NCBI GenBank assembly: GCA_039921505.1
Contig: JBDSBR010000018.1
Location: 1,233-65,232, forward strand
DNA from: Chitinophagaceae bacterium
GTDB taxonomy: Bacteria > Bacteroidota > Bacteroidia > Chitinophagales > Chitinophagaceae
Length of the DNA: 64,000 bases
Direction: 5' to 3'
In this document: positions 1 to 64,000 of the stretch, piece by piece
Position numbering within the stretch: position 1 is the stretch's first letter
Layout of the letters: every line of letters begins with the position of its first letter
Program-made: the position numbers and the translations under genes
The notes under the pieces: generated by a model
Databases searched by the model: none
Told to the model about the DNA's origin: nothing
The model's input: only the letters and a program-made list of their open reading frames with translations

Positions 1-1
1 A

Positions 2-829
2 CCTGTTGCACAGATAGTTTGTATCGGTACCAATGCTGTGTTTACTGTGGTAGTTGCAGGAGCGCCGCTACCGAATATCTTCCAATGGCAGGTGAGCACG
101 AATGGCGGTACTACCTGGACAGATCTTACTACCAACGGTTCATATACGAATACACTGACCGTTCCTAACCCAACCGCTGCCAACAATGGCTTCCTGTACA
201 GGGTACGGATCACCAATAATTGTGGTGGTGGATTCCTTTTCTCGAATGCAGTATCCCTGACGGTGAACGCGGTAATCCAGGCTGTTGCAACAGACCTCTG
301 GAACCAGCGGATCTGTATCAGCGATACCCTGATACCATTGGTAGGAACACCTATAGGGGGAAGCTGGAGTGGTAACGGAGTGTCAGGATTCAATTTTGTT
401 CCCGGGGCAACCGGTGTAGGAACTTATATTCTCACTTATACCTATACAGGTAATAATGGACTGGGCTGTACTTCAACAGATACTACCAAAGTTATCGTGG
501 TTGATTGCGGCGAACGTGTCCGCTTACTCAAAGACAATGGGGTGCTACTCTATCCAAATCCGAATAACGGCCGCTTTAATATTAAGGTCAACAGTACGTT
601 GTATAATTATCTTGGTATGAAAGTGTATGATATGCAGGGTCGTCTTGTCAATGGTAGATCAAATGGCAAAGTACTTGAGTCACCAGTGTTTGGTAACCTC
701 GTCTTTGGTCGTGTGATCCCTGTAGATCTGAGTTACCTGCCAGCAGGTACCTACCTCATCAAGCTATACTATGATGGCGGTATCCGGAGTTCTGAAAAAG
801 GCATCCTGGTGGTAATCTCGCACGACTGA
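2..829 (+). CDS. T9SS type A sorting domain protein, C-terminal part (5' truncated by window edge)
   Basis: Frame open from base 2 (PVAQIVCIGTNAVFTV...). Ig-like repeat FQWQVSTNGGTTW; C-terminal LYPNPNNGRFNI...VYDMQGRLV...LPAGTYLIKL is the T9SS CTD signature. Confidence 0.85.
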   Translation, partial: PVAQIVCIGTNAVFTVVVAGAPLPNIFQWQVSTNGGTTWTDLTTNGSYTNTLTVPNPTAANNGFLYRVRITNNCGGGFLFSNAVSLTVNAVIQAVATDLWNQRICISDTLIPLVGTPIGGSWSGNGVSGFNFVPGATGVGTYILTYTYTGNNGLGCTSTDTTKVIVVDCGERVRLLKDNGVLLYPNPNNGRFNIKVNSTLYNYLGMKVYDMQGRLVNGRSNGKVLESPVFGNLVFGRVIPVDLSYLPAGTYLIKLYYDGGIRSSEKGILVVISHD

Positions 830-853
830 TAAATAAACCTTTGAAAAAATACC

Positions 854-884
854 AGCATCCCGTAATTACGGGATGCTTTTTTTT
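854..884 (+). terminator. Rho-independent terminator
   Basis: Perfect palindrome AGCATCCCGTAATTACGGGATGCT (854-877) followed by a T-run, 25 nt after the stop. Confidence 0.85.
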
Positions 885-911
885 GCGCGGACGGAACTAA
901 CTTTAATACAC

Positions 912-1619
912 ATGTCGTCTTCCGGTCTCATAGCTGCATTATCCCGGTCTTTAACCTTTCACCAGGTTGTTCCTTTTGATCCGTCAAAAGACAAATTGCT
1001 TTCTTTGGATTTCACAAAGGATAATAAGAATATTACAGCGGACATACTACAGCATACTCCTTTATTATCTGCTTATATCCAGGAACAGTTGACAAATGCA
1101 GGTGCCCGTTATGGTATTGGCGGGTATGGGGAACATCGTACGATCTACAGTAGCAGTACCGTCTTTGATGCTGATCAGCCTGGTGAAGAACCACGCCGGC
1201 TTCACCTCGGCACCGATATCTGGGGCAAGCCCTATACACCCGTGATGGCACCTCTTGACGGTATCGTTCATAGCTTTGCCTTCAATAACCGGCCCGGTGA
1301 TTACGGGGCCACGATCCTTCTTTCACATGCCTTAAAAGAAACAAGCTTCTTTACATTATACGGACATCTTAGTTTGAACTCCATCAAAAACCTTGTAGAA
1401 GGCGACCGCGTAGAAAAAGGAGATGTGATCGGGGAGTTCGGTATTCCTGCGGAAAACGGGCAATGGCCACCGCACCTGCATTTCCAGCTGGTAGAAAATA
1501 TAGGAGACTGGAAAGGAGATTATCCCGGGGTTTGTAAATTCTCCGAAAAAGAGAAATGGCTGGCGAACAGTCCAGACCCCGATATCATTTTACAAATGAA
1601 CCGCTATATCAATCAATGA
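912..1619 (+). CDS. Peptidoglycan DD-metalloendopeptidase, M23 family
   Basis: HLGTDIW (HxxxD) and HLHFQ (HxH) zinc motifs; start moved to ATG 912. Confidence 0.85.
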   Translation: MSSSGLIAALSRSLTFHQVVPFDPSKDKLLSLDFTKDNKNITADILQHTPLLSAYIQEQLTNAGARYGIGGYGEHRTIYSSSTVFDADQPGEEPRRLHLGTDIWGKPYTPVMAPLDGIVHSFAFNNRPGDYGATILLSHALKETSFFTLYGHLSLNSIKNLVEGDRVEKGDVIGEFGIPAENGQWPPHLHFQLVENIGDWKGDYPGVCKFSEKEKWLANSPDPDIILQMNRYINQ

Positions 1620-1623
1620 CCGG

Positions 1624-2271
1624 CTATAATTTCAGCAACTTGAATGCATGGGTCCATTGATTTTTCAGGATACCGGGTATACACCATAAGATACATAAGG
1701 GCTCAATGGCACGGGCGGATTCTACTTTTCCCATATCGGCTGTTTCCCAGCCAAAGGCGGTTAATATTCCTGTAACTGTTTGTTTGGCCTCTTCATCATT
1801 ACCGCATATAAACATACTTGGTATTCCGCCTGGGAAATTGGGTTTATACATTAAATTATTGCCAACAGAATTGAATGCTTTCACCAGTTTTGCAGCAGGT
1901 AATTGTTCCTGGATCTTTTCCATCAGGGATTCATTTGGCCCGGTGAAAAATTGAAGGACACCGTTTTGAGGCGGTGCTGCAGCGATGGGGTTGGTTGCGT
2001 CAATAACAAGTTTGCCTGCAAAATTATTTTCACCTGCGAGTTTTATTGCATCCGATACTACTGCACCCCCCGTGGCCAGTACGATCCACTCTCCAAATGC
2101 AGCTGTTTCCGTGAAATCGCCTGTCGTTATCGAAGGGTTAGCCTCTTTAAATTTTACCACCGCTTCTTTTTTGGTATCCCGGGTTCCCAGTTTTACCTGG
2201 TGACCTTCGCTGCTGAATGCTTTGGCCAACACCTGGCCGACAATACCCGAACCGATAATACCGACTTTCAT
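1624..2271 (-). CDS. NADPH-dependent F420 reductase-like NAD(P)-binding oxidoreductase
   Basis: MKVGIIGSGIVG Rossmann motif, DATNP and VKAFN motifs; start at ATG 2271. Confidence 0.8.
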   Translation of the reverse strand: MKVGIIGSGIVGQVLAKAFSSEGHQVKLGTRDTKKEAVVKFKEANPSITTGDFTETAAFGEWIVLATGGAVVSDAIKLAGENNFAGKLVIDATNPIAAAPPQNGVLQFFTGPNESLMEKIQEQLPAAKLVKAFNSVGNNLMYKPNFPGGIPSMFICGNDEEAKQTVTGILTAFGWETADMGKVESARAIEPLCILWCIPGILKNQWTHAFKLLKL

Positions 2272-2328
2272 GACTGCTGGATTTTGTTTATTAATAATTA
2301 GCTTTACAACATTACAACAAAAAAGTTC

Positions 2329-3357
2329 ATGGCCAATCCTAACCTGAGCAGTGATAAACAAAGTCTAACCGCAGCTGATAAGGAATTCGAAAATAATATC
2401 CGGCCGTCGCAGATCAGCGATTTTTCGGGCCAGGACCAGATCATCGAAAACCTACGGATCTTTATCAAAGCAGCCCGGATGCGCGGTGAAGCATTGGATC
2501 ATGTATTGTTTCATGGCCCGCCCGGGCTGGGAAAAACAACGCTGTCCAGGATTGTGGCTAATGAACTGGGTGTAAATATCCGGGAGACCTCGGGACCAGT
2601 TATTGAAAAACCGGGTGACCTGGCAGGATTACTTACAAGTCTTGAGCCGAATGATGTTTTATTCATCGACGAAATACACCGGTTGAGTACAGTCGTGGAA
2701 GAATATTTATATGCGGCGATGGAAGATTACCGGATCGATATCATGATCGATACTGGCCCCAATGCAAGAAGTATCCAGATCAACCTGAATCCTTTTACGT
2801 TGGTGGGTGCAACGACCAGGAGCGGGTTACTTACAGCACCGCTGCTTTCACGTTTTGCCATCAAATCAAGACTGGAATATTATACGGCCCCGGTATTGAA
2901 TAAGATCATTCACAGGTCTGCCGGTATATTAGGAACAAAGATTTCCAACGAAGCAGTGGAAGAGATCGGGAGAAGAAGCCGGGGAACTCCCCGTATTGCT
3001 AATGGTTTATTAAGAAGGGTAAGGGATTTTGCCCAGGTATTAAATGACGGGGAGATTGATCTCGGGATTACACGCCATGCTTTAAAAGCCCTGAATGTAG
3101 ATGAACACGGGCTCGATGATATGGACAACCGGATCCTTTCCACTATTATAGATAAATTCAAAGGAGGCCCCGTAGGTCTTACCACTATTGCTACGGCAGT
3201 TAGCGAAGAAGCAGGTACGATCGAAGAGGTATATGAACCATTCCTGATACAGGAAGGCTTTTTACAGCGCACACCGCGCGGAAGAGAGGTAACGGCCAAG
3301 GCATACGAGCATCTTGGAAAATCCAAACCCAATATGCCAGGAACATTATTCTCCTGA
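2329..3357 (+). CDS. ruvB: Holliday junction branch migration helicase RuvB
   Basis: [41 protein letters not shown]. Confidence 0.98.
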
Positions 3358-3414
3358 AATAAAAATGAGTGCCCTTATAAAGGACACTCATCGGCATATC
3401 TTCAAATTTTCAAA

Positions 3415-4113
3415 TCAACTCTGCACCACTAACCGGAACCCATTCCCGTGTATATTCACGATCTCGATCTTCTCATCATCCTTCAAATACTTCCGCAACT
3501 TGGCAATATAAACGTCCATACTCCGGCCATTAAAATAGGTATCGCTTCCCCAGATCTTTTTAAGCGCGGCTTCCCTTGGCAGCAGGTCATTCAGGTGTTC
3601 AGCCAGCATTTTCAGCAACTCGTTTTCTTTGGGAGATAAGGTTTGCGTTATCCCTCCGTGTATCAGCTGCCGCAATTTGGGATTAAAGTGGTAAGTGGAG
3701 AGGTCAAATTCCTTGTTCTCACTTTCTTTATTCTGTTCCTCGTTCCTTTTCAGGATGGCTTTTATTTTCAGCAACAGCACTTCGCTGTCAAATGGCTTCG
3801 TGATATAATCATCTGCCCCGAGTTTATAACCCTGGATCACATCTTCTTTCATGGTCTTGGCGCTTAAAAAGAAGAGGGGTATATCGGGATCCACATCCCT
3901 GATCTCTTCGGCCAGCGTAAAACCGTCCATATTGGGCATCATAACATCCAGCAAACAGAGTTCGAATTTTTCGCGTTGAAAAGCAGCCAGACCAAGGCGG
4001 CCATCCCTTTCCAGCGTAACATCATAATCGTTCAGTTCCAGGTAATTTTTCAGCACACTCCCCAGGTTGGGATCATCTTCGCACAATAAGATTTTAGGTT
4101 TTTTCGCTTCCAT
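3415..4113 (-). CDS. rprY: OmpR-family response regulator (RprY-like), no adjacent kinase
   Basis: ILLCEDD, LDVMMP, GADDYITKPF, RSMDVYIAKLRK, NIHGNGFRL; start at ATG 4113. Confidence 0.85.
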   Translation of the reverse strand: MEAKKPKILLCEDDPNLGSVLKNYLELNDYDVTLERDGRLGLAAFQREKFELCLLDVMMPNMDGFTLAEEIRDVDPDIPLFFLSAKTMKEDVIQGYKLGADDYITKPFDSEVLLLKIKAILKRNEEQNKESENKEFDLSTYHFNPKLRQLIHGGITQTLSPKENELLKMLAEHLNDLLPREAALKKIWGSDTYFNGRSMDVYIAKLRKYLKDDEKIEIVNIHGNGFRLVVQS

Positions 4114-4289
4114 TACTAGTGGGTTTATATTAGTGACAAATAAAGTTAAAGCATTTCGGGGGTTCAAGGATAACGGACGAATTTTTTGTTAAAACACCGT
4201 ATTTCAATCCTTTTGCCATATACATTAGACGTAATATCTATAAAAACTGTGCCACGCTGGGAGGTCTGACGGTCCCCGTCTGACCATCT

Positions 4290-4523
4290 CTATAACCCCA
4301 TCAGTTTTTTATAATCCTTTTCATTCATATACTCCAGCAGGTCCCCGGGCTGGCATTCCAGCACTTTGCAGATATCCTCGAGGGTAGAGAACCGGATGGC
4401 TTTCGCCTTACTGGTCTTTAAAATACTCAGGTTGGCCATGGTAATACCCACCCGTTCGCTTAATTCGGTAAGCGACATTTTGCGGCGGGCGAGCATGATA
4501 TCCAGGTTGACGACAATGGGCAT
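4290..4523 (-). CDS. Cro/C1 (YozG-like) helix-turn-helix regulator
   Basis: MPIVVNLDIMLARRKMSLTELSERVGIT...KAIRFSTLEDICKVLECQPGDLLEY. Confidence 0.9.
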   Translation of the reverse strand: MPIVVNLDIMLARRKMSLTELSERVGITMANLSILKTSKAKAIRFSTLEDICKVLECQPGDLLEYMNEKDYKKLMGL

Positions 4524-4524
4524 A

Positions 4525-5109
4525 TTATACGGTTAGGTCTTGTTCCTGCTGGAGCAAGAGGCCTTTTCTTAAGATAAGCCTGATACAAAGAATCAGTATT
4601 CCCATCCACATAGTAAGCGTTGCGGTACTATTGTTCTTAATTATTGTAAACTCATCATTGGTCATGGACAAGATATCGCCTTTTATAATATACAATCTTA
4701 TTTTATTGAGCAGGAAGTAACTAATAAACGCGAGACCAATTACCGTAAGATATTTTGAAATATTATTTTTAAAGGGGTCTGATACATTGATTTTGTTCGA
4801 TATCATAAATATGGAAATAGCTACTACCAGTATAACAAGATTGCTTAGCAGGTCAAGGTCATCATTATCCGGGTACATCAATTTTTGGGCAAGCGAAGGG
4901 TTTTTAATTACCAGCTTGCCCTCGGCTAATACGGTATTAGAACCATAAGTTGCCAATGGTTGTTCAGACAACCTGGTATTGCTTGCTGGTTTTACATTTA
5001 TTTCCAGGATTGAATTTTTCGATATCAGGGTATACCCAATAAAAAAAACAGAAAGGACAATAAATAAAAAGGAGATGAGCTGGTATTTTGTGTTTAAGCG
5101 CTTTGACAT
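4525..5109 (-). CDS. DUF2975-like membrane protein
   Basis: Several TM helices, C-terminal KGLLLQQEQDLTV typical of the family, directly upstream of its usual HTH partner. Confidence 0.75.
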   Translation of the reverse strand: MSKRLNTKYQLISFLFIVLSVFFIGYTLISKNSILEINVKPASNTRLSEQPLATYGSNTVLAEGKLVIKNPSLAQKLMYPDNDDLDLLSNLVILVVAISIFMISNKINVSDPFKNNISKYLTVIGLAFISYFLLNKIRLYIIKGDILSMTNDEFTIIKNNSTATLTMWMGILILCIRLILRKGLLLQQEQDLTV

Positions 5110-5268
5110 AATTTATTTCTGATAAATTTCATAAAATTGATTTATTCAAGTAAAGGTAAATAATTATTGATAAACAATAAATAATTATTTTAATTAAATG
5201 TTTATGAATTAGGGTCATTAACTCCTCAATTTGATGATTTCCAGTATCTTTCCTTTCAAATAATACCC

Positions 5269-6810
5269 ATGGCAGACAGTGCAAAATTCCTGGAAGCAAT
5301 AAAAGCTGGATATACTTTCAAAGGAGAAGCCTTTAAGATCGGTTGTGGTATGCTGGATGGTAATGTGATCAGCGGTGCAGATATATTTATCCCGATGAAA
5401 ACACTGAACCGCCACGGGCTTATTGCCGGTGCTACAGGAACAGGAAAAACAAAAACATTGCAAGTGCTTGCAGAAGGTTTGAGTGATGCGAGTATCCCGG
5501 TGCTGATGATGGATATTAAGGGAGACCTGAGTGGTATCGCTGCCGCCGGAACGGCCAATGATAAGATCACGGAACGCTGCCAGAAACTCAATATTGAATT
5601 CAAGCCCACCGCTTACCCGGTTGAGCTGCTGACTCTCAGTAATCAAAAAGGAGCAAGACTCCGGGCAACCGTCAGCGAGTTTGGTCCTGTATTGCTTTCC
5701 AAGATACTGGGACTTAATGATACACAGGGCGGCTTTGTTGCTATGATATTCAAGTATTGCGATGATAATAAACTTCCCCTGCTTGACCTGAAAGATTTTG
5801 TCAAAGTATTACAATTTGTCAGTGATGAAGGAAAAGAAGAACTCGAAAAAACCTATGGCAAGATTTCCACTACATCTACCGGGACCATACTCCGGAAAGT
5901 TATTGAACTCGAGCAACAGGGAGCAGATACCTTTTTCGGGGAAAAAAGTTTTGAAGTGGATGACCTGATGCGGATCAATGACCAGGGGAAAGGCATGATC
6001 TCTATTGTACGGGTGACCGACTTGCAGGACCGCCCCAAACTCTTCTCCACTTTTATGCTGCAGTTACTGGCGGAACTCTATGCCACCTGCCCGGAAGAAG
6101 GAGATATGGACAAACCCAAACTGGTGATCTTTATCGATGAGGCGCATCTTATTTTCCAGGAAGCGAGTGAAGCCTTACTCCAACAGATCGAAACGATTAT
6201 TAAACTGATCCGTTCCAAGGGGATCGGTATCTATTTTTGTACGCAAAACCCTATGGATGTCCCGGCTGCCGTGCTGGCACAACTGGGATTGAAAATACAA
6301 CATGCATTAAGGGCTTTTACAGCTGCTGACAGGAAAGTGATCAAACAAACCGCGGAGAACTACCCTGAAACGGTATTTTATAAAACAGAGGATTTGATTA
6401 CGGAATTGGGTACGGGCGAAGCGCTTGTCACTATCCTGAATGAAAAAGGGATTCCTACACCGCTGGTGCATTGCATGCTGCGGCCGCCCCAGAGTCGCAT
6501 GGATATACTAACAGCCGCGGAGATCGATACACTGGTGGGTCAATCAAAGATCGCTTCCAAATACAACCAGGTGATCGATAATGAAAGCGCTTACGAGATG
6601 CTCACGGAAAAACTAAAAGAGGCTTCCGAAAAGAAAGCCGATGAAAAAGAAGCCAGGGAAGAAAAGAAAACGGTTACGAAAGATAAAGGCATATTCGATA
6701 ACCCGGTGATAAAAAGTATGACACGTACTGCAGGGAATACGATCGTCAGGGCCCTGCTCGGTGTATTGGGCCTGGGGGGCAGAAGCCGCAGTCGTAAGAG
6801 TTTGTTTTAA
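5269..6810 (+). CDS. HerA-like ATPase, DUF853/YjgR family
   Basis: NRHGLIAGATGTGKTKTLQ, FIDEAHL, LIRSKGIG, QHALRAFT. Confidence 0.9.
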   Translation: MADSAKFLEAIKAGYTFKGEAFKIGCGMLDGNVISGADIFIPMKTLNRHGLIAGATGTGKTKTLQVLAEGLSDASIPVLMMDIKGDLSGIAAAGTANDKITERCQKLNIEFKPTAYPVELLTLSNQKGARLRATVSEFGPVLLSKILGLNDTQGGFVAMIFKYCDDNKLPLLDLKDFVKVLQFVSDEGKEELEKTYGKISTTSTGTILRKVIELEQQGADTFFGEKSFEVDDLMRINDQGKGMISIVRVTDLQDRPKLFSTFMLQLLAELYATCPEEGDMDKPKLVIFIDEAHLIFQEASEALLQQIETIIKLIRSKGIGIYFCTQNPMDVPAAVLAQLGLKIQHALRAFTAADRKVIKQTAENYPETVFYKTEDLITELGTGEALVTILNEKGIPTPLVHCMLRPPQSRMDILTAAEIDTLVGQSKIASKYNQVIDNESAYEMLTEKLKEASEKKADEKEAREEKKTVTKDKGIFDNPVIKSMTRTAGNTIVRALLGVLGLGGRSRSRKSLF

Positions 6811-6835
6811 TTAAACGCTTTGTGTGCATTTTTTT

Positions 6836-6960
6836 TGGAGCACTAAGAACACAAAGGATACACAAAGCGCACTAAGAAATTAAAAGGCAGATCGAACCCT
6901 GCTTGAAGGGCTCTAAATACGTTGTGTCCTTCGTGGTTCTTAGTGTACTTCGTGCTCCAG
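6836..6960. repeat. ~9-nt-period inverted micro-repeat (CACTAAGAA/CACAAAG units vs CTTCGTG/CTTAGTG units)
   Basis: TGGAGCACTAAGAACACAAAGG... mirrored by ...CTTCGTGGTTCTTAGTGTACTTCGTGCTCCA. Confidence 0.75.
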
Positions 6961-7036
6961 TATTTAAGAAAGCAATCAAATATAAAACGCGGTATTGTCA
7001 GTGATATATTATTTATTTAACGATCAAGGATAAATT

Positions 7037-8074
7037 ATGCAAAGCAATCATCCAACACCAGAAAAAATTTTACAAATGGGGCTCGGTTTCTGGGCTTCCA
7101 AAACCTTATTAACCGCGGTCAATCTGAAATTATTCACCCACCTCGCTGAAAAAGGGAAACAAAGCGGAATGCAGATCAAAGACCAGTATGGGTTTAAGTG
7201 CACGGACAGGAATGTGTATGATTTCCTGGACACACTGACCTCTTTTGGTTTTTTACAAAGGGAAGGTATCCTGGAAACAGGCCTCTATTCAAATGCAGAG
7301 GAAACGGAGATCTTCCTGGACAAAAAGAAACCAAGTTATATCGGCGGTATCCTGGAAATGGCCAATAACAGGTTATATCCTTTCTGGGCCGACCTCGAAA
7401 CCGGACTGGCCACCGGCTTACCGCAGAATGAGAACAAACACGGCACGCATGATATGTTTGCTACTTTATATGAATCCCCGGAACGATTAAAAGAATTTGT
7501 GCACGCTATGAGCGGGATACAGATGGGGAATTTTATGCAGTTTGCACAGCAATTCGAATTCGACAACTATAAAACCCTTACCGATGCCGGCGGAGCGGGT
7601 GCTATGCTTTCCATCATGGTAGCCAAACATCAGCCGCATATGCAATGTACCAGTTTTGATCTCCCGGCAGTTAATGCCGTGGCAAAAGATAATATCAGCC
7701 AGTTCAATTTATCGGAAAGAGTTAAAACAGTGGATGGTAATTTTTTCGAGAACCCGCTGCCTCCTGCTGATGTTGTGGTGATGGGTAATATTCTTCATGA
7801 CTGGAATGAAGAGCAAAAACTGACACTTATGAACAAAGCTTTCGAGGCTTTACCCGAAGGCGGGGCCTTTGTCGCGATCGAGAATGTAATCGATGATGAA
7901 AGGAGAAAGAACTCTTTTGGTCTTATGATGAGCCTGAATATGCTGATCGAAACAGGAACGGGGTTTGATTATACATTTAAGGATTTTACAGGCTGGGCCA
8001 GCACGGTTGGTTTTAAGAGCACCCGGCTTTTGCCGCTTACCGGGCCTTCCAGCGCCGCCATTGCGATTAAATAA
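7037..8074 (+). CDS. SAM-dependent O-methyltransferase (dimerisation plus methyltransferase domain)
   Basis: DAGGAGA, FDLP, GNFF, GNILHDW motifs. Confidence 0.85.
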   Translation: MQSNHPTPEKILQMGLGFWASKTLLTAVNLKLFTHLAEKGKQSGMQIKDQYGFKCTDRNVYDFLDTLTSFGFLQREGILETGLYSNAEETEIFLDKKKPSYIGGILEMANNRLYPFWADLETGLATGLPQNENKHGTHDMFATLYESPERLKEFVHAMSGIQMGNFMQFAQQFEFDNYKTLTDAGGAGAMLSIMVAKHQPHMQCTSFDLPAVNAVAKDNISQFNLSERVKTVDGNFFENPLPPADVVVMGNILHDWNEEQKLTLMNKAFEALPEGGAFVAIENVIDDERRKNSFGLMMSLNMLIETGTGFDYTFKDFTGWASTVGFKSTRLLPLTGPSSAAIAIK

Positions 8075-10036
8075 TTATTTCAGCCGCACCCGGCCACTGG
8101 CATCCATTTCGATTTTATTCTCAGCCTGGAGAAACTCAAGCATCTTCCAGGCTTTTTCTTTCCTTACGCCATTGAGTTTAAGTAAAAGATCTTTGGTGTG
8201 CAATGACTCATACTTGACCATATTGATGATCCGGTGATGAAGCGTATCGAATTCTTCCTTCGTAAGATGAGCCGCTTTCTGGCGAAGGCAATTGTCACAG
8301 ATACCACAGGATCGGACATGACTATCGCCAAAGTAAGAACCAATGATGCGGCTACGGCAGGCGGCTTCTTCTTTTATATAGCGGATCATTTGTTTCATCC
8401 GCTGTTTGAATTGTTCCTTTCGTTTGTTATAGTCAACCATGTTGATCGAAATATCTTCCGCTTTGATGCGATCGCGGAGCAATAAAAGCTGGGGAACATC
8501 TTTCTGGGGATGGTATTCAATAATACCTGCCTGGTCTAACTGTAACAATTGTTTTTTTACTTCTTCCGCGCCTGTTCTCATCAACCCACCGATCACTTTT
8601 TCCGAAACGGGTACCGGCTGATCAAAGATCCCTTCGTAAGCCCGTAACAGGGTTTTTATAATAGGCTCAAGTTGCGGGTGTTCTTTTTCAAATCCGTAGA
8701 GGTAATCCTTATTAGTAATAAAGCCCGCTGTTGCCTGTATAAAGACCTGTTCGTTAAAAGCAAGCCAGCCTTCCTGTTCCAGTGTTTTCAGGGAATACAG
8801 GGTAGTATGACTGACGAGGTTGAATTTTTTTAAAAAATCAGAAATATCAAAATCATAATATTGTCCCCCGCCGGACCCGACTGGTATTTGAAGATAATTC
8901 GCCACGGCTTGGTAGATCTCCCTGATCGTATCCTGTGAAGGAAAACGCAGCGCAGCCAACTCTTCCAGTTCCTTCAGATCCCTTTCATCATATAATAATA
9001 CGGCATAGGATGTCTTCCCATCCCGTCCCGCCCGACCGGCTTCCTGGTAATAATTTTCGAGGCAATCCGGTACATCTGCATGGATCACGGTGCGGACATC
9101 TGCCTTATCGATCCCCATTCCGAAAGCATTGGTGCATACGATTACCCTGGTCTTATTATGGATCCATTCTTCCTGTCGCCTGCTTCTCTCTTCCTGCAAT
9201 AACCCCGCATGGTAAAAATTGGCCGGGATTTGCTGAAGCTGCAGCAGTTCGCTGATCTCTTTTGTTCTTTTCCTGCTTTTACAATAAACAATACTGCTGC
9301 CCGGTACTTTTTTCAACACTTCAATGATCTTATGGATCTTGGAACCGATATGAAAAGCACTGTACGAAAGATTGGGGCGTTCAAAGGATTGCCGGAAAAC
9401 TTCCCAACCCCAAAATGAACCTGCTGATTCCCGGTTTTCCGTGCTTAATTTTTCACAAATATCTTTTTGTACATCCGGGGTAGCTGAAGCTGTTAAGGCA
9501 AGCACAGGAATACCCGGAAGTTCTTTTCGGAGCGCAGCGATACGGAGGTAAGATGGACGAAAATCATATCCCCACTGGGATACGCAATGCGCCTCATCCA
9601 CAGCGACGAGCGTGACAGGCAACCCTGGTAAATATTCTTTGAATAAGGATGTCTCCAATCTTTCCGGTGAGACATAGAGGAACTTGCAATTACTTTCACC
9701 GGCTACTTTCAGGGTATTGATCACTTCTTTACGGCTCATACCCGAATAGATCGCAAAAGCCGTGATGTTTTTTTTCCGAAGGTTCTCTACCTGGTCCTTC
9801 ATTAAAGCGATGAGAGGGGAGATAACAAGACACAATCCTTCTTTCATCATAGCCGGTACCTGGTAACAGAGCGATTTGCCACCTCCTGTCGGCATCAGCG
9901 CCAGCACATCTTTATCATTGAGTACAGCGCGGATAATATCTGCCTGTAAGGGACGGAAAGATTCAAAACCCCAGTATTGATGGAGGATATCATGAATCGT
10001 GAGTCGTGAGTCGTGAGTAGGAGAAGATACCTGCAT
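8075..10036 (-). CDS. recQ: RecQ-family ATP-dependent DNA helicase (no obvious HRDC domain)
   Basis: MPTGGGKSLCYQ, AVDEAHCVSQWGYDFRP, LTASAT, YYQEAGRAGRDG, Zn motif CR...CGICDNC. Confidence 0.9.
   Translation of the reverse strand: MQVSSPTHDSRLTIHDILHQYWGFESFRPLQADIIRAVLNDKDVLALMPTGGGKSLCYQVPAMMKEGLCLVISPLIALMKDQVENLRKKNITAFAIYSGMSRKEVINTLKVAGESNCKFLYVSPERLETSLFKEYLPGLPVTLVAVDEAHCVSQWGYDFRPSYLRIAALRKELPGIPVLALTASATPDVQKDICEKLSTENRESAGSFWGWEVFRQSFERPNLSYSAFHIGSKIHKIIEVLKKVPGSSIVYCKSRKRTKEISELLQLQQIPANFYHAGLLQEERSRRQEEWIHNKTRVIVCTNAFGMGIDKADVRTVIHADVPDCLENYYQEAGRAGRDGKTSYAVLLYDERDLKELEELAALRFPSQDTIREIYQAVANYLQIPVGSGGGQYYDFDISDFLKKFNLVSHTTLYSLKTLEQEGWLAFNEQVFIQATAGFITNKDYLYGFEKEHPQLEPIIKTLLRAYEGIFDQPVPVSEKVIGGLMRTGAEEVKKQLLQLDQAGIIEYHPQKDVPQLLLLRDRIKAEDISINMVDYNKRKEQFKQRMKQMIRYIKEEAACRSRIIGSYFGDSHVRSCGICDNCLRQKAAHLTKEEFDTLHHRIINMVKYESLHTKDLLLKLNGVRKEKAWKMLEFLQAENKIEMDASGRVRLK
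9990..10017. repeat. (TCGTGAG)3 heptamer tract inside recQ 5' end
   Basis: Three exact copies at 9997-10017 plus degenerate TCATGAA; reads THDSRLT in RecQ. Confidence 0.85.
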
Positions 10037-10115
10037 CTACAAATCTTGTTTATAAGTCTTTGCTAAGCTATGAAAATGATTTAAGATGGGGCCCGTTAAG
10101 ATTGGTAACCTATAG

Positions 10116-11276
10116 TTACTTCTTCATTCTTCTAAAAACAATAAGCTCCACCCGCCTATTCAGCGCTCTGCCTTCAGAAGTACTGTTGCTGGCAATTGGT
10201 TTTGATCTCCCATAAGGATGAACCTGGATAGAGGAGGAGGCAAGTATATTATTCTTCAATAACCATTGTCGTATACTTTCACTGCGTTCAAGACTCAACT
10301 GGAGGTTGCGGCTGTCACTGCCAACAGAATCCGTATGTCCCTCCACGTAAATACTGTCTATACCGGTATTGTTACCCGGACTGGTAAAAAAAGTTTCCAG
10401 CATTTCCAGGGCAGCAGGTTTCAGGTAAGCTTTATTGAAATCAAAAAATACATCACCCAGTTTCAGCGTATCTGCTTTGGGAGGCTGTACGGGTTCTTTT
10501 ATTACTGTAGTGAAAAGACTGTCTGTTTTAGTAAAGCTGATAGCCAGTTCGCCTTTTCCAAAAAGAGAATAGTCCATTTCTTTGTGACGAAAATTATAAT
10601 TGTATATTTTTTCTTTGTTGATGAAAAAATCAGGACAGTTCATTTCTTTTTTGTCTTCGGGGACAAGTTGAAAATTATCCAGTACCAGGGAAATAGTTTG
10701 CGTCCCTACCAGTTTCTTTTTGGCACCGGCAGTGTCTTCATCCGTATAGGTTCCGAATGTCAGGTATTGTTCCGTGCCATCGGCAATAAAACTGTATTCA
10801 AAGGCGAAAAAATTACTATTGGGAACAGGCTGAAGTCCTGTAATGACAACCGGCTTCAGGCTTTTGCTAAATGGCCGTTGAGGCACATAAAATTTTTGAC
10901 CGAGGCAGATCCCGGGTTTCAAATTGAGTTTGGGATTTAAACGGGCGCTGATAATTCCTTTAAAAGTATAACGCTTACCATTTTGCAGGCCACAGGGTAG
11001 CAGCGCACCGATGACCGGGGTGAACCCGGTATAGCCAGCCCAGTTATAGAAAATACCGAAGGAATTACTTCCCAACATTTTTGTATTGGTCTCATTGCTG
11101 AGCATCTGGGCTTTAACATCCCTCAGGTAGAACCATCCTTCCACACCACATTCGGCCGAATATTCTGTGCAGGTATTCACTTCTTCGAAACCACCATTGA
11201 GTAATAAATTGGTTTGCGGGAAACCAACTTTCCCTTGCAGCAGGATAGCTGCGAGAACAATTGTTTTCCTGGTCAA
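10116..11276 (-). CDS. OmpA-family protein
   Basis: Signal peptide; C-terminal VFFDFNK...EGHTDSVG...LSLERS...NRRVEL. TTG start. Confidence 0.85.
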   Translation of the reverse strand: MTRKTIVLAAILLQGKVGFPQTNLLLNGGFEEVNTCTEYSAECGVEGWFYLRDVKAQMLSNETNTKMLGSNSFGIFYNWAGYTGFTPVIGALLPCGLQNGKRYTFKGIISARLNPKLNLKPGICLGQKFYVPQRPFSKSLKPVVITGLQPVPNSNFFAFEYSFIADGTEQYLTFGTYTDEDTAGAKKKLVGTQTISLVLDNFQLVPEDKKEMNCPDFFINKEKIYNYNFRHKEMDYSLFGKGELAISFTKTDSLFTTVIKEPVQPPKADTLKLGDVFFDFNKAYLKPAALEMLETFFTSPGNNTGIDSIYVEGHTDSVGSDSRNLQLSLERSESIRQWLLKNNILASSSIQVHPYGRSKPIASNSTSEGRALNRRVELIVFRRMKK

Positions 11277-11369
11277 AGAAGATAATGATATGTTTAATCG
11301 CCAGCGAATAAATGAAAATAGAATTAATTATGGATAGCCGTGGTTTCGGTTTGGTTAAAATGTTCCGGG

Positions 11370-13502
11370 CTACACTACCTTTTTTACAAAAAGCCTGACA
11401 GAATTGATGGCCAGCACCACGTCACTCAGTCCCATAACCAATGCCCCGAAAGTAGGGGTAAGCAGGCCGAAGGCAGCTACGGGAAGGGCGATGATATTAT
11501 ACGCAAAGGCCCAGAAAAGGTTTTGCCTGATGGTGATATATGTGTGTTTACCAAGTCCCAGGGCGGAGGGAAGGTTCTTTAATCCATGATTCATTAAAAC
11601 CACCTGTGCTGATTGCATCGCAATCTGGGAAGCATCATTCATGGAAATCCCAATGGTAGCTTTTGCCAGCGCCGGCGCATCATTGATACCATCTCCCACC
11701 ATCGCAGTGGGAGTTTTAGCACTGAGTTCAGTGATTGTTGCAAGCTTTTGCTCCGGTGTTTGTTCAGCGATCACGGTATCAATACCGAGTTGTTCTGCAA
11801 GCTGTTGACAGTTGGCCAGCCTGTCGCCACTCAACAAAATAGTTTGGATATTTTTACGATGAAGGTAATCGATCACTGATTTTGCTTCAGGCCTGGTCTC
11901 ATCTTTTACATCCACCCAACCTGCAAGTGTATTGTTTTTGGTGATGTAGATATTATGTGATTCGTCAGCTGTTAATTGCCTGGCTACTTCAAAGGAACCC
12001 GCCCACCATTCATTGCCTTCCATATCTTCCGCTTTCATTCCCCTTCCTTTTACTTCTTCGATCTTTTTCCAGCGGATCTCTTCCTTTGTTTTCCATTCAT
12101 TCGTAATGGCTTTCGCAACCGGGTGATTAGAAAACTTTTCAAGACTATAAACGACTTTTTTAAATTCAGTCCCCTCTTCAACGATAGACACAAAACCAGA
12201 AACTATAAACTTTCCTGTGGTTAACGTTCCCGTTTTATCAAACACAACCTGTTTGATATCCTTAAATGTTTCCAGGCTGGTAGCATTACGGAAAAGAATA
12301 CCTGTTTTGGCAGCACGCCCCAGTCCAACGGCAATAGCTGCCGGTGTGGCAAGTCCCATGGCACAGGGGCAGGCAATGACCAGAACAGCGATGCTCCGCA
12401 TCAGGGCCGGGGTAAAATCTTTCAGGATGATCCAGTTAGCAGCCAGTGTCAGTACCGCAATACCGAGAACGACCGGGATAAAAATACCACTGATACGATC
12501 AGCCATTTGCTGAACAGGAGGTCTTTCACCCTGGGCCTCTTTTACTAAATTGAGAATACCGGAGAGCACCGTATCATTACCGGTAGCGGTTACTTGTGCC
12601 TTCGCGGTACCGTCACTGACCAGGCTTCCACCGATCAGGTTATCTTTTGCAACTTTATGGATGGGGGCGCTTTCTCCTGTTACGATCGCTTCGTTCACCT
12701 GCAGATCACCCCAAAGAATCTTACAATCGATCGGCACCTGTTCACCGCTTTTTAGCAGGACGAGGTCACCAACTCTTAGTTGTGTGTTTTCTACGGGAAA
12801 GATCTGTTCCTTGTGTTCATCATCAAAAGCGATCATGTTCGCCATCACTTTTTGCGACCTGGCAAGTTTATTTAATTCACGCTGCGTGGAATGGATCGAG
12901 GCCTCTTCCATCCAGTTACCAAGAAAGACCAGGGTAATGATGGTAGCAGCGGTTTCATAGAACATGTATTGCTCCGGCTGGCCGGTCAGGGATCCGTATA
13001 AACTATAAAAGAAAGCCGCAGTCGCGCCCACTGCGATCAGGACATTCATATTGGGAACGCGGTTACGGATGCTTTTCCAGGCGCTTTTACCAAAAAAACT
13101 CATGCCTACAGTATAGACCGGGATCGTTAATGCCAGTTGCACCCAATGATTCATCAGCCAGTGAATATGAATCCCGGGTATCATGTGCAGCATCAGTATG
13201 ACCGTAAAAGGGAAACAGAACCAGAAGCGCTGGAGATGGGTGGACAGGAAACCGGAATGACCTGCTTCATCATGTTCATGTCCGTGTGAATGCTCATCTG
13301 TACCTGCTACGGTATAACCCAGGTCACTGATGCCTTTGCTTATTTTTTCTTCGGCAATGGCTCCTTCTGCGTCAAATATCACATCACCGGTGGCAAAATT
13401 CACCCGTATATTCTTCATACCCTGTTTCTCAAGGTATTTATGAATATTAAGGGCACAGGTGGTACAATCCATGCCTTCTACTTTCCACTGCACTTTTTCC
13501 AT
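11370..13502 (-). CDS. Heavy-metal P1B-type ATPase, probably Cu+/Ag+ (CopA-like)
   Basis: GMDCTTC metal-binding domain, His-rich linker, TGES, CPC, DKTGT, GDGINDAP, YN and MGLSD TM ligands. Confidence 0.92.
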   Translation of the reverse strand: MEKVQWKVEGMDCTTCALNIHKYLEKQGMKNIRVNFATGDVIFDAEGAIAEEKISKGISDLGYTVAGTDEHSHGHEHDEAGHSGFLSTHLQRFWFCFPFTVILMLHMIPGIHIHWLMNHWVQLALTIPVYTVGMSFFGKSAWKSIRNRVPNMNVLIAVGATAAFFYSLYGSLTGQPEQYMFYETAATIITLVFLGNWMEEASIHSTQRELNKLARSQKVMANMIAFDDEHKEQIFPVENTQLRVGDLVLLKSGEQVPIDCKILWGDLQVNEAIVTGESAPIHKVAKDNLIGGSLVSDGTAKAQVTATGNDTVLSGILNLVKEAQGERPPVQQMADRISGIFIPVVLGIAVLTLAANWIILKDFTPALMRSIAVLVIACPCAMGLATPAAIAVGLGRAAKTGILFRNATSLETFKDIKQVVFDKTGTLTTGKFIVSGFVSIVEEGTEFKKVVYSLEKFSNHPVAKAITNEWKTKEEIRWKKIEEVKGRGMKAEDMEGNEWWAGSFEVARQLTADESHNIYITKNNTLAGWVDVKDETRPEAKSVIDYLHRKNIQTILLSGDRLANCQQLAEQLGIDTVIAEQTPEQKLATITELSAKTPTAMVGDGINDAPALAKATIGISMNDASQIAMQSAQVVLMNHGLKNLPSALGLGKHTYITIRQNLFWAFAYNIIALPVAAFGLLTPTFGALVMGLSDVVLAINSVRLFVKKVV

Positions 13503-13575
13503 CCCGCAAATTTACCAAAAGCAGGAAGCCGGTTTTTACGGCAATGGGAATATGTTTACAACATGGTTGTGAATT

Positions 13576-13692
13576 TAGCGAGTAGGGGATGGTAAGTGGC
13601 GAGTGGGGATCGTGAATTGTTGGGAATCGATTCCTGATTTCCCACTAGCCACTCCCACTCGCCACTAGCCACCACCCACTCACCACTCCCTA
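13576..13692. repeat. Heptamer inverted micro-repeat between divergent P-ATPase and tsaE
   Basis: GTGGCGAGTGGGG-type left arm; CCCACTAGCCACTCCCACTCGCCACTAGCCACC right arm. Confidence 0.8.
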
Positions 13693-13698
13693 CCTTTG
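13691..13698 (+). promoter_or_regulatory. Bacteroidota -7 promoter box (tsaE)
   Basis: TACCTTTG matches TAnnTTTG, immediately before the start. Confidence 0.65.
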
Positions 13699-13699
13699 C

Positions 13700-14128
13700 A
13701 TGATGGAATGGAGCTTTTCGCTAAATAATATCAACGATGTTGCAACCGAATTTTGGAAAGCCACAGAACAAAAGACAGTGTTTGCATTTCATGGTCCCAT
13801 GGGCTCAGGCAAAACCACTTTTATCCATGCATTATGTGAGGCAAAAGGCGTGAAAGATGTGGTAGGCAGCCCAACTTTTTCAATTATCAATGAGTATGAA
13901 TATAATTGCGAGGGAACTAAACGGCCCTTGTTTCATATGGACCTGTACCGTATAAAGGACGAGGATGAGGCTGCCCGTGCCGGTGTGGAAGATGCATTAT
14001 TCAGTGGATCTACCTGCCTGGTGGAATGGCCGGAAAAAGCGCCGGGCCTGTTCCCGGATCATACTATTCATGCTTATATCGAAGTCATTGACGGTGAAAC
14101 AAGGAGGTTAAAAATCGGCAGGAATTAG
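13700..14128 (+). CDS. tsaE: tRNA threonylcarbamoyladenosine biosynthesis ATPase TsaE
   Basis: GPMGSGKTT, SPTFSIINEY, HMDLYR, VEWPE. Start may be ATG 13703. Confidence 0.95.
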   Translation: MMEWSFSLNNINDVATEFWKATEQKTVFAFHGPMGSGKTTFIHALCEAKGVKDVVGSPTFSIINEYEYNCEGTKRPLFHMDLYRIKDEDEAARAGVEDALFSGSTCLVEWPEKAPGLFPDHTIHAYIEVIDGETRRLKIGRN

Positions 14129-14129
14129 G

Positions 14130-14137
14130 TACTTTTG
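14130..14137 (+). promoter_or_regulatory. -7 promoter box (ald)
   Basis: TACTTTTG, 125 nt upstream of the ATG. Confidence 0.55.
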
Positions 14138-14145
14138 AAGGGAGC

Positions 14146-14254
14146 GATGCTGATTCTGGATGCTGGATACTGGTTGCTGGTTCTTAAAGAACTGAAATGA
14201 CTTTCCGCATCGGAACATCCAGCATCCAGAATCCAGTATCTAACATCCAGAACC
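14146..14254. repeat. Heptamer inverted micro-repeat in ald leader
   Basis: CTGGATG/CTGGATA/CTGGTTG units mirrored by ATCCAGC/ATCCAGA/ATCCAGT units. Confidence 0.8.
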
Positions 14255-14261
14255 AACCAAC

Positions 14262-15476
14262 ATGAGCCAGCAGAAACCCAAAATAAGTACTTCTTTCAGC
14301 TACGAAACATTAGAGGAGACACTGGACATCAAACCCAAGGCGGAAGGGATGATGATCGGGATACCTAAGGAAATTGCTTTCCAGGAAAACCGTATCGCAC
14401 TTACCCCCGATGCGGTGAGTGTGCTGATCAGCAATGGTCACCAGGTAATGATCGAACATAATGCGGGTGAAGCTTCTCATTTCCGCGATAAGGATTACAG
14501 TGAAGCCGGTGCCAGGATCGTGTATGACCGGGAATCAGTTTTTAAAGCTCCCTTGCTGGTCAAAAGCGCCCCCATCGTGGATGAGGACCTGTCGCTGCTG
14601 CAAATGAACCAGATCATCATTTCTCCTATTCATCTTTCGGTAATGAAAGCGGAGATATTGGAGAAGATGATGGAAAAAAAGATCACGGCCATTTCCTTTG
14701 AGAACCTGAAAGACGACAGCGATTCTTATCCCATTGTCCGCAGCATGAGCGAGATCGCCGGCAGTGCAGTTATGCTGATCGCCGCGCAATACCTGGGTTC
14801 GGCCAACCATGGAAAAGGCGTGTTGCTGGGAGGTGTCTCCGGTATTGCTCCTACCAAAGTCATCATCATCGGGGCTGGTATCGTGGGTGAATACGCGGCA
14901 AGAGCGGCTCTTGCACTGGGAGCTTCCGTAAAGGTTTTTGACAACAGTGTATATCGTTTAAAGCGATTACAGAATAATATCGGTCATCGTTTATGGACCT
15001 CCGTAATCGAACCAAGAATGTTATCGAAGCAGTTAAAGACCTGTGAAGTGGCCGTTGGTGCCCTGGGTTCCGAAACAGGAAGAACACCAATGGTAGTTAC
15101 CGAGGAGATGGTGAGCAATATGCGCCCGGGCTCCGTGGTCATTGATGTGAGCATCGACCGCGGCGGTTGTTTTGAGACCTCGGAGATCACCTCGCATGAG
15201 CATCCCATCTTTATGAAGTATGGTGTGATCCATTATTGCGTACCTAATATTCCTTCGGGTTTTTCCCGTACCGCATCCCAGGCCATCAGTAATGTGTTGA
15301 TGCCTTTGCTTCTCGAAGCGGGTGAAGAAGGCGGGTTTGAAAACCTGCTCTGGCACCAGATCCATCTTCGCGCCGGGATCTATCTTTTTAAGGGAGCCCT
15401 GACCAATTTTTATCTCAGCCAGCGTTTTGACCTTAAATACACCGACCTCAATCTTTTAATTGCAAGCCAGCGATAG
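14262..15476 (+). CDS. ald: Alanine dehydrogenase family protein (Bacteroidota type with N-terminal extension)
   Basis: IGIPKEI...ENRIALTP, MSEIAG, IIGAGIVG, DVSIDRGGCFETS, HYCVPNIP. Confidence 0.85.
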   Translation: MSQQKPKISTSFSYETLEETLDIKPKAEGMMIGIPKEIAFQENRIALTPDAVSVLISNGHQVMIEHNAGEASHFRDKDYSEAGARIVYDRESVFKAPLLVKSAPIVDEDLSLLQMNQIIISPIHLSVMKAEILEKMMEKKITAISFENLKDDSDSYPIVRSMSEIAGSAVMLIAAQYLGSANHGKGVLLGGVSGIAPTKVIIIGAGIVGEYAARAALALGASVKVFDNSVYRLKRLQNNIGHRLWTSVIEPRMLSKQLKTCEVAVGALGSETGRTPMVVTEEMVSNMRPGSVVIDVSIDRGGCFETSEITSHEHPIFMKYGVIHYCVPNIPSGFSRTASQAISNVLMPLLLEAGEEGGFENLLWHQIHLRAGIYLFKGALTNFYLSQRFDLKYTDLNLLIASQR

Positions 15477-15603
15477 AATATTATCGGGCATTGACACCGT
15501 GTCAAAAAATAATACTGGTTTCGTCACATATTCATGTTCAATACATTGCAATTTCAAAAATTCAGGCGAGGGCGTATATTTATGTGTTAGCCGCAATATT
15601 TTC

Positions 15604-16212
15604 ATGACACTTCCACCAAAATACAGTGACACTGAATTGCAGTACATACTTGAGTTAGACTCTCAACAGCCGGACAATTTAAACGAACTGTCATTTATTC
15701 AAGACATACAAGACAATGGACAAATAAAATGGCGAGTGAATCACTTTTTATTTAAAAAAAATCTTTTGCCCTTACTACTTGACAATTCGACATTCAGAAA
15801 ATGGAAATTTTTCAAATCATTAAATTGGTTGATAGCTTTATTCATCATAGGCTTTGCTATTTGGACAGGTGACTATAAAATACTTTTTTTCTTAATTGTT
15901 TTTCCTTTCTTAATCATTCCGGTTGACCATTGGATTTTTATCCTTAACATGACAATAATTATAGGAATTAAAACATTAGCCAAACTTAATATTCCTTATT
16001 TCTGGTTTTTTGTGACAGCAATTGTAGTTGGTTATCTCCTTAATAAGGCCATCGACGAAATGATTGAAAGAAAAATATTAAGACAAGCTCTTAACGACTG
16101 GACAACTTTTTGGAAATATTATTCAAATAAAATGATTTGGATAGACCAAACTGCTTTGAATAATGAACACCAATTATTGACTGACAAGTATCCTGAATTA
16201 AGAAGTTTATAA
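15604..16212 (+). CDS. Hypothetical membrane protein (cassette 1, 202 aa)
   Basis: About 3 hydrophobic segments; ATG 15604 lies 10 nt after the GTTAGCC site, so the longer 15460 ORF start is rejected. Confidence 0.7.
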   Translation: MTLPPKYSDTELQYILELDSQQPDNLNELSFIQDIQDNGQIKWRVNHFLFKKNLLPLLLDNSTFRKWKFFKSLNWLIALFIIGFAIWTGDYKILFFLIVFPFLIIPVDHWIFILNMTIIIGIKTLAKLNIPYFWFFVTAIVVGYLLNKAIDEMIERKILRQALNDWTTFWKYYSNKMIWIDQTALNNEHQLLTDKYPELRSL

Positions 16213-16218
16213 TACTGC

Positions 16219-16414
16219 GGCTAACAGGCGGTTTGGCAATATGGCGGGGCGACGAATATATTCTCAGCTTTTTGTTCGCTATTGGGCTTCAGTTCCAGCC
16301 GACGAATAACCCCGAGCAAATGAATAAACAATGAATTTTTATTTATAAATTTAGCAGCAGTTACGGGCTGACGATTTTCAAATACCGCCACATCGCCAAG
16401 CTGTACCGTTAGCT
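16219..16414 (+). other. attC-like recombination site 1 (~196 bp)
   Basis: R'' GGCTAAC, 5 bp, L'' GTTTGGC ... L' GCCAAGC, 6 bp, R' GTTAGCT. Arms GGTTTGGCAATATGGCGG / CCGCCACATCGCCAAGCT are complementary apart from transitions. Confidence 0.75.
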
Positions 16415-16423
16415 GCCATTCAA

Positions 16424-16999
16424 ATGCTCAATTCTCCTCAACCATACAATGATTGGAAAGATTTTTTTACAAAGAGATTAGTTGACACCGGAGTTTTCCG
16501 CTTATCAGACACTTTTTCAAAGAGTGACACGGACATTGAAATTTATTCTGCATTGAAAGGTGATCCAGACACAACAATTCAAATAGGTTACTTTTCTTCA
16601 AGGACACTGATTTACATTCACATATTTAATCCTGCAACTCCTGGTAAGAACAGGCAACAAGAGATTGAGCATTTATACAAATATGAATTTGATGCGGAAC
16701 TGCAATATGGACCACCAGGGCTTGACTTTGATGAAATTAATGTTGCAGGAATAAGCAATTATTTAGACCAGGGTTTTAATGGCAGTGAGACTGTATATTA
16801 TCGAAATGGCAAGTCTGTGAAGTCGAGACTTACGACAAGTTATTATCCTGACAGCCCACAAAGCTCAATCACTTATCATTTTCATCAAGAATCGTTTTTC
16901 AGGAAACTTCTGAATAAAATAACAGGTCGAAGCGAAAAATATGACGAAGTAAAGACTGTTGTATTGCATGATGTCTTTAGGGGACTAAACGGCAGCTAA
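16424..16999 (+). CDS. Hypothetical protein (cassette 2, 191 aa)
   Basis: ATG 6 nt after GTTAGCTGCC; TAA stop lies inside the R'' site GCTAAC. No family recognised. Confidence 0.7.
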   Translation: MLNSPQPYNDWKDFFTKRLVDTGVFRLSDTFSKSDTDIEIYSALKGDPDTTIQIGYFSSRTLIYIHIFNPATPGKNRQQEIEHLYKYEFDAELQYGPPGLDFDEINVAGISNYLDQGFNGSETVYYRNGKSVKSRLTTSYYPDSPQSSITYHFHQESFFRKLLNKITGRSEKYDEVKTVVLHDVFRGLNGS

Positions 17000-17126
17000 C
17001 AGAGACTTGGCAAAAGGCGGACTACGAACTTCGAAGAAACATTTGTGCTGAGTTTAGTATTTGTGCTTCGTATGAAACTTTAGTGCTAAACATCCCCTTC
17101 GTCAAGCTGCAAAAATCTTAAGCGCC
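16994..17126 (+). other. attC-like site 2, right end degenerate
   Basis: AGCTAAC-AGAG-ACTTGGCAAAAGGCGG ... CCCCTTCGTCAAGC-TGCAAAAAT-CTTAAGCGCC; CTT stands where GTT is expected. Confidence 0.6.
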
Positions 17127-17144
17127 AATTAATCCCTCTAAATT

Positions 17145-17957
17145 TCACCTTTTCACCGTCACTCTCAAAAAGAACGCCTCGATCTCCGTCTTATTCGGAT
17201 CACCGCTTTTGTTTTGACTGTTAAACCAGTCTTCCAGTTCCTTTTGCAGGTCTGCAGTTTTACCATTTTTCTCAGCAGCTTCAAAAGCATTCATCGTAGG
17301 ACCATAAAAATTCCTGAAATCTTCCGCGAATTTCGCCGGCGAATAATCAGCGCTGAAAACAAAAGGATCACGGATAAAGGAAATATTTTCTTTGGGTATG
17401 CCTGCCTTTCCAAAGCGTTCGATCACTTGTTCCTGTACTCCCCAGAGCATAGGACTAATAAATCCATCCGGTGGCGGCGAGGTATAAGCTGAACTGATCT
17501 TTAAAAGCTGCGAGGCAAAAGAAGGATCACCGGGTATCCAGTTACCCATCACGATCCTGCCACCTGGTTTTGTAACACGTACCATTTCACTCGCCACATC
17601 AAAGGGTTTTGGCGCGAACATGGCGCCGAATATGCTTACAACAAGATCAAAACTTGCGTCTTCCAGGCCCTGCAGGTTGGTAGCATCACCTTCCTGGATA
17701 GTAATATTCGTCAGTCCTTCTTCTTTGATTCTTTTGTTGCCGGCTTCTACCAGGTTGCTTGCTATATCAACCCCTAAAACAGTTGCCCCGGTCTTTGCTT
17801 CGGGTATGGCCGTGGTGCCGTCACCACAACCCAGGTCCAGTACTTTCATGTCCTTAGTTACACCGATCCTGGATATCAGGTCAGCACCGCTTTCACGCAT
17901 GGTTTCGGCGATCCGGGTAAAGTCTCCTTTTTCCCATAAAGCTTTGTTTGGATTCAT
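17145..17957 (-). CDS. Class I SAM-dependent methyltransferase
   Basis: VLDLGCGDG, GVDIA, EGDA, SIFGAMFAP. Confidence 0.9.
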   Translation of the reverse strand: MNPNKALWEKGDFTRIAETMRESGADLISRIGVTKDMKVLDLGCGDGTTAIPEAKTGATVLGVDIASNLVEAGNKRIKEEGLTNITIQEGDATNLQGLEDASFDLVVSIFGAMFAPKPFDVASEMVRVTKPGGRIVMGNWIPGDPSFASQLLKISSAYTSPPPDGFISPMLWGVQEQVIERFGKAGIPKENISFIRDPFVFSADYSPAKFAEDFRNFYGPTMNAFEAAEKNGKTADLQKELEDWFNSQNKSGDPNKTEIEAFFLRVTVKR

Positions 17958-18081
17958 GTTTTTTAGTTTTAGGGGAAGAAAATTACGAATTATCTGTCGT
18001 TTTCCAAGTTTTATCTAGAGATCAACTGGTTGATGTTCAATAGATTCAGGTGAAAGGAAAAAATATTTGAAAAAAATTAAT

Positions 18082-18118
18082 TAAACGTTTGTTTAAATTA
18101 AACAATTGTTTAGTTTTG
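18082..18118 (+). promoter_or_regulatory. Efflux-operon promoter with two overlapping candidate TetR operators
   Basis: -33 TTTG (18088-91), 19 bp, -7 TAGTTTTG (18111-18). TAAAC-N4-GTTTA at 18082-95 and 18099-112. Confidence 0.75.
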
Positions 18119-18138
18119 CCCTCACAAAAAAATTAATC

Positions 18139-18768
18139 ATGGAATACAGTGACAAGCAGGTTCAGATCATGGAGGCGGCCGAAACACTTTTCGCGGCCAA
18201 GGGGTTCAACGGTACTTCTGTGAGAGATATCTCAGAAACGGCCCATGTGAACCAGGCCATGATCTCTTATTATTTCGGTTCCAAGGAAAAACTCTTTGAA
18301 GCCATGTTCGCCTACCGGAGCGGGTTCTTCAAACTGCAACTGGAAAACATGCTGCAGAACAAGGAGCTCACACCGATGGAGAAAATGGAACAACTGATCG
18401 ACCAGTATATTCTCAAACTGACCAACCAGCAATGTTTCCACCGGATCATGGTCAAGGAGCAGATGATGAATAATAATGAATTCATCACGGCCCAGATCCA
18501 CGAAATGAAACTGCGCAACCAGGGACTGATCAAACAACTGATCCAGGAAGGGCAGGACAAGGGTTTTTTCAAAAAAGATATTGATGTCCCGCTGATGATG
18601 ATGACCATGGTCGGTACCGTCAGCCAGCTGGTGACCACGCAGCATTTTTATAAAGAGATCAATGGTCTCCAGGATATGCCCGATGCCGAATTCCAGCAGC
18701 ATATCCGTACCAAACTCAGCCAGCATTTAAAAAAAATATTTAACGTAATACTTAGTAATGAAGAATAA
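18139..18768 (+). CDS. TetR/AcrR family regulator
   Basis: IMEAAETLFAAKGFNGTSVRDI...MISYYFGSKEKLF; ATG 18139. Confidence 0.92.
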   Translation: MEYSDKQVQIMEAAETLFAAKGFNGTSVRDISETAHVNQAMISYYFGSKEKLFEAMFAYRSGFFKLQLENMLQNKELTPMEKMEQLIDQYILKLTNQQCFHRIMVKEQMMNNNEFITAQIHEMKLRNQGLIKQLIQEGQDKGFFKKDIDVPLMMMTMVGTVSQLVTTQHFYKEINGLQDMPDAEFQQHIRTKLSQHLKKIFNVILSNEE

Positions 18769-20095
18769 AGCAATACTGTTTTTTGGCAGCTCCTTTTTCC
18801 TGGCTGTATTTTCTTTACAGGCACAGGAAAAAAGACCGCTCGGTTTAGCGGAGGCAATCGACCTGAGCATTAAGAACAGTCACCAATTGAAAAGCAGCCA
18901 GGCGAAAATTGAAGAAGCTACTGCCGCATTAAAACAAGCGGTACAAAAAAAATTGCCTGATGCCAGCGTTACCGGTTCTTACCTCCGGTTAACGACGGCC
19001 AATGTCGACCTGAAAACAAAAAACAATAACAGCGGCGGAACAGGTACAACTAATGAAACACCCAAAGTATCCCAGGCTATGTACGGCATCGTAAATGCTT
19101 CTCTGCCGATCTATGCCGGTGGAAGAATAAGGTATGGTATCGAATCATCCGAATTCCTGGAGAAAGCCTCCAAACTGGATGCGGAAGATGATAAAGACGA
19201 AGTGATCCAGACAACGATCGAGGCATTTGCCACATTATTTAAAGCAAAAACGGCCGTTCGCCTGGTAAAAGAAAACCTGGCGCAATCCGAACAGCGGGCA
19301 AAGGATCTCGGCAATTTGGAAAAGAACGGCTTGCTGGCCCGTAACGACCTGTTGAAAGCTCAACTTCAATCATCCAATATTGAACTGAACCTGCTCGATG
19401 CGGAAAATAACCTGCAACTGGCCAACGTGAATATGGACCTGATGCTGGGTCTGCCCACCACTACCGAACTGGTTTTGGATACAACAGGGATCGCGAAAAA
19501 AGATGACCCGAGAGTGCTCGATGATTACCTGCAACTGGCGATGAATAACCGGAAAGATGTTTCGGCCCTGGATTACCGGACCAAAGCTGCCCAATCAGGT
19601 ATAAAGGCGATAAAGGGAGAAAAATATCCTTCCCTTCAATTAACGGGTGGTTATATCGCCGCGGATATTCCTAAACTCGTGTCCATTACCAATGCACTGA
19701 ATATCGGTATCGGCGTTTCGTATAACATCGGTTCACTCTGGAAGAATAAAGCCAAAGTGCAGCAGGCGGAAGCCCAGGTGAAACAACTGGTCGCAACCCG
19801 TGCGATGGCAGATGATAATATCCGGCTCCAGGTAAATAAAAATTATTTCTCCCTGCTCAGCTACCGCAAAAAAATCGAAGTCTATGCGAAAGCCCGGGAA
19901 CAGGCAAGTGAAAATTACCGCATCATCAAAAATAAATTTGACAACAGTCTTGCTACGACCACCGAATTACTGGAAGCGGATGTGGCGCTCTTACAGGCAA
20001 CACTCAGCTACACCCTCGCAAGAGCTGATGCCTTCGTAGCTTATAATAAATTATTACAGACAGCAGGTGTTTTAAGCACCGAATTAAAAAAATAA
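18758..20095 (+). CDS. TolC-family outer membrane efflux protein
   Basis: Signal peptide, OEP helical repeats, position in the efflux operon. Confidence 0.88.
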   Translation: MKNKAILFFGSSFFLAVFSLQAQEKRPLGLAEAIDLSIKNSHQLKSSQAKIEEATAALKQAVQKKLPDASVTGSYLRLTTANVDLKTKNNNSGGTGTTNETPKVSQAMYGIVNASLPIYAGGRIRYGIESSEFLEKASKLDAEDDKDEVIQTTIEAFATLFKAKTAVRLVKENLAQSEQRAKDLGNLEKNGLLARNDLLKAQLQSSNIELNLLDAENNLQLANVNMDLMLGLPTTTELVLDTTGIAKKDDPRVLDDYLQLAMNNRKDVSALDYRTKAAQSGIKAIKGEKYPSLQLTGGYIAADIPKLVSITNALNIGIGVSYNIGSLWKNKAKVQQAEAQVKQLVATRAMADDNIRLQVNKNYFSLLSYRKKIEVYAKAREQASENYRIIKNKFDNSLATTTELLEADVALLQATLSYTLARADAFVAYNKLLQTAGVLSTELKK

Positions 20096-20109
20096 TAACT
20101 GCACTTAAT

Positions 20110-21204
20110 ATGGAAGCAACAACCAACGAAGTAAAAAAGAAAAAGAACCCCGTTTTTATCATTGTACTGGCGCTCCTCCTGATCGCGGGTGGCTGGTTCG
20201 GGTTTACCAAATACAAACATGCCCAGCATCATGAAGATACCGATGATGCGCAGATAAGCGCCGATATCGTTCCCGCCATTCCCCGTGTTTCGGGTTATGT
20301 GATGGAGATAAGGGTGAATGATAACCAGCATGTAAAAAAAGGTGATACCCTGGTCATATTGGACAACAGGGATTATGTAATAAAAGTAGAGCAGGCAGAG
20401 GCGGCGCTGGGCATCGCCAGGAGCAACCTGGGAAGTGCCCAGGCAAATACCAATGCAGCCAGGGCCAATATCGCAACCTCGCAAGCCTCGGTAGGAACGA
20501 TCGATGCCCAGATCGAATCTGCTAAAGTAAACCTCTGGAGGGCCACAGAAGATTATAACCGTTATGCCAACCTGATTAAAGATCATTCTATCACACAGCA
20601 ACAGTTTGAACAGGCTTCAGCAGCGAAGCAACTTGCCGAAAAACAAGTGTCGATCCTGCAACAGCAAAAATTGCAGGCCTCCCAGCAAACCAATGCGGTT
20701 TCTGTGCAGAGTAATGCAACTGCTTCGCAGATAGGAATAGCTGATGCTACGATCAAACAAAAGCAGGCGGATGTGGATGCGGCTAAACTCAACCTTTCTT
20801 ATACGATTATTACTGCCACACAGGACGGGCTCGTCTCCAAAGTGAATGTGCTACCCGGGCAATTCGTCCAGGCGGGCCAGGCCTTGTTTAGTATCGTACA
20901 TAGTGAGGAGGTATGGGTGATCGGTAATTTTAAAGAGACACAGTTGAATAAAATGACGATAGGACAGCAGGTGATTATAAAAGCGGATGCCTTCCCGAAA
21001 CATAAATTCATGGCGGTACTCAGTTCATTTGCACCGGCTACCGGTTCTACGTTTGCGTTATTACCACCGGATAATGCCAGCGGTAATTTTGTAAAAGTGG
21101 TACAGCGGCTACCGGTAAAGATTGAATTCACGGATAAGGGAGACTCCCTGATCAGGAAACTGAGACCCGGAATGAATGTGTCGGTGGATGTTCATTTAGA
21201 TTGA
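20110..21204 (+). CDS. HlyD/EmrA membrane fusion protein
   Basis: TDDAQ, V.DNQHVKKGDTLV, NFKETQL, LPPDNASGNFVKVVQRLPVKI. Confidence 0.92.
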   Translation: MEATTNEVKKKKNPVFIIVLALLLIAGGWFGFTKYKHAQHHEDTDDAQISADIVPAIPRVSGYVMEIRVNDNQHVKKGDTLVILDNRDYVIKVEQAEAALGIARSNLGSAQANTNAARANIATSQASVGTIDAQIESAKVNLWRATEDYNRYANLIKDHSITQQQFEQASAAKQLAEKQVSILQQQKLQASQQTNAVSVQSNATASQIGIADATIKQKQADVDAAKLNLSYTIITATQDGLVSKVNVLPGQFVQAGQALFSIVHSEEVWVIGNFKETQLNKMTIGQQVIIKADAFPKHKFMAVLSSFAPATGSTFALLPPDNASGNFVKVVQRLPVKIEFTDKGDSLIRKLRPGMNVSVDVHLD

Positions 21205-21214
21205 TGGAAGCAGG

Positions 21215-21335
21215 TAGGGATTGGCGAGTAGCCAGTGGGAAGTGAGAAGTAGTGAGTGGCGGGTTTGCAACCTAAAACCTAAAACCTAAAACCTAAAACC
21301 TCGAACCTCAAACCTAAAACCTCAAACTGACAACT
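21215..21335. repeat. Two adjacent heptamer tracts (GGCGAGT-type; AACCTAA-type x9)
   Basis: Four exact AACCTAA copies from 21269, then variants AACCTCG, AACCTCA, AACCTAA, AACCTCA, AACTGAC to 21331. Confidence 0.85.
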
Positions 21336-21342
21336 TACTAAT

Positions 21343-22926
21343 ATGGTTCAGGCAGCATCCTTGGTTGAATATGGGTCAAGACGGGTCATTATTACGATCA
21401 CGGCGATCCTTTGCGCATTGCTGGAGATCGTTGATACCACGATCGTAAATGTTTCCTTACATGATATGCAGGGAAACCTGGGCGCCACCACCACGGAAGT
21501 CGGGTGGGTGATCACTGCCTATGCTATCGGTAATGTAATTATTGTTCCCATGACCAGCTGGCTGTCGCTTCAATTTGGCCGGCGAAATTACTTTGCAGCT
21601 TCTATCCTGTTATTTACCGTTTGTTCTTTCCTGTGCGGAAATGCAACGGGTATATGGGAGTTGGTTTTCTTCCGTTTCATGCAGGGGCTTGGCGGAGGTG
21701 CTTTACTTGTTACTTCACAAACGATCATTACAGAAAGTTATCCTCCTGAAAAAAGAGGAATGGCTCAGGCGATCTACGGAATGGGTGTCATCGTGGGCCC
21801 GACACTGGGTCCGCCCCTCGGAGGTTATATCACAGAGATGGCGGGCTGGCCCTATATCTTTTATATCAATATTCCCCTCGGTATTATTGCGGCTCTGCTC
21901 ACCCTGCAATTTGTAAGAAGTCCCCGGTATGCTGAGAAAAGTGCGGTGAGTGATATTGACTGGGCCGGTATAGGGTTGCTGGCGATATTTGTCGGTTCTC
22001 TTCAATATATATTGGAGAAAGGACATGATGAAGACTGGTTTGCCAGCAGCACGATCATATTTTTTACCGCAACCGCCATATTAGGAGCTTTCTTTTTTGT
22101 ATGGCGGGAACTGACATTCCGCAACCCCATTGTACAGCTACGGGTGTTAAAGAACCGGAACCTGGCAGTTGGTACGATACTCTCCTTCATTATGGGGTTC
22201 GGTTTATATGGCTCGACATTTATCATTCCTCTTTATACACAACAGATACTGGGATGGACACCTACGCAAGCAGGCATGCTGATGGTGCCAGCAGCATTGA
22301 CCACAGCCCTGCTGATGCCTTTTATGGGAAAGATGCTGCAAAAAGGAGCTAAGCCCAATATTTTGATCTCACTGGGAATGCTTGTCTTCTTTTTCTTTTG
22401 CTTCTGGGGATATAAAATATTAACGCCGGATACCAGCAAGGATTCTTTCTTCTGGATGCTGATCATGCGCGGGATCGCCATGGCATTATTATTCATTCCA
22501 ATTACGATGATGTCATTGAGTACCCTGAAAGGACGACAGATAGGCGATGGCGCTGCGTTTACGGGTATGATGCGGCAACTCGGCGGATCCTTCGGTATCG
22601 CACTCATTACAACTTTCATGGCACAGCAGATGATGGTGCACAGGGGCAACCTGGTTTCAAAAATGGATATAAGCAGCCCCGCGGTAGTGGCCAAAGTAAA
22701 TGGCTTACAACAGGTTTTTATTGCAAAAGGTAAAACACCGGAGATCGCCCTGCAAAGCGCTTATAAAGTATTGGACATGGGAGTAATGAAACAGGCAGCT
22801 GTATTATCCTATATGGATGTATTTCTGTATATCGGGTTGCTCTTCCTTATCTGCATTCCATTTGTGATGATGGTCAAATCCAATAAGAAGAAAGCGGAGA
22901 AGCCGGATCTCAGTGCGGCGCATTAG
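21343..22926 (+). CDS. DHA2/EmrB-family MFS efflux permease
   Basis: LEIVDTTIVNV, GRRNYF, RFMQGLGGG, GPTLGPPLGG, RQLGGSFGIA. Confidence 0.92.
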   Translation: MVQAASLVEYGSRRVIITITAILCALLEIVDTTIVNVSLHDMQGNLGATTTEVGWVITAYAIGNVIIVPMTSWLSLQFGRRNYFAASILLFTVCSFLCGNATGIWELVFFRFMQGLGGGALLVTSQTIITESYPPEKRGMAQAIYGMGVIVGPTLGPPLGGYITEMAGWPYIFYINIPLGIIAALLTLQFVRSPRYAEKSAVSDIDWAGIGLLAIFVGSLQYILEKGHDEDWFASSTIIFFTATAILGAFFFVWRELTFRNPIVQLRVLKNRNLAVGTILSFIMGFGLYGSTFIIPLYTQQILGWTPTQAGMLMVPAALTTALLMPFMGKMLQKGAKPNILISLGMLVFFFFCFWGYKILTPDTSKDSFFWMLIMRGIAMALLFIPITMMSLSTLKGRQIGDGAAFTGMMRQLGGSFGIALITTFMAQQMMVHRGNLVSKMDISSPAVVAKVNGLQQVFIAKGKTPEIALQSAYKVLDMGVMKQAAVLSYMDVFLYIGLLFLICIPFVMMVKSNKKKAEKPDLSAAH

Positions 22927-22949
22927 AGCCCGTCTCAAAAGTCCGGACT

Positions 22950-23040
22950 CAACACAGAGCCACAGAGTTATTGAGTTTCACAGAGAGATACAGGGAAAGC
23001 ATCGCTCTGTGATTCTCTGTTCCTCTGTATCTCTGTGTTG
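22950..23040. repeat. CACAGAG/CTCTGTG inverted micro-repeat between convergent genes
   Basis: CAACACAGAG (22950) and CTCTGTGTTG (23031) form a perfect outer IR around degenerate internal copies. Confidence 0.75.
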
Positions 23041-23075
23041 AAAGTACTTTTGAGACAGCTTCCAATTCACCTTGA

Positions 23076-23990
23076 TCATAACAACCCTTTTACCGCGGCC
23101 TGGTCAAGCAGTACCCGGGATGTTTTCTTCTCCCAGTCATACAGTACCAGTTTATTGTCAGGTTGCTGTGTGATATATACTGCCTGTTTGGTTGCAGGAT
23201 TATACCTTACCATAAAGGAACTGATGCCTTCCGCTTTTTGTTTGTGACTGCCATCGGTCTTCATCGTCATCACATTATCCGGCGCCAGTGTATACACAAT
23301 TGTATTCTTATCGATCCAGGAAGGGTAGAAATTATGGGTCGCTGTATCATTGGTTAGGTTGGTATGAAAGCTTCCTTTTGAATCGGTCAGCCAGACCTGG
23401 TCACGGTTGTCTCCTTTTTCAAAATAATAAACGATCTGGTCACCTTTCGGCGCCCAGACAGGATTGTAACTTTTATACTTGCCGCTTTCGGTCACCTGCG
23501 TAATTTCCTTTGTCTTTATATCAACGATGCAGATCTCCAGCGTGGCATCACGGCCACGGCCGTTGGATTCCCTGTTGTAAACGATCTTCTTCCCATCACC
23601 CGACCAGTTGGGTGAATTCTTATTGAAGCTGTCAACCACCAAAGCCGTTTCCTGCTTACTGGCAAGATCGTAGAGATAGATATCACCTTTATTCCCTTCT
23701 TTCGTTCTCACATAGGCAATGGTTTTTCCATCCGGGGAAGCGGAACGGTTGCCGCCATCAAAGGCGAGGGGCTCTAATTTATTTCCTTCCAGTGCAAAAG
23801 TGAAACCTTTAAAGACCGGCGGTACTTTTCTTGTCTTGTCAAATTTTACAATATTCAGCAACAATGCTTTTCCATCCGGCATCCAGTTAGCCGCGGTGAT
23901 CACAGTCACAAAATTGCTGTCGGCATTATTTTGCGAGAATGCGATGAAAGAGCTACTCAGGATCAACCCAAAGACAACTATTTTTTTCAT
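23076..23990 (-). CDS. TolB-like / PD40 beta-propeller periplasmic protein
   Basis: Signal peptide; repeats ASPDGKTIAY, PNWSGDGKKIVY, PVWAPKGDQIVY. Confidence 0.8.
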   Translation of the reverse strand: MKKIVVFGLILSSSFIAFSQNNADSNFVTVITAANWMPDGKALLLNIVKFDKTRKVPPVFKGFTFALEGNKLEPLAFDGGNRSASPDGKTIAYVRTKEGNKGDIYLYDLASKQETALVVDSFNKNSPNWSGDGKKIVYNRESNGRGRDATLEICIVDIKTKEITQVTESGKYKSYNPVWAPKGDQIVYYFEKGDNRDQVWLTDSKGSFHTNLTNDTATHNFYPSWIDKNTIVYTLAPDNVMTMKTDGSHKQKAEGISSFMVRYNPATKQAVYITQQPDNKLVLYDWEKKTSRVLLDQAAVKGLL

Positions 23991-23994
23991 ATTT

Positions 23995-25200
23995 TTATTG
24001 AATTAATTGATCGCCACAGGTAAAAGCATCAATATTATTCGTGTACCATTCCCAGCGTTCGATACCCCCGATGATCCAGCCGATACGGTATCCTTTTTTC
24101 AGCAGCGCGTCGGCCAGTTCAATACCTGTATAACCATCCTGGGGAAGAATCATATACAGTTTGTTCTTATCAGGAAATTGTTGCGTAAAGGCGTCAGCCG
24201 TTTTATAAAAAGGAAAATTGACCGCCCCGTTTAACGTCTTGTAATTGATCTTGGTTCCCTCGGTCACCTGGTTAAAGGTAGTGTCATGGCGCAGGTCGAT
24301 CCATTGCACATTCTTCGGCGCTTCTTTGCAAAAACTCAGCGGGGTATAAAACTGGATATTGCTATTGTACACAAGTACTTTTTTCCCAGCTTCGCGGGAC
24401 TGGAAATTGACGACATATTCATAAAATCCGGGCAGGCTGTTGACCAGGTTATAGATATTGGTGTAGCCTTTGCGTGCCAGCCATTCCGACATATCCTGTG
24501 CACCGCCGCCTACTTTGCTGAACAGGACAACAGGCCTGCCATTTGATGCTTTTACTTTTTCCAGTACCTGCAAGGAATCAGCTGGCCGGTAATAGTTCGC
24601 TTCTTTTATATCAGGGAAATAGGGATAATACGGAGCTACAAGAGAATCAAAAAAGAAACGAGGCGGGCTGTTCAACCCGATAAGCTCTACAGGTTCTTTG
24701 GCGGCTAATTTCTTAAAAAGTTCTGATGGGGCTATATTATGATAGGCGATATTGTTCTGGTACATACCCGCCATATAAGGCTGTAGTTCTTCATAGTTCC
24801 GGTACCATTCGGTCATCCCGCCTTTTACATTATTGACACTGGTAAAACCATTCTCCAGTAATAAATTGGAGATCCGGCGGCTACGGTAGCTGTGCGAGCA
24901 GATCACATAGATATCTTCGTTCTTGTATTTATCCAGCTGGTGAATGGTCTCCGGTTTGCCTAGAAGGTCCTGCAGGGAAACATTGACAGCTGTATTGATA
25001 CGACCGATCCCGGCATGCCGCCCGCTATTGGTGGTATCCATGTATTCACCCGGTGTCCGCACATCCAGGATGATATAACCTTTACCTCCCTGCTGCGCTT
25101 TCTGCGCCAGTTGCAGGAGGCTGACTTCTTTATAATTATTCTGTGCAGTTACAACCCTTACCGCAAAAAGCAGTATAAGCAAGAAAGCATTTTTTCTCAT
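23995..25200 (-). CDS. Exported multi-rhodanese-domain protein
   Basis: Signal peptide from ATG 25200; ILDVRTPGEY...YVICSHSYRS...VKGGM; two further degenerate rhodanese-like repeats. Confidence 0.7.
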   Translation of the reverse strand: MRKNAFLLILLFAVRVVTAQNNYKEVSLLQLAQKAQQGGKGYIILDVRTPGEYMDTTNSGRHAGIGRINTAVNVSLQDLLGKPETIHQLDKYKNEDIYVICSHSYRSRRISNLLLENGFTSVNNVKGGMTEWYRNYEELQPYMAGMYQNNIAYHNIAPSELFKKLAAKEPVELIGLNSPPRFFFDSLVAPYYPYFPDIKEANYYRPADSLQVLEKVKASNGRPVVLFSKVGGGAQDMSEWLARKGYTNIYNLVNSLPGFYEYVVNFQSREAGKKVLVYNSNIQFYTPLSFCKEAPKNVQWIDLRHDTTFNQVTEGTKINYKTLNGAVNFPFYKTADAFTQQFPDKNKLYMILPQDGYTGIELADALLKKGYRIGWIIGGIERWEWYTNNIDAFTCGDQLIQ

Positions 25201-25283
25201 GGCTGATTTTTTGTCAAAAGGAAGATAGGAATAAAGAGATCTGTTCTTATTACCGCCGGTATAAAATAACAGGAAGAAAATGT

Positions 25284-25964
25284 CTATTTGTAAGCTGAAA
25301 TATTGATCTTCTCCCTGCAAAACGAATACTCCACTTCATCATTACTGCTCACTACCACCAACCGTTCTTTACAATGATCACTGACCAGGCGCTGGTATAA
25401 TTCAATACCGGCAGCATCCAGGTTGGTACAGGGTTCATCCAGTAATACAATAGGGACATCAGAAAAAATAGATTGCGACAGCTTCACCCGCTGTTTCATC
25501 CCCGAAGAATAAAAACGGATCTGTTTGTTCAACGCTTTTTCCAAACCAATACTGGCAATGATCGATTCCGTTGTTATGCCTTTTAAAAAAGGTTTGAATC
25601 CCTGGTGAAAATCCAGGAACTCTTTTATTGTCATTTCTTCCACCACTTCCATATAGGGAGCGCATATGGAAACATAACGATAAATATTTTCGACAGGAAT
25701 AACGATACTCTTGGCTAATGGCTCACGGCTAACGGCTAACGGCTCTTGGCTCCCCGCTCCCCGCTCTCGGCTCCCCCCTCTGTATTCTATATTTCCTTCA
25801 GAGAGCATCATTGCGCCGCTCAACGCCTGTAACAGCGTACTCTTTCCCGACCCGTTCGGTCCCGTGATTGCATACGATTGTCCTGCTTCAAATGTATAAT
25901 TGAAATGACGGAAGATCCAGTCCCGGTTGAACCGCTTCGCGGCATCAGATAGGGAGATCGTCAT
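25284..25964 (-). CDS. ABC transporter ATP-binding protein (the type usually found after lpxA)
   Basis: GPNGSGKST, YSSGMKQR, LLDEP; overlaps the lpxA stop; carries a repeat-derived insertion. Confidence 0.88.
   Translation of the reverse strand: MTISLSDAAKRFNRDWIFRHFNYTFEAGQSYAITGPNGSGKSTLLQALSGAMMLSEGNIEYRGGSRERGAGSQEPLAVSREPLAKSIVIPVENIYRYVSICAPYMEVVEEMTIKEFLDFHQGFKPFLKGITTESIIASIGLEKALNKQIRFYSSGMKQRVKLSQSIFSDVPIVLLDEPCTNLDAAGIELYQRLVSDHCKERLVVVSSNDEVEYSFCREKINISAYK
25711..25780. repeat. Ten-unit heptamer tract inside ABC ATPase CDS
   Basis: TTGGCTA ATGGCTC ACGGCTA ACGGCTA ACGGCTC TTGGCTC CCCGCTC CCCGCTC TCGGCTC CCCCCTC. Confidence 0.85.
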
Positions 25965-26751
25965 CGTTGCTGCCTTTAGTGAAGCGTTTGATGATACCGC
26001 GGCCACTTTCCCGGATGAAAGTGACAATCTCATCCCGTTCATCGGTGGCGGGCATTTCTTCTTCGATGAATTCTACGGCCTGGCTGGTGTTCATGCCTTT
26101 ATTATACATCACCCGGTAGATATCCAGGATATGGTTGATCCGTTCAATGCTGAATCCACGGCGTTTTAAACCAATGGAATTTACACCGGCATAGCTCAAC
26201 GGCGTTCGACCGGCTTTGATATAAGGAGGAACATCTTTACCAACCAGTGAACCGCCACTGATAAAAGAATGCTGCCCGATTTTCACAAACTGGTGCACGG
26301 CGCACATGCCACCGATGATGGCCCAGTCACCGATCGTTACGTGTCCTGCTACCTGTGTATTATTACTGGTGATGCAATTATCACCTACGAAACAGTCATG
26401 TGCAAAATGGCAATACGCCATGATGAGGCAGTTTTTCCCGATCACCGTTTTATCCCGGTCCTTGGTGCCCCGGTTCACGGTCACAAATTCACGGATAGTG
26501 GTACCATCACCAATATATACATTGGAGTATTCACCCTGGAATTTCAGGTCCTGCGGAATAGCCGCGATCACTGCGCCGGGAAAAATGCGGCAGTTTTTAC
26601 CGATCCGGGCCCCTTCCATAATGGTCACATTGGAGCCGATCCAGGTCCCGTCTCCAATCTCAACGTCCTGGTGAATTACCGTAAAGGGATCAATTTTTAC
26701 ATTCGTGGCCAGCCTTGCGTTGGGATGGATATATGTGTGCGGATGGATCAT
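25945..26751 (-). CDS. lpxA: Acyl-ACP--UDP-N-acetylglucosamine O-acyltransferase
   Basis: Hexapeptide repeats, PQDLKF, IREFVTVNRGT, MAYCHFAHDC, VHQF, GVNSIGLKRRGF. Confidence 0.95.
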   Translation of the reverse strand: MIHPHTYIHPNARLATNVKIDPFTVIHQDVEIGDGTWIGSNVTIMEGARIGKNCRIFPGAVIAAIPQDLKFQGEYSNVYIGDGTTIREFVTVNRGTKDRDKTVIGKNCLIMAYCHFAHDCFVGDNCITSNNTQVAGHVTIGDWAIIGGMCAVHQFVKIGQHSFISGGSLVGKDVPPYIKAGRTPLSYAGVNSIGLKRRGFSIERINHILDIYRVMYNKGMNTSQAVEFIEEEMPATDERDEIVTFIRESGRGIIKRFTKGSNDDDLPI

Positions 26752-26901
26752 GCAGTTGATTACAAAACCCGGCAAAAGCCGGGAACGGGCAAAGTTAATC
26801 CTTACGGTCAGAAACCGAACTTTTTTTGGGCATAGATTGTTAAAAATCAGGACTTCAGCCTTTGTGCCGGCCTCAATGATGGAAAATCAATGTTGGCACA
26901 G

Positions 26902-26909
26902 TAAATTTG
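26902..26909 (+). promoter_or_regulatory. -7 promoter box (AraC gene)
   Basis: TAAATTTG, 9 nt before ATG 26919. Confidence 0.55.
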
Positions 26910-26918
26910 CACCTGAAC

Positions 26919-27860
26919 ATGTACAACCCTCCGGATATACTGACGTTGGCCTATAAACAGAACCTCATGCAGGATCAACTGGTCCTGTTACAGGAAAGGG
27001 AACAACAAATCCCCGGTTCTGTCCGGTATACCATTAACCGGTACAACCGCAACCCCCAATGGAATATTGAGGATACCGGTATGATGGTTTATCATTACGG
27101 CAAATCGGCAACCAAAGAAGATTACCTGGAACTCCGTTTCTGCGTAAGCGGTAATGTGTATTGCCGGAAGAAACAAACCGAATGTGATATGTGCCAGTTC
27201 GGTGCTTCCAAAATCTGTATGGAGAGGGTCGATAGTGTGGACGTCGTCAGTTTTAAATTCACGCCCGCGCATCTCAGCCAGTTCGTCAAACCCCGGAAAG
27301 GAAATACTGTACTTACAGATGATATCCTGAATTTCAAACACCAGTCCTCCTTTACCAAAATTCTCCCGCTCTGCGGCAAGACGAGAATGGTGCTGGAAGG
27401 AGTGTTGAATCATACCTATAGCGGCAGCCTTGAGAATATCTATATCAACGCACAGACCCAGATGCTGTTATTGTACAGTCTTGACTGTATGCTCGGCGAA
27501 AAGGAAATTGATACGGTTAATTGTAAGTTCCTCGCCAATGAACTCGACCGGGAAAAAATTGTAAAGGCAAGAGAGATATTATTACAGCATATCGGTGAGC
27601 CCATCACGATTAAGGAACTCAGCCGTAAAGTGGCCATCAATGAATGCTACCTGAAAAAAGGATTCAAAGAATTATTTGGTACCACCATATTTGATTTTTA
27701 TCAAAGTCAACGAATGGAACATGCGAAATATCTCTTGTATGAAAAAGGGCTGAGTGTGACCGAAGTTTCATTGCTGCTCGGTTATTCTTCCATTTCACAT
27801 TTCTCTACTGCTTTTAAAAAGCATACCGGGTTGAAACCCTGTGAGCTGCTGCTCAGGTAG
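26919..27860 (+). CDS. AraC-family regulator (PchR/YbtA-like) with Cys-rich N-terminal region
   Basis: C-terminal LKKGFKELFGTTI...VTEVSLLLGYSSISHFSTAFKKHTG. Start uncertain (26919 or later). Confidence 0.88.
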   Translation: MYNPPDILTLAYKQNLMQDQLVLLQEREQQIPGSVRYTINRYNRNPQWNIEDTGMMVYHYGKSATKEDYLELRFCVSGNVYCRKKQTECDMCQFGASKICMERVDSVDVVSFKFTPAHLSQFVKPRKGNTVLTDDILNFKHQSSFTKILPLCGKTRMVLEGVLNHTYSGSLENIYINAQTQMLLLYSLDCMLGEKEIDTVNCKFLANELDREKIVKAREILLQHIGEPITIKELSRKVAINECYLKKGFKELFGTTIFDFYQSQRMEHAKYLLYEKGLSVTEVSLLLGYSSISHFSTAFKKHTGLKPCELLLR

Positions 27861-27938
27861 CCCCTCTAAGTCTACTCTAAAGAGGAGAACTACGATAATA
27901 AATCACGCGGTTTCCTGTTTTTATTACAATCCGCTGTA

Positions 27939-27946
27939 TAGTTTTG
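27939..27946 (+). promoter_or_regulatory. -7 promoter box (Cys-rich small gene / TonB receptor)
   Basis: TAGTTTTG, 6 nt before ATG 27953. Confidence 0.55.
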
Positions 27947-27952
27947 CAATAC

Positions 27953-28258
27953 ATGAAGTTGGGGAGTTACATACTGGCTTTTTACCTGGTACTGCTTTCG
28001 GCCATGCCCTGCTGTGCTTTTGACAGTTGCCAGGACGATAATACGGATCCAACCGCAAATCATGAAAAAAGGGATAAGGATTGCGGAAACTGTTCTCCTT
28101 TTTTTAGTTGTGAGGGTTGTGCCCCCGCCACGATCGCTTTGGAACCTGTTCAATTTGGCATACCGGCCATTCAAATTCTTTCTGTTTACACAGCTTATAT
28201 TCAATTATCGCTTCCCCGGGTGGATTATGAATTCTGGCAGCCACCCAAAATAGGTTGA
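27953..28258 (+). CDS. Small Cys-rich exported protein (DUF6660-like)
   Basis: Signal-like N-terminus ending MPCC, CSPFFSCEGC, C-terminal FWQPPK; precedes a TonB receptor. Confidence 0.7.
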   Translation: MKLGSYILAFYLVLLSAMPCCAFDSCQDDNTDPTANHEKRDKDCGNCSPFFSCEGCAPATIALEPVQFGIPAIQILSVYTAYIQLSLPRVDYEFWQPPKIG

Positions 28259-28296
28259 TGAATATTATTCACTATTCATTAATCTAAAATTAATCC

Positions 28297-30456
28297 ATGA
28301 ACAGAATATGTTTAACTATTGTGGCATTAATATGCGCCACTCATTCATTCGGGCAAAACAGCCTGAAAATAAAGATCAGTCATGCAGGCAATAAAGAACC
28401 GCTGGCAGCAGCAACGGTTTCGATCCAACGCCTTAAGAAAGTTATTATTACAGATAGTACAGGGGTAGCTTTTCTTCAACAGCTGCCTGGAGGCATCTAC
28501 CAGGTAGTGATTTCTTATGCCGGCTTCGTTGAAAAGGAATTGACAGTGACTATTCCTTTCAGGGGATCAATTCTTGAAGTTGAATTAGAACCTGGAGACG
28601 AGGAAGAAGAGATTGTGATCCAGTCAACCCGCAGCTCAAGAACCATACGTGATATCCCCACGCGGGTGGAATTCATCGCCGGGGAAGAACTGGATGAAAA
28701 AGCGAATATGAAACCGGGAGATATCCGGATGGTACTAACCGAAAGTACCGGTATACAAACACAACAAACATCGGCCACTTCCGCCAATGCCTCCATCCGT
28801 ATACAGGGGCTTGATGGACGCTATACGCAACTATTGAAAGATGGCTTTCCTGTTTACGCCGGATTCAGCAGTGGTCTGGGTTTGCTGCAAACACCCCCAT
28901 TGGACCTGAAACAATTCGAAGTGATCAAGGGTTCTGCATCTACCTTATATGGGGGAGGGGCCATTGCAGGGCTGGTCAACCTGATCTCCAAAACTCCCGG
29001 AGCCGAGCGGGAAATAAAATTTCATCTTGATGCTACTTCTGCAGGCGGACTCAACACGAGTGGTTTTTATGGACAGAAATTTAAAAAAACGGGTGTGACC
29101 GTTTTTGCTTCGCGCAACAGTAATGCAGTTTATGATCCTGCCGGTATCGGGCTGACCGCTATTCCAAAATTTGAACGCTTCACGATCAATCCAAAACTGT
29201 TTTTATTTTTTAGTGCTGGTTCTGAATTAAGCCTGGGTATAAATATCACAACTGAAAAACGTACGGGTGGACAAGTGGATTTTATAAAAGGGGACAACCC
29301 TTCCGGTTTTTTTGAAGCCAATAATACGGACCGCTACAGTACACAGTTAAATTTCAAACACCCGGTTGGCAGGTCCGGGATGGTTACTGTAAAGAACAGC
29401 CTGAGCCGTTTCCAGCGGGCTATCAGCCTGCGGGGGTATGTTTTTAACGGGACACAGGATGGAACATTTACAGAACTCACTTATGCTAAACAGTATGATC
29501 GTTCAGAATGGATCACAGGGATAAACCTGGTTACGGATGATTTCAGGGAACGACAACTTACTTCAACCCCTTTGCGGAATTATAACCAGCTGACTGTTGG
29601 TGCATTTGTTCAGCATAACTGGAAAATAAATGAGAAAGTGCATCTGGAAACCGGGTTAAGGGGAGATGAAGTGGACAACTATGGTTTTGTATTATTGCCA
29701 AGGCTCTCGGCCCTGTTTAAATTCTCTTCCAAACTATCATCACGTATCGGCGGCGGATTGGGGTATAAATCGCCCACTGTCTTTTCTGAAGAAAGTGAGC
29801 GGCTGCATTATAAAAATGTGCTGCCGGTGGATAATAATTTAAATAAGCTGGAGAAGAGTTACGGTATCAACGGTGATATCAATTACAAAACAAAACTTGC
29901 TGATGGTGATGTAAGTTTAAGTATTAACCATCTTTTGTTTTATACGCGGATCGATCATCCTTTGTTGCTGCAACCTGATGGATTGAATTATCGTTTCAAT
30001 ACTTCTACAGGTCACATCGACAGTAAGGGAATGGAAACAAATGTAAAAATCGGTTACCGCGATTTCAAATTATTCCTCGGCTATACATTTGTAAAAGCCT
30101 GGTTGCATGAAGGCAGCAACAAATCGGAAACCTTTCTCACCCCCAATCACCGCCTTAATAACGTCCTGGTGTATGAAGTGGAAAATAAATGGAAACTGGG
30201 ATTGGAGGGTTATTATTTCAGTAAACAGCAGTTGAGTGACGGAACAACGGGGAAACCTTACTGGATAACGGGATTTATGGCGGAAAGGCTTTGGAAGAAG
30301 TTTTCCCTCTATATCAATTTTGAGAACTTCCTCGACACAAGACAAACGAAATTTGGAAGCATTTATACAGGACCCGTCAGCGACCCGCAGTTCAGGGATA
30401 TCTATGCACCCCTGGATGGGTTCGTGATGAATGGAGGTATTAAATTTAAATTATAA
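28297..30456 (+). CDS. TonB-dependent receptor with N-terminal carboxypeptidase-like domain
   Basis: Plug motifs IRIQGLDGRYTQLLKDG and EVIKGSASTLYGGGAIAGLVNLISK; terminal GGIKFKL. Confidence 0.92.
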   Translation: MNRICLTIVALICATHSFGQNSLKIKISHAGNKEPLAAATVSIQRLKKVIITDSTGVAFLQQLPGGIYQVVISYAGFVEKELTVTIPFRGSILEVELEPGDEEEEIVIQSTRSSRTIRDIPTRVEFIAGEELDEKANMKPGDIRMVLTESTGIQTQQTSATSANASIRIQGLDGRYTQLLKDGFPVYAGFSSGLGLLQTPPLDLKQFEVIKGSASTLYGGGAIAGLVNLISKTPGAEREIKFHLDATSAGGLNTSGFYGQKFKKTGVTVFASRNSNAVYDPAGIGLTAIPKFERFTINPKLFLFFSAGSELSLGINITTEKRTGGQVDFIKGDNPSGFFEANNTDRYSTQLNFKHPVGRSGMVTVKNSLSRFQRAISLRGYVFNGTQDGTFTELTYAKQYDRSEWITGINLVTDDFRERQLTSTPLRNYNQLTVGAFVQHNWKINEKVHLETGLRGDEVDNYGFVLLPRLSALFKFSSKLSSRIGGGLGYKSPTVFSEESERLHYKNVLPVDNNLNKLEKSYGINGDINYKTKLADGDVSLSINHLLFYTRIDHPLLLQPDGLNYRFNTSTGHIDSKGMETNVKIGYRDFKLFLGYTFVKAWLHEGSNKSETFLTPNHRLNNVLVYEVENKWKLGLEGYYFSKQQLSDGTTGKPYWITGFMAERLWKKFSLYINFENFLDTRQTKFGSIYTGPVSDPQFRDIYAPLDGFVMNGGIKFKL

Positions 30457-30600
30457 TCATTCAAAACTCCGGAAGCGTTTATCCGGCGCTTTAAAGCGGA
30501 AATCCGGGATTTTATCGCATTTTTAAAGGCAATTTCTTCGTCGCCAGTGGAGTTTACCAGGCCAGTTCTCCCGGAATAGCAACTATTTCCGGCTAAAAGC

Positions 30601-30608
30601 TATCTTTG
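30601..30608 (+). promoter_or_regulatory. -7 promoter box (DUF4920 gene)
   Basis: TATCTTTG. Confidence 0.55.
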
Positions 30609-30646
30609 CTGTCCACCCCGGGTGACCGGGTAAACATTCAAAAAAG

Positions 30647-31129
30647 ATGATCATGAAAAAATTCTTTCTTACGCTTGTTGTTGCAACTTTTGCCTTTGTG
30701 GTCAATGCCCAGCCTCCTGCCGGCGATGCCAAACCCGGTGAATGGTATGGTGAAAAAGTGAAGCCGGATGGCGCGCAGGATATCAATGATGTAGTGGCAA
30801 GACTGAAAGATGGTTCCCAGGAATTTGACGTAAAGCTCACGGCAAAAATAGTTGAAGTCTGTCCCAAGAAAGGCTGCTGGCTGAAACTTGAATTGAAGGA
30901 CGGGACTACCGCTATGGTAAAAATGAAAGACTATGGTTTCTTCCTTCCCGTTGCTGCCACCGGCAAGACCGTCATTATCGATGGTGAAGTAAAGATCAAA
31001 ACAACTTCGGTTTCCGAATTGAAGCATTATGCCGAAGATGCCAAAAAATCAAAAGAAGAAATTGACGCGATCACACAACCCCAGGAAGAGGTAAGGGTAA
31101 TGGCTAAAGGCATCGTAGTAGTAAAATAA
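30647..31129 (+). CDS. DUF4920 domain protein
   Basis: Signal peptide; VCPKKGCWL, MKDYGFFLP, LKHYAEDAKKSKEEI. Confidence 0.8.
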   Translation: MIMKKFFLTLVVATFAFVVNAQPPAGDAKPGEWYGEKVKPDGAQDINDVVARLKDGSQEFDVKLTAKIVEVCPKKGCWLKLELKDGTTAMVKMKDYGFFLPVAATGKTVIIDGEVKIKTTSVSELKHYAEDAKKSKEEIDAITQPQEEVRVMAKGIVVVK

Positions 31130-31148
31130 ATTTTTAAGGAAAATACTG

Positions 31149-31181
31149 AAAGGGCTGTTCATGACGAACAGCCCTTTTTTT
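31149..31181 (+). terminator. Rho-independent terminator
   Basis: AAAGGGCTGTTC-ATGAC-GAACAGCCCTTT followed by a T-run. Confidence 0.85.
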
Positions 31182-31187
31182 AATATA

Positions 31188-31351
31188 GCCACAGATTACA
31201 TGGATTAACACAGATTAATACAGGAAGCCACGAAATCACACTAAATCACACAAAAAAATAACATGTTTTTTTTGTGATAATTCGTGTGTATTCGTGGCTT
31301 AAAAAAAACTGCGTAAGCAGTTAATCTGTGTTAATCCGTGTAATCTGTGGC
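31188..31351. repeat. Nested double inverted micro-repeat (~9-nt period)
   Basis: Outer 31-bp arms 31188-31218 / 31321-31351 differ at one base; inner AAGCCACGAA.../...TTCGTGGCTT pair. Confidence 0.9.
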
Positions 31352-31610
31352 AAAAACGTTCCTGCATACCGTCATTTGACCAATCCTGTCACATCATCGT
31401 CAGTTTTTTTTTGCATAACCACTTTTTCTTTTTTCTTTACGATACTCTCCTTGACAACATGAATAGTGGAATGCAAAAAACTGTGATCATAATGATCATG
31501 AAAGATCGTTGTCATCTTTTTGTAAAACAATCCGATAATAACAGATGCTGACAATGGGATGATAAACCATAACTCCTTCTGAAAGACATTTGCCGCCGAA
31601 ATTATAAACT

Positions 31611-33683
31611 ATGAGAAAAATTTATAACAGTGTTCTTATCTTATTAATAACCGGAACTGCTTCAGCGCAACTTTACACGCCAACGCCTGGGGAAGACACA
31701 ACCAGGACAAAAGACCTGGAAGGGATAGTGATAACAGGGCAGTACAAACCTCAATCGCTGAAGAACTCAGTGTACCAGGTCAGGTCCATCAGTCAACAAC
31801 ACATCCTCCTGAGCGGTGCGACCAATGTACAACAGGTACTGAGCAATGAACTTGGTTTTCGTTTTTCTGCTGATAACACACTTGGTGCTACAGATGTGCA
31901 ACTGATGCGGATGAGCGGAAGAAATGTAAAGATCCTGCTGGATGGGGTGCCGCTTCCCGATCGGGGTGATACAAGAGAAAGCCTGAACCAGGTAGATATC
32001 AATACCATCGAAAGAATAGAGATCGTGGAGGGACCCATGTCCGTGTCTTACGGTTCAGACGCCCTGGCAGGCGTGATCAACCTGATCACTAAGAAAAATA
32101 GTTCCGCTGGTCTTTCTGTATCCGCCAAGGCAAGAGAAGAAACAGCGGGAAATGAATATTATCCTTTTAGTTATAAAGGGGTGCATACGCAAAACGCATC
32201 GATCAGTTATAAAAAGAGTAATTGGGATATCAGCACCGGGGGTACCCATAATGATTTTAATGGGATCGGGGGCGATGCCTACGGGAGAGGTAAAACATGG
32301 CGTCCCAAAGAACAGTGGTTGGGTAATATCAGGACCGGCTACAGCAGGAATTCTTTTTCCATTTACTACCGGCTGGATGGTTTGCACGAAGCCATTACAA
32401 AACGTGATTCTATCAATTATCTCAATTATAAAGCGATCGATAAACAATATAGCACCAACCGGTTTACCCACCAGGTGCAGTCGCAGGTTCGTTTTAGCAG
32501 TAAGACAGATCTTGCTACCATTCTATCCTATACTAATTATGAACGGCAGACAAAAACGACAAGGCATAATTTTGAGACAGGTACGGATGAATTGACTACC
32601 GGGGCCGGCGAACAGGATATTTCGAAGCTGAATAGTTTTGTATTCCGTAATACGCTTCATTACGAATTGTCAAAAAAGCTTTCGTTGCAGCCGGGTATCG
32701 ATATCAACCGGGAACAGGCCAAAGGCCAGCGTATTACCGGTGATCCAGTCATTAACGATTATGCTCTTTTCGTATCAGCTGAAATTAAACCAACCAGTAA
32801 GATCAATATCCGCCCGGGATTGCGTTTTATAAAAAACAGTGTTTACAACGCCCCCCCCGTTATACCCTCTCTCAATACCAGGTTTGTTTTAAATGATCAC
32901 CTTGACCTGAGACTTGCTTATGCCTATGGGTTCCGTTCACCGGCGCTGCGTGAACTATATTTTGAGTTCATCGACGCCAACCACAATATCGTTGGTAACC
33001 CAAATCTTAAAGCAGAGACTTCCAACAGTTTCAATGGTTCGCTGACCTGGGCCGGTGCCTATAAAAAAGGAAGCCATTTCAATATTTCTTTAAACGGTTT
33101 TTATACGGATTTCAACAACCAGATTGCCTTTGCATTGGCTGATCCTGTAAGCAACCAGTACACCTACTTCAATGTAAATAAAGCCCGGATTACCGGCGGG
33201 ACAATTGAGGCAAAATTATCAGGCAAGGCGCTGCAGGCAAATGCCGGTTTTTCCTACACGGGGTATGACCGTGAATTATATGATGACAAGGATTTTATCA
33301 GGGTTGATACAAAGAAATTTCTCTGGGCACCGGAATTCAATACATCGGCCAGCTACACGTTGAGTAAGATCAAAACAACCTTCAGTCTCTATTATAAGTT
33401 TACGGGGAAGACACCGCAATATGTAACAGGAAAGAATACCAGCAACCAACCGGTACTCTATATCGCCGAAACAAATGCGTATCACCAGGCCGACCTGACC
33501 GCTTATACAACGATCAATAAATATTTATCGGTTTCGGGAGGGGTTAAAAATTTATTCGATGTCACCAACGTTGCCAGCACCGCCGCTTCTTCAGGAAGTA
33601 TACATGATTCAGGGAACGGTACAGCGATCGGGTATGGCCGTTCTTATTTCCTGGGGCTGAATTTCCAATTTAATAAAAAATAA
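31611..33683 (+). CDS. TonB-dependent receptor, HmuR-like heme/iron type
   Basis: ERIEIVEGPMSVSYGSDALAGVINLIT, FRSPALRELY, GNPNLKAE; adjacent to HmuY. Confidence 0.88.
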   Translation: MRKIYNSVLILLITGTASAQLYTPTPGEDTTRTKDLEGIVITGQYKPQSLKNSVYQVRSISQQHILLSGATNVQQVLSNELGFRFSADNTLGATDVQLMRMSGRNVKILLDGVPLPDRGDTRESLNQVDINTIERIEIVEGPMSVSYGSDALAGVINLITKKNSSAGLSVSAKAREETAGNEYYPFSYKGVHTQNASISYKKSNWDISTGGTHNDFNGIGGDAYGRGKTWRPKEQWLGNIRTGYSRNSFSIYYRLDGLHEAITKRDSINYLNYKAIDKQYSTNRFTHQVQSQVRFSSKTDLATILSYTNYERQTKTTRHNFETGTDELTTGAGEQDISKLNSFVFRNTLHYELSKKLSLQPGIDINREQAKGQRITGDPVINDYALFVSAEIKPTSKINIRPGLRFIKNSVYNAPPVIPSLNTRFVLNDHLDLRLAYAYGFRSPALRELYFEFIDANHNIVGNPNLKAETSNSFNGSLTWAGAYKKGSHFNISLNGFYTDFNNQIAFALADPVSNQYTYFNVNKARITGGTIEAKLSGKALQANAGFSYTGYDRELYDDKDFIRVDTKKFLWAPEFNTSASYTLSKIKTTFSLYYKFTGKTPQYVTGKNTSNQPVLYIAETNAYHQADLTAYTTINKYLSVSGGVKNLFDVTNVASTAASSGSIHDSGNGTAIGYGRSYFLGLNFQFNKK

Positions 33684-33721
33684 AACATTCACTTATTTAT
33701 AAAAAACAAAGCAGCATACAG

Positions 33722-34780
33722 ATGAAAAGATTTATTGCAATTACACTTGTAACTTTCGCGTTGGGAAGCTGTAAAAAAGATATAGACCCCATTATCATTG
33801 TTCCTCCTTCAGCGGGTTCCAGCATCAGTCTTAATGGTATCGCTGGTACCGAAAGTGGAAGCGCGGCAGGCAATTCGGTATACCTGGATCTGTCCGCAGA
33901 CCGGCAAACTACCTCGTTAAGAAGCAGCTGGGACCTTGGATTTTACAGTGGTTCCGATTTCAGGGTCATCCTCAATAATACTTCCAGTGCAGGGGCCAAG
34001 GTCCTCGCTAAAAATGACCTGGCTACAGTCGGGGTTGCTGACACGATTGGTCTTATCCTGGCAACCAGTCAAACCAATCCTTTACCCGAGCAACTGGTTT
34101 GGTTTGATGAGGTGACGGGTGACTTGGCCAAAACCGTTATACCCGCAGTAGCTGCTGTGGATGCGGATAACAAAGTGATCATTGTAAACCGCGGTACGGG
34201 TGGTGGAATTGCCCCAAGACCCTGGATTAAATTACGGGTATTGCGTAATCCTTCAGGCGGATACATTTTACAATATGCGGGTATACAGGAAACAAGTTTC
34301 AGGACCCTGCAGGTACCCAAAGATGCTGCGTATAATTTTAAATTCGTTTCATTTGATAACGGTATCGTTGATGTACAACCGGAAAAAGAAAGGTGGGATC
34401 TTGTCTGGACTTATTCGGTGTTTGAAACCAATTTCGGCGCCGGCCAGGTACCTTATAATTTTTCTGACCTGGTCGCGATTAATCAACTGGCCGGTGTTAC
34501 TGTAGCTTCAAAAACATATTCATCAGCTGCTATTGCAGCCGCTGCCTATTCTGCTTTCAACAGGGACAGCGTAGCTACTGCGACATTGGTGAATAACCGT
34601 TGGGCGATCGGGAGTGGCTGGAGAAGCACACAACCTGCTACCGGGGCAAGGCTGGACAGGTTCTATATCATCAAAGATCCCAATGGGAATTATTATAAAT
34701 TCCGCTGCCTGGCCATGGGCGTTGGTGCGGACGGAGGTGTGAGGGGCAGACCCGATTTCCAGTACCAGTTGATAAGATAA
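33722..34780 (+). CDS. hmuY: HmuY-family lipoprotein
   Basis: Lipobox LGSC; VYLDLS, WDLGF, WDLVWT, GNYYKF motifs. Confidence 0.8.
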   Translation: MKRFIAITLVTFALGSCKKDIDPIIIVPPSAGSSISLNGIAGTESGSAAGNSVYLDLSADRQTTSLRSSWDLGFYSGSDFRVILNNTSSAGAKVLAKNDLATVGVADTIGLILATSQTNPLPEQLVWFDEVTGDLAKTVIPAVAAVDADNKVIIVNRGTGGGIAPRPWIKLRVLRNPSGGYILQYAGIQETSFRTLQVPKDAAYNFKFVSFDNGIVDVQPEKERWDLVWTYSVFETNFGAGQVPYNFSDLVAINQLAGVTVASKTYSSAAIAAAAYSAFNRDSVATATLVNNRWAIGSGWRSTQPATGARLDRFYIIKDPNGNYYKFRCLAMGVGADGGVRGRPDFQYQLIR

Positions 34781-34782
34781 AA

Positions 34783-34897
34783 AGACCGGAAGACCGGAAG
34801 AGGGGAAGACAGGAAGACCGGAAGACCGGAAGAATATTCTCATTAGCAGGGACTCTCTTCCGGACTTTCCGTCTTCCCGTCTTGCAGCTGTCTTCCC
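34783..34897. repeat. Octamer inverted micro-repeat (CCGGAAGA-type x6 vs TCTTCCG-type)
   Basis: CCGGAAGA CCGGAAGA GGGGAAGA CAGGAAGA CCGGAAGA CCGGAAGA, with a degenerate mirror at 34856-34897. Confidence 0.85.
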
Positions 34898-34928
34898 TTT
34901 TATTGTCTTAACTTCGCAGCCTTTTAGA

Positions 34929-37900
34929 ATGGCTATGAATGCTAAATACAAGGAATTTACAGGCCTGGATCTGCCGGGTATGGAACGGGAGATTCTTGCA
35001 GAATGGACTGAAAAACAAGCTTTTGAAAAAAGTGTGTCCCTCCGGGAAGGCGCTGCCCCCTTTGTATTTTATGAAGGGCCCCCGAGCGCCAACGGCATGC
35101 CCGGTATTCACCATGTTATTTCGAGGACACTGAAAGACCTTGTGTGCCGGTATAAGACCATGAAAGGTTTCCAGGTAAAACGAAAAGGCGGATGGGATAC
35201 CCATGGACTCCCGATCGAACTGGGCGTAGAAAAAGAACTGGGTATCACCAAGGAAGATATCGGCAAAAAAATATCAGTAGAAGAGTATAACCAGAAATGC
35301 CGCGAAGCGGTATTGCGCTATAAAGATAAATGGGATGATATCACCCGCAAGATGGGGTATTGGGTAGATCTCAACGATCCTTATATCACTTACAAGAATG
35401 AATACATTGAATCGGTTTGGTGGATATTGAGCGAGTTGTATAAAAAAGGGTTGCTCTATGAAAGTGTAAGCATCCAACCCTATTCACCTGCAGCAGGAAC
35501 CGGGTTGAGTTCGCATGAGCTAAATCAACCGGGAACCTATAAGGATGTAAAGGATACAAGTGCGGTGGCGATGTTTAAAGCCTCCCCAAACCCCTCCGAA
35601 GGAGGGGCTTATAAAAACCCCGGTATTAGCAAACTTTTTTCTGCCATTGCGGAGTCTCAGAACCCTCCTTCGGAGGGCAGGGAGGCTGAGATTTTCTTCC
35701 TCGCCTGGACTACTACTCCCTGGACGTTACCCTCTAACCTGGGATTAACTGTTGGCGGTAATATTGATTATGTGCTAGTAAAAACAACTAATCCATATCT
35801 GTATAACCCTATTAATGTTGTTTTAGCAAAACAATTGATGCCAAAATACTTTGATGGCACAAGTATTAGTGATGCTGTAGGGACCAAGTATTCAATTCTT
35901 AGTCAAGATGATAATATAAAAAGGAAAAGTGTTGAATGGGAAATTATATCCGAATTCAAAGGAAAAGAACTGGAAGGCTGTGAATACGAACAACTGCTTC
36001 CTTACAAAGCCAATTCATTAAAAGCGATAGAAGAAATAACCCCGGGTGCAAAACCATTCCGTGTAATGGTGGATAGTTTCGTTACAACCGAAGACGGTAC
36101 CGGTATTGTACACACAGCTCCGGCATTTGGCGCCGATGACTATAAAGTAGGAAAGAAATACAACATTGGCATCCTTACCATGGTTGACAGGGAAGGAAAA
36201 TTTGTAGAAGGATTAGGTGAGTTCAGCAATCGTTTTGTAAAGAATTATAAGGATGACCCGAACTATGTTGATGTAAATGTTGATATCAGCGTAAAATTGA
36301 AAAAAGAGAACCGGGCTTTTAAAGTAGAAAAATACGAACACAATTACCCGCATTGCTGGAGAACCGATAAACCTATTCTTTATTACCCGCTGGATGCCTG
36401 GTTCATTAAGACCACGGCCGTAAAAGAAAGAATGGTGGAACTGAACAAAACCATCAACTGGAAGCCCAAATCCACTGGTGACGGGCGTTTTGGTAACTGG
36501 CTGGAGAACGTGGTAGACTGGAACCTGAGCCGTTCCCGGTATTGGGGAACACCATTACCTATCTGGAGAACCGAAGAAGGCGATGAAGAAGTTTGTATTG
36601 GCTCTATAGAAGAGTTGAACGATGGTATCCGCAAAGCAAGTGAAGTATTGGGTGGCGATGTCAACAAACATTACCTGCATGAAGGCATTCTTGATCTTCA
36701 CAAACCTTATGTAGATGATATCATTCTCGTAAGCAAGTCAGGTAAGCCGATGAAAAGGGTTTCTGACCTCATCGACGTCTGGTTTGATTCCGGTTCCATG
36801 CCCTATGCCCAGTGGGGATTGCCCGATACAAGTTCAAACCAGTTTGGTCCGCTGACCGCAGAGAACTTCTTCAAATATCATGCATCTTCGAAGGCCTCCC
36901 CCTTGTGGGGAGGCTTGGAGGGGGCTGCTTTCCCGGCTGATTATATCGCCGAAGGAGTGGACCAGACAAGAGGATGGTTCTATACACTCCATGCGATTGC
37001 CGTAATGCTGTTCGACAGCGTAGCTTATAAAACCTGCGTATCCAATGGCCTCGTACTGGATAAGAACGGTAATAAAATGAGCAAACGCCTGGGCAACGTG
37101 GTTGATCCTTTCACGACGATCGAAACCTTTGGTGCCGATGCGACGAGATGGTACCTCGTTACCAATGCATCGCCCTGGGATAATATGAAATTTGACCTTG
37201 AAGGGATCAAAGAAGTACAACGTAAGTTCTTCGGCACGTTGTACAATACTTACCAGTTCTTTGCGCTTTATTCGAACGTGGATGGATTTGCTTTCAAAGA
37301 AAAATATATCCCGCTGGCCGAACGCCCGGAGATCGACCGCTGGATACTTTCCTCGCTCAATACGGTGGTAAAGCAAGCCAATGAATACATGGATGATTAT
37401 GAGCCAACACAGGCTGGTCGTGTGATAGAGGATTTCGTGGATGAACAGTTGAGTAACTGGTATGTCCGTCTTTGCCGCCGCCGTTTCTGGAAAGGTGAGT
37501 ATGAGCAGGATAAGATCTGCGCTTACCAGACATTATATGAATGCCTGGAAACAATCAGTCGCCTGGTAGCACCCATTTCTCCATTCTTCAGCGATGTATT
37601 GTTCCGCAATCTTAATGCAGTTACAAAAAGATTTAATGCAGAGTCTGTGCATCATATAAGCTATCCTGATTTAGATGCATGCCAGGACCCCCCAACGGGA
37701 GGCAGAGGGGCTATCGATGAATCGCTCGAAGAAAGAATGCAACTGGCACAGGATGTTTCTTCCCTGGTCTTATCGCTCCGGAAGAAAATGAATCTGAAAG
37801 TTCGCCAGCCTTTGCAAAAGGTACTGGTACCTGTATTGAGTGTTTCCATGAAACAGCAACTCCAAAAAGTGGAAGACCTGGTTAAAGCAGAAGTAAATGT

Positions 37901-38465
37901 AAAAGAGATTGAATACCTGGACCCGGATAATACTTTTATCCGGAAAAAGATAAAACCCAATTTTGTGGCCCTGGGCAAAAAGCTTGGTCCGAAAATGAAA
38001 TCGGTATCCACAGCTTTGGCACAATTCACCCAGGAAGAGATAGCCAGGTTGGAAAAAGAAGGTCAATTTAATTTGTCAATTGAGGGCGAACCTGTAATAT
38101 TACAGATTGCGGAAGTGGAGATCAGCAGCGAAGATATTCCCGGCTGGACCGTAGCCAATAAAGGCAGCCTGACCGTGGCGTTGGATATTACAGTGACCCC
38201 AGAACTGGAGGCCGAAGGAAATGCCCGGGAATTTGTAAACCGCATCCAGAAGATCCGTAAGGACAGCGGATTTGACCTCACTGACAGGATAGAAGTTAAA
38301 GTGTCGGTAGCAAACGGACTAAAAGATTCATTGGCTCAGTTTAAAGACTATATTTGCGCCGAAATTCTGGCAGATAAACTGGAATTTATGGCTGGGATTA
38401 AGGATGGCTCTGAGATTGAGATAAATGATGTTTCGCTAAATGTGATTGTTTTAAAAAAAGGGTAA
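34929..38465 (+). CDS. ileS: Isoleucine--tRNA ligase (type 2) with three repeat-derived in-frame inserts
   Basis: EGPPSANG, GWDTHGLP, WTTTPWTLP, GTGIVH, DWNLSRSRYWG, EGVDQTRGWF, KMSKR. Confidence 0.98.
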   Translation: MAMNAKYKEFTGLDLPGMEREILAEWTEKQAFEKSVSLREGAAPFVFYEGPPSANGMPGIHHVISRTLKDLVCRYKTMKGFQVKRKGGWDTHGLPIELGVEKELGITKEDIGKKISVEEYNQKCREAVLRYKDKWDDITRKMGYWVDLNDPYITYKNEYIESVWWILSELYKKGLLYESVSIQPYSPAAGTGLSSHELNQPGTYKDVKDTSAVAMFKASPNPSEGGAYKNPGISKLFSAIAESQNPPSEGREAEIFFLAWTTTPWTLPSNLGLTVGGNIDYVLVKTTNPYLYNPINVVLAKQLMPKYFDGTSISDAVGTKYSILSQDDNIKRKSVEWEIISEFKGKELEGCEYEQLLPYKANSLKAIEEITPGAKPFRVMVDSFVTTEDGTGIVHTAPAFGADDYKVGKKYNIGILTMVDREGKFVEGLGEFSNRFVKNYKDDPNYVDVNVDISVKLKKENRAFKVEKYEHNYPHCWRTDKPILYYPLDAWFIKTTAVKERMVELNKTINWKPKSTGDGRFGNWLENVVDWNLSRSRYWGTPLPIWRTEEGDEEVCIGSIEELNDGIRKASEVLGGDVNKHYLHEGILDLHKPYVDDIILVSKSGKPMKRVSDLIDVWFDSGSMPYAQWGLPDTSSNQFGPLTAENFFKYHASSKASPLWGGLEGAAFPADYIAEGVDQTRGWFYTLHAIAVMLFDSVAYKTCVSNGLVLDKNGNKMSKRLGNVVDPFTTIETFGADATRWYLVTNASPWDNMKFDLEGIKEVQRKFFGTLYNTYQFFALYSNVDGFAFKEKYIPLAERPEIDRWILSSLNTVVKQANEYMDDYEPTQAGRVIEDFVDEQLSNWYVRLCRRRFWKGEYEQDKICAYQTLYECLETISRLVAPISPFFSDVLFRNLNAVTKRFNAESVHHISYPDLDACQDPPTGGRGAIDESLEERMQLAQDVSSLVLSLRKKMNLKVRQPLQKVLVPVLSVSMKQQLQKVEDLVKAEVNVKEIEYLDPDNTFIRKKIKPNFVALGKKLGPKMKSVSTALAQFTQEEIARLEKEGQFNLSIEGEPVILQIAEVEISSEDIPGWTVANKGSLTVALDITVTPELEAEGNAREFVNRIQKIRKDSGFDLTDRIEVKVSVANGLKDSLAQFKDYICAEILADKLEFMAGIKDGSEIEINDVSLNVIVLKKG
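35579..35687. repeat. GC-rich palindromic element (both arms) inside ileS
   Basis: AGCCTCCCCAAACCCCTCCGAAGGAGGGG ... CCCTCCTTCGGAGGGCAGGGAGGCT. Confidence 0.85.
36894..36926. repeat. GC-rich palindromic half-element inside ileS
   Basis: GCCTCCCC-CTTGT-GGGGAGGC-TTGGAGGGGGCT. Confidence 0.75.
37688..37712. repeat. Degenerate GC-rich half-element inside ileS
   Basis: CCCCCCAACGGGAGGCAGAGGGGCT. Confidence 0.55.
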
Positions 38466-38468
38466 ATC

Positions 38469-39275
38469 ATGGCAAGTAAAAAGAAACAGGCTCCCAAAAA
38501 GGCCGCCAAACCCGCCCCCAAAGCTGCTTCAAAAAAACCAGCAGCAAAGAAAACTGTGAAAAAATCTGCACCTAAAAAAGCGGCGCCCAAAAAAGCGTCC
38601 CCTAAACCCGTGGCTAAAAAACCAGTACCCAAAGTAATAGCAAAACCAGCGGCTAAACCGGCCCCGAAAGTGGCGGCCAAACCCGAACCGGTTGTGAAAG
38701 CGCTACCTAAAAAACCCGGAACAGTTGATCCCAAATCATTGGTATCGATCAAGCCCAAGGTAAAACCTGTTATCAAAAAAGAACCTCCAAAACCCATGAA
38801 AGTTGTTATGCCTAAAATAACTACCAAGAGCTCGGTGAAATATGAACCCGAGTTCACGAAATCTGTACTGGACACGTCAGCAACGGTTTACCAGTCAACA
38901 GGACCGACAATGCGGTATTCTGATAATGACCTCACGGAATTCCGGGAGATCATCCAGAAAAAGCTGGACGCTGCTAAAAAAGAACTGGCTTATCTCCAGG
39001 GGCTGATTACCCGTAAGGATGAAGGCGGTGATATGGATGAGGCCCGCTATATGACGATGGAAGACGGCAGTGTGAGTATGGAAAGGGAACAACTGAGTCA
39101 GATGGCCAGCCGCCAGATCACGTTTATTGATCACCTGGAAAAAGCCATGATGCGTATCGAAAATAAGACCTATGGTATTTGCCGGGTAACAGGTAAGCTG
39201 ATCGACAAGGCCCGTCTTCGTGCTGTACCACATGCTACACTCAGCATTGAGGCCAAGCAGATGATGAATAAGTAG
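38469..39275 (+). CDS. dksA: TraR/DksA-family regulator with long Lys/Ala/Pro-rich N-terminus
   Basis: C-terminal MEDGS...EREQLSQMASRQ...YGICRVTGKLIDKARLRAVPHATLSIEAK; follows ileS. Confidence 0.85.
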   Translation: MASKKKQAPKKAAKPAPKAASKKPAAKKTVKKSAPKKAAPKKASPKPVAKKPVPKVIAKPAAKPAPKVAAKPEPVVKALPKKPGTVDPKSLVSIKPKVKPVIKKEPPKPMKVVMPKITTKSSVKYEPEFTKSVLDTSATVYQSTGPTMRYSDNDLTEFREIIQKKLDAAKKELAYLQGLITRKDEGGDMDEARYMTMEDGSVSMEREQLSQMASRQITFIDHLEKAMMRIENKTYGICRVTGKLIDKARLRAVPHATLSIEAKQMMNK

Positions 39276-39280
39276 TAAAT

Positions 39281-39361
39281 AAGTATATAAAGTAAATAGG
39301 GTATATAAGGTCAGAAGACACTTTATATACCCTATTTACTTTATCTACCTATTTACTTTAC
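39281..39361. repeat. 9-nt-period inverted repeat between convergent genes (possible bidirectional terminator)
   Basis: 23-bp arms 39288-39310 / 39321-39343, 22 of 23 complementary. Confidence 0.85.
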
Positions 39362-39380
39362 AACCTCTTCAGGCAACAGT

Positions 39381-40130
39381 CTACTTCTTCTTTCCCCGCA
39401 AAAAAATCTGGAAACCGATTCCGAGTGAGAAACCATGATTAGTGAATTTAGTGGTCGTTTCATTTTCTCCTCGTTCATCAATACTTCCGTCATTACCATT
39501 ATCCCTCAACGTTGTCTTTTTAAAGACGTTTTTATTATAAGAGAAATTATAACCGATATAAAAATCAAGTCCTGCATTTTCTCCCATCATTTTGGTAACT
39601 CCTGCGGAAAAAGCAGCATTCATAAAACTACCCCCGTTGGAATCGCCAGTGTAGGTAATTTTATAGGCAGGGGAGGACCCTCCATAGAAAAAGCCTTCTG
39701 TTTTCTGGCTGCTGTAACCTCCGTTAAGACTGATCTGTCCAAAGGGCAGTAATGAGCTTTTGTCCGAAAAATAATTCCGTACAAAACCACCGATCCCGAT
39801 ATTAAAGCCATTGGATTTATCGCTCTGGTAAGTGGTTCCATTTTGTTCGTAGGTAACTTTTTGACCGTTGGGGTTGATATTAAGGGTAGCACCGACAACT
39901 GTTTTGCCTGAAATGAACCACCCAAGAGAGGGCATAATATTGATCCCATAACTGGTATTGACAGACTTATTACTCCCGATCGAAGCGACGGTAATATCAG
40001 CGCTGCCGGAGTTGTAAAAAATGCTGGCAACCGAAGCCCCTACCATCCTGTCACCTTTCGAAAACTGGGCCTTACAAAGGCTACCACTTAGCAGAAAAAC
40101 AACAGCTAAAAAAGACATTTTTCCATGCAT
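39381..40130 (-). CDS. Outer-membrane beta-barrel protein
   Basis: Signal peptide, AQFSKGD start, alternating aromatic/Gly strands, terminal IGFQIFL. Confidence 0.75.
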   Translation of the reverse strand: MHGKMSFLAVVFLLSGSLCKAQFSKGDRMVGASVASIFYNSGSADITVASIGSNKSVNTSYGINIMPSLGWFISGKTVVGATLNINPNGQKVTYEQNGTTYQSDKSNGFNIGIGGFVRNYFSDKSSLLPFGQISLNGGYSSQKTEGFFYGGSSPAYKITYTGDSNGGSFMNAAFSAGVTKMMGENAGLDFYIGYNFSYNKNVFKKTTLRDNGNDGSIDERGENETTTKFTNHGFSLGIGFQIFLRGKKK

Positions 40131-40311
40131 AAATCAGGCATTGATAAGCGACAAATATAGACTGGATAAACCAAAAAAAAGGGGTAAAAATATTTTTAAA
40201 AAAGCCCCAATGAATTGATATTTTTTCCTTTACCTTTAAATCGTGTTGGAGGTAAGAGAAATTCCCCTTACTTTTAAAACCGAAACTAATTAACAGCCAA
40301 ATCAAACTTTT

Positions 40312-41013
40312 ATGAGAAAGTTCAGACTTCTTTCCCTTTTACTTGTTACTATCGCATTTCTCGCTGTCAATTGTACCAAAGAAGGTCCAGAAGGACCTGC
40401 TGGTGCAGCTGGCCCCCAGGGGCCTGCTGGTACACCTGGTACTACTGGTCCTGCTGGTCCTGCTGGTCCTGCTGGTCCTACTGGTCCTGCCGGTGCAACC
40501 GGTGCTACCGGTCCTGCCGGAACAGCTAATGTAATCTATAGTCCCTGGACACCTTTCACAGCCCCTAACTGGAGTGCAACTACTGTCGATATATTTGGAA
40601 AAACTGCAAGAAGGTATACTGCTGCAGCGCCTGGTATCACTGCTACCATGTTGTCACAGGGTACGATCCTGGTTTATTTCCAGGGAGGTGGTTCACCAGG
40701 AACAGTTCGTATACTGCCGTATACAACATTCAATTTTACACAACCTGTTAACCAGGTCATCGAGCCCAGTTTTGTTGTCGGATCGATCCTGATAAATTTC
40801 TATAACATCAGTGATAATAACGACCCCGGAACCTTTACAGGAACCGCCGGTACTCCTCCTACAGGTAATATATACCGTTACATCCTGATCCCCGGTGGAG
40901 TAGCAGGTGGTCGTGGTACTAGCCCGGGTGTTGGTGGAAGCGGTTATACTGAAGCCCAGTTGAAAGCAATGCCTTACAGCGAAGTTTGCAGGATATTCAG
41001 CGTTCGCCAATAA
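40312..41013 (+). CDS. Collagen-like (Gly-X-Y x16) lipoprotein
   Basis: Lipobox LAVNC; GPEGPAGAAGPQ...GTANVIYSPW. Confidence 0.85.
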   Translation: MRKFRLLSLLLVTIAFLAVNCTKEGPEGPAGAAGPQGPAGTPGTTGPAGPAGPAGPTGPAGATGATGPAGTANVIYSPWTPFTAPNWSATTVDIFGKTARRYTAAAPGITATMLSQGTILVYFQGGGSPGTVRILPYTTFNFTQPVNQVIEPSFVVGSILINFYNISDNNDPGTFTGTAGTPPTGNIYRYILIPGGVAGGRGTSPGVGGSGYTEAQLKAMPYSEVCRIFSVRQ

Positions 41014-41032
41014 GCAGTTCTTATAAATTCTT

Positions 41033-41059
41033 AAGCCGCATCCACAGGTGCGGCTTTTT
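41033..41059 (+). terminator. Rho-independent terminator
   Basis: AAGCCGCA-TCCACAGG-TGCGGCTT followed by TTT. Confidence 0.8.
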
Positions 41060-41110
41060 CTTTTATACAGGTTTTATTTCTGTCTTAAATTGCGCCTCCA
41101 AATCTTTGCA

Positions 41111-42448
41111 ATGAAAAATATCATTTTACCTGCGACCCTGCTTATTATCTCCTGCAGCGTACTCGCCCAACCACGGGTTATTTCCGGCCCTATGCTCGGA
41201 CCCGTAGAGTTGCGGGATGCCAAAGTATGGGTGGAGGTCTCACCTGAAGTAAAGACCGTTTCCTTACAATACAATAAAAAAGGGGATCCGAAAACAGTAA
41301 AGACCGTTGCTTATAAAGGAGTGCTTGGAAATGATTTCAATCCTTTGCAGTTCACGATCGGCGGGTTGGATATGAATACGACCTATGAATACAGGATCTG
41401 GATCAATGGAAAGGCAAGCGGGAAAAACGGCGGGTTCACGACCAAGGATCTCTGGCAATGGCGTAAGGATCCGCCTGCATTCAGTTTCCTGACCGGCTCT
41501 TGTTCTTATTTTAACCAACCTGTTTACGACCGGCCCGGAACAGCTTATGGAAAGGATTCTTCGATCTTCGAACCCATGGCACAGGAGAAAGCCGCTTTTA
41601 TGTTATGGCTTGGAGATGCCTGGTATACAAGAGAAGTGGATTACTACAGCGAATGGGGATTATGGTCCAGGGCCAGTCATGACCGTGCCCTGCCCATCAC
41701 ACAAAATTTCCTGAAAGCTATGCCGCAACTGGCTATCTGGGATGATCATGATTATGGACCCAATGATATTGGCAAGAACTATACGCTGAAAGAAACCAGC
41801 CGGAATGTCTTTAATAAATATTTCTGTAATCCTTCGTCGGGTGAAAATGGACAGGGAATCTATACGATGACCAGTTGGGGCGATGCCGATATCTTTATGA
41901 CCGATGACCGCTGGTGGCGGAGTACAGATAAACTGAAAGATTCTGTCGATGGAAAACCCAACCCCGAAAAAAGGATGCTGGGTGTTCAGCAAATGGAATG
42001 GTTAAAAAATTCCCTTTTGTTCAGCACGGCTACTTTTAAGATCATTGCAGTGGGCAGCCAGGTACTTAACCCCGTATCTCCTTATGAAGCCTGGTGGAAG
42101 TTTCCCGTTGAATACAAAGAACTGATGGATTTCCTGGAAGAGTATAAAATAACAGGGGTGGTCTTCCTGACGGGTGACAGGCACCATAGTGAAATAATCA
42201 AGGTCAGCAGGCCGGGCAGTTACCCGCTTTATGATATTACCGCTTCTCCGCTTACTTCCGGTACGCATACATTCGGCGGGCCAGAAAAAAATAATCCTTA
42301 CCGTGTCCTGGGAATTGATGAGAAACAGAATTACAGCCGCTTTTCATTCAGCGGCCAGCGCGGCAGCCGTAAATTAACCGTTGAATTCCTCGGAGTGAAA
42401 GGGGAGAAGTTGGGGGAATGGAATATCACGGAAAAAGAATTGAAATAA
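41111..42448 (+). CDS. Alkaline phosphatase D (PhoD) family protein
   Basis: FLTGSCSY, MLWLGDAWY, IWDDHDYG, FLTGDRHHSE. Confidence 0.88.
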   Translation: MKNIILPATLLIISCSVLAQPRVISGPMLGPVELRDAKVWVEVSPEVKTVSLQYNKKGDPKTVKTVAYKGVLGNDFNPLQFTIGGLDMNTTYEYRIWINGKASGKNGGFTTKDLWQWRKDPPAFSFLTGSCSYFNQPVYDRPGTAYGKDSSIFEPMAQEKAAFMLWLGDAWYTREVDYYSEWGLWSRASHDRALPITQNFLKAMPQLAIWDDHDYGPNDIGKNYTLKETSRNVFNKYFCNPSSGENGQGIYTMTSWGDADIFMTDDRWWRSTDKLKDSVDGKPNPEKRMLGVQQMEWLKNSLLFSTATFKIIAVGSQVLNPVSPYEAWWKFPVEYKELMDFLEEYKITGVVFLTGDRHHSEIIKVSRPGSYPLYDITASPLTSGTHTFGGPEKNNPYRVLGIDEKQNYSRFSFSGQRGSRKLTVEFLGVKGEKLGEWNITEKELK

Positions 42449-42462
42449 CCAAAGCCATCAAT

Positions 42463-43083
42463 ATGAAACAATCTATTGCCATCCTTATTATGCTGACCGG
42501 GCTGATTGCCTGCAAGGACAAAAAAGAAAATTCCGGGGATACCGTCCGTATTACCCAAATCAACCAGGAAACAGCAGACCCGTTGATAGACTCTGCTGCT
42601 ATAAGGGTGGTCGTGCTTGATTTTTACAACTGGTACACAAAGAACTATAGCCGTCTCCAGGGTTACGATCTTTACAGTGGAATAAAAAAGAAAGATGCGC
42701 CACCTTATAAAATAAACTGGGACGTAGTGGACAAGTACCAGGCTTTCATCCGGGATTCTGTGCCACAGTTGGGCGACGAGTTTCTTAAGGACCAGAAGCT
42801 GATGTTCACTAAAGCGGATTCGGCTTTTAAAGTGGATGTGAAAGACGATGTGCCCTATTATTTTGATTATGACTGGTACACGAATAGCCAGGAAGACCCC
42901 CAATATTTGCTGGATGGGCTCACTGAATCAAAAAAATGGATCATTAAAGTAAACGGGAATGATGCTGCAGTGGAAATCGGAAGTCCCGATAAAAGAGATT
43001 ATGTTCCCGGCACCCTGCTATTATATGTAGGCATGAAAAAAGAAAATGGTCAGTGGACCATTGCTAAGATCGGGAATGACTAG
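42463..43083 (+). CDS. Hypothetical lipoprotein
   Basis: Lipobox LIAC from ATG 42463; DFYNWY and WTIAKI resemble DUF3828/NTF2-like folds (weak). Confidence 0.7.
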   Translation: MKQSIAILIMLTGLIACKDKKENSGDTVRITQINQETADPLIDSAAIRVVVLDFYNWYTKNYSRLQGYDLYSGIKKKDAPPYKINWDVVDKYQAFIRDSVPQLGDEFLKDQKLMFTKADSAFKVDVKDDVPYYFDYDWYTNSQEDPQYLLDGLTESKKWIIKVNGNDAAVEIGSPDKRDYVPGTLLLYVGMKKENGQWTIAKIGND

Positions 43084-43173
43084 GAAAGTTATAGTAAAGT
43101 TTCAACACAGGGATAGGGAGGAACAAAGAATTACAGGGACCTGGCTTTCAGCGATAACGTGTAAGTAATAACT

Positions 43174-43653
43174 ATGACAATTCATTTTGGTTACGATAAA
43201 GGAAGGGTAATACAGGCACTGCGGTATCATTTTATCAGCCGACGGGAGATCAAGATCATGCTGATCCTGGTAAATGTGTTTGCTATGCTGTCGATCGCCC
43301 TGTATGCCCTGAAAAAAATATCTGCTGGCCCTTTTTTAGTAGGGTCTTTTTTATGGGTGGTGCTGATGATCAGTTTCTGGTTCATTCTTCCCTGGCTCGT
43401 ATACAGGAAAGCTGTAACGTTCAAACATAGATTCAGTATGAGTTTTGAGGAGGAAGGCTTTACGCTGAGTCATGAGAAAGGATCTAAGTCATGGCCCTGG
43501 ACAGCCCTGAAGAGCTATCTTGAAAGTCCTCATTTCTTCCATTTATATTTTGATAACCGTTCTTTTTTTCTCGTACCGAAAGAAGGATGCAGGGATACGG
43601 ACGAGGTCTATGAATTGCGCAAACTTATTAAGTCAAAAGTGCCGAAAGGATGA
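43174..43653 (+). CDS. YcxB-family membrane protein
   Basis: Two TM helices, then W..L..Y.ESPHFFHLY...FFLVPK. Confidence 0.7.
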   Translation: MTIHFGYDKGRVIQALRYHFISRREIKIMLILVNVFAMLSIALYALKKISAGPFLVGSFLWVVLMISFWFILPWLVYRKAVTFKHRFSMSFEEEGFTLSHEKGSKSWPWTALKSYLESPHFFHLYFDNRSFFLVPKEGCRDTDEVYELRKLIKSKVPKG

Positions 43654-43658
43654 AGAAG

Positions 43659-43871
43659 AGATAATAGATGACAGATGATAGATAATAGAGGACAGATGAT
43701 AGTAGAGGAAGACTCTATTACCAGGGTTTTACAATTTGTTGAGAAAGTTACAATAAACAGTAACTATCATCTGTCATCTATTAGTTATTATCTTGATTAG
43801 AGGAGTGTTGGAGAAATAGAGAAAACTTCAATTTAAAGTAACTATCATCTGTCATCTATCAGTTATCATCT
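43659..43871. repeat. Heptamer inverted repeat with one left arm and two right arms
   Basis: AGATAAT/AGATGAC/AGATGAT x6; AGTAACTATCATCTGTCATCTAT duplicated at 43759 and 43837. Confidence 0.85.
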
Positions 43872-43873
43872 GA

Positions 43874-44302
43874 TCAAAGTTTTTTCTCCATTACAAAGTG
43901 CGGGATAGTGATTTCATTGAATTCATCACTGGCAACACGATAGCCCATTTTTTCATAAAAGCCGATAGCATTTTTTCGGGCATGCATGGAAAGTATCTTG
44001 TAGCCCTGGTCGCGGGCCAGGTTCTCTGCAAAACCCATCAGTGCTCTGCCAATTCCTTTTCCCTGCAGGTCATTCAGCACGGCCATTTGCCGTAACCGGA
44101 CGGTGTCGGTGCTTTCTTCCACGAGCATACAGCAACCCAGCATATCTTCATCCTCAAAGGCGGCAATCAGCATATTCTCTTTTTCCTGTTCCAGTTCATC
44201 GGGTGAAAAACCAAGCCCGAGTGGTTTACGCAGGATATCATCCCGCAGCTTCACCATCTGCTGGTATTCATTACTTCCATGGTCGATAATTTTCAGCGCC
44301 AT
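43874..44302 (-). CDS. GNAT-family N-acetyltransferase
   Basis: RLRQMAV...QGKGIGRALM, MHARKNAIGFYEKMGY. Confidence 0.9.
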   Translation of the reverse strand: MALKIIDHGSNEYQQMVKLRDDILRKPLGLGFSPDELEQEKENMLIAAFEDEDMLGCCMLVEESTDTVRLRQMAVLNDLQGKGIGRALMGFAENLARDQGYKILSMHARKNAIGFYEKMGYRVASDEFNEITIPHFVMEKKL

Positions 44303-44482
44303 TACTAAGAGATTAATCCGCGATAAGTTCAAAATACAAAGAACTTGCAATACTGCCAACCGTTTGTTGTCTTTATTTACCTCCGGGTGACCGTATTTGC
44401 CTGATCTTATGGGTTAGTTTTCAGTTTATTGGGTGAAAACCGAAAAAAAAACGCTTTCCGCCGCCGATTAATTCAAAAAGTA

Positions 44483-44490
44483 TATTTTTG
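44483..44490 (+). promoter_or_regulatory. -7 promoter box (acpP)
   Basis: TATTTTTG, 26 nt before the ATG. Confidence 0.55.
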
Positions 44491-44516
44491 CTCCCAATAA
44501 ACAAAACTTAAAGAAC

Positions 44517-44753
44517 ATGTCAGACATTGCATCAAGAGTTAAAAAGATCATCGTTGACAAGCTGGGCGTTGACGAAGCAGAAGTTACCAATGAAGCTTCT
44601 TTTACAAACGATCTCGGCGCCGATTCATTAGATACGGTAGAACTGATCATGGAATTTGAAAAAGAATTCAATATCTCCATTCCGGATGAGCAGGCTGAGA
44701 CCATTACTACAGTGGGTCAGGCTGTGGCTTACCTGGAAGAGCACGCCAAGTAA
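44517..44753 (+). CDS. acpP: Acyl carrier protein
   Basis: [20 protein letters not shown]. Confidence 0.98.
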
Positions 44754-44812
44754 TTCATTTCGTTACCGGTAACGGCTATTGCTTTAACCGGCAGACAGGA
44801 AATAAATTCACT

Positions 44813-44850
44813 CCGCCTTCTGACTGTTGTGACAGCGAAGGCGGTTTTTT
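44813..44850 (+). terminator. Terminator between acpP and fabF
   Basis: CCGCCTTC...GAAGGCGG followed by TTTTTT. Confidence 0.75.
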
Positions 44851-44907
44851 ACTTCATACAATAAGCCCCGGGCGATCCGCCCTTAGGCTGCAGCCCGCAG
44901 CTTGTTG

Positions 44908-44915
44908 TATCTTTG
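44908..44915 (+). promoter_or_regulatory. -7 promoter box (fabF)
   Basis: TATCTTTG. Confidence 0.55.
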
Positions 44916-44943
44916 CGTAAACTATTTTATCTTAAAGCGATAT

Positions 44944-46197
44944 ATGGAATTAAAGCGGGTTGTTGTAACAGGAATGGGTGCGCTGACACCATTAGGCAAT
45001 ACCGTCCAGGAATACTGGGATGGATTGATCAATGGCGTGCCCGGTGCCGATATGATCACCCAGTTTGATGCTTCCAAATTCCGTACAAAATTCGCCTGCG
45101 AGGTAAAAGGATTTGAGCCCACGCAATTCCTTGATAAAAAAGAAGCACGCAAGATCGACCGCTTCACCCAGTTCGCTCTCGTCGTAAGCGACCAGGCCAT
45201 GGCGGATGCGGGTCTTAACAGGGACAATATCAACCCCGACCGGGTCGGCGTTGTATTTGCCAGCGGGATTGGTGGGTTGATCACTTTCCAGCACGAGGTA
45301 ACGGATTTTGCAAGAGGTGATGGAACACCGCGTTTCAATCCCTTCTTTATTCCCAAAATGATTTTGGATATTGCTGCCGGCCAGATCAGCATGCGGCATA
45401 ACTTAAGAGGTCCCAATTTTGCCGTGGTAAGCGCCTGTGCCAGCAGTACCAATGCTATTATGGACGCTTTCAACCTGATCCGCCTTGGCAAATCGGATAT
45501 CATTGTTACCGGTGGAAGTGAAGCAGTGATCAGCGAAGCAGGCGTGGGGGGGTTTAATGCCATGAAGGCGATGAGCGAAAGAAATGATGATCCCAAAACT
45601 GCCAGCCGTCCCTACGATAAGGACCGTGATGGTTTCGTGATGGGAGAAGCCTGTGGTATTGTGATCCTCGAAGAACTGGAGCATGCAAAAGCAAGAGGAG
45701 CAAAAATTTATTGTGAAATAGCCGGTTGCGGCGCTACGGCCGATGCGCATCATATCACGGCACCTCACCCGGAAGGACTGGGTGCTACTAATGTGATGCT
45801 GGTTGCGCTTGATGATGCCGGGATGAAGGCTGACGAAATCGATTATATCAATACGCATGGTACATCTACCCCGATTGGTGACGGCGCCGAAGTAAAAGCT
45901 ATCACCAGGGTCTTTGGCGAACATGCCTATAAGTTGAATATCAGTGCTACCAAATCTATGACGGGTCACTGTCTCGGTGCCGCAGGGGTGATCGAAGCCA
46001 TTGCCAGTATCAAGGCCGTAATGCATGATATCATTCCTCCTACCATCAATCATTTTACGGATGATCCTGAACTGGACTCTAAACTTAATTTTACTTTTAA
46101 CAAAGCCCAGCAAAGGACCGTCCGTGCGGCCCTCAGCAATACTTTTGGTTTTGGCGGACACAATGCTTGTGTGATCGTAAAGAAGTTCCCGGGATAA
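44944..46197 (+). CDS. fabF: Beta-ketoacyl-ACP synthase II
   Basis: RVVVTGMG, SACAS, NTHGTST, KSMTGH, SNTFGFGGHN. Confidence 0.97.
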   Translation: MELKRVVVTGMGALTPLGNTVQEYWDGLINGVPGADMITQFDASKFRTKFACEVKGFEPTQFLDKKEARKIDRFTQFALVVSDQAMADAGLNRDNINPDRVGVVFASGIGGLITFQHEVTDFARGDGTPRFNPFFIPKMILDIAAGQISMRHNLRGPNFAVVSACASSTNAIMDAFNLIRLGKSDIIVTGGSEAVISEAGVGGFNAMKAMSERNDDPKTASRPYDKDRDGFVMGEACGIVILEELEHAKARGAKIYCEIAGCGATADAHHITAPHPEGLGATNVMLVALDDAGMKADEIDYINTHGTSTPIGDGAEVKAITRVFGEHAYKLNISATKSMTGHCLGAAGVIEAIASIKAVMHDIIPPTINHFTDDPELDSKLNFTFNKAQQRTVRAALSNTFGFGGHNACVIVKKFPG

Positions 46198-46198
46198 T

Positions 46199-46291
46199 GT
46201 TTGAAGTTTGAGGTTTCAGCTTCTCTTACACAATTCCCTTAAAGACAGGAAAATAACTGACCAGGAAACGTTAAACGTCAAACATCAAACT
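46199..46291. repeat. Heptamer inverted repeat between fabF and rnc
   Basis: GTTTGAAGTTTGAGGTTT vs AAACGTTAAACGTCAAACATCAAACT. Confidence 0.7.
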
Positions 46292-46312
46292 TTTTTTTGT
46301 ATTTTAACAGCT

Positions 46313-47053
46313 GTGGATTTTTTTAAATTTTTTTGGGGGAAGCATTCCGGTACCGCTTTTAAGAAAGAATTGAAGAATATCCTGGGATTTAAACCCGGGA
46401 ATATCTCGCTTTATAAAACAGCACTTACTCACCGGTCTGTCCGCGAAAAGGCCGATGAGAATAACGAAAGACTCGAATACCTCGGCGATGCCGTCCTCAG
46501 TGCCATGATCGCCGATTACCTGTTCAAGCGGTATCCTTACAAAGAAGAAGGGTTTCTCACAGAAATGCGGAGCAAAATGGTGAACCGCCAGCAACTGAAC
46601 GAGATCGCCGTTCGTATGGGTCTCAAAAAGATCACCCTCTATAACAAAATGGACGGCTCGCTGAAAGTGAGCCAAATCTTCGGGAACACACTGGAAGCCC
46701 TTGTCGGTGCCATTTACCTGGACCATGGTTATAAAAAAGCCGCTAAATGGGTATTCGAAACCATTATTCAACCGCATATGTTCATGGACGACCTCGAGAT
46801 CCTTGAGATTAACCATAAGAACAAACTCTATGGCTGGGCAAATAAGAATGGCAAAGTGCTGGAATTTGAAACACTCAACGAGAAACTGGAGAACGGTCGC
46901 AGGTTATTTACTGTAGCGGCAGTTGTTGATGGAAAGAATATTGCGGAAGGAAAAGCCTTTAATAAAAAAGACGCTTCTCAAATAGCTGCCCAGGTCGCCG
47001 TGTTGAAATTGGGGATCGTTAATGCAGATTCGATTGCGGAAGAACAGGGTTAA
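46313..47053 (+). CDS. rnc: Ribonuclease III
   Basis: NERLEYLGDAVL, LEALVGAIYLDHG, dsRBD. Start uncertain; GTG 46313 chosen. Confidence 0.93.
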   Translation: MDFFKFFWGKHSGTAFKKELKNILGFKPGNISLYKTALTHRSVREKADENNERLEYLGDAVLSAMIADYLFKRYPYKEEGFLTEMRSKMVNRQQLNEIAVRMGLKKITLYNKMDGSLKVSQIFGNTLEALVGAIYLDHGYKKAAKWVFETIIQPHMFMDDLEILEINHKNKLYGWANKNGKVLEFETLNEKLENGRRLFTVAAVVDGKNIAEGKAFNKKDASQIAAQVAVLKLGIVNADSIAEEQG

Positions 47054-47056
47054 CAA

Positions 47057-47120
47057 GTATATAAAGTATCTAAGGTTTAAAAGCCAGCATCCAGCATCCA
47101 GAATCTAGAATCCAGCATCA
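47057..47120. repeat. Fused nonamer (AAGTATATA) and heptamer (ATCCAGC/A) tracts at rnc/mce convergence
   Basis: Same units as at 39281 and 14215; overlaps the mce stop region. Confidence 0.7.
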
Positions 47121-47521
47121 TTCCTCCTCTCCATACATAATTCAATAAGAACTCCGTTGGTATGTTTCGGGTGAAGAAAACAAACCAGTTTATTATCGGC
47201 CCCGGCTTTAGGAGTTTCGCTCAGCAGGACAAACCCCTCTTTTTTCAGTCTTTCCATTTCGGCTTCAATATCTGCCACGTCGAAAGCGATATGGTGCAGC
47301 CCTTCGCCTTTTTTCTCGATAAAGCGGGCGATCACACCATCGGGATCAATGCTTTCCAGGAGCTCGATTTTGGTTGCCCCCTGTTTAAAGAAAGCCGTGT
47401 TCACCTTCTCTGTTTCAACCCGTTCGGTCTTGTAACAGGTGCTGTTCAGCAGTTTTTCGAATAAAGGGATGGAATCAGCCAGTTTCTTAACTGCGATCCC
47501 GATATGCTCGACTTTTTGCAT
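47105..47521 (-). CDS. mce: Methylmalonyl-CoA epimerase
   Basis: HIGIAV, KIELLE, GEGLHHIAF, FLHPKHTNGVLIELC. Confidence 0.93.
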   Translation of the reverse strand: MQKVEHIGIAVKKLADSIPLFEKLLNSTCYKTERVETEKVNTAFFKQGATKIELLESIDPDGVIARFIEKKGEGLHHIAFDVADIEAEMERLKKEGFVLLSETPKAGADNKLVCFLHPKHTNGVLIELCMERRNDAGF

Positions 47522-47610
47522 AAAAAGAAGCTTGAGTTGTAAGGGGTTGCGATTTCGGTAAAATCGCCCGTCCACCCGAAATTACCCCTTTCAGTTAGAA
47601 CCTTTTAGAG

Positions 47611-47618
47611 TAATTTTG
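47611..47618 (+). promoter_or_regulatory. -7 promoter box (iscS operon)
   Basis: TAATTTTG, about 127 nt before the ATG. Confidence 0.5.
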
Positions 47619-47745
47619 TGTTTAGAAATAGATTAGAAAATTTAAGAACTCTCCAAAGGTTCCCGTTAGGAAATCTTTCTCCTATGCGAGCCTTTGGAGG
47701 GTTTTAAAACCCTCGGAGGGTTACAAAAAACCCCGATTAGATTTT

Positions 47746-48963
47746 ATGCTCAAATTTCCCATTTACCTGGACCATAACGCCACGACACCCTGTGACCCAA
47801 GGGTCGTGGAAGCGATGATACCTTACTTTACAAATAATTTCGGTAACGCGGCCAGCCGTAATCACCCTTTTGGCTGGCAGGCAGAAGAAGCAGTTGACCT
47901 GGCCCGTGAACAGGTGGCCAAACTAATCGGCGCCGAGCCTAAAGAAATCATCTTTACATCGGGTGCTACTGAAGCTGATAATCTCGCTATCAAGGGAGTG
48001 TTTGAAATGTATGCCAGCAAGGGCAATCATATCATCACCTGCAATATCGAACACAAAGCTGTACTCGATACCTGCAAGCATATTGAAAAAGAAGGCGGAG
48101 AAGTTACTTACCTCAAAGTAAAAGACAATGGGCTGATCGACCTGGGAGAACTGGAAGCTGCTATCAAACCCACTACGATCCTTATCGCAATCATGTATGC
48201 CAATAACGAAATTGGTACGATCAACCCGATGAAAGAGATCGCTGCGATCGCCAAAAAGAAAGGTGTCCTGGTGTTCAGCGATGCTACCCAGGCAGTAGGC
48301 AAGATACCTGTAGATGTCAATAAAGACGGCATTGACCTGATGGCATTTACCGCACATAAAATGTATGGACCCAAAGGGGTTGGCGCATTGTATGTACGTC
48401 GGAAAAATCCAAGAGTAAAAGTAACTGCCCAGATGGATGGTGGCGGTCATGAGCGCGGCATGAGAAGTGGTACGCTGAATGTACCCGGTATCGTTGGGTT
48501 TGGAAAAGCCTGCGAAATCTGCGTGAATGAAATGGAAGAAGAGACTAAACGGGTAAGTAAACTCAGGGATAAACTGCAAACCGAATTACTAAAAGTAGAA
48601 GAGACTTACCTGAATGGTGATAAAGAACATAAATTACCACATGTAACGAATATCTCTTTCAAATACGTGGAAGGAGAAGGGTTGCTGATGGGTTTTAATA
48701 AGAATATTGCTCTTTCTTCAGGATCGGCCTGTACATCGGCATCCCTGGAGCCATCTTATGTGTTAAAGGCGTTGGGCCTGGGAGATGACCTGGCACACAG
48801 TTCGCTTCGGTTTGGCCTGGGAAGGTTCACGACCGAAGACCAGATCGATTATACGGTAGAGCAGGTGTCAAACACCGTTAATAAATTAAGAGAGATGAGC
48901 CCTCTCTGGGAAATGTATAAAGAAGGAATTGATATGAACAGTATTGAATGGGCGCACCACTAA
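47746..48963 (+). CDS. iscS: Cysteine desulfurase IscS
   Basis: [32 protein letters not shown]. Confidence 0.97.
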
Positions 48964-49053
48964 GATGTGCGATGTGTGAAGTACGATGTACGAAGTTGCT
49001 TCACACAGGAGAATGTTTCTTACTTCGTACATCAAACATCTTAAATCGTACAT
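48964..49053. repeat. Heptamer inverted repeat between iscS and iscU
   Basis: GATGTGC GATGTGT GAAGTAC GATGTAC vs TACTTC GTACATC AAACATC TTAAATC GTACATA. Confidence 0.8.
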
Positions 49054-49056
49054 ATC

Positions 49057-49476
49057 ATGTCATACAGCGAAAAAGTGATCGACCATTACCAGAACCCCAA
49101 GAACGTGGGAACACTGGATAAAAGCAAGACAAATGTCGGAACCGGTCTCGTGGGCGCACCTGAGTGTGGTGACGTAATGCGTCTCCAGATCGAAGTGGAT
49201 GAGGCAACGGGCCTTATAACGGATGCCAAGTTCAAGACCTTTGGCTGTGGCTCTGCTATCGCTTCTTCTTCCCTGGCTACAGAGTGGCTGAAAGGAAAAT
49301 CAGTCGATGAAGCGATGGCCATTGATAATATGACCATCGTGGAAGAACTCCATCTTCCCCCTGTAAAAATTCACTGCTCTGTACTGGCAGAAGATGCGAT
49401 CAAAGCAGCTGTCAATGATTACCGGGTAAAGAATGGGCTGCCGGCACTGAAGTTTGACGAAACGGTTGTTCATTAA
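49057..49476 (+). CDS. iscU: Fe-S cluster scaffold IscU
   Basis: GAPECGDVM, FKTFGCGSAIASSS, LPPVKIHCSVLAEDA. Confidence 0.97.
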   Translation: MSYSEKVIDHYQNPKNVGTLDKSKTNVGTGLVGAPECGDVMRLQIEVDEATGLITDAKFKTFGCGSAIASSSLATEWLKGKSVDEAMAIDNMTIVEELHLPPVKIHCSVLAEDAIKAAVNDYRVKNGLPALKFDETVVH

Positions 49477-49483
49477 GAAGGGA

Positions 49484-49586
49484 CCTCCCCAACCCCTCCA
49501 AAGGAGGGGCTTATTCAAATCATAAAATAATGAACGATTCAAATAATCAAGTTTCCTCAATCCCCCCTTCGGGGGGTGGGGGGGCT
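49484..49586. repeat. GC-rich palindromic element (both arms) overlapping the iscA start
   Basis: CCTCCCCAACCCCTCCAAAGGAGGGGCTT ... TCCCCCCTTCGGGGGGTGGGGGGGCT. Confidence 0.85.
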
Positions 49587-49928
49587 TTAGCAAACGCGAT
49601 TTATATAAGTGACAAGGCCAAGGTGAAGATTCACCAGTTGATGAAAGATGCCGGGGTGGAAGAGGATGCCTCTTATTTTGTCCGGGTAGGTGTAGTAGGT
49701 GGTGGTTGCTCTGGTTTAAGCTATAAGCTGGACTTTGATAACGAGACCAAACCAATGGACCAGGTGTTTGAGGACAATGGCATAAAAGTAGTGACTGACC
49801 TGAAGAGTTTCCTCTACCTCGTGAATACGACCCTTGACTTTTCCGATGGGTTGAACGGAAAAGGATTTTATTTCAGCAATCCTAATGCGAGCCGGACCTG
49901 TGGTTGCGGTGAGAGTTTTGCAGTGTAG
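49530..49928 (+). CDS. iscA: HesB/IscA Fe-S assembly accessory protein
   Basis: GGCSGLSY, F.NPNASRTCGCGESF. Confidence 0.93.
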   Translation: MNDSNNQVSSIPPSGGGGALANAIYISDKAKVKIHQLMKDAGVEEDASYFVRVGVVGGGCSGLSYKLDFDNETKPMDQVFEDNGIKVVTDLKSFLYLVNTTLDFSDGLNGKGFYFSNPNASRTCGCGESFAV

Positions 49929-49934
49929 AGAGGC

Positions 49935-50072
49935 AAGTGGGTCTGGCGAGTAGCTAGTAGGGTTGGGACAGATTAAGAATAAAATCATAACTACTTATTT
50001 GAGCAGGCCGCAAGGCCTTTTTTTATTTGCTGATTTTCCTTCCCACTAGTCACTAGCCAAACCCCATTCCCC
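49935..50072. repeat. Heptamer inverted repeat enclosing a terminator
   Basis: TGGCGAGTAGCTAGTAGGG vs TCCCACTAGTCACTAGCCA. Confidence 0.7.
50005..50024 (+). terminator. Terminator after iscA
   Basis: AGGCC-GCAA-GGCCT followed by a T-run. Confidence 0.7.
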
Positions 50073-50106
50073 TTGTTATCTACCAGCTTTGCTTTATTTT
50101 GCATTG

Positions 50107-50826
50107 ATGTTTTCTGTCTGTAAAAAAGAGCTTCGTCAATTCTTCAGCAGCCTCACCGGCTATATAGCAATCATTGTTTTCCTCCTGGTGAACGGGCTGG
50201 TATTATTTGTCTTCGAGGATAACATCCTTGATTTTGGCTATGCTACCCTGGACCGCTTCTTTCAACTGGCTCCCTGGATATTATTGCTGCTGATCCCTGC
50301 CATTACGATGAGAAGTTTTGCCGAGGAATTCAAGACCGGTACTTACGAAATATTACAAACCCGCCCGCTTACCCGCGGCCAGATCATCGGGGGTAAATAT
50401 CTTGGGAGTTTACTCGTGGTTTTCATAGCCTTAGTACCAACCATCATTTACATCTTTTCCATCCAGCGACTTTCTTCCAACGAAGGACTGGATATGGGTG
50501 CTACTACCGGGTCCTATATTGGCTTATTTTTTCTCGCTGCTGTATTTACATCCATCAGTATCTGTTGCAGCAGCTTTACCAATAATGCCGTTATTGCTTT
50601 TATTGCCAGCCTGATCGGTTGCGCCCTGTTATATTATGGATTTAGTGCGCTCAGCCGTATACCGGCGCTGGCGAATGGACTGGATTATTATACGGAGATG
50701 CTGGGGATCGATTTTCATTACCGCAGTATCAGCCGCGGGCTGATTGATACCCGTGACCTGGTTTATTTTCTCAGTATGATATTCCTGTTCTATGCGATCA
50801 CCAACCGTAATCTTTTAAGACGATAA
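50107..50826 (+). CDS. gldF: Gliding-motility ABC transporter permease GldF
   Basis: KKELRQFFSSLTGY, PAITMRSFAEEFKTGT, SISRGLIDTRDLVYF. Confidence 0.9.
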   Translation: MFSVCKKELRQFFSSLTGYIAIIVFLLVNGLVLFVFEDNILDFGYATLDRFFQLAPWILLLLIPAITMRSFAEEFKTGTYEILQTRPLTRGQIIGGKYLGSLLVVFIALVPTIIYIFSIQRLSSNEGLDMGATTGSYIGLFFLAAVFTSISICCSSFTNNAVIAFIASLIGCALLYYGFSALSRIPALANGLDYYTEMLGIDFHYRSISRGLIDTRDLVYFLSMIFLFYAITNRNLLRR

Positions 50827-52562
50827 TGAAAAAGGGAGTTTCAAAAATAGGAGCTTCAGGATACTGGTGGTTGTTGCTGCTGGTAGTTTTATTTGCTGTC
50901 AACTGGCTGGCTTCCGTTTTTCATGCACGTATCGATCTTACCAGGGAAAAAAGATATACGCTGAGTAAAGCCACCAAAGACCTGCTAAAAGGGCTTGATG
51001 ATGACGTGCAGATTGATGTTTTCCTGAAAGGGCAGTTCCCGGCCGGTTTCAAAAAACTGGCCGGAAGTACGGATGATTTCCTGCAATTGCTGAAGGACAA
51101 GAATGGTTCAAAAATTCATTACCGTTTTATTTCACCCCAGGATGAGATAGCTGGTGAAAACGGCAAGACCTGGGAAGATACCTTGCAGGGACTCGGTGCC
51201 GAAGCCATCAATCTTTCGGTGCAGGTGAAAGCTGGGGAGGAAACGAAAAGAGTTTATCCTGTTGCTTTAATAAAATATAAGGATAAACAAGCCCTGGTCA
51301 ACCTCTATTCAGGAGGAAAAAGAATGATCACGCCGGTGGAGATGAACAGCGCGGAAGCATTAATGGAATACCAGTTTGCTAAAACCCTGAACGGACTGGT
51401 AAATACAGAGAAACCACATATTGCTTATGCCACCGGTAACGGTGAGCCGGTGGATGGCCGCACATACGGGATACAGGAAACCTTAAAGAATGATTATAAA
51501 CTCGGCCTGCTGGACCTGAACCAGGTAAGTAAAATATCAACAGACAAAGATGACCCGCGCCGTATTGATGTCTTACTGGTTGTCAAGCCCGCTATTCAAT
51601 TTACCGAAGAAGAGAAGTTAAAACTGGACCAGTTTGTCATGCGCGGAGGAAAGCTCCTGCTTTTTATTGATAACCTGATCGCTGAACAGGATAGTTTGCG
51701 TTATACCCCGGAAACGATCGCTTATGACAGGAACCTGAACCTGACAGATATGCTATTCAGGTATGGCGCCCGCATCAATACAGACCTGGTGATGGACCTG
51801 CAATGTGATTTTATTCCCCTTGCCGTTAATGGCAGCGGGGATAACCCCCAATTTGAATTTGTGCATTGGAATTATTACCCGCTGTTCGGGTCAGCCGGTA
51901 ATCATACTATTAATAAGAACACCGGCCTGGTAGCAGGACGGTTTGTGAATTCACTCGATACAATTACTGCAGCGGGAATCAAAAAAACGGTCCTGTTAGC
52001 TTCTTCTCCTAATTCAAGAACGATCAGTACACCGGCGCTGATTAGTTTGAACGAAAATAAAAATGTGCCCGAGGATATAAAATTTACAAAAAAGGATATT
52101 CCCGTTGCCGTTTTACTGGAGGGGAGGTTCACCTCTCTTTACCGGAATAAAGCTTCCCGCTCCCAAATAGACAGTCTTGCCGCCACCGGTTCCGCATTCC
52201 AGGAAATAAGCAATACAGAGAATAAGATGATCGTGGTCGGTGATGGCGATATGGTATTGAACGATCTTTCTCCGAAGGATGGTCCCCTGCCAATGGGATT
52301 AAATTTTTATACAGTGGGTACACAATACGAGTACCAGTTTGCGAACAAAGATTTTTTATTGAATTGCCTGGAGTATCTTATCAATAAACCGGGTATTATC
52401 GAAACGAGGAATAAGGATATCGTTTTGCGGCTGCTCGATCCGCAAAAAGTAAAGGATCAAAAAACCACCTGGCAGTTCATCAATATTGCTCTCCCTATTC
52501 TGCTCGTGTTAGTTTTCGGCTGGATCTACCAGCAGACCCGGAAAAGAAAGTATGCCGCGTAA
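50826..52562 (+). CDS. gldG: Gliding-motility ABC substrate-binding protein GldG
   Basis: RIDLTREKRYTLS, LDQFVMRGGK, HWNYYP, WQFINIALP. Confidence 0.9.
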   Translation: MKKGVSKIGASGYWWLLLLVVLFAVNWLASVFHARIDLTREKRYTLSKATKDLLKGLDDDVQIDVFLKGQFPAGFKKLAGSTDDFLQLLKDKNGSKIHYRFISPQDEIAGENGKTWEDTLQGLGAEAINLSVQVKAGEETKRVYPVALIKYKDKQALVNLYSGGKRMITPVEMNSAEALMEYQFAKTLNGLVNTEKPHIAYATGNGEPVDGRTYGIQETLKNDYKLGLLDLNQVSKISTDKDDPRRIDVLLVVKPAIQFTEEEKLKLDQFVMRGGKLLLFIDNLIAEQDSLRYTPETIAYDRNLNLTDMLFRYGARINTDLVMDLQCDFIPLAVNGSGDNPQFEFVHWNYYPLFGSAGNHTINKNTGLVAGRFVNSLDTITAAGIKKTVLLASSPNSRTISTPALISLNENKNVPEDIKFTKKDIPVAVLLEGRFTSLYRNKASRSQIDSLAATGSAFQEISNTENKMIVVGDGDMVLNDLSPKDGPLPMGLNFYTVGTQYEYQFANKDFLLNCLEYLINKPGIIETRNKDIVLRLLDPQKVKDQKTTWQFINIALPILLVLVFGWIYQQTRKRKYAA

Positions 52563-52564
52563 CG

Positions 52565-52572
52565 TATCTTTG
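52565..52572 (+). promoter_or_regulatory. -7 promoter box (terC)
   Basis: TATCTTTG. Confidence 0.5.
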
Positions 52573-52591
52573 CATATTATAACAGAAAGGA

Positions 52592-53584
52592 ATGACGACT
52601 GACCAGATCACCTACCTTGTTTTCGGGGTTGTTTTAATAGTGGCGCTAATTTTTGACCTGGGTTTGTTGAGTAAAAAAGGAAAAAAGGTTACGATCAAAC
52701 AGGCATTATTCCAGACTTTTTTCTGGGTAGCGCTGGCCCTTGCATTTTGTATTTTCATGTGGGTGCAGAACGGGCAAAAACCCGCGCTGGAATACCTCAG
52801 TGCTTACCTGATGGAGTGGAGCCTGAGTATCGATAATATCTTTGTTTTTATCCTTATTTTTTCTGCCTTTTCCGTCAAGGAAAAAAATTATGGCCGGGTA
52901 CTCCTTGCAGGTATTTTAATGGCTATCCTTTTCAGGATTATTTTTATTACGGTAGGGGTGGCATTAGTCGAAAAATTCTATTGGATACTGTACATCTTTG
53001 GAGCCTTCCTTATTTATACCGGGTATAAGATGTTTACTTCAGATGAGGATGAACATTTCAAACCTGAAGAAAGTAAAATCTATAAATGGGTGAAAAGATT
53101 CCTGCCCCTGGTGCCGCACGATGGTGAGGGGAAATATACCGTGCGGGTGGAAGGGAAAAAATTCTATACCAGCCTTTTCGTCGTCGTGATCATGCTGGCG
53201 GGTATTGACCTGGTCTTCGCCCTTGATTCGATCCCTGCTGTTATGGGTATCGTGGATACAAAAACAGAAGGTTACCAGGAAACCGCGAGGCTGGTTATTT
53301 ATACGTCTAATATCTTTGCTGTCCTCGGACTTCGCTCCCTGTTCTTCCTCCTGCGAGGAGCAGTCAGCAAGTTTGATTACCTGCAGCAGGGAATTGCCAT
53401 TGTACTCATCTTTATTGGCATTAAGATGCTGGGTGAACATTGGATCAATCAATGGATCGACAAACAAACACAGGTTTTCATTTCATTAGGTGTTATACTT
53501 ACCTGTATATCGGGCTCCATTTTCTATTCTATTTTTATGAAGAAAAAAGGCGGACCTGAAGATGTAACGGATGAAAGCCAGTAA
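52592..53584 (+). CDS. TerC/Alx family metal homeostasis membrane protein
   Basis: EWSLSIDNIFVF, DLVFALDSIPA, YTSNIFAVLGLRSLFF. Confidence 0.92.
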   Translation: MTTDQITYLVFGVVLIVALIFDLGLLSKKGKKVTIKQALFQTFFWVALALAFCIFMWVQNGQKPALEYLSAYLMEWSLSIDNIFVFILIFSAFSVKEKNYGRVLLAGILMAILFRIIFITVGVALVEKFYWILYIFGAFLIYTGYKMFTSDEDEHFKPEESKIYKWVKRFLPLVPHDGEGKYTVRVEGKKFYTSLFVVVIMLAGIDLVFALDSIPAVMGIVDTKTEGYQETARLVIYTSNIFAVLGLRSLFFLLRGAVSKFDYLQQGIAIVLIFIGIKMLGEHWINQWIDKQTQVFISLGVILTCISGSIFYSIFMKKKGGPEDVTDESQ

Positions 53585-53599
53585 TACACAGTAACACAC

Positions 53600-55999
53600 T
53601 TGAATTATAAGATAAGTCATATTGCCCGTATAATCCAGGCCGAAGCCCCGATCAATGATGATACGGTGATCGAACACCTTTTGCTCGACAGCCGGAAAGT
53701 CTACGCACCGGCATCCAGTTTATTCTTTGCCCTGAAAGGAGACAGGCGTGACGGGCACCTGTTCATCGCAGATCTTTATAAAAAAGGAGTGAGGAATTTT
53801 GTTGTGAGTGAGAAGATTGACACGATGGCTTACCCGGGTGCCAATTTTTTACTGACCAGGGATACATTAAAGGCCCTGCAGCAACTGGCCGGCTGGCACC
53901 GGCAGCATTTCTCAGTTCCTGTTATAGGGATTACCGGGAGTAACGGCAAGACGATCGTAAAGGAATGGCTTTACCAGTTGTTACACAATGACTACAACAT
54001 CGTCCGAAGTCCCAAAAGCTATAATTCACAGATCGGGGTTCCATTAAGTGTCTGGCAAATGAATGAGCAACATACCCTCGCCATTTTCGAAGCAGGTATT
54101 TCACAGCCCGGGGAAATGGACAAACTGGAAAAGATCATCCGGCCCACCATCGGGATACTGACCAATATCGGCGAAGCGCATAGCGATGGATTTTCTACGG
54201 CTGCGCAGAAAGAAGCTGAAAAAAGATTATTATTCCGTGAAGCAGAACAACCCCCGGTTCTTGAACTGACAGGGATAAAAAAGCAACCAGGCAGCACTTT
54301 TATTTCAGCGAAAAACAAAAAGGATCCTGCTCATGATATTTCGATCGGGATACCTTTCACGGACGATGCTTCCATTCAGAATGCGGTGAGTTGCTGGCAA
54401 CTGATGCTGATGCTGGGTTACGATAATGCCGTTATTGCCGGGAGGATGAAATTGCTGACACCCGTGAATATGCGCCTGGAATTAAAAAAAGGTATTAATC
54501 ATTGCTCTATCATTAATGATAGTTATAGCGCAGATCTCAGTTCGCTGGAAATAGCCCTGAATTTTCTTGACCAGCAAAGTGGGGGAACCAATAAGACGGT
54601 CATCCTCTCGGATTTCCAGCAAAGCGGGTTACCGGCAGGGACTTTGTATCAGCAGATATTGAACAGCCTTAAGAAATACCGGGTCAACCGGGTGATTGCG
54701 ATCGGTACGGATATCTCCGGTCAGTTGCGGCAACTGCTAAATAAACCCGGGGAAGAGTTGCAGCCCGAGTTTTATACGGGTACGGAAGATTTTATCCGGG
54801 CGTTTCGTTCTACCATGTTCCGGGAGGAAACCATTTTGGTAAAGGGAGCCAGGACTTTTGCTTTTGAACAGATCGTCCAGTTGCTCGAACAAAAAGTTCA
54901 CCAGACAGTACTGGAAATAAACCTGAATGCGATTGTCCATAATCTGAAAGAATATCAGAAAATAGTACAGCCGTCCACGAAAGTGATGGCTATGGTAAAA
55001 GCTTTTGCTTATGGAAGCGGGGGTGCAGAGATCGCAGGCATCCTTCAATATCATAAAGTGGACTACCTTGGAGTGGCTTATGCAGATGAAGGAGTGGAGC
55101 TCAGGAAAGCGGGCATCAGTTTACCTGTTATGGTGATGAATCCCGAAGAAAGTGCTTTTGAAGCGATCACCTATCATAACCTTGAGCCTGAATTATATTC
55201 TTTTGAAATGCTTCATGCATTTGATAAATTCTTACAACAGGAGGGGTTGCAGCAATATCCTGTTCATATCGAAATCGAAACGGGTATGAACAGGCTGGGT
55301 TTCTCCGTGGAGGAAATGGAAAAGCTATTGTCTGTACTGCAGTCAACAGTTTCATTTAAAGTACAATCCGTTTTCTCTCATTTAGCTGCCAGCGAAGAAA
55401 AAGTAGAGGACTCATTTACACAGGAACAGTTCCACTTGTTTGAGAAAGCTTCCCGGGAACTGCAGACCGGGTTAGGTTATGATTTCATCCGTCATATTGC
55501 CAATTCAGCCGGGGTTGTGCGGCATCCTCAATTGCAAATGGATATGGTACGATTGGGGATCGGACTTTATGGTGTTGACAGTGCAAACTCAGGCAAATTA
55601 AACCTCCAAACGGTAGCAACACTTAAATCTACGATTGCCCAGTTAAAACAGGTTAAGAAAGGAGAATCGGTTAGCTATAACCGAAAAACCAGGGTACAAA
55701 AAGATTCGCTCATTGCCACCATTCGTATGGGCTATGCAGATGGCTACCCCAGGCGATTGGGAAATGGCAATGGTAGTATCTGGCTTAACGGCCAGCTGGT
55801 ACCCCTGGTCGGAACTGTTTGTATGGATATGTTCATGGTAGATGTTACCGGCATACCCGGTGTAAAAGAAGGAGATGATGTGATCATTTTTGGAGCGCCA
55901 TTACCTGTTCAACAACTGGCCCGGTGGGCGGATACAATTCCCTATGAAATCATGACAGGAATTTCACAAAGGGTAAAAAGAGTATATTTTGAAGAATGA
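53600..55999 (+). CDS. alr: Bifunctional MurF-like ligase / alanine racemase
   Basis: GITGSNGKT, INDSYSAD, MVKAFAYG, SHLAASE, RMGYADG, GTVCMD, TIPYEIMT. Confidence 0.93.
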   Translation: MNYKISHIARIIQAEAPINDDTVIEHLLLDSRKVYAPASSLFFALKGDRRDGHLFIADLYKKGVRNFVVSEKIDTMAYPGANFLLTRDTLKALQQLAGWHRQHFSVPVIGITGSNGKTIVKEWLYQLLHNDYNIVRSPKSYNSQIGVPLSVWQMNEQHTLAIFEAGISQPGEMDKLEKIIRPTIGILTNIGEAHSDGFSTAAQKEAEKRLLFREAEQPPVLELTGIKKQPGSTFISAKNKKDPAHDISIGIPFTDDASIQNAVSCWQLMLMLGYDNAVIAGRMKLLTPVNMRLELKKGINHCSIINDSYSADLSSLEIALNFLDQQSGGTNKTVILSDFQQSGLPAGTLYQQILNSLKKYRVNRVIAIGTDISGQLRQLLNKPGEELQPEFYTGTEDFIRAFRSTMFREETILVKGARTFAFEQIVQLLEQKVHQTVLEINLNAIVHNLKEYQKIVQPSTKVMAMVKAFAYGSGGAEIAGILQYHKVDYLGVAYADEGVELRKAGISLPVMVMNPEESAFEAITYHNLEPELYSFEMLHAFDKFLQQEGLQQYPVHIEIETGMNRLGFSVEEMEKLLSVLQSTVSFKVQSVFSHLAASEEKVEDSFTQEQFHLFEKASRELQTGLGYDFIRHIANSAGVVRHPQLQMDMVRLGIGLYGVDSANSGKLNLQTVATLKSTIAQLKQVKKGESVSYNRKTRVQKDSLIATIRMGYADGYPRRLGNGNGSIWLNGQLVPLVGTVCMDMFMVDVTGIPGVKEGDDVIIFGAPLPVQQLARWADTIPYEIMTGISQRVKRVYFEE

Positions 56000-56132
56000 A
56001 ATGGCTGCAGTTGGTTCCAGGCTGCAGGCAGCTGCAGGATACTGCCTTACGGGTTAAACTTAACCTGTAGTTAAATTTTATATTTTAGGGATGGGCTAAC
56101 AGGCAGCAGCCAATGGCTAGTAGCTTTCTTCT

Positions 56133-56140
56133 TATATTTG
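56133..56140 (+). promoter_or_regulatory. -7 promoter box (lspA)
   Basis: TATATTTG, 9 nt before ATG 56150. Confidence 0.55.
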
Positions 56141-56149
56141 TCGTTCATT

Positions 56150-56860
56150 ATGCGGACACTGAAACTCAGGCATGTAGCTTTCATTATTGCGGCCATTATC
56201 ATAGTGGACCAGGCATTAAAGCTCTGGATCAAATCCTCGCATCCTACTGGTGAAGTAGTACGGGTCTTTGGCATGGATTGGTTCCGTCTCCATTTTATTG
56301 AGAATCCCGGGATGGCCTGGGGCTGGAAATTTGGTAATGAAACAGGAAAAATGGTATTAACACTGTTTCGCCTGGCTGCCGTAATCTTTGGTACCTGGTA
56401 TCTTGGCAGGATCGTAAAACAGCAATACCGCAGGGGATTCGTTGTTTGTGCCGCCCTTATCTATGCCGGTGCATTGGGTAACCTGCTCGACAGTATGTTT
56501 TATGGGATGTTCTTTGATAAAGGACTTCATTACGACCCTACGATCAGTGATTATGTAAGTTATTCCGGGATCGCGCAGTTTTCTTCCCCTGGATATTCTT
56601 CCTTCCTGCATGGCAGTGTAGTGGATATGCTGTATTTCCCGATGTTCAAGGGACATTTCCCTTCCTGGCTGCCTTTTGTGGGCGGGGATGATTTTGAATT
56701 CTTCAGCCCGATTTTCAATATCGCCGATGCCTCTATCTCAACAGGAGTTATTACCTTACTCATCTTTCAAAAGCGGTTCTTCAAAAAACATGCCCCGCAG
56801 GAATTACCTACGACAGTTGAAACGAGTACTGATATAAGTGACAAGGTACAGGTATTATAA
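56150..56860 (+). CDS. lspA: Lipoprotein signal peptidase II
   Basis: DQALK, ENPGMAWG, GALGNLLD, VVDM, IFNIAD. Confidence 0.93.
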   Translation: MRTLKLRHVAFIIAAIIIVDQALKLWIKSSHPTGEVVRVFGMDWFRLHFIENPGMAWGWKFGNETGKMVLTLFRLAAVIFGTWYLGRIVKQQYRRGFVVCAALIYAGALGNLLDSMFYGMFFDKGLHYDPTISDYVSYSGIAQFSSPGYSSFLHGSVVDMLYFPMFKGHFPSWLPFVGGDDFEFFSPIFNIADASISTGVITLLIFQKRFFKKHAPQELPTTVETSTDISDKVQVL

Positions 56861-56882
56861 TCTGGCTTTTATTTCTTTGTTC

Positions 56883-59168
56883 TTAATCTGTTTGTTTCAG
56901 TACTCCTTTCTGAATACTCTTATCGCCTGAACGTACCCGGAGGAAATAGATACCTGCGGGGATCTTCGTGGTATTATCAAGCACAAGGTTGTTGATCCCC
57001 ATGGCAAGGTCAAAATATCTTCTTTGTATTGTTTTACCGGCTGCATCGATCAGTTCTGCATCTGCTTTGCCATTGACAGCAGAAATAATTTCGAAACTTA
57101 GTTCATTGCGAAAGGGATTGATCACAGTGACAAAGGAAAAGATATCCGCGTTTGTACCCAGCTGGATGGTCCTGGAATACTTCGACTGATCAAGATTATT
57201 TTTCATCCGGACCCGGTAATAAACTTTACCCATTACGGGCAGTGGGTCGGTGAAGTAATAAGCGCTTTGTTTTGCGCTGTAGTCAGCATAACTGCTGACA
57301 GAACCGGCCAGGGAGAAATTGATCCCATCCGTACTTTTTTCTATATCAAAGAAGAGAGGTTCATTTTCGCCGGTGGTGGTCCAGTTCAGTACTGCCTGCT
57401 GGCTGACCAGTTGCCCGCCAAAAGAAAGTAACTGTGTTGCCAACGGGATACCACAATCGATCACGTTCAGGGTAATGATATTGGCGACATCGGTAAAGCG
57501 GCAGTTAATATCAGTAAGATTGGCCAGCGTTGTAGCTACGACTAGCCTGTATTTATCACCATTATTGGAAAGAAGTGTCTGGGAAGGGGGAATAGTATAC
57601 GAAGTGACATATTCCCAGGCAGTACCGTTCCAGAAAGGTGCGGCAGGTCCCAGCGCTGCAGTTACATCCGACCAGGATACACCAGCATTTATACTCCGCT
57701 GCCATTTATAATAAACATAGTTATTGAAGTAAGAACGTACCGTATCATAAATCATAAGCAAATTACTGTCACATACCGTAGGTGTTAAAGAAGGTGAGTA
57801 TTTCATATTGGGTGAACATGTGGACACTGCTATATCATCAAGCGCCCAGTCGTTCCCGCCACCACCGGGTGCATTATTAAAGAACTTCAGCGTGAAACTA
57901 GTCTGGGCAGGTCCTGTCAGGAAAGTAAATCCTTTTTTCACCCATTGACCGGTATACCGCAGGTTACCGGTAGTATAATAGTCGACAGCATCGATTTCAA
58001 AAGTAAGGTTCGGGTACACTCCCGATGAATCTGCCGCAGCTGTAGGTAAATAACCTGCTCCACTGGCACCCGTACCATTTGAATCGCACCCGCATTTGGA
58101 ACAGATATTCCTCATCCAGCAGGAGATCTCGTAATAGGTATTGGGACAAAGACCTGAAATGGTTTGCTGGAAAGCGGAGTCTATCCGGTAAGCGGCATTG
58201 ATCACCAGCATATAACCGGCATTTCCATTGGCTACAGTATCTGCGGCCGCGTTACCGGCAGTTGGAGAAACAGCGCCTGTATGATCCCCGATAATATCCC
58301 AGACACCGAATACACGATGGGTGGGCGATGCTCCATCTGGCTTAGGCCAGGTGTTCAATGTTGTATAGGCAGGTCGGGTTGATGTATTGTTAGCTATACC
58401 ATAATAATAGTCGTTGGGCATGTTCAGGTCAAAAAAGTTATAAGTATAACCAACCGGTACATTGAGTGAAGCAATCCGGTTTCGCGGCCGGCCACTGCCG
58501 AATGTTCCGTTTGTTTCTGTACCGATAGCATTGGTACCAACAGTATTGGAACAGATGCCATAGTTCGGATACACACTTACTGAATTGGACGGGAATGTAA
58601 ATGTCTGGATGGCAGACGCACCATTTTTATAGGTCATGTTGCCGCCTCCGGTGCTGATAAGGGAACCAGTTGCGGCTGTAACAGTTACCCTGAAAGAAGC
58701 GATCATGATGCAGGTGCTGCCGAAAAAAGAAGGTTTATGCGTATTGGCCACCCTTCCCCGCCTGAATGCATTGGCGGGGGCCGCAGCAGTATTATAACCT
58801 AAATGGATCGTGATATTGGAGCCGGTTATCCATCCTGCGTCATCCCCGTATGCATTGGTAAAAGCCTTGTATACTTTTCCTTCATTGGTAAGGACGCCGA
58901 TACTGCCATTAATAAAAGTCGTACCTACAGGTACAACATCCTGGTAACGACAACTGTCAAAGGTACCTGCGCGTACAACAAAGGAGGCCCTGATCTCTAA
59001 AACATCTCCTGTTTCAACCGTTCCACCGCTCACCCCTTTTGTCACGTTGATATAACTTTTACCAAAGTCGATGCTCTGGGCTATACTATTGCCGGAGCCT
59101 GCTGCCAGCAGCAGGGTGAAGAAAAAAATTCGCAATAAAACAGTTACCTCGGGTACAGGTTTTTTCAT
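56883..59168 (-). CDS. T9SS type A sorting domain protein (DUF11-like N-terminus)
   Basis: Signal peptide; GGTVETGDVLE; YKWQRS...W repeat; C-terminal NPFRNEL...IPAGIYFLRV. Confidence 0.85.
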   Translation of the reverse strand: MKKPVPEVTVLLRIFFFTLLLAAGSGNSIAQSIDFGKSYINVTKGVSGGTVETGDVLEIRASFVVRAGTFDSCRYQDVVPVGTTFINGSIGVLTNEGKVYKAFTNAYGDDAGWITGSNITIHLGYNTAAAPANAFRRGRVANTHKPSFFGSTCIMIASFRVTVTAATGSLISTGGGNMTYKNGASAIQTFTFPSNSVSVYPNYGICSNTVGTNAIGTETNGTFGSGRPRNRIASLNVPVGYTYNFFDLNMPNDYYYGIANNTSTRPAYTTLNTWPKPDGASPTHRVFGVWDIIGDHTGAVSPTAGNAAADTVANGNAGYMLVINAAYRIDSAFQQTISGLCPNTYYEISCWMRNICSKCGCDSNGTGASGAGYLPTAAADSSGVYPNLTFEIDAVDYYTTGNLRYTGQWVKKGFTFLTGPAQTSFTLKFFNNAPGGGGNDWALDDIAVSTCSPNMKYSPSLTPTVCDSNLLMIYDTVRSYFNNYVYYKWQRSINAGVSWSDVTAALGPAAPFWNGTAWEYVTSYTIPPSQTLLSNNGDKYRLVVATTLANLTDINCRFTDVANIITLNVIDCGIPLATQLLSFGGQLVSQQAVLNWTTTGENEPLFFDIEKSTDGINFSLAGSVSSYADYSAKQSAYYFTDPLPVMGKVYYRVRMKNNLDQSKYSRTIQLGTNADIFSFVTVINPFRNELSFEIISAVNGKADAELIDAAGKTIQRRYFDLAMGINNLVLDNTTKIPAGIYFLRVRSGDKSIQKGVLKQTD

Positions 59169-59499
59169 AGACAGGATTTTCGGTATTCACTATAGCTGAC
59201 TCCGGAATATAAAAATAGCCTAATGGTTTACCCCTGTCAATAGGATTTTACTGGGACGGGCTTACTAAATATACAGGTAGGTTTTACCGGGAAAATTCCT
59301 ACGATGTTCAGCAGGGGAAGTGAGGATTTAAATAGAAAATCAACAGCAGATCAAACCAGGTATTTACCGGGAAAGAAGAAAGTTTTTTCTACAAGGGATA
59401 ATACAGGTGTGAAAGAAGTAATTAAACGAAAGAAATAAATTAACACGGGTTAACCGATTACGGGGTACCTGGTATGTGAATCGCCGGCTAAAAAATTAA

Positions 59500-59525
59500 A
59501 AACCTCCGACAACTGGCGGAGGTTT
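59500..59525. terminator. Hairpin, probable terminator for the minus-strand small ORF
   Basis: AAACCTCCG-N8-CGGAGGTTT flanked by an A-run and T-rich sequence. Confidence 0.65.
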
Positions 59526-59588
59526 AGTTTTTGTATTATGCTCAAGGGGTTTACTCGTGATCTTCAATCCAGGCATTCTTACCAGTAG

Positions 59589-59786
59589 CTACCTGCTGCT
59601 ATTGATATAACGCAGTGCGGCAGCCAGGTTAGAATCAGCGTTCCGGGCAGAATTGGTTCTGGTCTTGCCTGAAAGAACTGCTCTTAAATAAGGTGACTGA
59701 ACGGGTGGTGTTGCTGAAACTTCCTGTTTCTGGGACTTCAGCGAATGCGGGGAAAAGTAAAGTGATGGTTGGCCGTTACTTCTCAT
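59589..59786 (-). CDS. Possible small hypothetical protein (65 aa)
   Basis: Only ATG ORF in a 760-bp gap; AT-rich upstream sequence and a hairpin downstream. Confidence 0.35.
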   Translation of the reverse strand: MRSNGQPSLYFSPHSLKSQKQEVSATPPVQSPYLRAVLSGKTRTNSARNADSNLAAALRYINSSR

Positions 59787-59933
59787 AGATGGGGATTTTG
59801 GGTTTAAAAAAAGGGTTTGGATTATTACGATGTTAAGATAGTATCAAAACACCCAGATTTGCAAATTTTCAGGGGAGAAAAAACACGTACCGGTTTTCTT
59901 TCCCTTTAAAATAGGGGTTTTACGGTAGCCAAT

Positions 59934-61334
59934 TTACTGAAGTTTACCGACCATCCCTTCGGGTTTGACCCATTCATCGAACTGCTTTGATGTAACATAA
60001 CCAAGCTTAACAGCCATTGCTTTTAAGGTCGTTCCTTCTTTATGTGCTTTCTGTGCGATCTCAGCCGCTTTATAGTAACCGATTTTTGTATTCAGTGCGG
60101 TAACCAGCATCAGGCTGTTGTCAACATGCTTTTTAATATTCGCTTCGATGGGTTCCAGTCCTGCTGCACATTTATCATTGAATGAAACACAACCATCACC
60201 GATCAGTCGGGCACTATGCAGGAAATTATAGATCATTACCGGCTTAAAAACATTCAATTCAAAATGACCCATGGCGCCCCCTATATTGATCGCGACATCG
60301 TTACCCAATACCTGGGCAGCGATCATGGTCAACGCTTCACACTGGGTAGGATTGACCTTGCCCGGCATGATAGAAGAACCCGGCTCATTATCGGGAATAA
60401 AAATTTCTCCAATGCCGCTCCTCGGTCCTGAAGAAAGCATCCGGATATCATTGGCGATCTTCATTAAACTAACTGCCACTGTTTTCAAAGCACCATGCGC
60501 TTCTACAATGGCATCATGTGCAGCCAGGGCTTCGAATTTATTTTCCGCGGTTATAAATGGTAAACCCGTTAACGCCGCGATATGTTTCGCCACTTTCACG
60601 GCATAATCAGGGGGTGTATTGATACCTGTTCCTACAGCAGTTCCGCCCAGTGCCAGTTCGCTTAAATGGGAAAGGGAATTTTTGATCGTTTTCATTCCAT
60701 GATCCAGCTGGGAAACATAACCGCTGAACTCCTGGCCAACCGTAAGAGGTGTTGCATCCATAAAATGGGTACGGCCGATCTTAACCACTTTCATGTACTG
60801 TTTGCTTTTCCCTGCCAGGGTATCCCTGAGTTTTTTAATACCGGGTATCGTTGTTTCAACCAACATCTTATAGGCTGCTATATGCATAGCTGTCGGGAAC
60901 GTATCGTTGGAAGATTGGGATTTGTTCACATCGTCATTGGGATGCAGGAATTTTTCTTTGTCGGTTAATTTCCCGCCTTTTAATACATGCCCGCGGTAAG
61001 CGATCACTTCATTCACATTCATATTGCTTTGGGTGCCGCTGCCGGTCTGCCATACGACCAGCGGGAAAGCATCATCGAGTTTACCTTTCAGGATCTCGTC
61101 GCAAACCTTCCCGATCAGTACCGATTTATTTTTGGGTAACACACCGGCTTCAACGTTTGTGAGGGCGGCCGCTTTTTTCAGGTATGCAAAAGCCCGTATG
61201 ATCTCTTTTGGCATCCGGTTGATGTCCTGCGCTATCTTGAAATTATCGATACTGCGCTGTGTTTGTGCCCCGTAAAGCGCATCGGCAGGCACTTTTACTT
61301 CACCCATTGTATCCTTTTCAATCCGGTAGTCCAT
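59934..61334 (-). CDS. fumC: Fumarate hydratase class II
   Basis: [40 protein letters not shown]. Confidence 0.97.
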
Positions 61335-61395
61335 ATAGTTATTTGTGGCTTTAAGACGGCGTTCACCAGTCCGCCGGTTGGCGGAAAAGGCGCGA

Positions 61396-61403
61396 CAAAG
61401 GTA
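61396..61403 (-). promoter_or_regulatory. -7 promoter box (fumC)
   Basis: TACCTTTG on the minus strand. Confidence 0.5.
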
Positions 61404-61471
61404 GGCCAAAGAGTGAAAAGGCTGCATCATTTTTACTTTTTAAGTTCGTTGCAGGGCGGTAAATTGCCGGT

Positions 61472-63286
61472 ATGAAAAAGCTGTTGAGCACAAGCCTCCT
61501 CCTGCTGTTTTTTTATACTTCGTTCCCGCAATCCAAACATATTTTTTCGCTGGGCAAGGCTGAATTCTTACTGGACAGCAAACCTATCCAACTCATCAGC
61601 GGTGAAATGCACCCTGCCCGTATTCCACGGGAATACTGGCGGCATCGCATACAAATGGCAAAAGCGATGGGGTGTAATACTATTGCAGCTTATGTCTTCT
61701 GGAATTACCACGAAAGCCAGCCTGGTATATTTGATTTTAATAGCGAAAACCGCGATATCGCAACATTCATAAAAATTTGTCAACAGGAAAATATGTGGGT
61801 TTTGCTAAGACCAGGGCCTTATGTATGCGCGGAATGGGATTTTGGCGGGTTACCCCCCTGGTTGCTTAAAATACCGGATATAAAGATCCGTTGCATGGAT
61901 GAAAGATATATGCAGGCTGTAACATCCTATATCAATCATCTTTCCGCAGAAATAAAATCATTACAATGCACAGAAGGAGGGCCGATCCTGATGGTACAGG
62001 TAGAAAATGAATATGGAAGTTTTGGTAATGATAAAACATACCTGGAAGAGCTCCGCAAATGCTGGTTAAAAAACGGTATCAATGTACCTTTCTTTACGGC
62101 AGATGGCCCCACTGCCTTTATGCTGGAAGCCGGTAATATCGACGGAGCAGCGATCGGGCTCGACAGCGGGGGAAATGAAAAAGATTTTGAACAGGCCAGA
62201 AAAAGAAACCCCAATGTTCCTGCCTTCAGCAGCGAAACCTACCCGGGCTGGCTGACCCACTGGGGAGAAAAATTCGCCAAACCCGATACCAATGACCTGA
62301 AGAAAGAAGTCGAATTCCTGTTACAACATAAAAAATCATTTAACCTCTACGTGATACATGGAGGTACCAATTTCGGTTTTACGGCGGGAGCCAATGCCTT
62401 TTCTCAGACCCAATACCAGCCCGATATCACCAGTTATGATTATGATGCACCCATTAATGAACAAGGAAGGCCGACAGCGAAATATTTTATGCTGCGGAAC
62501 CTGATCAGGAAATATAGTACTAACAAAGTACCGGATGTTCCTGAACCCGTTCCGGTGATCGAAATACCGCCCGTTGAAATGAGGCAAACCAGTTCGATCT
62601 GGCAAAACCTGCCCCTGCCGGTCTATTCACCACAACCGGTACCGATGGAAATGCTGGACCAGGACCAGGGACTAATGCTCTACCGGACACGATTGATTGG
62701 GCATAAAGGAGGAAAACTGACTATCACGGAGCCACATGATTATGCACTGGTCTTCCTTAATCATAAATTCATTGATACGGTATTTCGTGACGGTGGCAAA
62801 TGGACAATCGATCTTCCTGCCTCGGATGTGGTGGTGAAAGATCCTCTCCTCGAAATACTGGTAGAAGGGATGGGTCATATAAATTTTGCACAGTTCATGA
62901 TCGACAGGAAGGGGATAACTGATCGTGTTACGCTGAATGGTATGACGCTTATGAATTGGGAAATATACTCCCTGCCCCTGGACTACGAAATGATGAAGAG
63001 TGGGACCAACATCACGGCCGGCCGGTCAGATGATAAGGAAGGTTTATTCTTTTCCGGTAAATTTAATCTTAAAGTAACAGGAGATGTATATTTTGACATG
63101 AGTGGTTATTCGAAAGGTATCGTATACGTGAACGGGCATAACCTCGGGAGATACTGGAGCATAGGACCACAAAAACGCCTTTATTGCCCGGCCAGCTGGC
63201 TAAAGAAAGGAGAAAATGAGATGATTGTGTTTGACCTGCACCGGCCAGCAGCAGCACCTGTCGCAGGTAAAACCACACTGGAATAA
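61472..63286 (+). CDS. Beta-galactosidase, GH35
   Basis: SGEMHPARIP, RPGPYVCAEWDFGG, VQVENEYG, HGGTNFG, TSYDYDAP. Confidence 0.93.
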   Translation: MKKLLSTSLLLLFFYTSFPQSKHIFSLGKAEFLLDSKPIQLISGEMHPARIPREYWRHRIQMAKAMGCNTIAAYVFWNYHESQPGIFDFNSENRDIATFIKICQQENMWVLLRPGPYVCAEWDFGGLPPWLLKIPDIKIRCMDERYMQAVTSYINHLSAEIKSLQCTEGGPILMVQVENEYGSFGNDKTYLEELRKCWLKNGINVPFFTADGPTAFMLEAGNIDGAAIGLDSGGNEKDFEQARKRNPNVPAFSSETYPGWLTHWGEKFAKPDTNDLKKEVEFLLQHKKSFNLYVIHGGTNFGFTAGANAFSQTQYQPDITSYDYDAPINEQGRPTAKYFMLRNLIRKYSTNKVPDVPEPVPVIEIPPVEMRQTSSIWQNLPLPVYSPQPVPMEMLDQDQGLMLYRTRLIGHKGGKLTITEPHDYALVFLNHKFIDTVFRDGGKWTIDLPASDVVVKDPLLEILVEGMGHINFAQFMIDRKGITDRVTLNGMTLMNWEIYSLPLDYEMMKSGTNITAGRSDDKEGLFFSGKFNLKVTGDVYFDMSGYSKGIVYVNGHNLGRYWSIGPQKRLYCPASWLKKGENEMIVFDLHRPAAAPVAGKTTLE

Positions 63287-63298
63287 ACCTTTATTACG

Positions 63299-64000
63299 AT
63301 GATAAAAGACAACCTTGTAAAGATATTGACCGCAACTTTTTTTCTTTTGACATTCTTACAGGCGGGGGCACAGGACAGGGCTGAGAATATGATCATCATC
63401 AGTACCGATGGGTTTCGCTGGCAGGAGGTATTCAAAGGAATGGATTCTGCTATCGCCAATAACAGCAAGTACAATGAAGGCGACAGTGAGTATATCTATA
63501 AAAAATACTGGTGTAATGAGGAGAAAGAAAGAAGAAAAAAACTAATGCCTTTTTTGTGGACAGTTGTAGAAAAGGAAGGACAGCTATTTGGAAACAGAAC
63601 GCTGGGTAGTAAAGTGGACAATGCAAATCCATATTGGTTCAGTTACCCAGGCTACAGCGAAATAATGACGGGATATGCCGACACGGCGATCAACAGCAAT
63701 AACTATCCCGCCAATCCGCATGTAACGGTGCTGGAGTTTTTGAATAAACAGCCAAAACTAAAAGGCAAAGTGGCCGCATTCGGAGCCTGGGATGCCTTTG
63801 ACAGGATATTAAATGAAGAACGCAGCGGGATACCCGTGTACTCCGCTTTTAACAGTTTCGGAGGAAAGGTCCCAACAGCTAATGAAAGGCTGGTGAATGC
63901 AATGAATAAGGATGCTTACAGGCCCTTCGGGGAAGAAGAATGTCTCGATGTCTTTACGCATTATGGAGCGATGGAATACCTGAAAACAAAAAAGCCAAAA
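63299..64000 (+). CDS. Alkaline phosphatase / phosphoglyceromutase-family exported protein (3' truncated; absent from ORF track)
   Basis: MIKDNLVK...signal...IIISTDGFRWQEVFKGMDS...NPYWFSYPGYSEIMTG; open to the window end. Confidence 0.8.
   Translation, partial: MIKDNLVKILTATFFLLTFLQAGAQDRAENMIIISTDGFRWQEVFKGMDSAIANNSKYNEGDSEYIYKKYWCNEEKERRKKLMPFLWTVVEKEGQLFGNRTLGSKVDNANPYWFSYPGYSEIMTGYADTAINSNNYPANPHVTVLEFLNKQPKLKGKVAAFGAWDAFDRILNEERSGIPVYSAFNSFGGKVPTANERLVNAMNKDAYRPFGEEECLDVFTHYGAMEYLKTKKPK

Follow-up and report, generated by a model that had tools for sequence, protein, structure and literature searches.

Intergenic heptamer hairpins of a Chitinophagaceae-like genome as probable gene-less relatives of 23S rRNA intervening sequences

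The short tandem-repeat tracts spread across this 64,000-nt stretch of DNA (the window) probably belong to a set of foldback elements of the 23S rRNA intervening-sequence (IVS) kind that is found throughout the genome, and of which they represent the gene-less majority. Each element would consist of two inverted arms, both built from degenerate tandem units, that lie after a stop codon and before the following gene. In class A the units are 7 nt long, or in some cases 8 nt, their G-rich strand faces inward, and forms with a gene encode a four-helix-bundle (4HB) protein of the S23p/Avd-like family (TIGR02436); in class B the units are 8-10 nt long with the core C-R-C-N-G/A-A-G, and forms with a gene encode a GxxExxY (PD-(D/E)XK-like) protein. 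We found no published description of this element class. With it, the long-unexplained heptamer repeats of bacteria would gain a partner gene family.

The tracts described in an earlier note on this DNA were recovered in their places by TRF and by inspection of the sequence (Table 1). Periods of 7 and 8 nt were as that note had given them, while the loci it described as having a period of ~9 proved to consist of 8-10-nt units. Its mirrored arms were present as long hairpins at 10 of the 11 window loci that were folded (6836, 13576, 14146, 22950, 34783, 39281, 43659, 46199, 48964 and 49935; z = -2.7 to -10.8 relative to dinucleotide shuffles) and, by arm alignment, at 31188, which was not among the folded loci. 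They were absent at 9990, a solitary tract beside a start codon, at 25711, which is solitary as well, and at 21215 and 47057/47085, where the tracts are not complementary. The tract at 9993..10018 lies within a rough ORF and hence outside the arm scan; reading the sequence by eye, we saw no complementary partner in the neighbouring spacer. Since the window contains no 4HB or GxxExxY gene, its loci represent the gene-less state. Several share unit families with the arms of gene-bearing cassettes without holding a gene themselves, and gene-less hairpins whose arms are homologous to those of the cassettes were observed.

Table 1. Repeat loci of the window, with strand, architecture, RNA fold (kcal/mol; z relative to dinucleotide shuffles) and related arms.
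Position	Strand	Feature	Units and arms	Site	Fold	Related sequences
6837..6960	.	class-B hairpin, loop without gene	units 9-10 nt, CAC(N)AAG-type; arms ~6837-6876 and 6921-6960	between stop codon 6810 and start codon 7037	-45.1; z = -4.2	unit type found around GxxExxY gene C39:245065
9993..10018	-	solitary heptamer tract	TGAGTCG x3.7 on + strand; sense strand C-rich	at 5' end of, or just ahead of, RecQ-like helicase gene		
13580..13688	.	heptamer hairpin	GGCGAGT / ACTCGCC family	divergent spacer ahead of tsaE	-56.5; z = -5.8	arm family of 4HB gene C34:88996
14146..14250	.	heptamer hairpin	GATGCTG / CATCCAG	starts 18 nt past tsaE stop codon	-49; z = -6.2	
21215..21327	.	chimeric pair, not complementary	G-rich heptamers (GGCGAGT-like), then AACCTAA x8.4		no folding; z = +0.99	
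22949..23041	.	class-B hairpin	CACAGAG / CTCTGTG, ~8 nt	convergent spacer	-47.2; z = -5.8	unit core as in arms of GxxExxY gene C27:55621 and metagenomic GxxExxY arms
25713..25773	-	heptamer tract without partner arm	~8-9 units (61 nt)	in frame within ABC-transporter ATPase domain region of a gene		
31190..31349	.	nested class-B element (double hairpin), found by arm alignment	outer arms CACAGATTAA-type, 31190-31223 and 31320-31349; inner arms CACGAAAT-type, 31229-31255 and 31268-31296			MITE-like copies elsewhere in genome; outer arm type also brackets GxxExxY gene C2:37998
34782..34883	.	octamer hairpin	AAGACCGG / CCGTCTTC	just upstream of ileS	-47.8; z = -4.5	
39274..39360	.	hairpin	AGTAAATA / AGTATATA, 8-9 nt	convergent spacer	-41.6; z = -10.8	core common to G013 and G008
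43659..43876	.	AGATGAT-family element	one G-rich arm, 43659-43702; two C-rich arms, ~43764-43795 and 43842-43876	fills convergent spacer	z = -8.1	family of the arms of the glgA-glgC 4HB cassette
46199..46290	.	weak heptamer hairpin	GTTTGAR / AAACRTC	directly upstream of RNase III gene	z = -2.7	
47055..47119	.	two tracts, not complementary	AAGTATATA x2, then CCAGCAT x5	convergent site, overlapping epimerase gene end		
48964..49053	.	heptamer hairpin	GATGTAC / GTACATC	fills spacer from gene end 48963 to iscU	z = -4.2	arm family of 4HB gene C39:295409
49935..50072	.	heptamer hairpin	GGCGAGT / ACTAGCC family	loop contains classic GGCC-GCAA-GGCC-T7 terminator	-49.2; z = -4.2	

The window belongs to a 3.8-Mb Chitinophagaceae-like MAG. 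In ~412 kb of its roughly delimited intergenic DNA, 421 period-7, 117 period-8 and 68 period-9 tracts were observed, compared to means of 10, 15 and 12, respectively, in 5 dinucleotide shuffles, so that the periodicity scan proposed in the earlier note returned a frequency far above chance. Genome-wide there are roughly 208 hairpins, with arms of ~25 nt and a loop of ~45 nt. A complementary partner was found within 300 nt for only about half of the tracts, which corrects the description of the repeats as mostly mirrored. Similarly, units that had appeared to differ from locus to locus are shared at the genome scale, where 460 non-coding heptamer tracts reduce to 106 canonical units, the top 8 of which account for about half of the tracts. 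The tendency to begin just after a stop codon did extend genome-wide, the 5' arm starting a median of 8 nt past the upstream stop codon (interquartile range, 2-19 nt). Hairpins were enriched at gene 3' ends, and their density per kb was 0.87 in convergent, 0.56 in co-directional and 0.23 in divergent spacers.

Heptamer arms surrounded 14 of the 15 4HB loci in this genome, and 8-10-mer arms surrounded all 6 of its GxxExxY genes. Likewise, arms were present around 62 of 78 4HB loci from ~15 phyla (controls, 7 of 78) and around 62 of 76 metagenomic GxxExxY loci (controls, 1 of 76), the latter keeping a conserved CRCNGAG core across environments. The bracketing of these two gene families, which the earlier note had suggested, was therefore confirmed. 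Its comparison with the cyanobacterial STRR heptamers is fair as an analogy; one 4HB locus from a cyanobacterium (L071) is of the same build, with heptamers in its arms. The cargo protein is under purifying selection (dN/dS = 0.11), and 4HB cassettes were co-oriented with host genes in 11 cases and opposite in 1. Across genomes, 4HB count and tract density were correlated (Spearman correlation, 0.57); six streamlined congeners are without a 4HB gene, and the two that were sampled (G010 and G017) have minimal spacers.

We propose that host cells tolerate the elements as selfish inserts and that transcription of host operons reads through them. Their arms would pair in the transcript to form a 20-35-bp stem, and RNase III, which is encoded in this genome, would cut that stem as it does in rRNA IVS, freeing the cargo mRNA and uncoupling the insert from the flanking genes. 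Going by this analogy, RNase III probably acts on the stems, and transcription would run through them. Arm length may rise or fall by 7-nt slippage, and gene-less forms may reflect in part loss of the cargo and in part copying without it. In Coxiella, the IVS stem is cut by RNase III, polymorphic GACAGAT tandem heptamers precede the S23p ORF on the 5' side of the stem with a copy number that varies between strains, and ORF-less IVS, such as the Salmonella type, also exist (PMC4990558). The ORF-bearing 23S rRNA IVS of Coxiella burnetii and Leptospira share with the present elements the cargo family (PF05635 / TIGR02436) and the position of the ORF, namely the loop enclosed by terminal inverted repeats that pair as a stem. 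In contrast to these IVS, the present elements occupy spacers flanked by protein-coding genes (among them those of ribosomal-protein, acc and glg operons) rather than rRNA helices, number hundreds per genome, mostly without an ORF and with several unit families side by side, include a second class with GxxExxY as its cargo, and are only putatively cut by RNase III.

Orthologous spacers occurred as filled, gene-less or empty, and presence or absence was block-wise, revealing the polymorphism for which the earlier note had suggested looking. Ribosomal-protein operon spacers measure 62-120 nt here compared to 11-36 nt in congeners, and the spacer 43174->43874 measures 226 nt compared to 8-49 nt in eight congeners. 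The glgA-glgC spacer is ~10 nt in most congeners (at least 15), whereas in eight congeners, all in one clade, it holds a 580-700-nt arm-4HB-arm cassette whose proteins are orthologous (63-81% identity among those compared). At the site of the hairpin ahead of the RNase III gene, spacers of 83-98 nt with hairpins are present in G013, G015 and G004, compared to -1 to 39 nt in the other compared congeners; the G017 spacer ahead of iscU is 26 nt. Gene-less hairpins at accB-accC in G016 and G034 bear the arm type of the cassettes of this genome and G004, and the evidence points to loss of the gene as the origin of this gene-less state. In the case of the CACAGATTAA elements it points to MITE-like copying, the loop of 31190..31349 being 87-95% identical to loops at C9:62732, C6:22925, C8:401448, C21:40764 and C13:65677. 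Contigs from three metagenome runs carried one extra 7-nt unit behind position 43677; over 7.7 kb of metagenome contigs there was no indel other than one heptamer within an arm. Counting against our reading, comparisons of the ribosomal-protein, glg and acc orthologous spacers turned up neither a transposase nor a target-site duplication or any other insertion signature.

The distribution of unit families bears on an alternative that we consider possible, if unlikely, namely that the tracts are arrays of putative binding sites for host-beneficial trans-acting proteins, with each 4HB or GxxExxY protein recognising its own unit in DNA or RNA and the gene-less hairpins forming a regulon (post-transcriptional control, mRNA stabilisation or operon punctuation) instead of selfish DNA. 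Unit families are indeed common to many dispersed loci, most of the abundant ones have their counterpart in the arms of a resident 4HB gene, and arms from different loci of a family resemble each other no less than do the two arms of a single hairpin (similarity, 0.838 vs 0.832). The conserved CRCNGAG core, the purifying selection on the cargo and the correlation of tract density with 4HB gene count fit this alternative as well, as does TAACTGA, a unit variant of the AGATGAT family in this genome; MacGregor 2015 suggested regulator binding for TAACTGA heptamers that precede start codons (PMC4679880). However, by a rough estimate rather than a formal test, the match of abundant families to 4HB arms is about that of random draws from the tract pool, and the orthologous housekeeping spacers of many congeners are without tracts. 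Furthermore, G016 and G002 possess an AGATGAT-armed cassette yet only 0-2 dispersed copies. Possession of a cassette alone is insufficient for a burst of its unit family, a result that counts against the foldback-element reading too. Such bursts of single unit families are lineage-specific, one family having 23 copies in this genome, 40 in G043 and 0-5 elsewhere.

Arm polarity was strict. The G-rich strand faced inward in 163 of 197 hairpins (left arm G>C, 163 vs 34), in the period-7 hairpins by 114 vs 10 and at the 4HB loci of other phyla by 51 vs 7, and polarity was reversed in period-10 hairpins. Adjacent tracts were ordered G-then-C 77 times and C-then-G 0 times. Non-complementary G-type/C-type pairs, such as that at 21215..21327, kept the rule 18 to 0; pairing does not account for polarity there, which weighs against the foldback-element reading. 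So do three further results. The two arms of a hairpin were no more alike than arms of different loci of a family, as given above, and in-register identity only slightly exceeded that of shifted registers. Sense-strand arm mismatches had no excess of G:U over A:C (75 vs 87), and thus selection on an RNA stem was not visible. Finally, class-A loops and cassette leaders are unique, indicating that most class-A hairpins are neither whole-element copies nor recent deletion derivatives.

In another alternative, a repeat-generating DNA process would make the arms de novo on both 3' ends of a spacer break or gap, by reiterative copying of a 7-10-nt template that leaves the G-rich strand inward on each side and the enclosed DNA as the loop. 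We regard this as distinctly unlikely. It would accommodate the polarity of non-complementary tracts, arms that are not mirror copies of each other, degenerate units, lineage-specific bursts of one unit family, and unique class-A loops, one of which (49935..50072) is a native terminator. Kinship is a further point, as 4HB proteins are homologues of Avd, the reverse transcriptase partner in diversity-generating retroelements. However, the model is wholly inferred from pattern, and the elements are not associated with any candidate polymerase: the lone RT gene of the genome adjoins DUF2130, ~6 kb from the single armless 4HB gene, and is near no cassette. Changes between the arms of orthologous cassettes come in pairs (GATGATA/TATCATC vs AAGATAA/TTATCTT), and the rpsQ-rplN hairpin has compensatory changes in 6 of 23 pairs, pointing to pairing being maintained and supporting the foldback-element reading. 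Class-B elements are clearly copied as whole units.

Ordinary long SSRs, with slippage favouring 7-nt units (Mrazek 2007), hairpins selected as terminators or 3' stabilisers and an incidental link to small genes, are a very improbable explanation that is largely refuted by the gene association, even though in many genomes no class of long SSR is more common than heptamers, with slippage proposed as their origin (cited in PMC4679880 and PMC4692102), a one-unit indel was observed, hairpins are enriched at gene 3' ends, and classic GC-rich terminators occupy the site of 39274..39360 in G001, G004, G006 and G015. A T-run follows only 24 of 128 co-directional hairpins, arm GC is 0.34, and tracts also lie within ribosomal-protein operons, where termination would be harmful. 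The strict polarity, the two gene-linked classes that differ in period and are opposite in polarity, and the block-wise gain and loss with ~10-nt spacers as the alternative state uphold the view of the earlier note that the pattern is not easily put down to simple slippage.

In the foldback-element reading, other dispersed repeats offer partial parallels. Cyanobacterial STRR, the SSRs of Mrazek 2007, Xanthomonas GGGAATC and Beggiatoaceae/cyanobacterial TAACTGA are likewise intergenic tandem heptamers far above expectation; GGGAATC forms 70-75 convergent pairs (PMC4692102), TAACTGA adjoins start codons and occurs also in some Bacteroidetes (PMC4679880), and the explanations proposed are slippage, G-quadruplexes or regulator binding (PMC4692102, PMC4679880). 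In the passages of these two papers that were consulted we found neither a flanked gene family nor an inward-G polarity rule, and the present genome differs further in that many unit families coexist within it. MITEs and REP/REPIN are, like these elements, small, non-coding, dispersed intergenic hairpins that far outnumber a related coding form, and the class-B CACAGATTAA copies, with 87-95% identical internal sequence, are MITE-like. In contrast to both, no transposase (e.g. RAYT) was identified and no target-site duplication seen here, class-A copies share only the unit family and not the loop, and the arms are tandem arrays instead of unique terminal inverted repeats. In eukaryotes, Foldback (FB) transposons have long inverted arms of variable length made of degenerate short tandem repeats, and some of their forms have a coding segment in the centre whereas others lack it; the resemblance is architectural only, given the other domain of life, cargo and scale. 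In the ATPase that carries the coding tract 25713..25773, Pfam ABC_tran spans residues 45-205 in one stretch, ~24 residues longer than the profile.

Short tandem repeats are abundant in the study genome (3.80 Mb, 40 contigs, GC about 45%), which was assembled from rhizosphere metagenomes; all sequencing runs that contain this sequence are DNA metagenomes. The window spans positions 1233-65232 of contig C18. TRF placed 681 of 2179 rows in period 7, the commonest class genome-wide. On a rough gene map built from long ORFs, in which coding sequence makes up 89% of the genome, the non-coding 11% holds 454 of 650 period-7 tracts. Short-period tracts that the earlier note had read by eye in the window were also found there by TRF, and are plain in the raw sequence. 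We compared about 412 kb of intergenic DNA with dinucleotide-preserving shuffles and observed 421 tracts of period 7 against 10 in shuffled DNA, 117 against 15 for period 8, and 68 against 12 for period 9. The tracts are therefore real and far above chance, and the deflationary reading raised in the earlier note, that shuffled intergenic DNA would hold as many, is contradicted. The note's further claim that units differ between loci holds for neighbours only. The 460 non-coding heptamer tracts reduce to 106 canonical units, 8 of which cover about half of the tracts; thus, adjacent loci differ in unit, yet the unit families are common to many loci genome-wide. As over-represented, mainly intergenic 7-nt direct repeats, the tracts answer to the description of heptanucleotide long SSRs or STRRs. 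They differ from cyanobacterial STRRs in unit sequence and in host, the nearest named relatives of the study genome being Chitinophagaceae MAGs. That the tracts are arrays of protein-binding sites continues to be a live alternative to the insert model set out below.

We next searched the flanks of each tract by alignment for a reverse-complementary partner, using reversed sequence as the control. A partner arm scored above the control's 99th percentile for about 30% of tracts and above the 95th for about 40%. The scan yielded 208 distinct hairpin loci genome-wide, for which median lengths are 25 nt for the arm and 45 nt for the loop. Per kb, convergent spacers hold 0.87 hairpins, co-directional ones 0.56 and divergent ones 0.23, and in the S10-spc ribosomal-protein operon hairpins occupy nearly all spacers. 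The 5' arm begins a median of 8 nt downstream of the preceding stop codon, extending to the whole genome what had been noticed in the window. Long stems formed at 10 of the 11 window loci that were folded (RNA fold energy against dinucleotide shuffles, z = -2.7 to -10.8), giving these hairpins the long-stemmed terminal inverted repeats of an IVS (23S rRNA intervening sequence). The mirrored arms described in the earlier note were thus borne out at ten loci, but not at 21215, and the tracts at 9990 and 25711 are solitary.

The arms also have a polarity. G exceeded C in the left arm (top strand) of 163 of 197 hairpins; the corresponding counts were 114 versus 10 for period 7, 51 versus 7 at four-helix-bundle loci of other phyla, and, reversed, 3 versus 11 for period 10. 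Where two tracts adjoin in one spacer, the G-type preceded the C-type in 77 cases and followed it in none, and non-complementary adjacent pairs obeyed the same order (18 to 0). The rule is intrinsic to the elements, strand-symmetric and independent of flanking-gene orientation, and base pairing does not account for it. A second alternative that is still in contention is arm synthesis at a break, with each of its two 3' ends being extended.

Two other explanations fared poorly. Mirror copying is not favored, given that the two arms of one hairpin resembled each other no more than they did arms at other loci of the same family (similarity 0.832 versus 0.838); a simple inverted-duplication origin is therefore unsupported. 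Intrinsic (rho-independent) terminators, which have a GC-rich stem and then a U-run, are rejected on arm GC (0.34), a T-run after only 24 of 128 co-directional hairpins, and sites within ribosomal-protein operons. Mismatches within the stems displayed no sense-strand bias of the kind expected from RNA-level selection (75 of G:U type versus 87 of A:C type).

Positions and spacer lengths of individual features (window coordinates unless a contig, C, of the study genome is named)
Position	Feature	Observation
6836, 22950, 31188	Loci of period ~9	Units exactly those of class B
21215	G-rich tract, then unrelated C-rich tract	No fold
25713-25773	Heptamer tract, about 8-9 units (61 nt)	In frame within ABC ATPase, ABC_tran region
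31190-31349	Class-B CACAGATTAA element	
34929-38465	IleRS gene	1178 aa here; 1116-1165 aa in congeners
38469->39381	Spacer around ileS	Repeat hairpin in three species; classic terminator in four others
40423-40520	9-nt coding tandem repeat, GGTCCTGCT-like, at least 8 copies	Within ORF 40312-41013
43174->43874	Convergent spacer around ileS	226 nt here; 8-49 nt in eight congeners
43677	Arm	One extra heptamer (ATAGATA)
43840-43871, 47084, 49556, 50042-50073	Arms	Metagenome contigs end or branch, with several continuations
46199-46290	Repeat-armed hairpin	Directly upstream of RNase III ORF
46208-47053	RNase III ORF	Ribonuclease_3 and dsrm domains
C1:9116-9469 and C1:15471-18176	Armless 4HB gene (locus L186) and reverse transcriptase	About 6 kb apart
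C1:129805-130167, C1:138844-138883	GC-rich palindromic element GAGACAAGGCATGCCTTGTCTC, a distinct type	In ribosomal-protein operon spacers
C16:59088	GAGACAAGGCATGCCTTGTCTC	Within a hairpin loop
C30:90037	GxxExxY gene	Flanks are two copies of a ~100-nt palindromic element
	rpmC-rpsQ spacer	62 nt here; 13 nt in most congeners
	rpsS-rplV spacer	102 nt here; 11-12 nt in most congeners
	rpsC-rplP spacer	120 nt here; 20-34 nt in six congeners
	rplN-rplX spacer	112 nt here; 25-41 nt in eight congeners

Tandem repeats were also seen in coding sequence. The Pfam match of the ABC ATPase gene runs about 24 residues beyond the ABC_tran profile length, and its heptamers would be a case of repeats that coding sequence tolerates. 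The repeat in ORF 40312-41013 is a collagen-like Gly-X-Y run bearing no relation to the intergenic tracts.

The earlier note had tentatively linked such arms to genes for four-helix-bundle (4HB) proteins (S23p/Avd-like; TIGR02436) or GxxExxY proteins (PD-(D/E)XK-like; TIGR04256), and this link proved correct. Although the 64-kb window contains no match to either family, the genome possesses 15 4HB loci and 6 GxxExxY genes. Inverted arms surround 14 of the 15 4HB loci, mostly as heptamers and in two cases as octamers, and all 6 GxxExxY genes, where the units are mostly longer and of CACAGAG, CACGAAG or CACAGATTAA type; one GxxExxY gene, on contig C30, has palindromic elements as flanks instead. 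Among the 4HB paralogues, the one at C8:258428 has AGATGAT arms and the one at C35:19813 TTTAGGG arms, while the GxxExxY gene at C27:55621 has CACAGAG-type arms. The S23p/4HB ORF in the loop that characterizes an ORF-bearing IVS is therefore missing from the window hairpins, and present in 14 cassettes (genes between repeat-built inverted arms) elsewhere in the genome. Beyond this genome, arms flanked 62 of 78 4HB loci from about 15 phyla, compared to 7 of 78 controls, and 62 of 76 GxxExxY loci from metagenomes, compared to 1 of 76 controls. Bacteroides thetaiotaomicron, used as a control, also scores for TIGR02436. Period 7 again predominated at the 4HB loci, octamer arms being seen at Flavobacterium loci L095-L117, while the GxxExxY loci carried 8-10-nt units with a conserved C-R-C-N-G/A-A-G core. 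The elements thus fall into two classes, with 7-nt (sometimes 8-nt) units and 4HB cargo in class A, and 8-10-nt units and GxxExxY cargo in class B. Heptamer loci in the window belong to the families AGATGAT, ATGTACG, GGCGAGT and AACCTAA, the same as those around the resident 4HB genes.

Purifying selection acts on the cargo protein (dN/dS 0.11), and 4HB cassettes lie in the same orientation as the host genes in 11 cases and opposite in 1. One master gene per unit family is not favored, as abundant families coincide with 4HB arms about as often as random draws from the tract pool would, by an informal estimate that is not decisive. A diversity-generating retroelement (DGR) reading of the 4HB genes is rejected, since the genome has no linked reverse transcriptase: its only one adjoins a DUF2130 gene with no cassette nearby, and unrelated genes separate it from the sole armless 4HB gene, so the arrangement does not resemble a DGR.

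We then compared orthologous sites in congeners (numbered with a G), a genus with many species in which IleRS is 72-84% identical to that of the study genome in syntenic full-length comparisons. The long IleRS of the study genome is presumably of the Bacteroidota type. The presence/absence polymorphism predicted in the earlier note was found, with filled, gene-less and empty states all represented at orthologous spacers. The glgA|glgC spacer is about 10 nt in most congeners (at least 15), while eight carry an arm-4HB-arm cassette of 580-700 nt. The cassette proteins are orthologous (63-81% identity among those compared), and every carrier either falls within a single clade of the tree or neighbours that clade outside the tree test, which fits one ancient gain with several clean losses later. 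At accB|accC, a 4HB cassette is present in the study genome and in G004; G016 and G034 carry a gene-less hairpin with the same arm type as the cassettes, and in other species the site has a different unit family or a 31-37-nt spacer. The unit family at a given site of the ribosomal-protein operon varies by species, and spacers in that operon are minimal in G010 and G017, both small genomes. Between orthologous cassettes, a change in one arm is matched by a change in the other, and compensatory changes were found in 6 of 23 pairs of the rpsQ-rplN hairpin. No target-site duplication was visible by eye at filled/empty junctions. Upstream of the RNase III gene, hairpin-bearing spacers measure 83-98 nt in G013, G015 and G004, compared to -1 to 39 nt in the other congeners examined. 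The rnc gene of E. coli controls its own expression by way of a leader stem.

The 4HB gene is absent from six streamlined congeners (1.5-1.8 Mb) and present in 1-26 copies in the rest, and its count correlated with tract density in sampled DNA (rho 0.57, p = 0.012, n = 19, uncorrected for phylogeny or genome size). Signature TGATANNTGATANNTGATA has 23 occurrences in the study genome and 40 in G043, against 0-5 in each of 36 further congeners, a lineage-specific burst of a single unit family. Carrying a cassette does not predict a burst, as G016 and G002 each have an AGATGAT-armed cassette, yet only 0-2 dispersed copies. Arms also change by single units: when three metagenome runs were each assembled separately, the extra heptamer at 43677 was the only indel in their contigs over 7.7 kb.

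Relations between copies differ by class. Class-B CACAGATTAA elements at six loci, window 31190-31349 among them, have internal sequences (60-100 nt) that are 87-95% identical, and on this basis appear MITE-like. Class-A hairpins have the unit family in common and largely unique loops. Loop sharing within most class-A families was 4-7%, versus 2.2% between families, a small within-family excess of common 9-mers; the 29% reached by the AGATGAT family is partly residual arm units. A CTTTAAAG-type junction motif was weakly enriched (2.5% versus 0.8%) and was given no weight in our conclusions. The inner leaders and trailers of all 20 cassettes have no further copies in the genome, which argues against most class-A hairpins being recent deletion derivatives. 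Taken together, loop uniqueness, copy-free leaders, arm similarity and mismatch types make class-A arms look unlike plain transposed copies, and also unlike stems maintained by RNA-level selection alone.

We propose that the elements are probably IVS-type selfish inserts, read through from host operons. By analogy, their arms would pair in the transcript and RNase III would cut the stem, while slippage would alter arm size. Gene-less forms could arise both by cargo loss, as at accB|accC, and by copying without cargo, as in class B. More speculatively, and with rather less than even confidence, 4HB genes, GxxExxY genes and the commoner gene-less hairpins might constitute one bacteria-wide foldback class, repeat-generating rather than cut-and-paste, whose protein recognises its own unit and helps to make or spread the arms. 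Its footprints would be rRNA IVSs, cyanobacterial STRRs, the GGGAATC pairs of Xanthomonas and TAACTGA repeats, and the inward-G polarity would be a record of arm synthesis.

Bacterial tandem heptamers have been known since 1990 and rRNA IVSs from about then, and both are still termed unexplained in the relevant passages of PMC4692102, PMC4990558 and PMC4679880. Both PMC4679880 and PMC4692102 cite Mrazek (2007), in whose survey the long SSRs of many bacteria were most often heptamers, with slippage as the proposed cause. Passages of these papers also describe 70-75 inverted GGGAATC pairs in Xanthomonas (PMC4692102) and TAACTGA repeats in Beggiatoaceae, cyanobacteria and a few Bacteroidetes (PMC4679880). 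The Coxiella 23S IVS has a stem of terminal inverted repeats that is cut by RNase III, with polymorphic GACAGAT heptamers ahead of the S23p ORF; PMC4990558, the source of this description, terms the origin of the IVS unclear. Whereas 23S rRNA IVSs are located at a helix tip (helix 25 or 45), every window locus and each of the 21 cassettes is sited in a gap between protein-coding genes or at a gene end. Full-text literature searches retrieved no paper that connects repeat-built arms, as a class, with 4HB or GxxExxY genes. The window, the genome and 37 congeners connect tandem heptamers with rRNA IVSs in two ways: one small protein family is found between like repeat-built arms in operon spacers of many phyla, and gene-less hairpins built from the same unit families crowd intergenic DNA. 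This connection turns a descriptive oddity into testable questions.

For annotation, the elements shape hundreds of spacers per genome, those of ribosomal-protein operons included. Their arms also break assemblies, because the same arms occur at other loci, and the elements can extend or alter gene ends. In three glgA|glgC cassettes (loci L163, L175 and L184) the 5' arm begins within the final glgA codons, and species that have the cassette consequently end glgA with another C-terminus and stop codon than species that lack it (NR-stop, KP-stop and KDKN-stop as opposed to K-stop).

Follow-up and report, generated by a model that had tools for sequence, protein, structure and literature searches.

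The region 15500-17130 of the window (the whole 64,000-nt stretch of DNA that was analysed) is very probably a recombinase-less, or 'orphan', array of two cassettes of a Bacteroidota integron-like system. This system is common in Chitinophagaceae and in other Bacteroidota and has a non-IntI, Xer-like recombinase. Each window cassette consists of one promoterless-looking, AT-rich ORF and a site of ~190 nt. No recombinase gene was found near the array within the 64-kb window. The features of the locus are as follows.

14262-15476, + strand: ald (alanine dehydrogenase), a 404-aa ORF; conserved left flank, outside the element
15500-15586, + strand: orphan attI-like region, with the crossover G at 15586 and the motif at 15573-15591
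15587-16408, + strand: cassette 1, bounded by the TT of its leading GTT and the G of the GTT that follows
16214-16420, - strand: attC-like site 1; the bottom strand is the predicted folding strand
16409-17119, + strand: cassette 2, with the ORF 16424-16999 and a decayed terminal site
16989-17128, - strand: degenerate attC-like site 2, with R'' = ACGGCAGCTAAC
17145-17957, - strand: SAM-dependent methyltransferase gene, convergent with the array

The array sits between ald and the methyltransferase gene. An earlier reading of the sequence alone (the sequence-only reading) had described the two ORFs as co-oriented and AT-rich, and the composition of the window agreed: the GC content was 0.27-0.40 across 15500-17100 compared to 0.47-0.53 in the flanks. 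It had also proposed a comparison of the ald locus among relatives. We observed that ald is 90-95% identical in the same-genus genomes, with a different content downstream in each. For example, in the same-genus relative G012 ald is directly followed by tetR-tolC-hlyD, the methyltransferase gene being missing between ald and tetR, and this ald-tetR junction is an empty site. An attC-like site was seen at the ald locus in 0/9 same-genus genomes.

A homolog of the methyltransferase was present in only one of 30 relatives, elsewhere in that genome. The methyltransferase gene was considered as a further cassette and rejected, given its opposite strand, its host-like GC content (0.45-0.50) and the lack of a flanking site; it is an accessory gene and no cassette of the window array. 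A weak covariance-model match at window positions 8637-8764, inside a 653-aa ORF, was dismissed as chance.

The boundaries of both cassettes carry inverted repeats. In cassette 1, GTTAGCCGCAATATT at 15586-15600 matches AATACTGCGGCTAAC at 16211-16225 as a reverse complement at 14 of 15 positions; the sequence-only reading had the same 14/15 match, with the start placed one base too far to the right (15587-601). The 10/10 match that it gave for cassette 2, GTTAGCTGCC (16408-16417) and GGCAGCTAAC (16991-17000), could be read directly and extends, with one mismatch, to GTTAGCTGCCAT and ACGGCAGCTAAC. Equally direct was the TAA stop of the ORF 16424-16999, which lies inside the site (16997-16999, within GCTAAC). 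Taken alone, the boundary repeats are no more than modestly unlikely: two pairs of 15-mers with at most one mismatch were counted compared to 0.17 expected, a number reached in 3% of 300 dinucleotide shuffles. It is the site family that gives decisive support.

Both window cassettes have GTT plus 9 nt at the start and the complement plus AAC at the end. The start and the cassette's own end are complementary at 8/9 positions in cassette 1 (GTTAGCCGCAAT and ACTGCGGCTAAC) as well as in cassette 2 (GTTAGCTGCCAT and ACGGCAGCTAAC); the one mismatch is family-conserved, being found at the same position in nearly all of 44 cassettes examined. The two flanks of site 1, R'' ACTGCGGCT and the reverse-complemented R' (ATGGCAGCT), match at only 6/9 positions, in line with the earlier remark that R'' and R' differ beside the core. 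The own-cassette complementarity of start and end was 6.84/9 (n=44), compared to 4.04/9 within a site (n=67) and 3.60/9 for random pairs (n=7134). The 9 nt past GTT at a cassette start are complementary to those preceding the cassette's own AAC, so the cassettes were joined and cut at G|TT, in the manner of circles. A cassette 5' end complementing its own 3' inverse core is the integron-type G|TT pattern, and over 44 cassettes the earlier claim of a circular-cassette footprint at G|TT holds statistically. The first cassette on contig C28 of the same genome has a core variant, GTA/TAC, at both ends.

Cassette 1 carries its own attC-like site, and its ORF (15604-16212) codes for a 202-aa predicted membrane protein. 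A copy of this cassette, ~95% identical and without the ald flank, was found in an unrelated soil metagenome. The ORF of cassette 2 codes for a 191-aa protein with 81 homologs of ~191 aa, a family so far found only in Chitinophagaceae. One homolog, 75% identical, lies inside a 6-site array, and its boundaries GTTACCTGCCAT...ACGGCAGGTAAC show a compensatory change; further homologs occur in three other contexts, with decayed ends. Neither window ORF (202 aa, 191 aa) had a Pfam, NCBIfam or PADLOC match.

The Logan contigs of four metagenomes contained neither excised circles nor deletion joints, which is weak evidence because contigs drop rare forms. In the same contig sets we saw contigs breaking at the site, where the word depth was 30-60x that of the flanks.

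Genome-wide scans with half-site patterns were too noisy, and iterated nhmmer searches and a covariance model were used instead. The sequence-only reading had asked whether the sites have other copies; this genome has 21-23, seven relatives tested have 6-47 each, and sites are present at 33/80 related recombinase loci. One 5.1-Mb chromosome has 47 copies, dispersed. A copy of site 1, 90.7% identical, is located at C6:1478-1670. Members of the family end in …RYYYAAC and GTTRRRY… and the AAC-to-GTT distance, 188 nt in site 1, is 184-196 nt in 67/68 sites; beside these uniform sites of ~190 nt there is a subclass of ~140 nt. The default attC length limit of IntegronFinder is 200 nt, and the sites described here, at ~197 nt, sit at that limit.

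Site 1 is made of R'' ACTGCGGCT-AAC (16214-16225), a 5' arm (16227-16249), a conserved central region with three GC-N-GAC-R motifs, a 3' arm (16384-16407) and R' = GTT-AGCTGCCAT (16408-16419). Both strands show its stem in the MFE fold as well as in the centroid fold. The z-scores of single-site folding were insignificant because of the long central region, and covariation over 55 sites was decisive instead. In the 55 aligned sites 22 base pairs were kept at 95.5%, compared to 73.1% in shuffles, a level reached by 0/500 shuffles; the covariation score was 0.563 compared to 0.166 in shuffles, slid controls were 36-49% paired, and compensatory changes were seen in 12/17 stem pairs.

The two strands were not equivalent. 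Two invariant G·T wobbles form on the bottom strand only, and standard pairs made up 95.5% on the bottom strand versus 84.5% on the top strand. The covariance model, built from 55 sites with site 1 among the training sequences, gave site 1 a score of 166.7 bits (E 1e-37) on the bottom strand and 12.3 bits on the top strand. With its imperfect R''-L''...L'-R' palindrome, AAC/GTT cores and predicted single-strand hairpin fold, the site has the features of an integron-type attC. It matched no Rfam family.

Site 2 is degenerate. Its arm CTTGGCAAAAGGCGG pairs with the 3' arm CCCCTTCGTCAAGCTG (17094-17109), its R' is probably the mutated core cTTAAGCGCCAA at about 17117, and it shares the direct repeats D11 and D19 with site 1. 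It was missed by the nhmmer family search, scored 6.5 bits (E 1.3) with the covariance model, and had no stable fold as a single site (z = +1.9). Since site 2 is decayed, cassette 2 is probably fixed now. With one strong and one degenerate site and no integrase nearby, the window array may be labelled a CALIN (at least two attC, no integrase nearby) in the loose sense only, because the sites are not IntI-type.

Upstream of cassette 1 we observed an attI-like region, overlooked in the sequence-only reading. It contains degenerate copies of a GGCGACA repeat (CGTCACATA) and of a TTGAAAATCAAT box (TTCATGTTCAAT), and closes with the conserved motif CGTATATTTATGTG|TT, an exact 19-nt match at C18:16805, i.e. 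window position 15573. At recombinase loci the motif CGTATATTTAWGTG|TT, with direct repeats upstream, stands immediately before the first cassette; it follows the recombinase stop by 89 bp on C28, and by 96-435 bp in 22 related loci. Orphan copies of the motif exist too, and such a recombinase-less copy heads the window array. Since there is no adjacent recombinase and the attI region is partly decayed, the window locus may be a fossil that is no longer active.

The sequence-only reading had placed the recombinase outside the window or supposed it lost, and had suggested a search for a tyrosine recombinase beside a similar array. The gene is indeed outside and is retained in the genome: at C28:116310-117563, on another contig, there is a 417-aa Xer/IntI-like tyrosine recombinase, followed downstream by the attI-like motif and co-oriented cassettes. 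This architecture of recombinase, motif and array recurs across Chitinophagaceae. At the 33 loci with sites (out of 80), all sites are co-oriented with the recombinase and, except at L065 (1/33 loci), all lie downstream of it; the attI motif is present at 22 loci. The link between the recombinase and the sites is one of association. Full-length homologs at 35-57% identity occur in many Bacteroidia families; named carriers are in Chitinophagaceae, Flavobacteriales, Cyclobacteriaceae and Sphingobacteriales, with none in Bacteroidales by cluster names in the class-wide search.

The catalytic and core-binding domains of this recombinase are nearest in sequence to XerA, XerC and XerD; a Phage_int_SAM_4 domain is present, and the best structural match is VchIntIA (PDB 2a3v, E 3.6e-15). 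When the protein is aligned to 2a3v, it has 20 residues at the place of 60 in IntI, so the IntI-specific insert is absent. The IntI-specific model (intI_Cterm / TIGR02249) reached a best genome-wide score of 163.7 bits (cut-off 265), the match being split into two stretches with model positions 182-240 left out, and no IntI above this cut-off was found among the proteins of the 100%-complete genome. The enzyme has an extra N-terminal domain of ~85 aa, modelled confidently (pLDDT 91) and with no fold relative in the PDB (best E 0.1). The earlier proposal of an integron-like cassette-capture system is supported by the other copies of the sites, the recombinase beside a similar array, the differences at the locus among relatives and the footprint over 44 cassettes, with one correction: the system is not a classical integron, because its recombinase lacks the IntI-specific insert.

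Other explanations of the locus have to be weighed against these data. If the sites were a dispersed intergenic repeat (REP/MITE-like, a terminator or a small-RNA gene) flanking AT-rich islands by chance, the genes would be no cassettes; the high, scattered copy number of 47 in a 5.1-Mb chromosome, the conserved central region and the metagenome word depth of 30-60x the flanks fit such a repeat. A MITE or a terminator would not explain, however, why the 9 nt past GTT correspond to the opposite end of their own unit instead of the half-site next to them. It would also leave unexplained the compensatory boundary changes in orthologous cassettes, the constant orientation to a recombinase gene and the shared attI motif, and no Rfam family was matched; we consider the repeat explanation very unlikely. 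We find it just as hard to credit a remnant of a classical integron (CALIN), with attC sites moved by a canonical IntI that was lost or left unassembled. The R''/L''/L'/R' layout, the RYYYAAC and GTTRRRY cores, the G|TT footprint, VchIntIA as the best structural match and the Phage_int_SAM_4 domain would all suit it. Against it are the TIGR02249 maximum of 163.7 versus 265 in a 100%-complete genome and the absent insert, the arrays downstream of a Xer-like enzyme in dozens of genomes, and the uniform ~190-nt sites, in which extrahelical bases are not obvious; canonical integrons are, as reported with IntegronFinder 2.0, nearly unknown in Bacteroidetes (PMC9024848).

A third explanation takes the arrays for rAID-1 proper (recombinase-associated acquired interbacterial defence), a poly-immunity system of gut Bacteroidales in which orphan immunity genes counter contact-dependent toxins. 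The criteria for rAID-1 include a 5' XerD-like recombinase with an identity of 44% or more to B. fragilis BF9343_RS08045, and at least two co-directional genes downstream with GC at most 41%. Recombinase-linked arrays in this genome (C28/C6) and in relatives (L158, L161, L162) have such genes and GC content, and the window array has the GC and the orientation with the recombinase absent. The 5' XerD-like recombinase, the co-oriented short low-GC genes and the intergenic motifs, called 'reminiscent of integrons' in the accounts cited (doi 10.1101/471110; PMC12247911), all fit, and the window ORFs, having no known domains, are compatible with an immunity function. An immunity-dominated cargo was not seen, however, in the Pfam matches of the long array of this genome, which are enzymatic for the most part (PEBP, alpha/beta-hydrolase, SAM-methyltransferase, SnoaL, GNAT, beta-lactamase-fold, SAP, HNH), or in the window ORFs, which had none. 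Moreover, the host is a soil Chitinophagaceae, while the same accounts report close homologs of the rAID-1 recombinase from Bacteroidales only. We regard this explanation as improbable, if a little less so than the other two, and retain the orphan array of an integron-like system.

In such a system, a recombinase of the C28 type, acting in trans, would fold or recognise the bottom strand of the sites and excise cassettes as circles through site x site recombination. The circles would then be inserted at attI-like sites, including the orphan ones scattered round the chromosome. The N-terminal domain might bind the GC-N-GAC-R repeats of attI and the three fixed positions of the site; since the domain has no structural relative, this role is a guess.

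On balance, we lean toward a broader conclusion, that Bacteroidota hold a second, IntI-independent integron class. It would be marked by a Xer/IntI-like recombinase without the IntI insert and with a new N-terminal domain, length-constrained ~190-nt sites folding on the bottom strand, whose identity is set by invariant G·T wobbles, a G|TT crossover and many orphan attI-like acceptor loci (of the ald-tetR type) served in trans by one recombinase gene; rAID-1 may be its gut branch. This kind of system is not unprecedented, because recombinase-associated arrays in Bacteroidota have already been described as rAID-1 (doi 10.1101/471110). The literature searched held no published description of such a system outside Bacteroidales. 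In the IntegronFinder 2.0 survey, as reported, Bacteroidota have only In0 elements apart from a single complete integron, that of Salinibacter (PMC9024848), and the cited rAID-1 accounts call those arrays 'reminiscent of integrons' only, with the mechanism not worked out (doi 10.1101/471110; PMC12247911).

At the level of sequence, a system without the IntI insert has the hallmarks of integron chemistry: single-strand sites predicted to fold, a G|TT crossover, footprints of circular cassettes and a putative attI-type site. That insert is thought essential for attC recognition. If the broader conclusion is true, the system offers a natural comparison for tyrosine recombinases adapting to hairpin DNA and an origin for a large low-GC accessory gene pool in Bacteroidota from soil and water, and possibly from the gut, and a whole class has been missed by current integron finders. 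Cultured test organisms would be Flavisolibacter ginsenosidimutans, Phnomibacter sp. MR, Ilyomonas limi and Terrimonas sp. R1.

Among known systems, the Xer modules (XerC/D-dif, XerA and Acinetobacter pdif, as described in PMC7399989) have the most similar catalytic and core-binding domains. Their sites, on the other hand, are double-stranded, dif-like and ~28 bp long, without long hairpins; their enzymes lack the extra N-terminal domain, and they have no attI-headed arrays of co-oriented cassettes.

The likeness to rAID-1, compared by description (Ross et al. [quoted passage not shown] In contrast, rAID-1 is defined by gut Bacteroidales and an immunity cargo, while the arrays here belong to Chitinophagales, Flavobacteriales and Cytophagales of soil and water and carry mostly enzymes or proteins of unknown function. 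The accounts examined do not characterise how the rAID-1 sites are built or where their crossover lies, nor do they characterise orphan arrays (doi 10.1101/471110; PMC12247911).

Classical integrons, as described by Cury et al. 2016 (PMC4889954) and Néron et al. 2022 (PMC9024848), share the single-ORF cassettes, the imperfectly inverted RYYYAAC/GTTRRRY core repeats and the inner L arms. They differ in the recombinase, which here has no IntI insert, a sub-cut-off IntI score and an extra N-terminal domain of ~85 aa, and is co-oriented with the array. The sites also differ: they are uniform at ~190 nt, plus the ~140-nt subclass, compared to about 57-141 nt for classical attC sites; their strand asymmetry comes from invariant G·T wobbles and not from extrahelical bases; and they have a conserved central region with three GC-N-GAC-R motifs, beside many dispersed orphan attI-like sites. 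Still, predicted bottom-strand folding, a putative attI-type head of the array and the G|TT crossover are common to both, and with a crossover of the classical type each cassette start complements its own end. So are near-identical sites per chromosome (cf. Vibrio VCRs), recombinase-less clusters and a mixed cargo of accessory enzymes.

The cassette ends in the sequence-only reading, with their reverse-complement matches and a TAA stop inside the second site, were read directly in the window, with the positions as placed there except for an offset of one base. GTTAGCCGCAATATT (15586-15600) matches AATACTGCGGCTAAC (16211-16225) at 14 of 15 positions, and GTTAGCTGCC (16408-16417) matches GGCAGCTAAC (16991-17000) at 10 of 10; GCTAAC encloses the TAA stop of the second window ORF. 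The GC content is 0.27-0.42 across 15500-17130, compared to 0.47-0.53 in the flanks of this AT-rich island. Its neighbours are:

14262-15476, + strand, ald, on the left
17145-17957, - strand, SAM-methyltransferase, on the right, convergent

Judged from this region only, the inverted repeats were just modestly improbable, as 3% of dinucleotide shuffles equalled them. Therefore, the case was built on the evidence of the site family, the footprint and the recombinase.

Folding of the 200-bp spacer between the two window ORFs (site 1) gave a long imperfect stem that pairs its two ends. A copy of site 1, 90.7% identical, was found on another contig of the genome, C6. Further copies, for which a search had been suggested, were indeed plentiful: an iterated nhmmer search of the 3.8 Mb, 100%-complete genome detected 23 related stretches, and a covariance model found 6-47 sites per genome in every congener and family member tested. 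About 13 of the genome's sites make up a single co-oriented array on C6 and two lie at the end of contig C28, while single or paired sites on C17, C38, C11, C34, C29 and C27 each adjoin co-oriented low-GC ORFs. The AAC...GTT distance in 68 full-length sites from the genome and its relatives was 184-196 nt (median 189), with one exception of 211 nt that has an insertion. In two complete genomes the sites were scattered over many chromosomal places, with one full-length recombinase gene per genome.

We also observed that sites occupy at least 20 chromosomal places in Flavisolibacter ginsenosidimutans and at least 8 in Phnomibacter sp. MR, each with a single full-length recombinase gene; in both, the site strand clusters by chromosome region, which may be a replichore-linked orientation bias. 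Beside the ~207-nt class, the relatives have a shorter class of ~140 nt including flanks (e.g., G252:C1:1235413-1235555, in F. ginsenosidimutans), without about 60 nt of the central region; the second window site (site 2, 16989-17128) may belong to it. Most sites carry three GC-N-GAC-R motifs at fixed +25, +75 and +145 from AAC, in the window GGGCGACGAATA, AGCCGACGAATA and GGCTGACGATTT (16251-16262, 16301-16312 and 16370-16381). These candidate accessory binding sites are similar to the pair of GGCGACA direct repeats that recombinase-linked attI regions contain (positions 4566-4605 of L009, the C28 locus). A weak covariance-model match (25 bits) at 8637-8764, which falls within an ORF of 653 aa on the other strand, is most likely due to chance.

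The RNAalifold fold and the covariance model were based on an alignment of 55 sites taken as bottom strands. The fold had 22 pairs, and compensatory changes occurred in 13. Standard pairs filled 95.5% of the cells compared to 73.1% in shuffles, with none of 500 shuffles reaching the observed value; the covariation score was 0.563 compared to 0.166 in shuffles, and slid controls gave 36-49%. On the bottom strand, two of the pairs are invariably G·T wobbles; the top strand has C·A mismatches at these positions, and the 22 pairs were standard there in only 84.5% of cells. Site 1, itself among the model-building sequences, scored 166.7 bits on the bottom strand and 12.3 on the top. No Rfam family matching the sites was found.

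The sequence-only reading had attributed the cassette ends to circles recombining at G|TT, and this pattern was borne out in 44 pairs of consecutive sites. At a cassette start, the 9 nt that follow GTT were complementary to the 9 nt that precede AAC at the cassette's own end at 6.84/9 on average (typically 8/9), whereas the two half-sites of one site agreed at just 4.04/9 and random pairs at 3.60/9. Nearly all cassettes share one position at which complementarity is almost always missing; the mismatch in the 14/15 match falls on it. The window cassette ends conform exactly (GTTAGCCGCAAT/ACTGCGGCTAAC and GTTAGCTGCCAT/ACGGCAGCTAAC). On a metagenome contig, a six-site array includes a homolog of cassette 2 (75% identity) whose boundaries, GTTACCTGCCAT...ACGGCAGGTAAC, show a compensatory change. 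The first cassette past the C28 recombinase, coding for an HNH protein, carries GTA...TAC as its core at each end (L009 4655-4672 and 5276-5290), a compensated change of the crossover triplet GTT...AAC. If the sites were a dispersed repeat, neither the own-end complementarity, nor the compensated boundaries, nor GTA...TAC at both ends would be accounted for; strand exchange at or adjoining G|TT between circle-borne sites accounts for all these data.

No integron-integrase above the model cut-off was found in a genome-wide search. The best match to the integron-integrase model was a 417-aa ORF, C28:116310-117563, with Phage_int_SAM_4 and Phage_integrase domains and top scores on the XerA, XerC and XerD models. 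Its TIGR02249 score was 163.7 bits (cut-off 265), split over two stretches, and it has 20 residues against the 60-residue region of VchIntIA (PDB 2a3v) that holds the integron-specific insert. The best structural match of its AlphaFold model was 2a3v, despite the missing insert region. An additional N-terminal α/β domain of ~85 residues was modelled confidently (pLDDT 91), with no relative found in the PDB. The motif CGTATATTTAAGTG|TAAGC lies 89 bp past the recombinase stop, with two GGCGACA direct repeats and a TTGAAAATCAAT box on its 5' side; past this attI-like motif, co-oriented cassettes and sites extend as far as the contig end. The tyrosine recombinase beside a similar array that had been proposed as a target is thus present: it is outside the window, as was thought possible, and not lost from the genome. 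We infer from these sequences that a C28-type recombinase would act on the sites with strand specificity.

At the head of the window array, the attI-like motif occurs as an exact copy (15573-15591) and is directly followed by cassette 1; the 70 nt on the 5' side of the motif contain degenerate versions of the repeat and box. Upstream is ald, with no recombinase there, and the array is an orphan one of two cassettes; C17 has a comparable orphan array (motif, cassette, site, cassette). Site 2 scored 6.5 bits with the covariance model, and folding found no stable structure for it; its core probably carries a G→C change, and the site is decayed. No family matches were found for either window ORF. 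The family of the cassette 2 protein has 81 members of ~191 aa, and all those bearing a taxon name are from Chitinophagaceae. We can only infer the functions of the two ORFs and the role of the recombinase's N-terminal domain.

Comparison of the ald-methyltransferase locus among relatives, another suggested check, revealed that each of nine same-genus genomes has different content downstream of ald, and no site or attI-like motif was found there. In one of them (G012), the tetR-tolC-hlyD genes, which in the window lie past the methyltransferase, are within ~150 bp after ald. The methyltransferase is an accessory gene: of 30 relatives, only one has a homolog, and it lies at a different locus. 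The ald 3' flank (15477-18105) is a variable spot in the genus. The locus is present in three rhizosphere metagenomes. Their contigs are interrupted within site 1, and over 16214-16415 the summed word depth was higher than in the flanks by a factor of 30-60; these contigs showed no excision joint. The site family is very abundant in the rhizosphere community and fragments assemblies. An unrelated soil metagenome has cassette 1 at ~95% identity without the ald flank.

Among 80 related recombinase loci (52-75% identity) from Chitinophagaceae MAGs and isolates, including Ferruginibacter, Terrimonas sp. R1, Ilyomonas limi, Ginsengibacter and Lacibacter, 33 had the same sites, up to eight per 10 kb. 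All sites were co-oriented with the recombinase and, except in L065, downstream of it. The attI-like motif was 96-435 bp past the recombinase stop in 22 loci, and many contigs end right there. The long array of the present genome carries PEBP, α/β-hydrolase, SAM-methyltransferase, SnoaL-like, GNAT, β-lactamase-fold and SAP-domain proteins, and one C17 cassette an NYN-like protein. Full-length recombinase homologs (35-57% identity) occur in many Bacteroidia families, with F. ginsenosidimutans, Phnomibacter sp. MR, a Cyclobacteriaceae MAG and Flavobacteriales MAGs (62-66% GC, with co-oriented ORFs of 32-41% GC downstream) among the carriers. At the loci L158, L159, L164 and L165 of such Flavobacteriales MAGs, 1-7 ORFs of just 31-42% GC come after the homolog in the same orientation; therefore, cassette composition appears independent of host composition.

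Altogether, the site family, the footprint, the C28 recombinase and the variable locus confirm the original observation and support its interpretation. In mechanism, as far as sequence tells, the system is like integrons in its folded bottom-strand sites, G|TT crossover and candidate attI-type site. However, the defining test of an integron is the IntI insert, called essential to integron function by Smyshlyaev et al. (PMC8138268), and the C28 recombinase fails it. Canonical integrons are almost unrecorded in Bacteroidetes (PMC9024848). For Chitinophagales, Flavobacteriales and Cytophagales, our literature search found no published account of the system. Among described systems, rAID-1 of Bacteroidales comes closest, judged here by architecture. 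The papers on rAID-1 (doi 10.1101/471110; PMC12247911) attribute to it a XerD-like recombinase, low-GC genes in one orientation, and repeats between the genes that are 'reminiscent of integrons'; they define it through architecture and immunity cargo, with site structure and crossover undescribed in them. By its sequence, then, the element reads as a cassette system that resembles integrons and rAID-1 and whose recombinase is not an IntI.

Follow-up and report, generated by a model that had tools for sequence, protein, structure and literature searches.

Rickettsia palindromic elements (RPEs), which have a length of around 150 nt (Ogata et al. 2000, as summarised in PMC10969869), are the closest analogue of the repeat modules described here for a Chitinophagaceae bacterium. 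Both are short palindromic sequences that are inserted in a frame-keeping manner into many unrelated housekeeping genes, both encode a conserved peptide at sites that suit the protein fold, and both also occur in intergenic copies. As far as can be compared by description, the modules differ from the RPEs of about 150 nt in being much shorter (27-30 nt for a single module and about 105 nt for a pair), GC-rich and hosted by a free-living member of the Bacteroidota. Furthermore, the module family has a full-length form coding for a DUF559 protein, which is itself embedded in frame. A review of MITEs published in 2024 gives no coding partner for RPEs and contains no case from Bacteroidota or linked to a nuclease (PMC10969869).

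Other described systems share some of these features. In REP/REPIN-RAYT systems (PMC3733652), a hairpin repeat likewise occurs as single copies, as inverted pairs or as arrays, one small enzyme gene is flanked by the repeats, and variants of enzyme and repeat go together. The putative partner of the modules is, however, a Vsr-like PD-(D/E)xK nuclease and not an HUH Y1 transposase, and the modules are mostly intragenic and appear to be translated. The Vsr-like (EDxHD) homing endonuclease I-Bth0305I (PMC3239194; PDB 3r3p) also combines a Vsr-fold nuclease with a selfish element in an essential gene; its gene resides in a group I intron capable of self-splicing, whereas no intron RNA or intein was found for the DUF559 cassettes, whose nuclease apparently forms an internal domain of the translated host protein, with linkers encoded by the hairpins on either side. 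Classical MITEs (PMC10969869) resemble the family in their terminal inverted repeats, internally deleted copies and occasional in-frame fusions (ERIC, QMITE1, BOX), but differ in that the modules have no transposase parent, can stand alone as single ends and, in intragenic copies, use strictly a single frame; a clear target-site duplication could not be defined for them.

The IleRS locus

The window, i.e., the whole stretch of 64,000 nt that was analysed, belongs to a 3.8-Mb Chitinophagaceae MAG (G000 in comparisons) from a rhizosphere metagenome (three DNA sequencing runs). It contains the gene of the essential isoleucyl-tRNA synthetase (IleRS) with modules at three sites (Table 1). The encoded protein is 74-85% identical to orthologues of the same genus and 53-61% to others in the order, and its best solved relative is the Ile-tRNA ligase 8c8w_A (E 2e-230). 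Site 1 (35579-35687) lies in a hypervariable loop directly 5' of the CP1 editing domain with its WTTTPWT motif; sites 2 and 3, which carry apparently older modules, are located farther 3'. MAFFT DNA alignments placed the gaps wrongly at sites 1 and 3, and the module borders were therefore taken from the codon and protein alignment. In an AlphaFold2 model of IleRS, which was based on a 17-sequence alignment (mean pLDDT 63.5, pTM 0.48), the modules have pLDDT values below 50 and the putatively native centre of site 1 forms a helix (residues 231-243); since low values of this kind extend over much of the catalytic core as well, the model is weak support.

Table 1. Positions of the IleRS gene and of the repeat modules in the window.
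Feature	Position	Strand	Details
IleRS host gene	34929..38465	+	ORF list and translation; 1178 aa, reading frame intact
Left solo module, C-orientation (site 1)	35580..35609	+	reads (A)SPNPSEGGA; hairpin CCCCTCC-gaa-GGAGGGG; nhmmer E 8e-9
Native loop core YKNPGISKLFSAI (site 1)	35610..35648	+	possibly on to 35657 (AES); read as non-element DNA
Right solo arm, G-orientation (site 1)	35649..35687	+	nhmmer E 5e-6
Second, older IleRS module (site 2)	36894..36926	+	reads ASPLWGGLEGA; hairpin GCCTCCCC-cttgt-GGGGAGGC then TTGGAGGGGGCT
Third, old 27-nt IleRS module (site 3)	37683..37712	+	reads QDPPTGGRG(A); hairpin degraded in G000
Extragenic module, C-orientation, downstream of iscU	49484..49512	+	E 1.3e-5
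Partner module, G-orientation	49559..49586	+	reads IPPSGGGGA in the usual frame; N-terminal extension of IscA ORF (49530-49928)

Two opposed modules at site 1

In our reading, which we regard as probable, site 1 consists of two opposed solo end-modules of a DUF559-carrying family of hairpin-ended mobile DNA, placed around native codons. A preliminary description of the window had interpreted the same stretch as one complete palindromic element; its coordinates, both hairpins, the inverted symmetry and the in-frame peptides are all confirmed in the sequence. A repeat finder detected 15-nt arms with 100% complementarity (CCCTCCGAAGGAGGG, 35592-35606, and CCCTCCTTCGGAGGG, 35663-35677), outer 8-nt arms (AGCCTCCC, 35579-35586, and GGGAGGCT, 35680-35687) and a local hairpin at 35588-35610. 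In the IleRS frame, the site reads ...FK ASPNPSEGGAYKNPGISKLFSAIAESQNPPSEGREA EIFFLAWTTTPWTLP, and ...MFKASPNPSEGGAYK... is an example of a predicted host-module junction peptide. A chance origin of the stretch can be dismissed: the 30-nt left arm had no match in 100 dinucleotide-preserving shuffles of the window with up to 3 mismatches allowed, and the first 32 nt of the left arm are 100% identical at C19:140626-140657, C20:16115-16146 and C30:63838-63869 on other contigs.

The alignment of IleRS orthologues for indels, which the preliminary description had proposed, revealed that the modules of site 1 are missing in 16 of 16 aligned orthologues; at the position of the left module, KA is directly followed by [IV][RQ][ND]. 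Together with the identical 32-nt copies in unrelated genes, this bears out the claim of a DNA-level origin. The left insert comprises 27 nt, with an edge that is uncertain by 3 nt because it is flanked by GCC and GCT. The core of the right arm (QNPPSEGREA; 30 nt, 35658-35687) forms the hairpin CCCTCC-ttcg-GAGGG, followed by CAGGGAGGC, and is preceded by a possible 9-nt internal extension (GCGGAGTCT); the CGGAGTCT extension of the right arm is also found next to the module of copies C1, C19 and C20. Orthologues have a hypervariable segment or nothing at the position of the right arm. The bases shared at the borders are only GC or GCY for the left module and GAG-N-CT for the right arm, which is too little for a target-site duplication to be called.

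A family of putatively translated modules

A genome-wide count of copies, also proposed beforehand, was carried out with nhmmer and an HMM of the IleRS-type arms over the MAG contigs (E<=0.05) and yielded a repeat family of 29 modules of 27 or 30 nt each. Most of them (22 of 29) lie well within ORFs that have a length of 250 aa or more. These modules are spread over at least 11 genes with Pfam host domains on both sides of the module, including those for RibD, an IcmF-like mutase, urocanase, MiaB, RarA and PurH. Without exception, the 22 intragenic modules (13 in G- and 9 in C-orientation) use one frame per orientation and encode PPSEG-type peptides; as all six frames are open, the probability of this bias by chance is about (1/3)^20 = 3e-10. 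The suggested analogy to RPEs holds for the reading of repeats in frame, and palindromic DNA that occurs in frame in unrelated ORFs forms clean indels relative to orthologues at the three IleRS sites. Since the length of the modules is a multiple of three and they are open in six frames but used in a single frame rich in Pro, Ser, Glu and Gly, the ribosome most likely reads through them, and IleRS would thereby most likely gain two flexible loop segments.

Four miniature copies of about 105-134 nt (C19, C20, C30 and C1) have kept both ends and share an internal extension, CTTTAGAyyCCGA, with the CinA cassette described below, which bears on their origin from such a cassette. The nearly identical extragenic copy at 49484 that had been reported is real and differs from the left arm of IleRS by one deleted A and one G>A exchange over 32 nt; no module is present in the iscU-iscA spacer of relatives. 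Its partner module extends the N-terminus of IscA, which reads MSVELANAIYI in G001 and MNDSNNQVSS[IPPSGGGGA]LANAIYI in G000. No Rfam family (E<=0.1-1) matched the IleRS gene, the cassettes in CinA and MetH or the loci of two miniature copies, and the searchable literature contained no description of this repeat/DUF559 family; a search for palindromic in-frame repeats in Bacteroidetes found nothing relevant.

DUF559 cassettes with matching ends

DUF559 is a very common domain of unknown function, and we know of no biochemical activity assigned to it. Among the DUF559 papers listed, no title or abstract deals with mobile DNA or with insertions in frame. The preliminary description had suggested that similar arms flank DUF559 genes in Bacteroidota and had proposed to look for copies enclosing a nuclease ORF. 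Such copies do exist: the MAG contains six DUF559 genes (E 5e-37 to 8e-29), and each of these lies between inverted hairpin modules that have a stem variant of their own. One free-standing DUF559 gene is located at C8:85015-85329, and the putative catalytic motif is E-x-D-G...H. In four of the six cases, the DUF559 sequence is located in frame within a host gene, with LeuRS, chorismate synthase (AroC), CinA or MetH domains on both sides, resulting in chimeric open frames of 1128, 491, 607 and 1101 aa, respectively. A cassette consists of modules, a linker, DUF559 and again modules, and the embedded copies lack a start and a stop codon of their own. DUF559 is the only ORF between full-length ends, and no transposase parent was found there.

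The link to IleRS is provided by the CinA cassette, which carries the IleRS module type: the HMM of the IleRS-type arms matches both flanks of its DUF559 (C37:13146-13170 and 13656-13676), and the encoded peptides are SPNPSEG and FPSEGREA in the cassette vs. SPNPSEGG and PPSEGREA in IleRS. The description of the IleRS insertion as a non-autonomous derivative is fair. The DUF559 of CinA strongly matches the DUF559 structure 3hrl (E 7e-23) and weakly 3r3p (E 0.008). A cassette with 65-70% identity to the CinA-type cassette of G000 is located inside an amidohydrolase gene of G015, and the identity falls to background exactly at the modules; by this comparison, one cassette lineage is present in two unrelated host genes. 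Between species, orthologous cassettes in MetH, CinA and LeuRS show a pN of 0.14-0.20 vs. a pS of 0.65-0.85, and omega is about 0.07-0.10 where it could be computed. Judged by these rates, the embedded nucleases are under purifying selection. The stems flanking the nucleases are invariant or have compensating pair changes, while the loops vary, and synonymous divergence is lower at the modules than in the host (pS 0.38-0.59 vs. 0.65-0.82; around 50-80 codons per comparison). In a sample of 121 Bacteroidota genomes, 26 of 140 DUF559 matches belong to open frames that span 370 aa or more. Cultured Chitinophagaceae such as Terrimonas, Niastella, Chitinophaga and Ferruginibacter are represented in the list of loci.

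The centre of site 1

Between the arms of site 1 lie 13-16 codons, which match the loops of orthologues (IRNEKSEFLFKAIGDS and similar) without gaps and at the same offset. The match is best for the loop of G008 (BLOSUM62 score 23, shuffle p = 1.5e-4) and reaches about 3e-3 for G001, G005 and G030; among 12 orthologue loops, p is below 0.02 in nine and 0.03-0.06 in the remaining three. Divergence at third codon positions is typical of orthologous coding DNA. The S-x-F-L-F motif, which is kept in every orthologue of the order, is also present in G000, and taking out 27 and 30 nt leaves a loop with the exact length of that in G012 and G011 (16 aa).

An alternative is that 35579-35687 represents a single miniature element of about 108 nt, complete with arms and its own centre, which was inserted between KA and EIFFLAW and either replaced the native IleRS loop or arrived after its loss. 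The total of 109 nt resembles the copies C19, C30 and C1 (105-106 nt), the arm spacing of 39-48 nt is similar to the miniature-copy centres of 47-50 nt, and the right arm carries the internal extension seen in C1, C19 and C20. A nearly absent native loop would also be viable: in the solved IleRS 8c8w, this loop consists of only 4 residues, and none of the three module places has any residues, so that replacement of the loop by a complete element is conceivable. However, the centre does not resemble the centres of three of the four miniature copies (p 0.25-0.67), and the match to the fourth, C20, is marginal (p = 0.05). Furthermore, 109 nt is not divisible by three, in contrast to arms of 27 nt and 30 or 39 nt, and the S-x-F-L-F motif would have to be lost and then regained by chance in G000. 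We therefore consider a single element unlikely; the 109 nt probably do not form one complete element, and the word 'complete' in the preliminary description is given up. In the end/centre comparison with MITEs, C19, C20, C30 and C1 agree, but the IleRS pair does not, because its centre appears to be native. The contigs of the metagenome contained no empty-site allele of site 1; they end inside the left module, where the word depth in the unitigs of the source metagenome is around 30-fold higher owing to the other copies.

Proposed mechanism and rival explanations

The family occurs in three forms, namely as DUF559 cassettes, as miniature copies with both ends and as solo arms. In IleRS, two solo modules (27 nt and 30-39 nt) would sit on either side of the 13-16 native codons. 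The cutting that spreads the modules may be supplied by a DUF559 nuclease whose ends match theirs, in this genome the one embedded in CinA; purifying selection on the embedded copies, the conserved stems and the occurrence of one cassette lineage in two host genes are indirect evidence. Only insertions which keep the frame and encode a harmless peptide would survive in essential genes, and solo modules, once inserted, would decay neutrally. A further-reaching view is possible but falls somewhat short of likely: DUF559 cassettes could be a distinct class of autonomous mobile elements, whose nuclease is expressed only inside the invaded essential host protein, between Pro/Gly linkers encoded by the hairpins. 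To copy itself, the nuclease would then act on the hairpin ends of its cassette or on empty sites, the IleRS modules of 27-30 nt would be abortive footprints, and the spacing of about 40-50 nt between arms, around native as well as element centres, might reflect the geometry of cutting and repair.

It is very improbable that the modules are REP/REPIN-type sequences moved by RAYT-like Y1 transposases, with DUF559 as a merely frequent neighbour. REP-type repeats are also short GC-rich palindromes, and the MAG does contain six Y1_Tnp (PF01797) genes of 158-186 aa; however, each of these has its own, different repeats, e.g., CCCGTAGGGA- and GCTCCGTAGGAGC-type arrays, and RAYT was rejected as the mobiliser on this ground. 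None of the six has a DUF559-type module within 400 nt, even at E<=100, whereas matched inverted hairpins surround every DUF559 gene and those of the IleRS type flank the CinA copy. In addition, REPs are extragenic, and the majority of the modules is not.

Removal of the inserts before translation at the RNA level, or by protein splicing, which would leave a mature IleRS without them, has even less in its favour. The inverted GC-rich ends could pair the boundaries in RNA, but every intragenic copy leaves the frame intact, has a length divisible by three and is read in the same one of the three possible frames, and this strictness would be unnecessary if the copies were excised. The embedded DUF559, although devoid of its own start codon, shows purifying selection in the frame of the host, and solo modules have one end only. 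Pfam searches of the four chimeric ORFs gave the host domains, DUF559 and, below threshold, a related nuclease model that covers the DUF559 stretch, but no Hint/intein domain, and Rfam searches of IleRS and four cassette or miniature loci gave no match. Least credible are chimeric assembly joins at a repeat, to which the origin from a MAG, the unitig breaks in the left module and the raised word depth might point, or convergent low-complexity linkers under protein-level selection: the same IleRS gene continues in frame and colinear with its orthologues on both sides of each module, species that were assembled independently also have modules at the positions of sites 2 and 3, and protein-level convergence cannot account for 32 identical nt in unrelated genes.

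To our knowledge, in-frame selfish repeats have so far largely been a curiosity of Rickettsia without a known engine. The same behaviour is now seen in a free-living soil member of the Bacteroidota, together with a candidate engine, a DUF559 nuclease gene that is embedded in frame and maintained by selection. If this picture is borne out, DUF559 would gain a role, and introns and inteins would be joined by a third mode in which essential genes harbour a nuclease gene. The odd recurrent PPSEG/GGRGA insertions in protein alignments of Bacteroidota would be explained, and the loops before the editing domain of IleRS and LeuRS would be natural permissive sites useful for protein engineering. For annotation, it is relevant that module inserts lengthen proteins and break metagenome assemblies.

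Older modules in IleRS

Sites 2 and 3 are clean in-frame indels in terms of presence and absence. At site 2, G001 has TPPSEGLGEA, and G017 shares the long loop variant but lacks a module; the loop is short in most orthologues and in the solved structure. The 9-codon indel of site 3 is found in G000, G001, G013, G005 and G002 and is missing in six other species of the genus. In G001, its hairpin is intact (CCCCCC-aac-GGGGGG, then CAGGGGGGC), and in G000, G005 and G002 the stem is broken by synonymous and non-synonymous changes. By these alignments, the modules of both sites are older, common to some sister species and decaying. The preliminary description had held that a conserved peptide with a destroyed palindrome would speak against an origin at the DNA level. 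This pattern is indeed seen at the third module, where it reflects the decay of an inserted module and not an origin at the protein level. A single ancient origin of site 3 with simple vertical inheritance was rejected, because the carrier species are not monophyletic on the IleRS tree, where G013 has the module and its sister G015 does not; the scattered distribution may be due to recombination or to regain or loss.

IleRS site 1 and the module family

The window (C18:1233-65232) belongs to a genome, G000, that was assembled from a rhizosphere metagenome into 40 contigs (3,795,580 bp, 44% GC). This genome encodes an IleRS whose nearest relatives are found in Chitinophagaceae MAGs and isolates (best match 79%). 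The sequence of site 1, AGCCTCCCCAAACCCCTCCGAAGGAGGGGCTTATAAAAACCCCGGTATTAGCAAACTTTTTTCTGCCATTGCGGAGTCTCAGAACCCTCCTTCGGAGGGCAGGGAGGCT, lies in frame within the 1178-aa IleRS ORF, immediately upstream of EIFFLAWTTTPWTLP. Using a repeat finder, perfectly complementary inner arms of 15 nt and outer arms of 8 nt were detected, and the left arm also forms a local hairpin; the preliminary description of this stretch is thus confirmed in its sequence, arms, hairpin and frame. The left arm was never recreated in shuffles of the window sequence, and 32/32-nt identical copies are present on three other contigs. The extragenic copy at 49484, described earlier as near-identical, is real and differs from the left arm by one indel and one substitution. 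In three DNA runs of the source metagenome, examined over 35573-35663, the left module has a word depth approximately 10-30 times as high as the remainder of the gene, and unitigs terminate within the module. Modules of this family are abundant throughout this metagenome and fragment its assemblies.

An iterated nhmmer profile (E<=0.05) detects 29 of these GC-rich hairpin modules in the genome, which fall into a 27-nt and a 30-nt class. Most of them (22/29) lie at least 30 codons deep within ORFs of at least 250 aa, and a Pfam check of ten host ORFs revealed real genes with domains on either side of the module in every case: RibD, an IcmF-like methylmalonyl-CoA mutase, a DUF255 thioredoxin-domain protein, urocanase, a SAM methyltransferase, an alpha/beta hydrolase, MiaB, RarA/MgsA, PurH and an RlmD-like methyltransferase. 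The modules are open in all six reading frames; all 22 intragenic copies use one frame per orientation (chance about 3e-10). The peptide is xPPSEGxGEA in the 13 copies with the G-rich tail on the coding strand and ASPNPSEGGA in the nine with the tail on the opposite strand, while the unused frames would encode Arg-rich (LRRRG) or Trp/Phe-containing peptides. The modules are a DNA-level family with an in-frame, single-frame intragenic distribution.

The IcmF-like mutase (1176 aa) contains two opposite solo modules in the usual frame, 1.8 kb apart, so inverted solo arms need not be near each other. Another inverted pair spans the iscU-iscA spacer and the IscA N-terminus. Its right module is in the usual frame (IPPSGGGGA), within the longer N-terminus MNDSNNQVSS[IPPSGGGGA]LANAIYI; relatives have no modules here, and their IscA starts with MSVELANAIYI or similar. 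The sole ATG lies between the two arms.

DUF559 cassettes

The preliminary description had noted that similar arms flank DUF559 genes, and this holds in the same genome: DUF559 has six matches here (E 5e-37 to 8e-29), and inverted hairpin modules enclose every one of them, with a stem variant particular to each copy. Four are located in open frames of 1128, 491, 607 and 1101 aa, which encode LeuRS, chorismate synthase, CinA and MetH, and host domains flank all four on both sides in the same strand and frame. These chimeric frames have no stop codons, and three of them no Met ahead of the nuclease. The loops of the two free-standing copies contain a stop (TAAA). One free-standing cassette, on contig C29, has neighbours which we take, judging by eye, to be trpB-like and trpA-like genes; its left hairpin (loop TAAA) appears to provide the final codons and stop of the upstream gene.

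The cassette ends match the IleRS modules, and IleRS-type modules are present on the CinA cassette. The internal extension CTTTAGAyyCCGA is common to the CinA cassette and to four true miniature copies, which consist of both ends without a nuclease, giving a series from cassette to miniature copy to solo arm. The six paralogous nucleases are only 38-53% identical with saturated synonymous sites; they are lineages of old and separate standing, and every lineage has a stem of its own. Among solved structures, the nuclease (CinA copy) is nearest to 3hrl (E 7e-23), a DUF559 'endonuclease-like protein', and weakly matches 3r3p (E 0.008), the Vsr-like homing endonuclease I-Bth0305I (PMC3239194), so a homing-type role has precedent for this fold.

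Locations of the features discussed (window positions unless a contig, C, or a locus of a relative, L, is named; G-numbers are genomes)
Feature	Location	Genome	Detail
IleRS site 1	35579-35687	G000	before WTTTPWT
IleRS site 2	36894-36926	G000	ASPLWGGLEGA
IleRS site 3	37683-37712	G000	QDPPTGGRG
Inverted module pair	49484-49586	G000	iscU-iscA
Solo modules	C3:4190-4220; C3:6021-6051	G000	IcmF-like mutase
Free-standing cassette	C29:11529-11843	G000	
Miniature copies	C19; C20; C30; C1	G000	105-134 nt; C20 in MiaB, C1 in RibD
LeuRS cassette, first site	C25:13952-14263; L140	G000 (C25)	
LeuRS cassette, second site	L142; L147; L148; L146	G001; G002; G008; G018	same site
MetH cassette		G000; G012; G002	same site
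CinA cassette		G000; G018; G005	same site
CinA-type cassette	L143, C449:6007-7327	G015	amidohydrolase-family gene
IleRS with LPD3 insert	L031:204-4100	G006	
IleRS in-frame TGA	L033:1383-1385	G004	
Y1_Tnp genes	C20:11774-12118; C2:82149-82484; C8:389386-389730; C28:96834-97178; C8:407234-407578; C8:325285-325503	G000	RAYT-like

Selection and mobility of cassettes

Orthologous cassettes are embedded at the same site in MetH, in CinA and at a second LeuRS site. In the closer orthologue pairs, pN of the nuclease domain is 0.14-0.20 versus a pS of 0.65-0.85, with omega at about 0.07-0.10 where computable and pN 1.2-2 times that of the host; pairs with the most diverged member (CinA of G005, LeuRS site b of G018) reach a pN of 0.31-0.38 at 42-50% amino acid identity of the domain. 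The low pN relative to pS between species indicates that the nuclease is maintained by selection while embedded. The stems beside the MetH nucleases, GCCCCTTCCC...GGGAAGGGG and TTCCCCC...GGGGGA, are invariant with differing loops (GCAA/AAAG/GGGG and AGC/TTT/TTC), the CinA stems vary by compensating pairs (TCCCCC/GGGGGA versus CCCCTC/GGAGGGG), and synonymous divergence of linker plus module is below that of the host (0.38-0.59 versus 0.65-0.82). Embedded nucleases and their stems are both under selection.

An amidohydrolase-family gene of G015 contains, in frame, a cassette that shares 65-70% identity with the CinA-type cassette of G000, and precisely at the modules the identity drops to background. 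The pair provides direct evidence for movement of a module-bounded unit from one gene into another, with in-frame insertion. Within the genus, DUF559 cassettes occupy two different LeuRS sites. The second site directly precedes VYTTRPDT and corresponds structurally to IleRS site 1, so the loop before the editing domain has repeatedly served as a permissive site. Of 121 Bacteroidota genomes sampled, 59 have DUF559; 26 of the 140 matches fall within open frames of 370 aa or more, across 18 genomes including this one.

Two probable solo arms at site 1

Among 17 aligned IleRS sequences (11 of the same genus and six of the same order), a hypervariable loop lies between KDTSxVAMFK and FFLAWTTTPW; its core, [IV]RNEKSEFLFKAIxxx, is kept across the genus and most order-level sequences. 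The loop of G000 reads KA-[SPNPSEGGA]-YKNPGISKLFSAIAES-[QNPPSEGREA]-EIFFLAW, and its 16 central residues, flanked by the arms, can be aligned ungapped and at the same offset with native orthologue cores (G008: BLOSUM62 score 23, shuffle p = 1.5e-4; G001, G005 and order-level G030: p ~3e-3). Taking out 27 + 30 nt gives exactly the 16-aa loop of G012 and G011, and third-position divergence of the central DNA is as expected for orthologous codons. Site 1 is therefore best read as two solo arms flanking native sequence. The preliminary description had proposed a single complete element, and the arm spacing does equal the centre length of true miniature copies, the right arm bears CGGAGTCT, a sequence adjoining modules elsewhere, and the closest solved IleRS has only four residues in this loop. 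However, the centre resembles the native loops and not three of the four miniature centres (p 0.25-0.67), the match to the C20 centre being marginal (p = 0.05 ungapped, 0.02 gapped), which makes a single element unlikely. If two solo arms are present, the right insert may, given CGGAGTCT, be 39 nt long and the native core 13 aa.

Site 2 is a diverged module, which is common to G001 (TPPSEGLGEA) and absent from G017 despite the same long loop variant. Site 3 is a clean nine-codon indel present in five species; its hairpin is intact in G001 (CCCCCC-aac-GGGGGG) and broken by synonymous and non-synonymous changes in G000, G005 and G002. Modules are thus polymorphic for insertion or deletion among species, and old solo modules decay at the DNA level with the frame retained. 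On the IleRS tree, the species with site 3 do not form a monophyletic group, and flanking residues co-vary with it (SYPDIDAT with the module versus DFPVANES without; alignment A3, 37650-37733), which suggests either tracts exchanged by recombination or gain and loss on several occasions. All three sites map to places where the solved IleRS 8c8w lacks residues; in a weak AlphaFold model, the modules have pLDDT <50 and the native centre of site 1 lies in a helix.

Possible mechanism and known systems

The inserts would be translated into flexible Pro/Ser/Gly/Glu loops. The DUF559 nuclease may act on hairpins or empty sites, and spread could then occur by repair-mediated copying or cut-and-paste, with solo arms arising as incomplete products or being left behind by deletion; use of only one frame might reflect selection against the peptides of the other frames.

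That the modules are REPs driven by RAYT is unlikely. The genome does contain six Y1_Tnp genes, but each of these has its own, different repeats, and a DUF559-type module lies within 400 nt of none of the six. The Y1_Tnp genes are flanked by arrays of their own palindromic repeats, e.g., of the CCCGTAGGGA and GCTCCGTAGGAGC types, and represent a REP system distinct from the modules. Removal of the inserts by RNA or protein splicing would make strict frame conservation pointless; no Hint domain was found in the four genes with embedded cassettes, and no Rfam family match in IleRS or at four loci of cassettes and miniature copies. Colinearity with orthologues, together with the 32-nt identity of copies in unrelated genes, excludes both an assembly artefact and protein-level convergence.

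The behaviour of the IleRS modules is closest to that of Rickettsia palindromic elements (RPE), and ERIC, BOX and QMITE1 are MITEs occasionally found in frame (PMC10969869). The closest organisation is REP/RAYT, in which a dedicated enzyme gene is flanked by its repeat, and the closest enzyme precedent is provided by Vsr-like homing endonucleases in introns; none of the three combines a Vsr-like nuclease and hairpin modules with translation of both inside host proteins, and a literature search found no description of a nuclease and hairpin modules so translated. The IleRS feature is real and resembles RPE-like repeats that are already known; its biological interest lies chiefly in the view that it gives of the cassette family, which may be newer.

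Other IleRS insertions

The IleRS of G006, a sister species, carries an unrelated insert of ~190 aa (residues ~217-410) in the same loop as site 1, which matches Pfam LPD3 (large polyvalent-protein-associated domain 3; E 3e-11). In the IleRS gene of G004, one in-frame TGA follows an extra segment of ~100 aa early in the editing domain and could reflect a pseudogene, a sequencing error or recoding.
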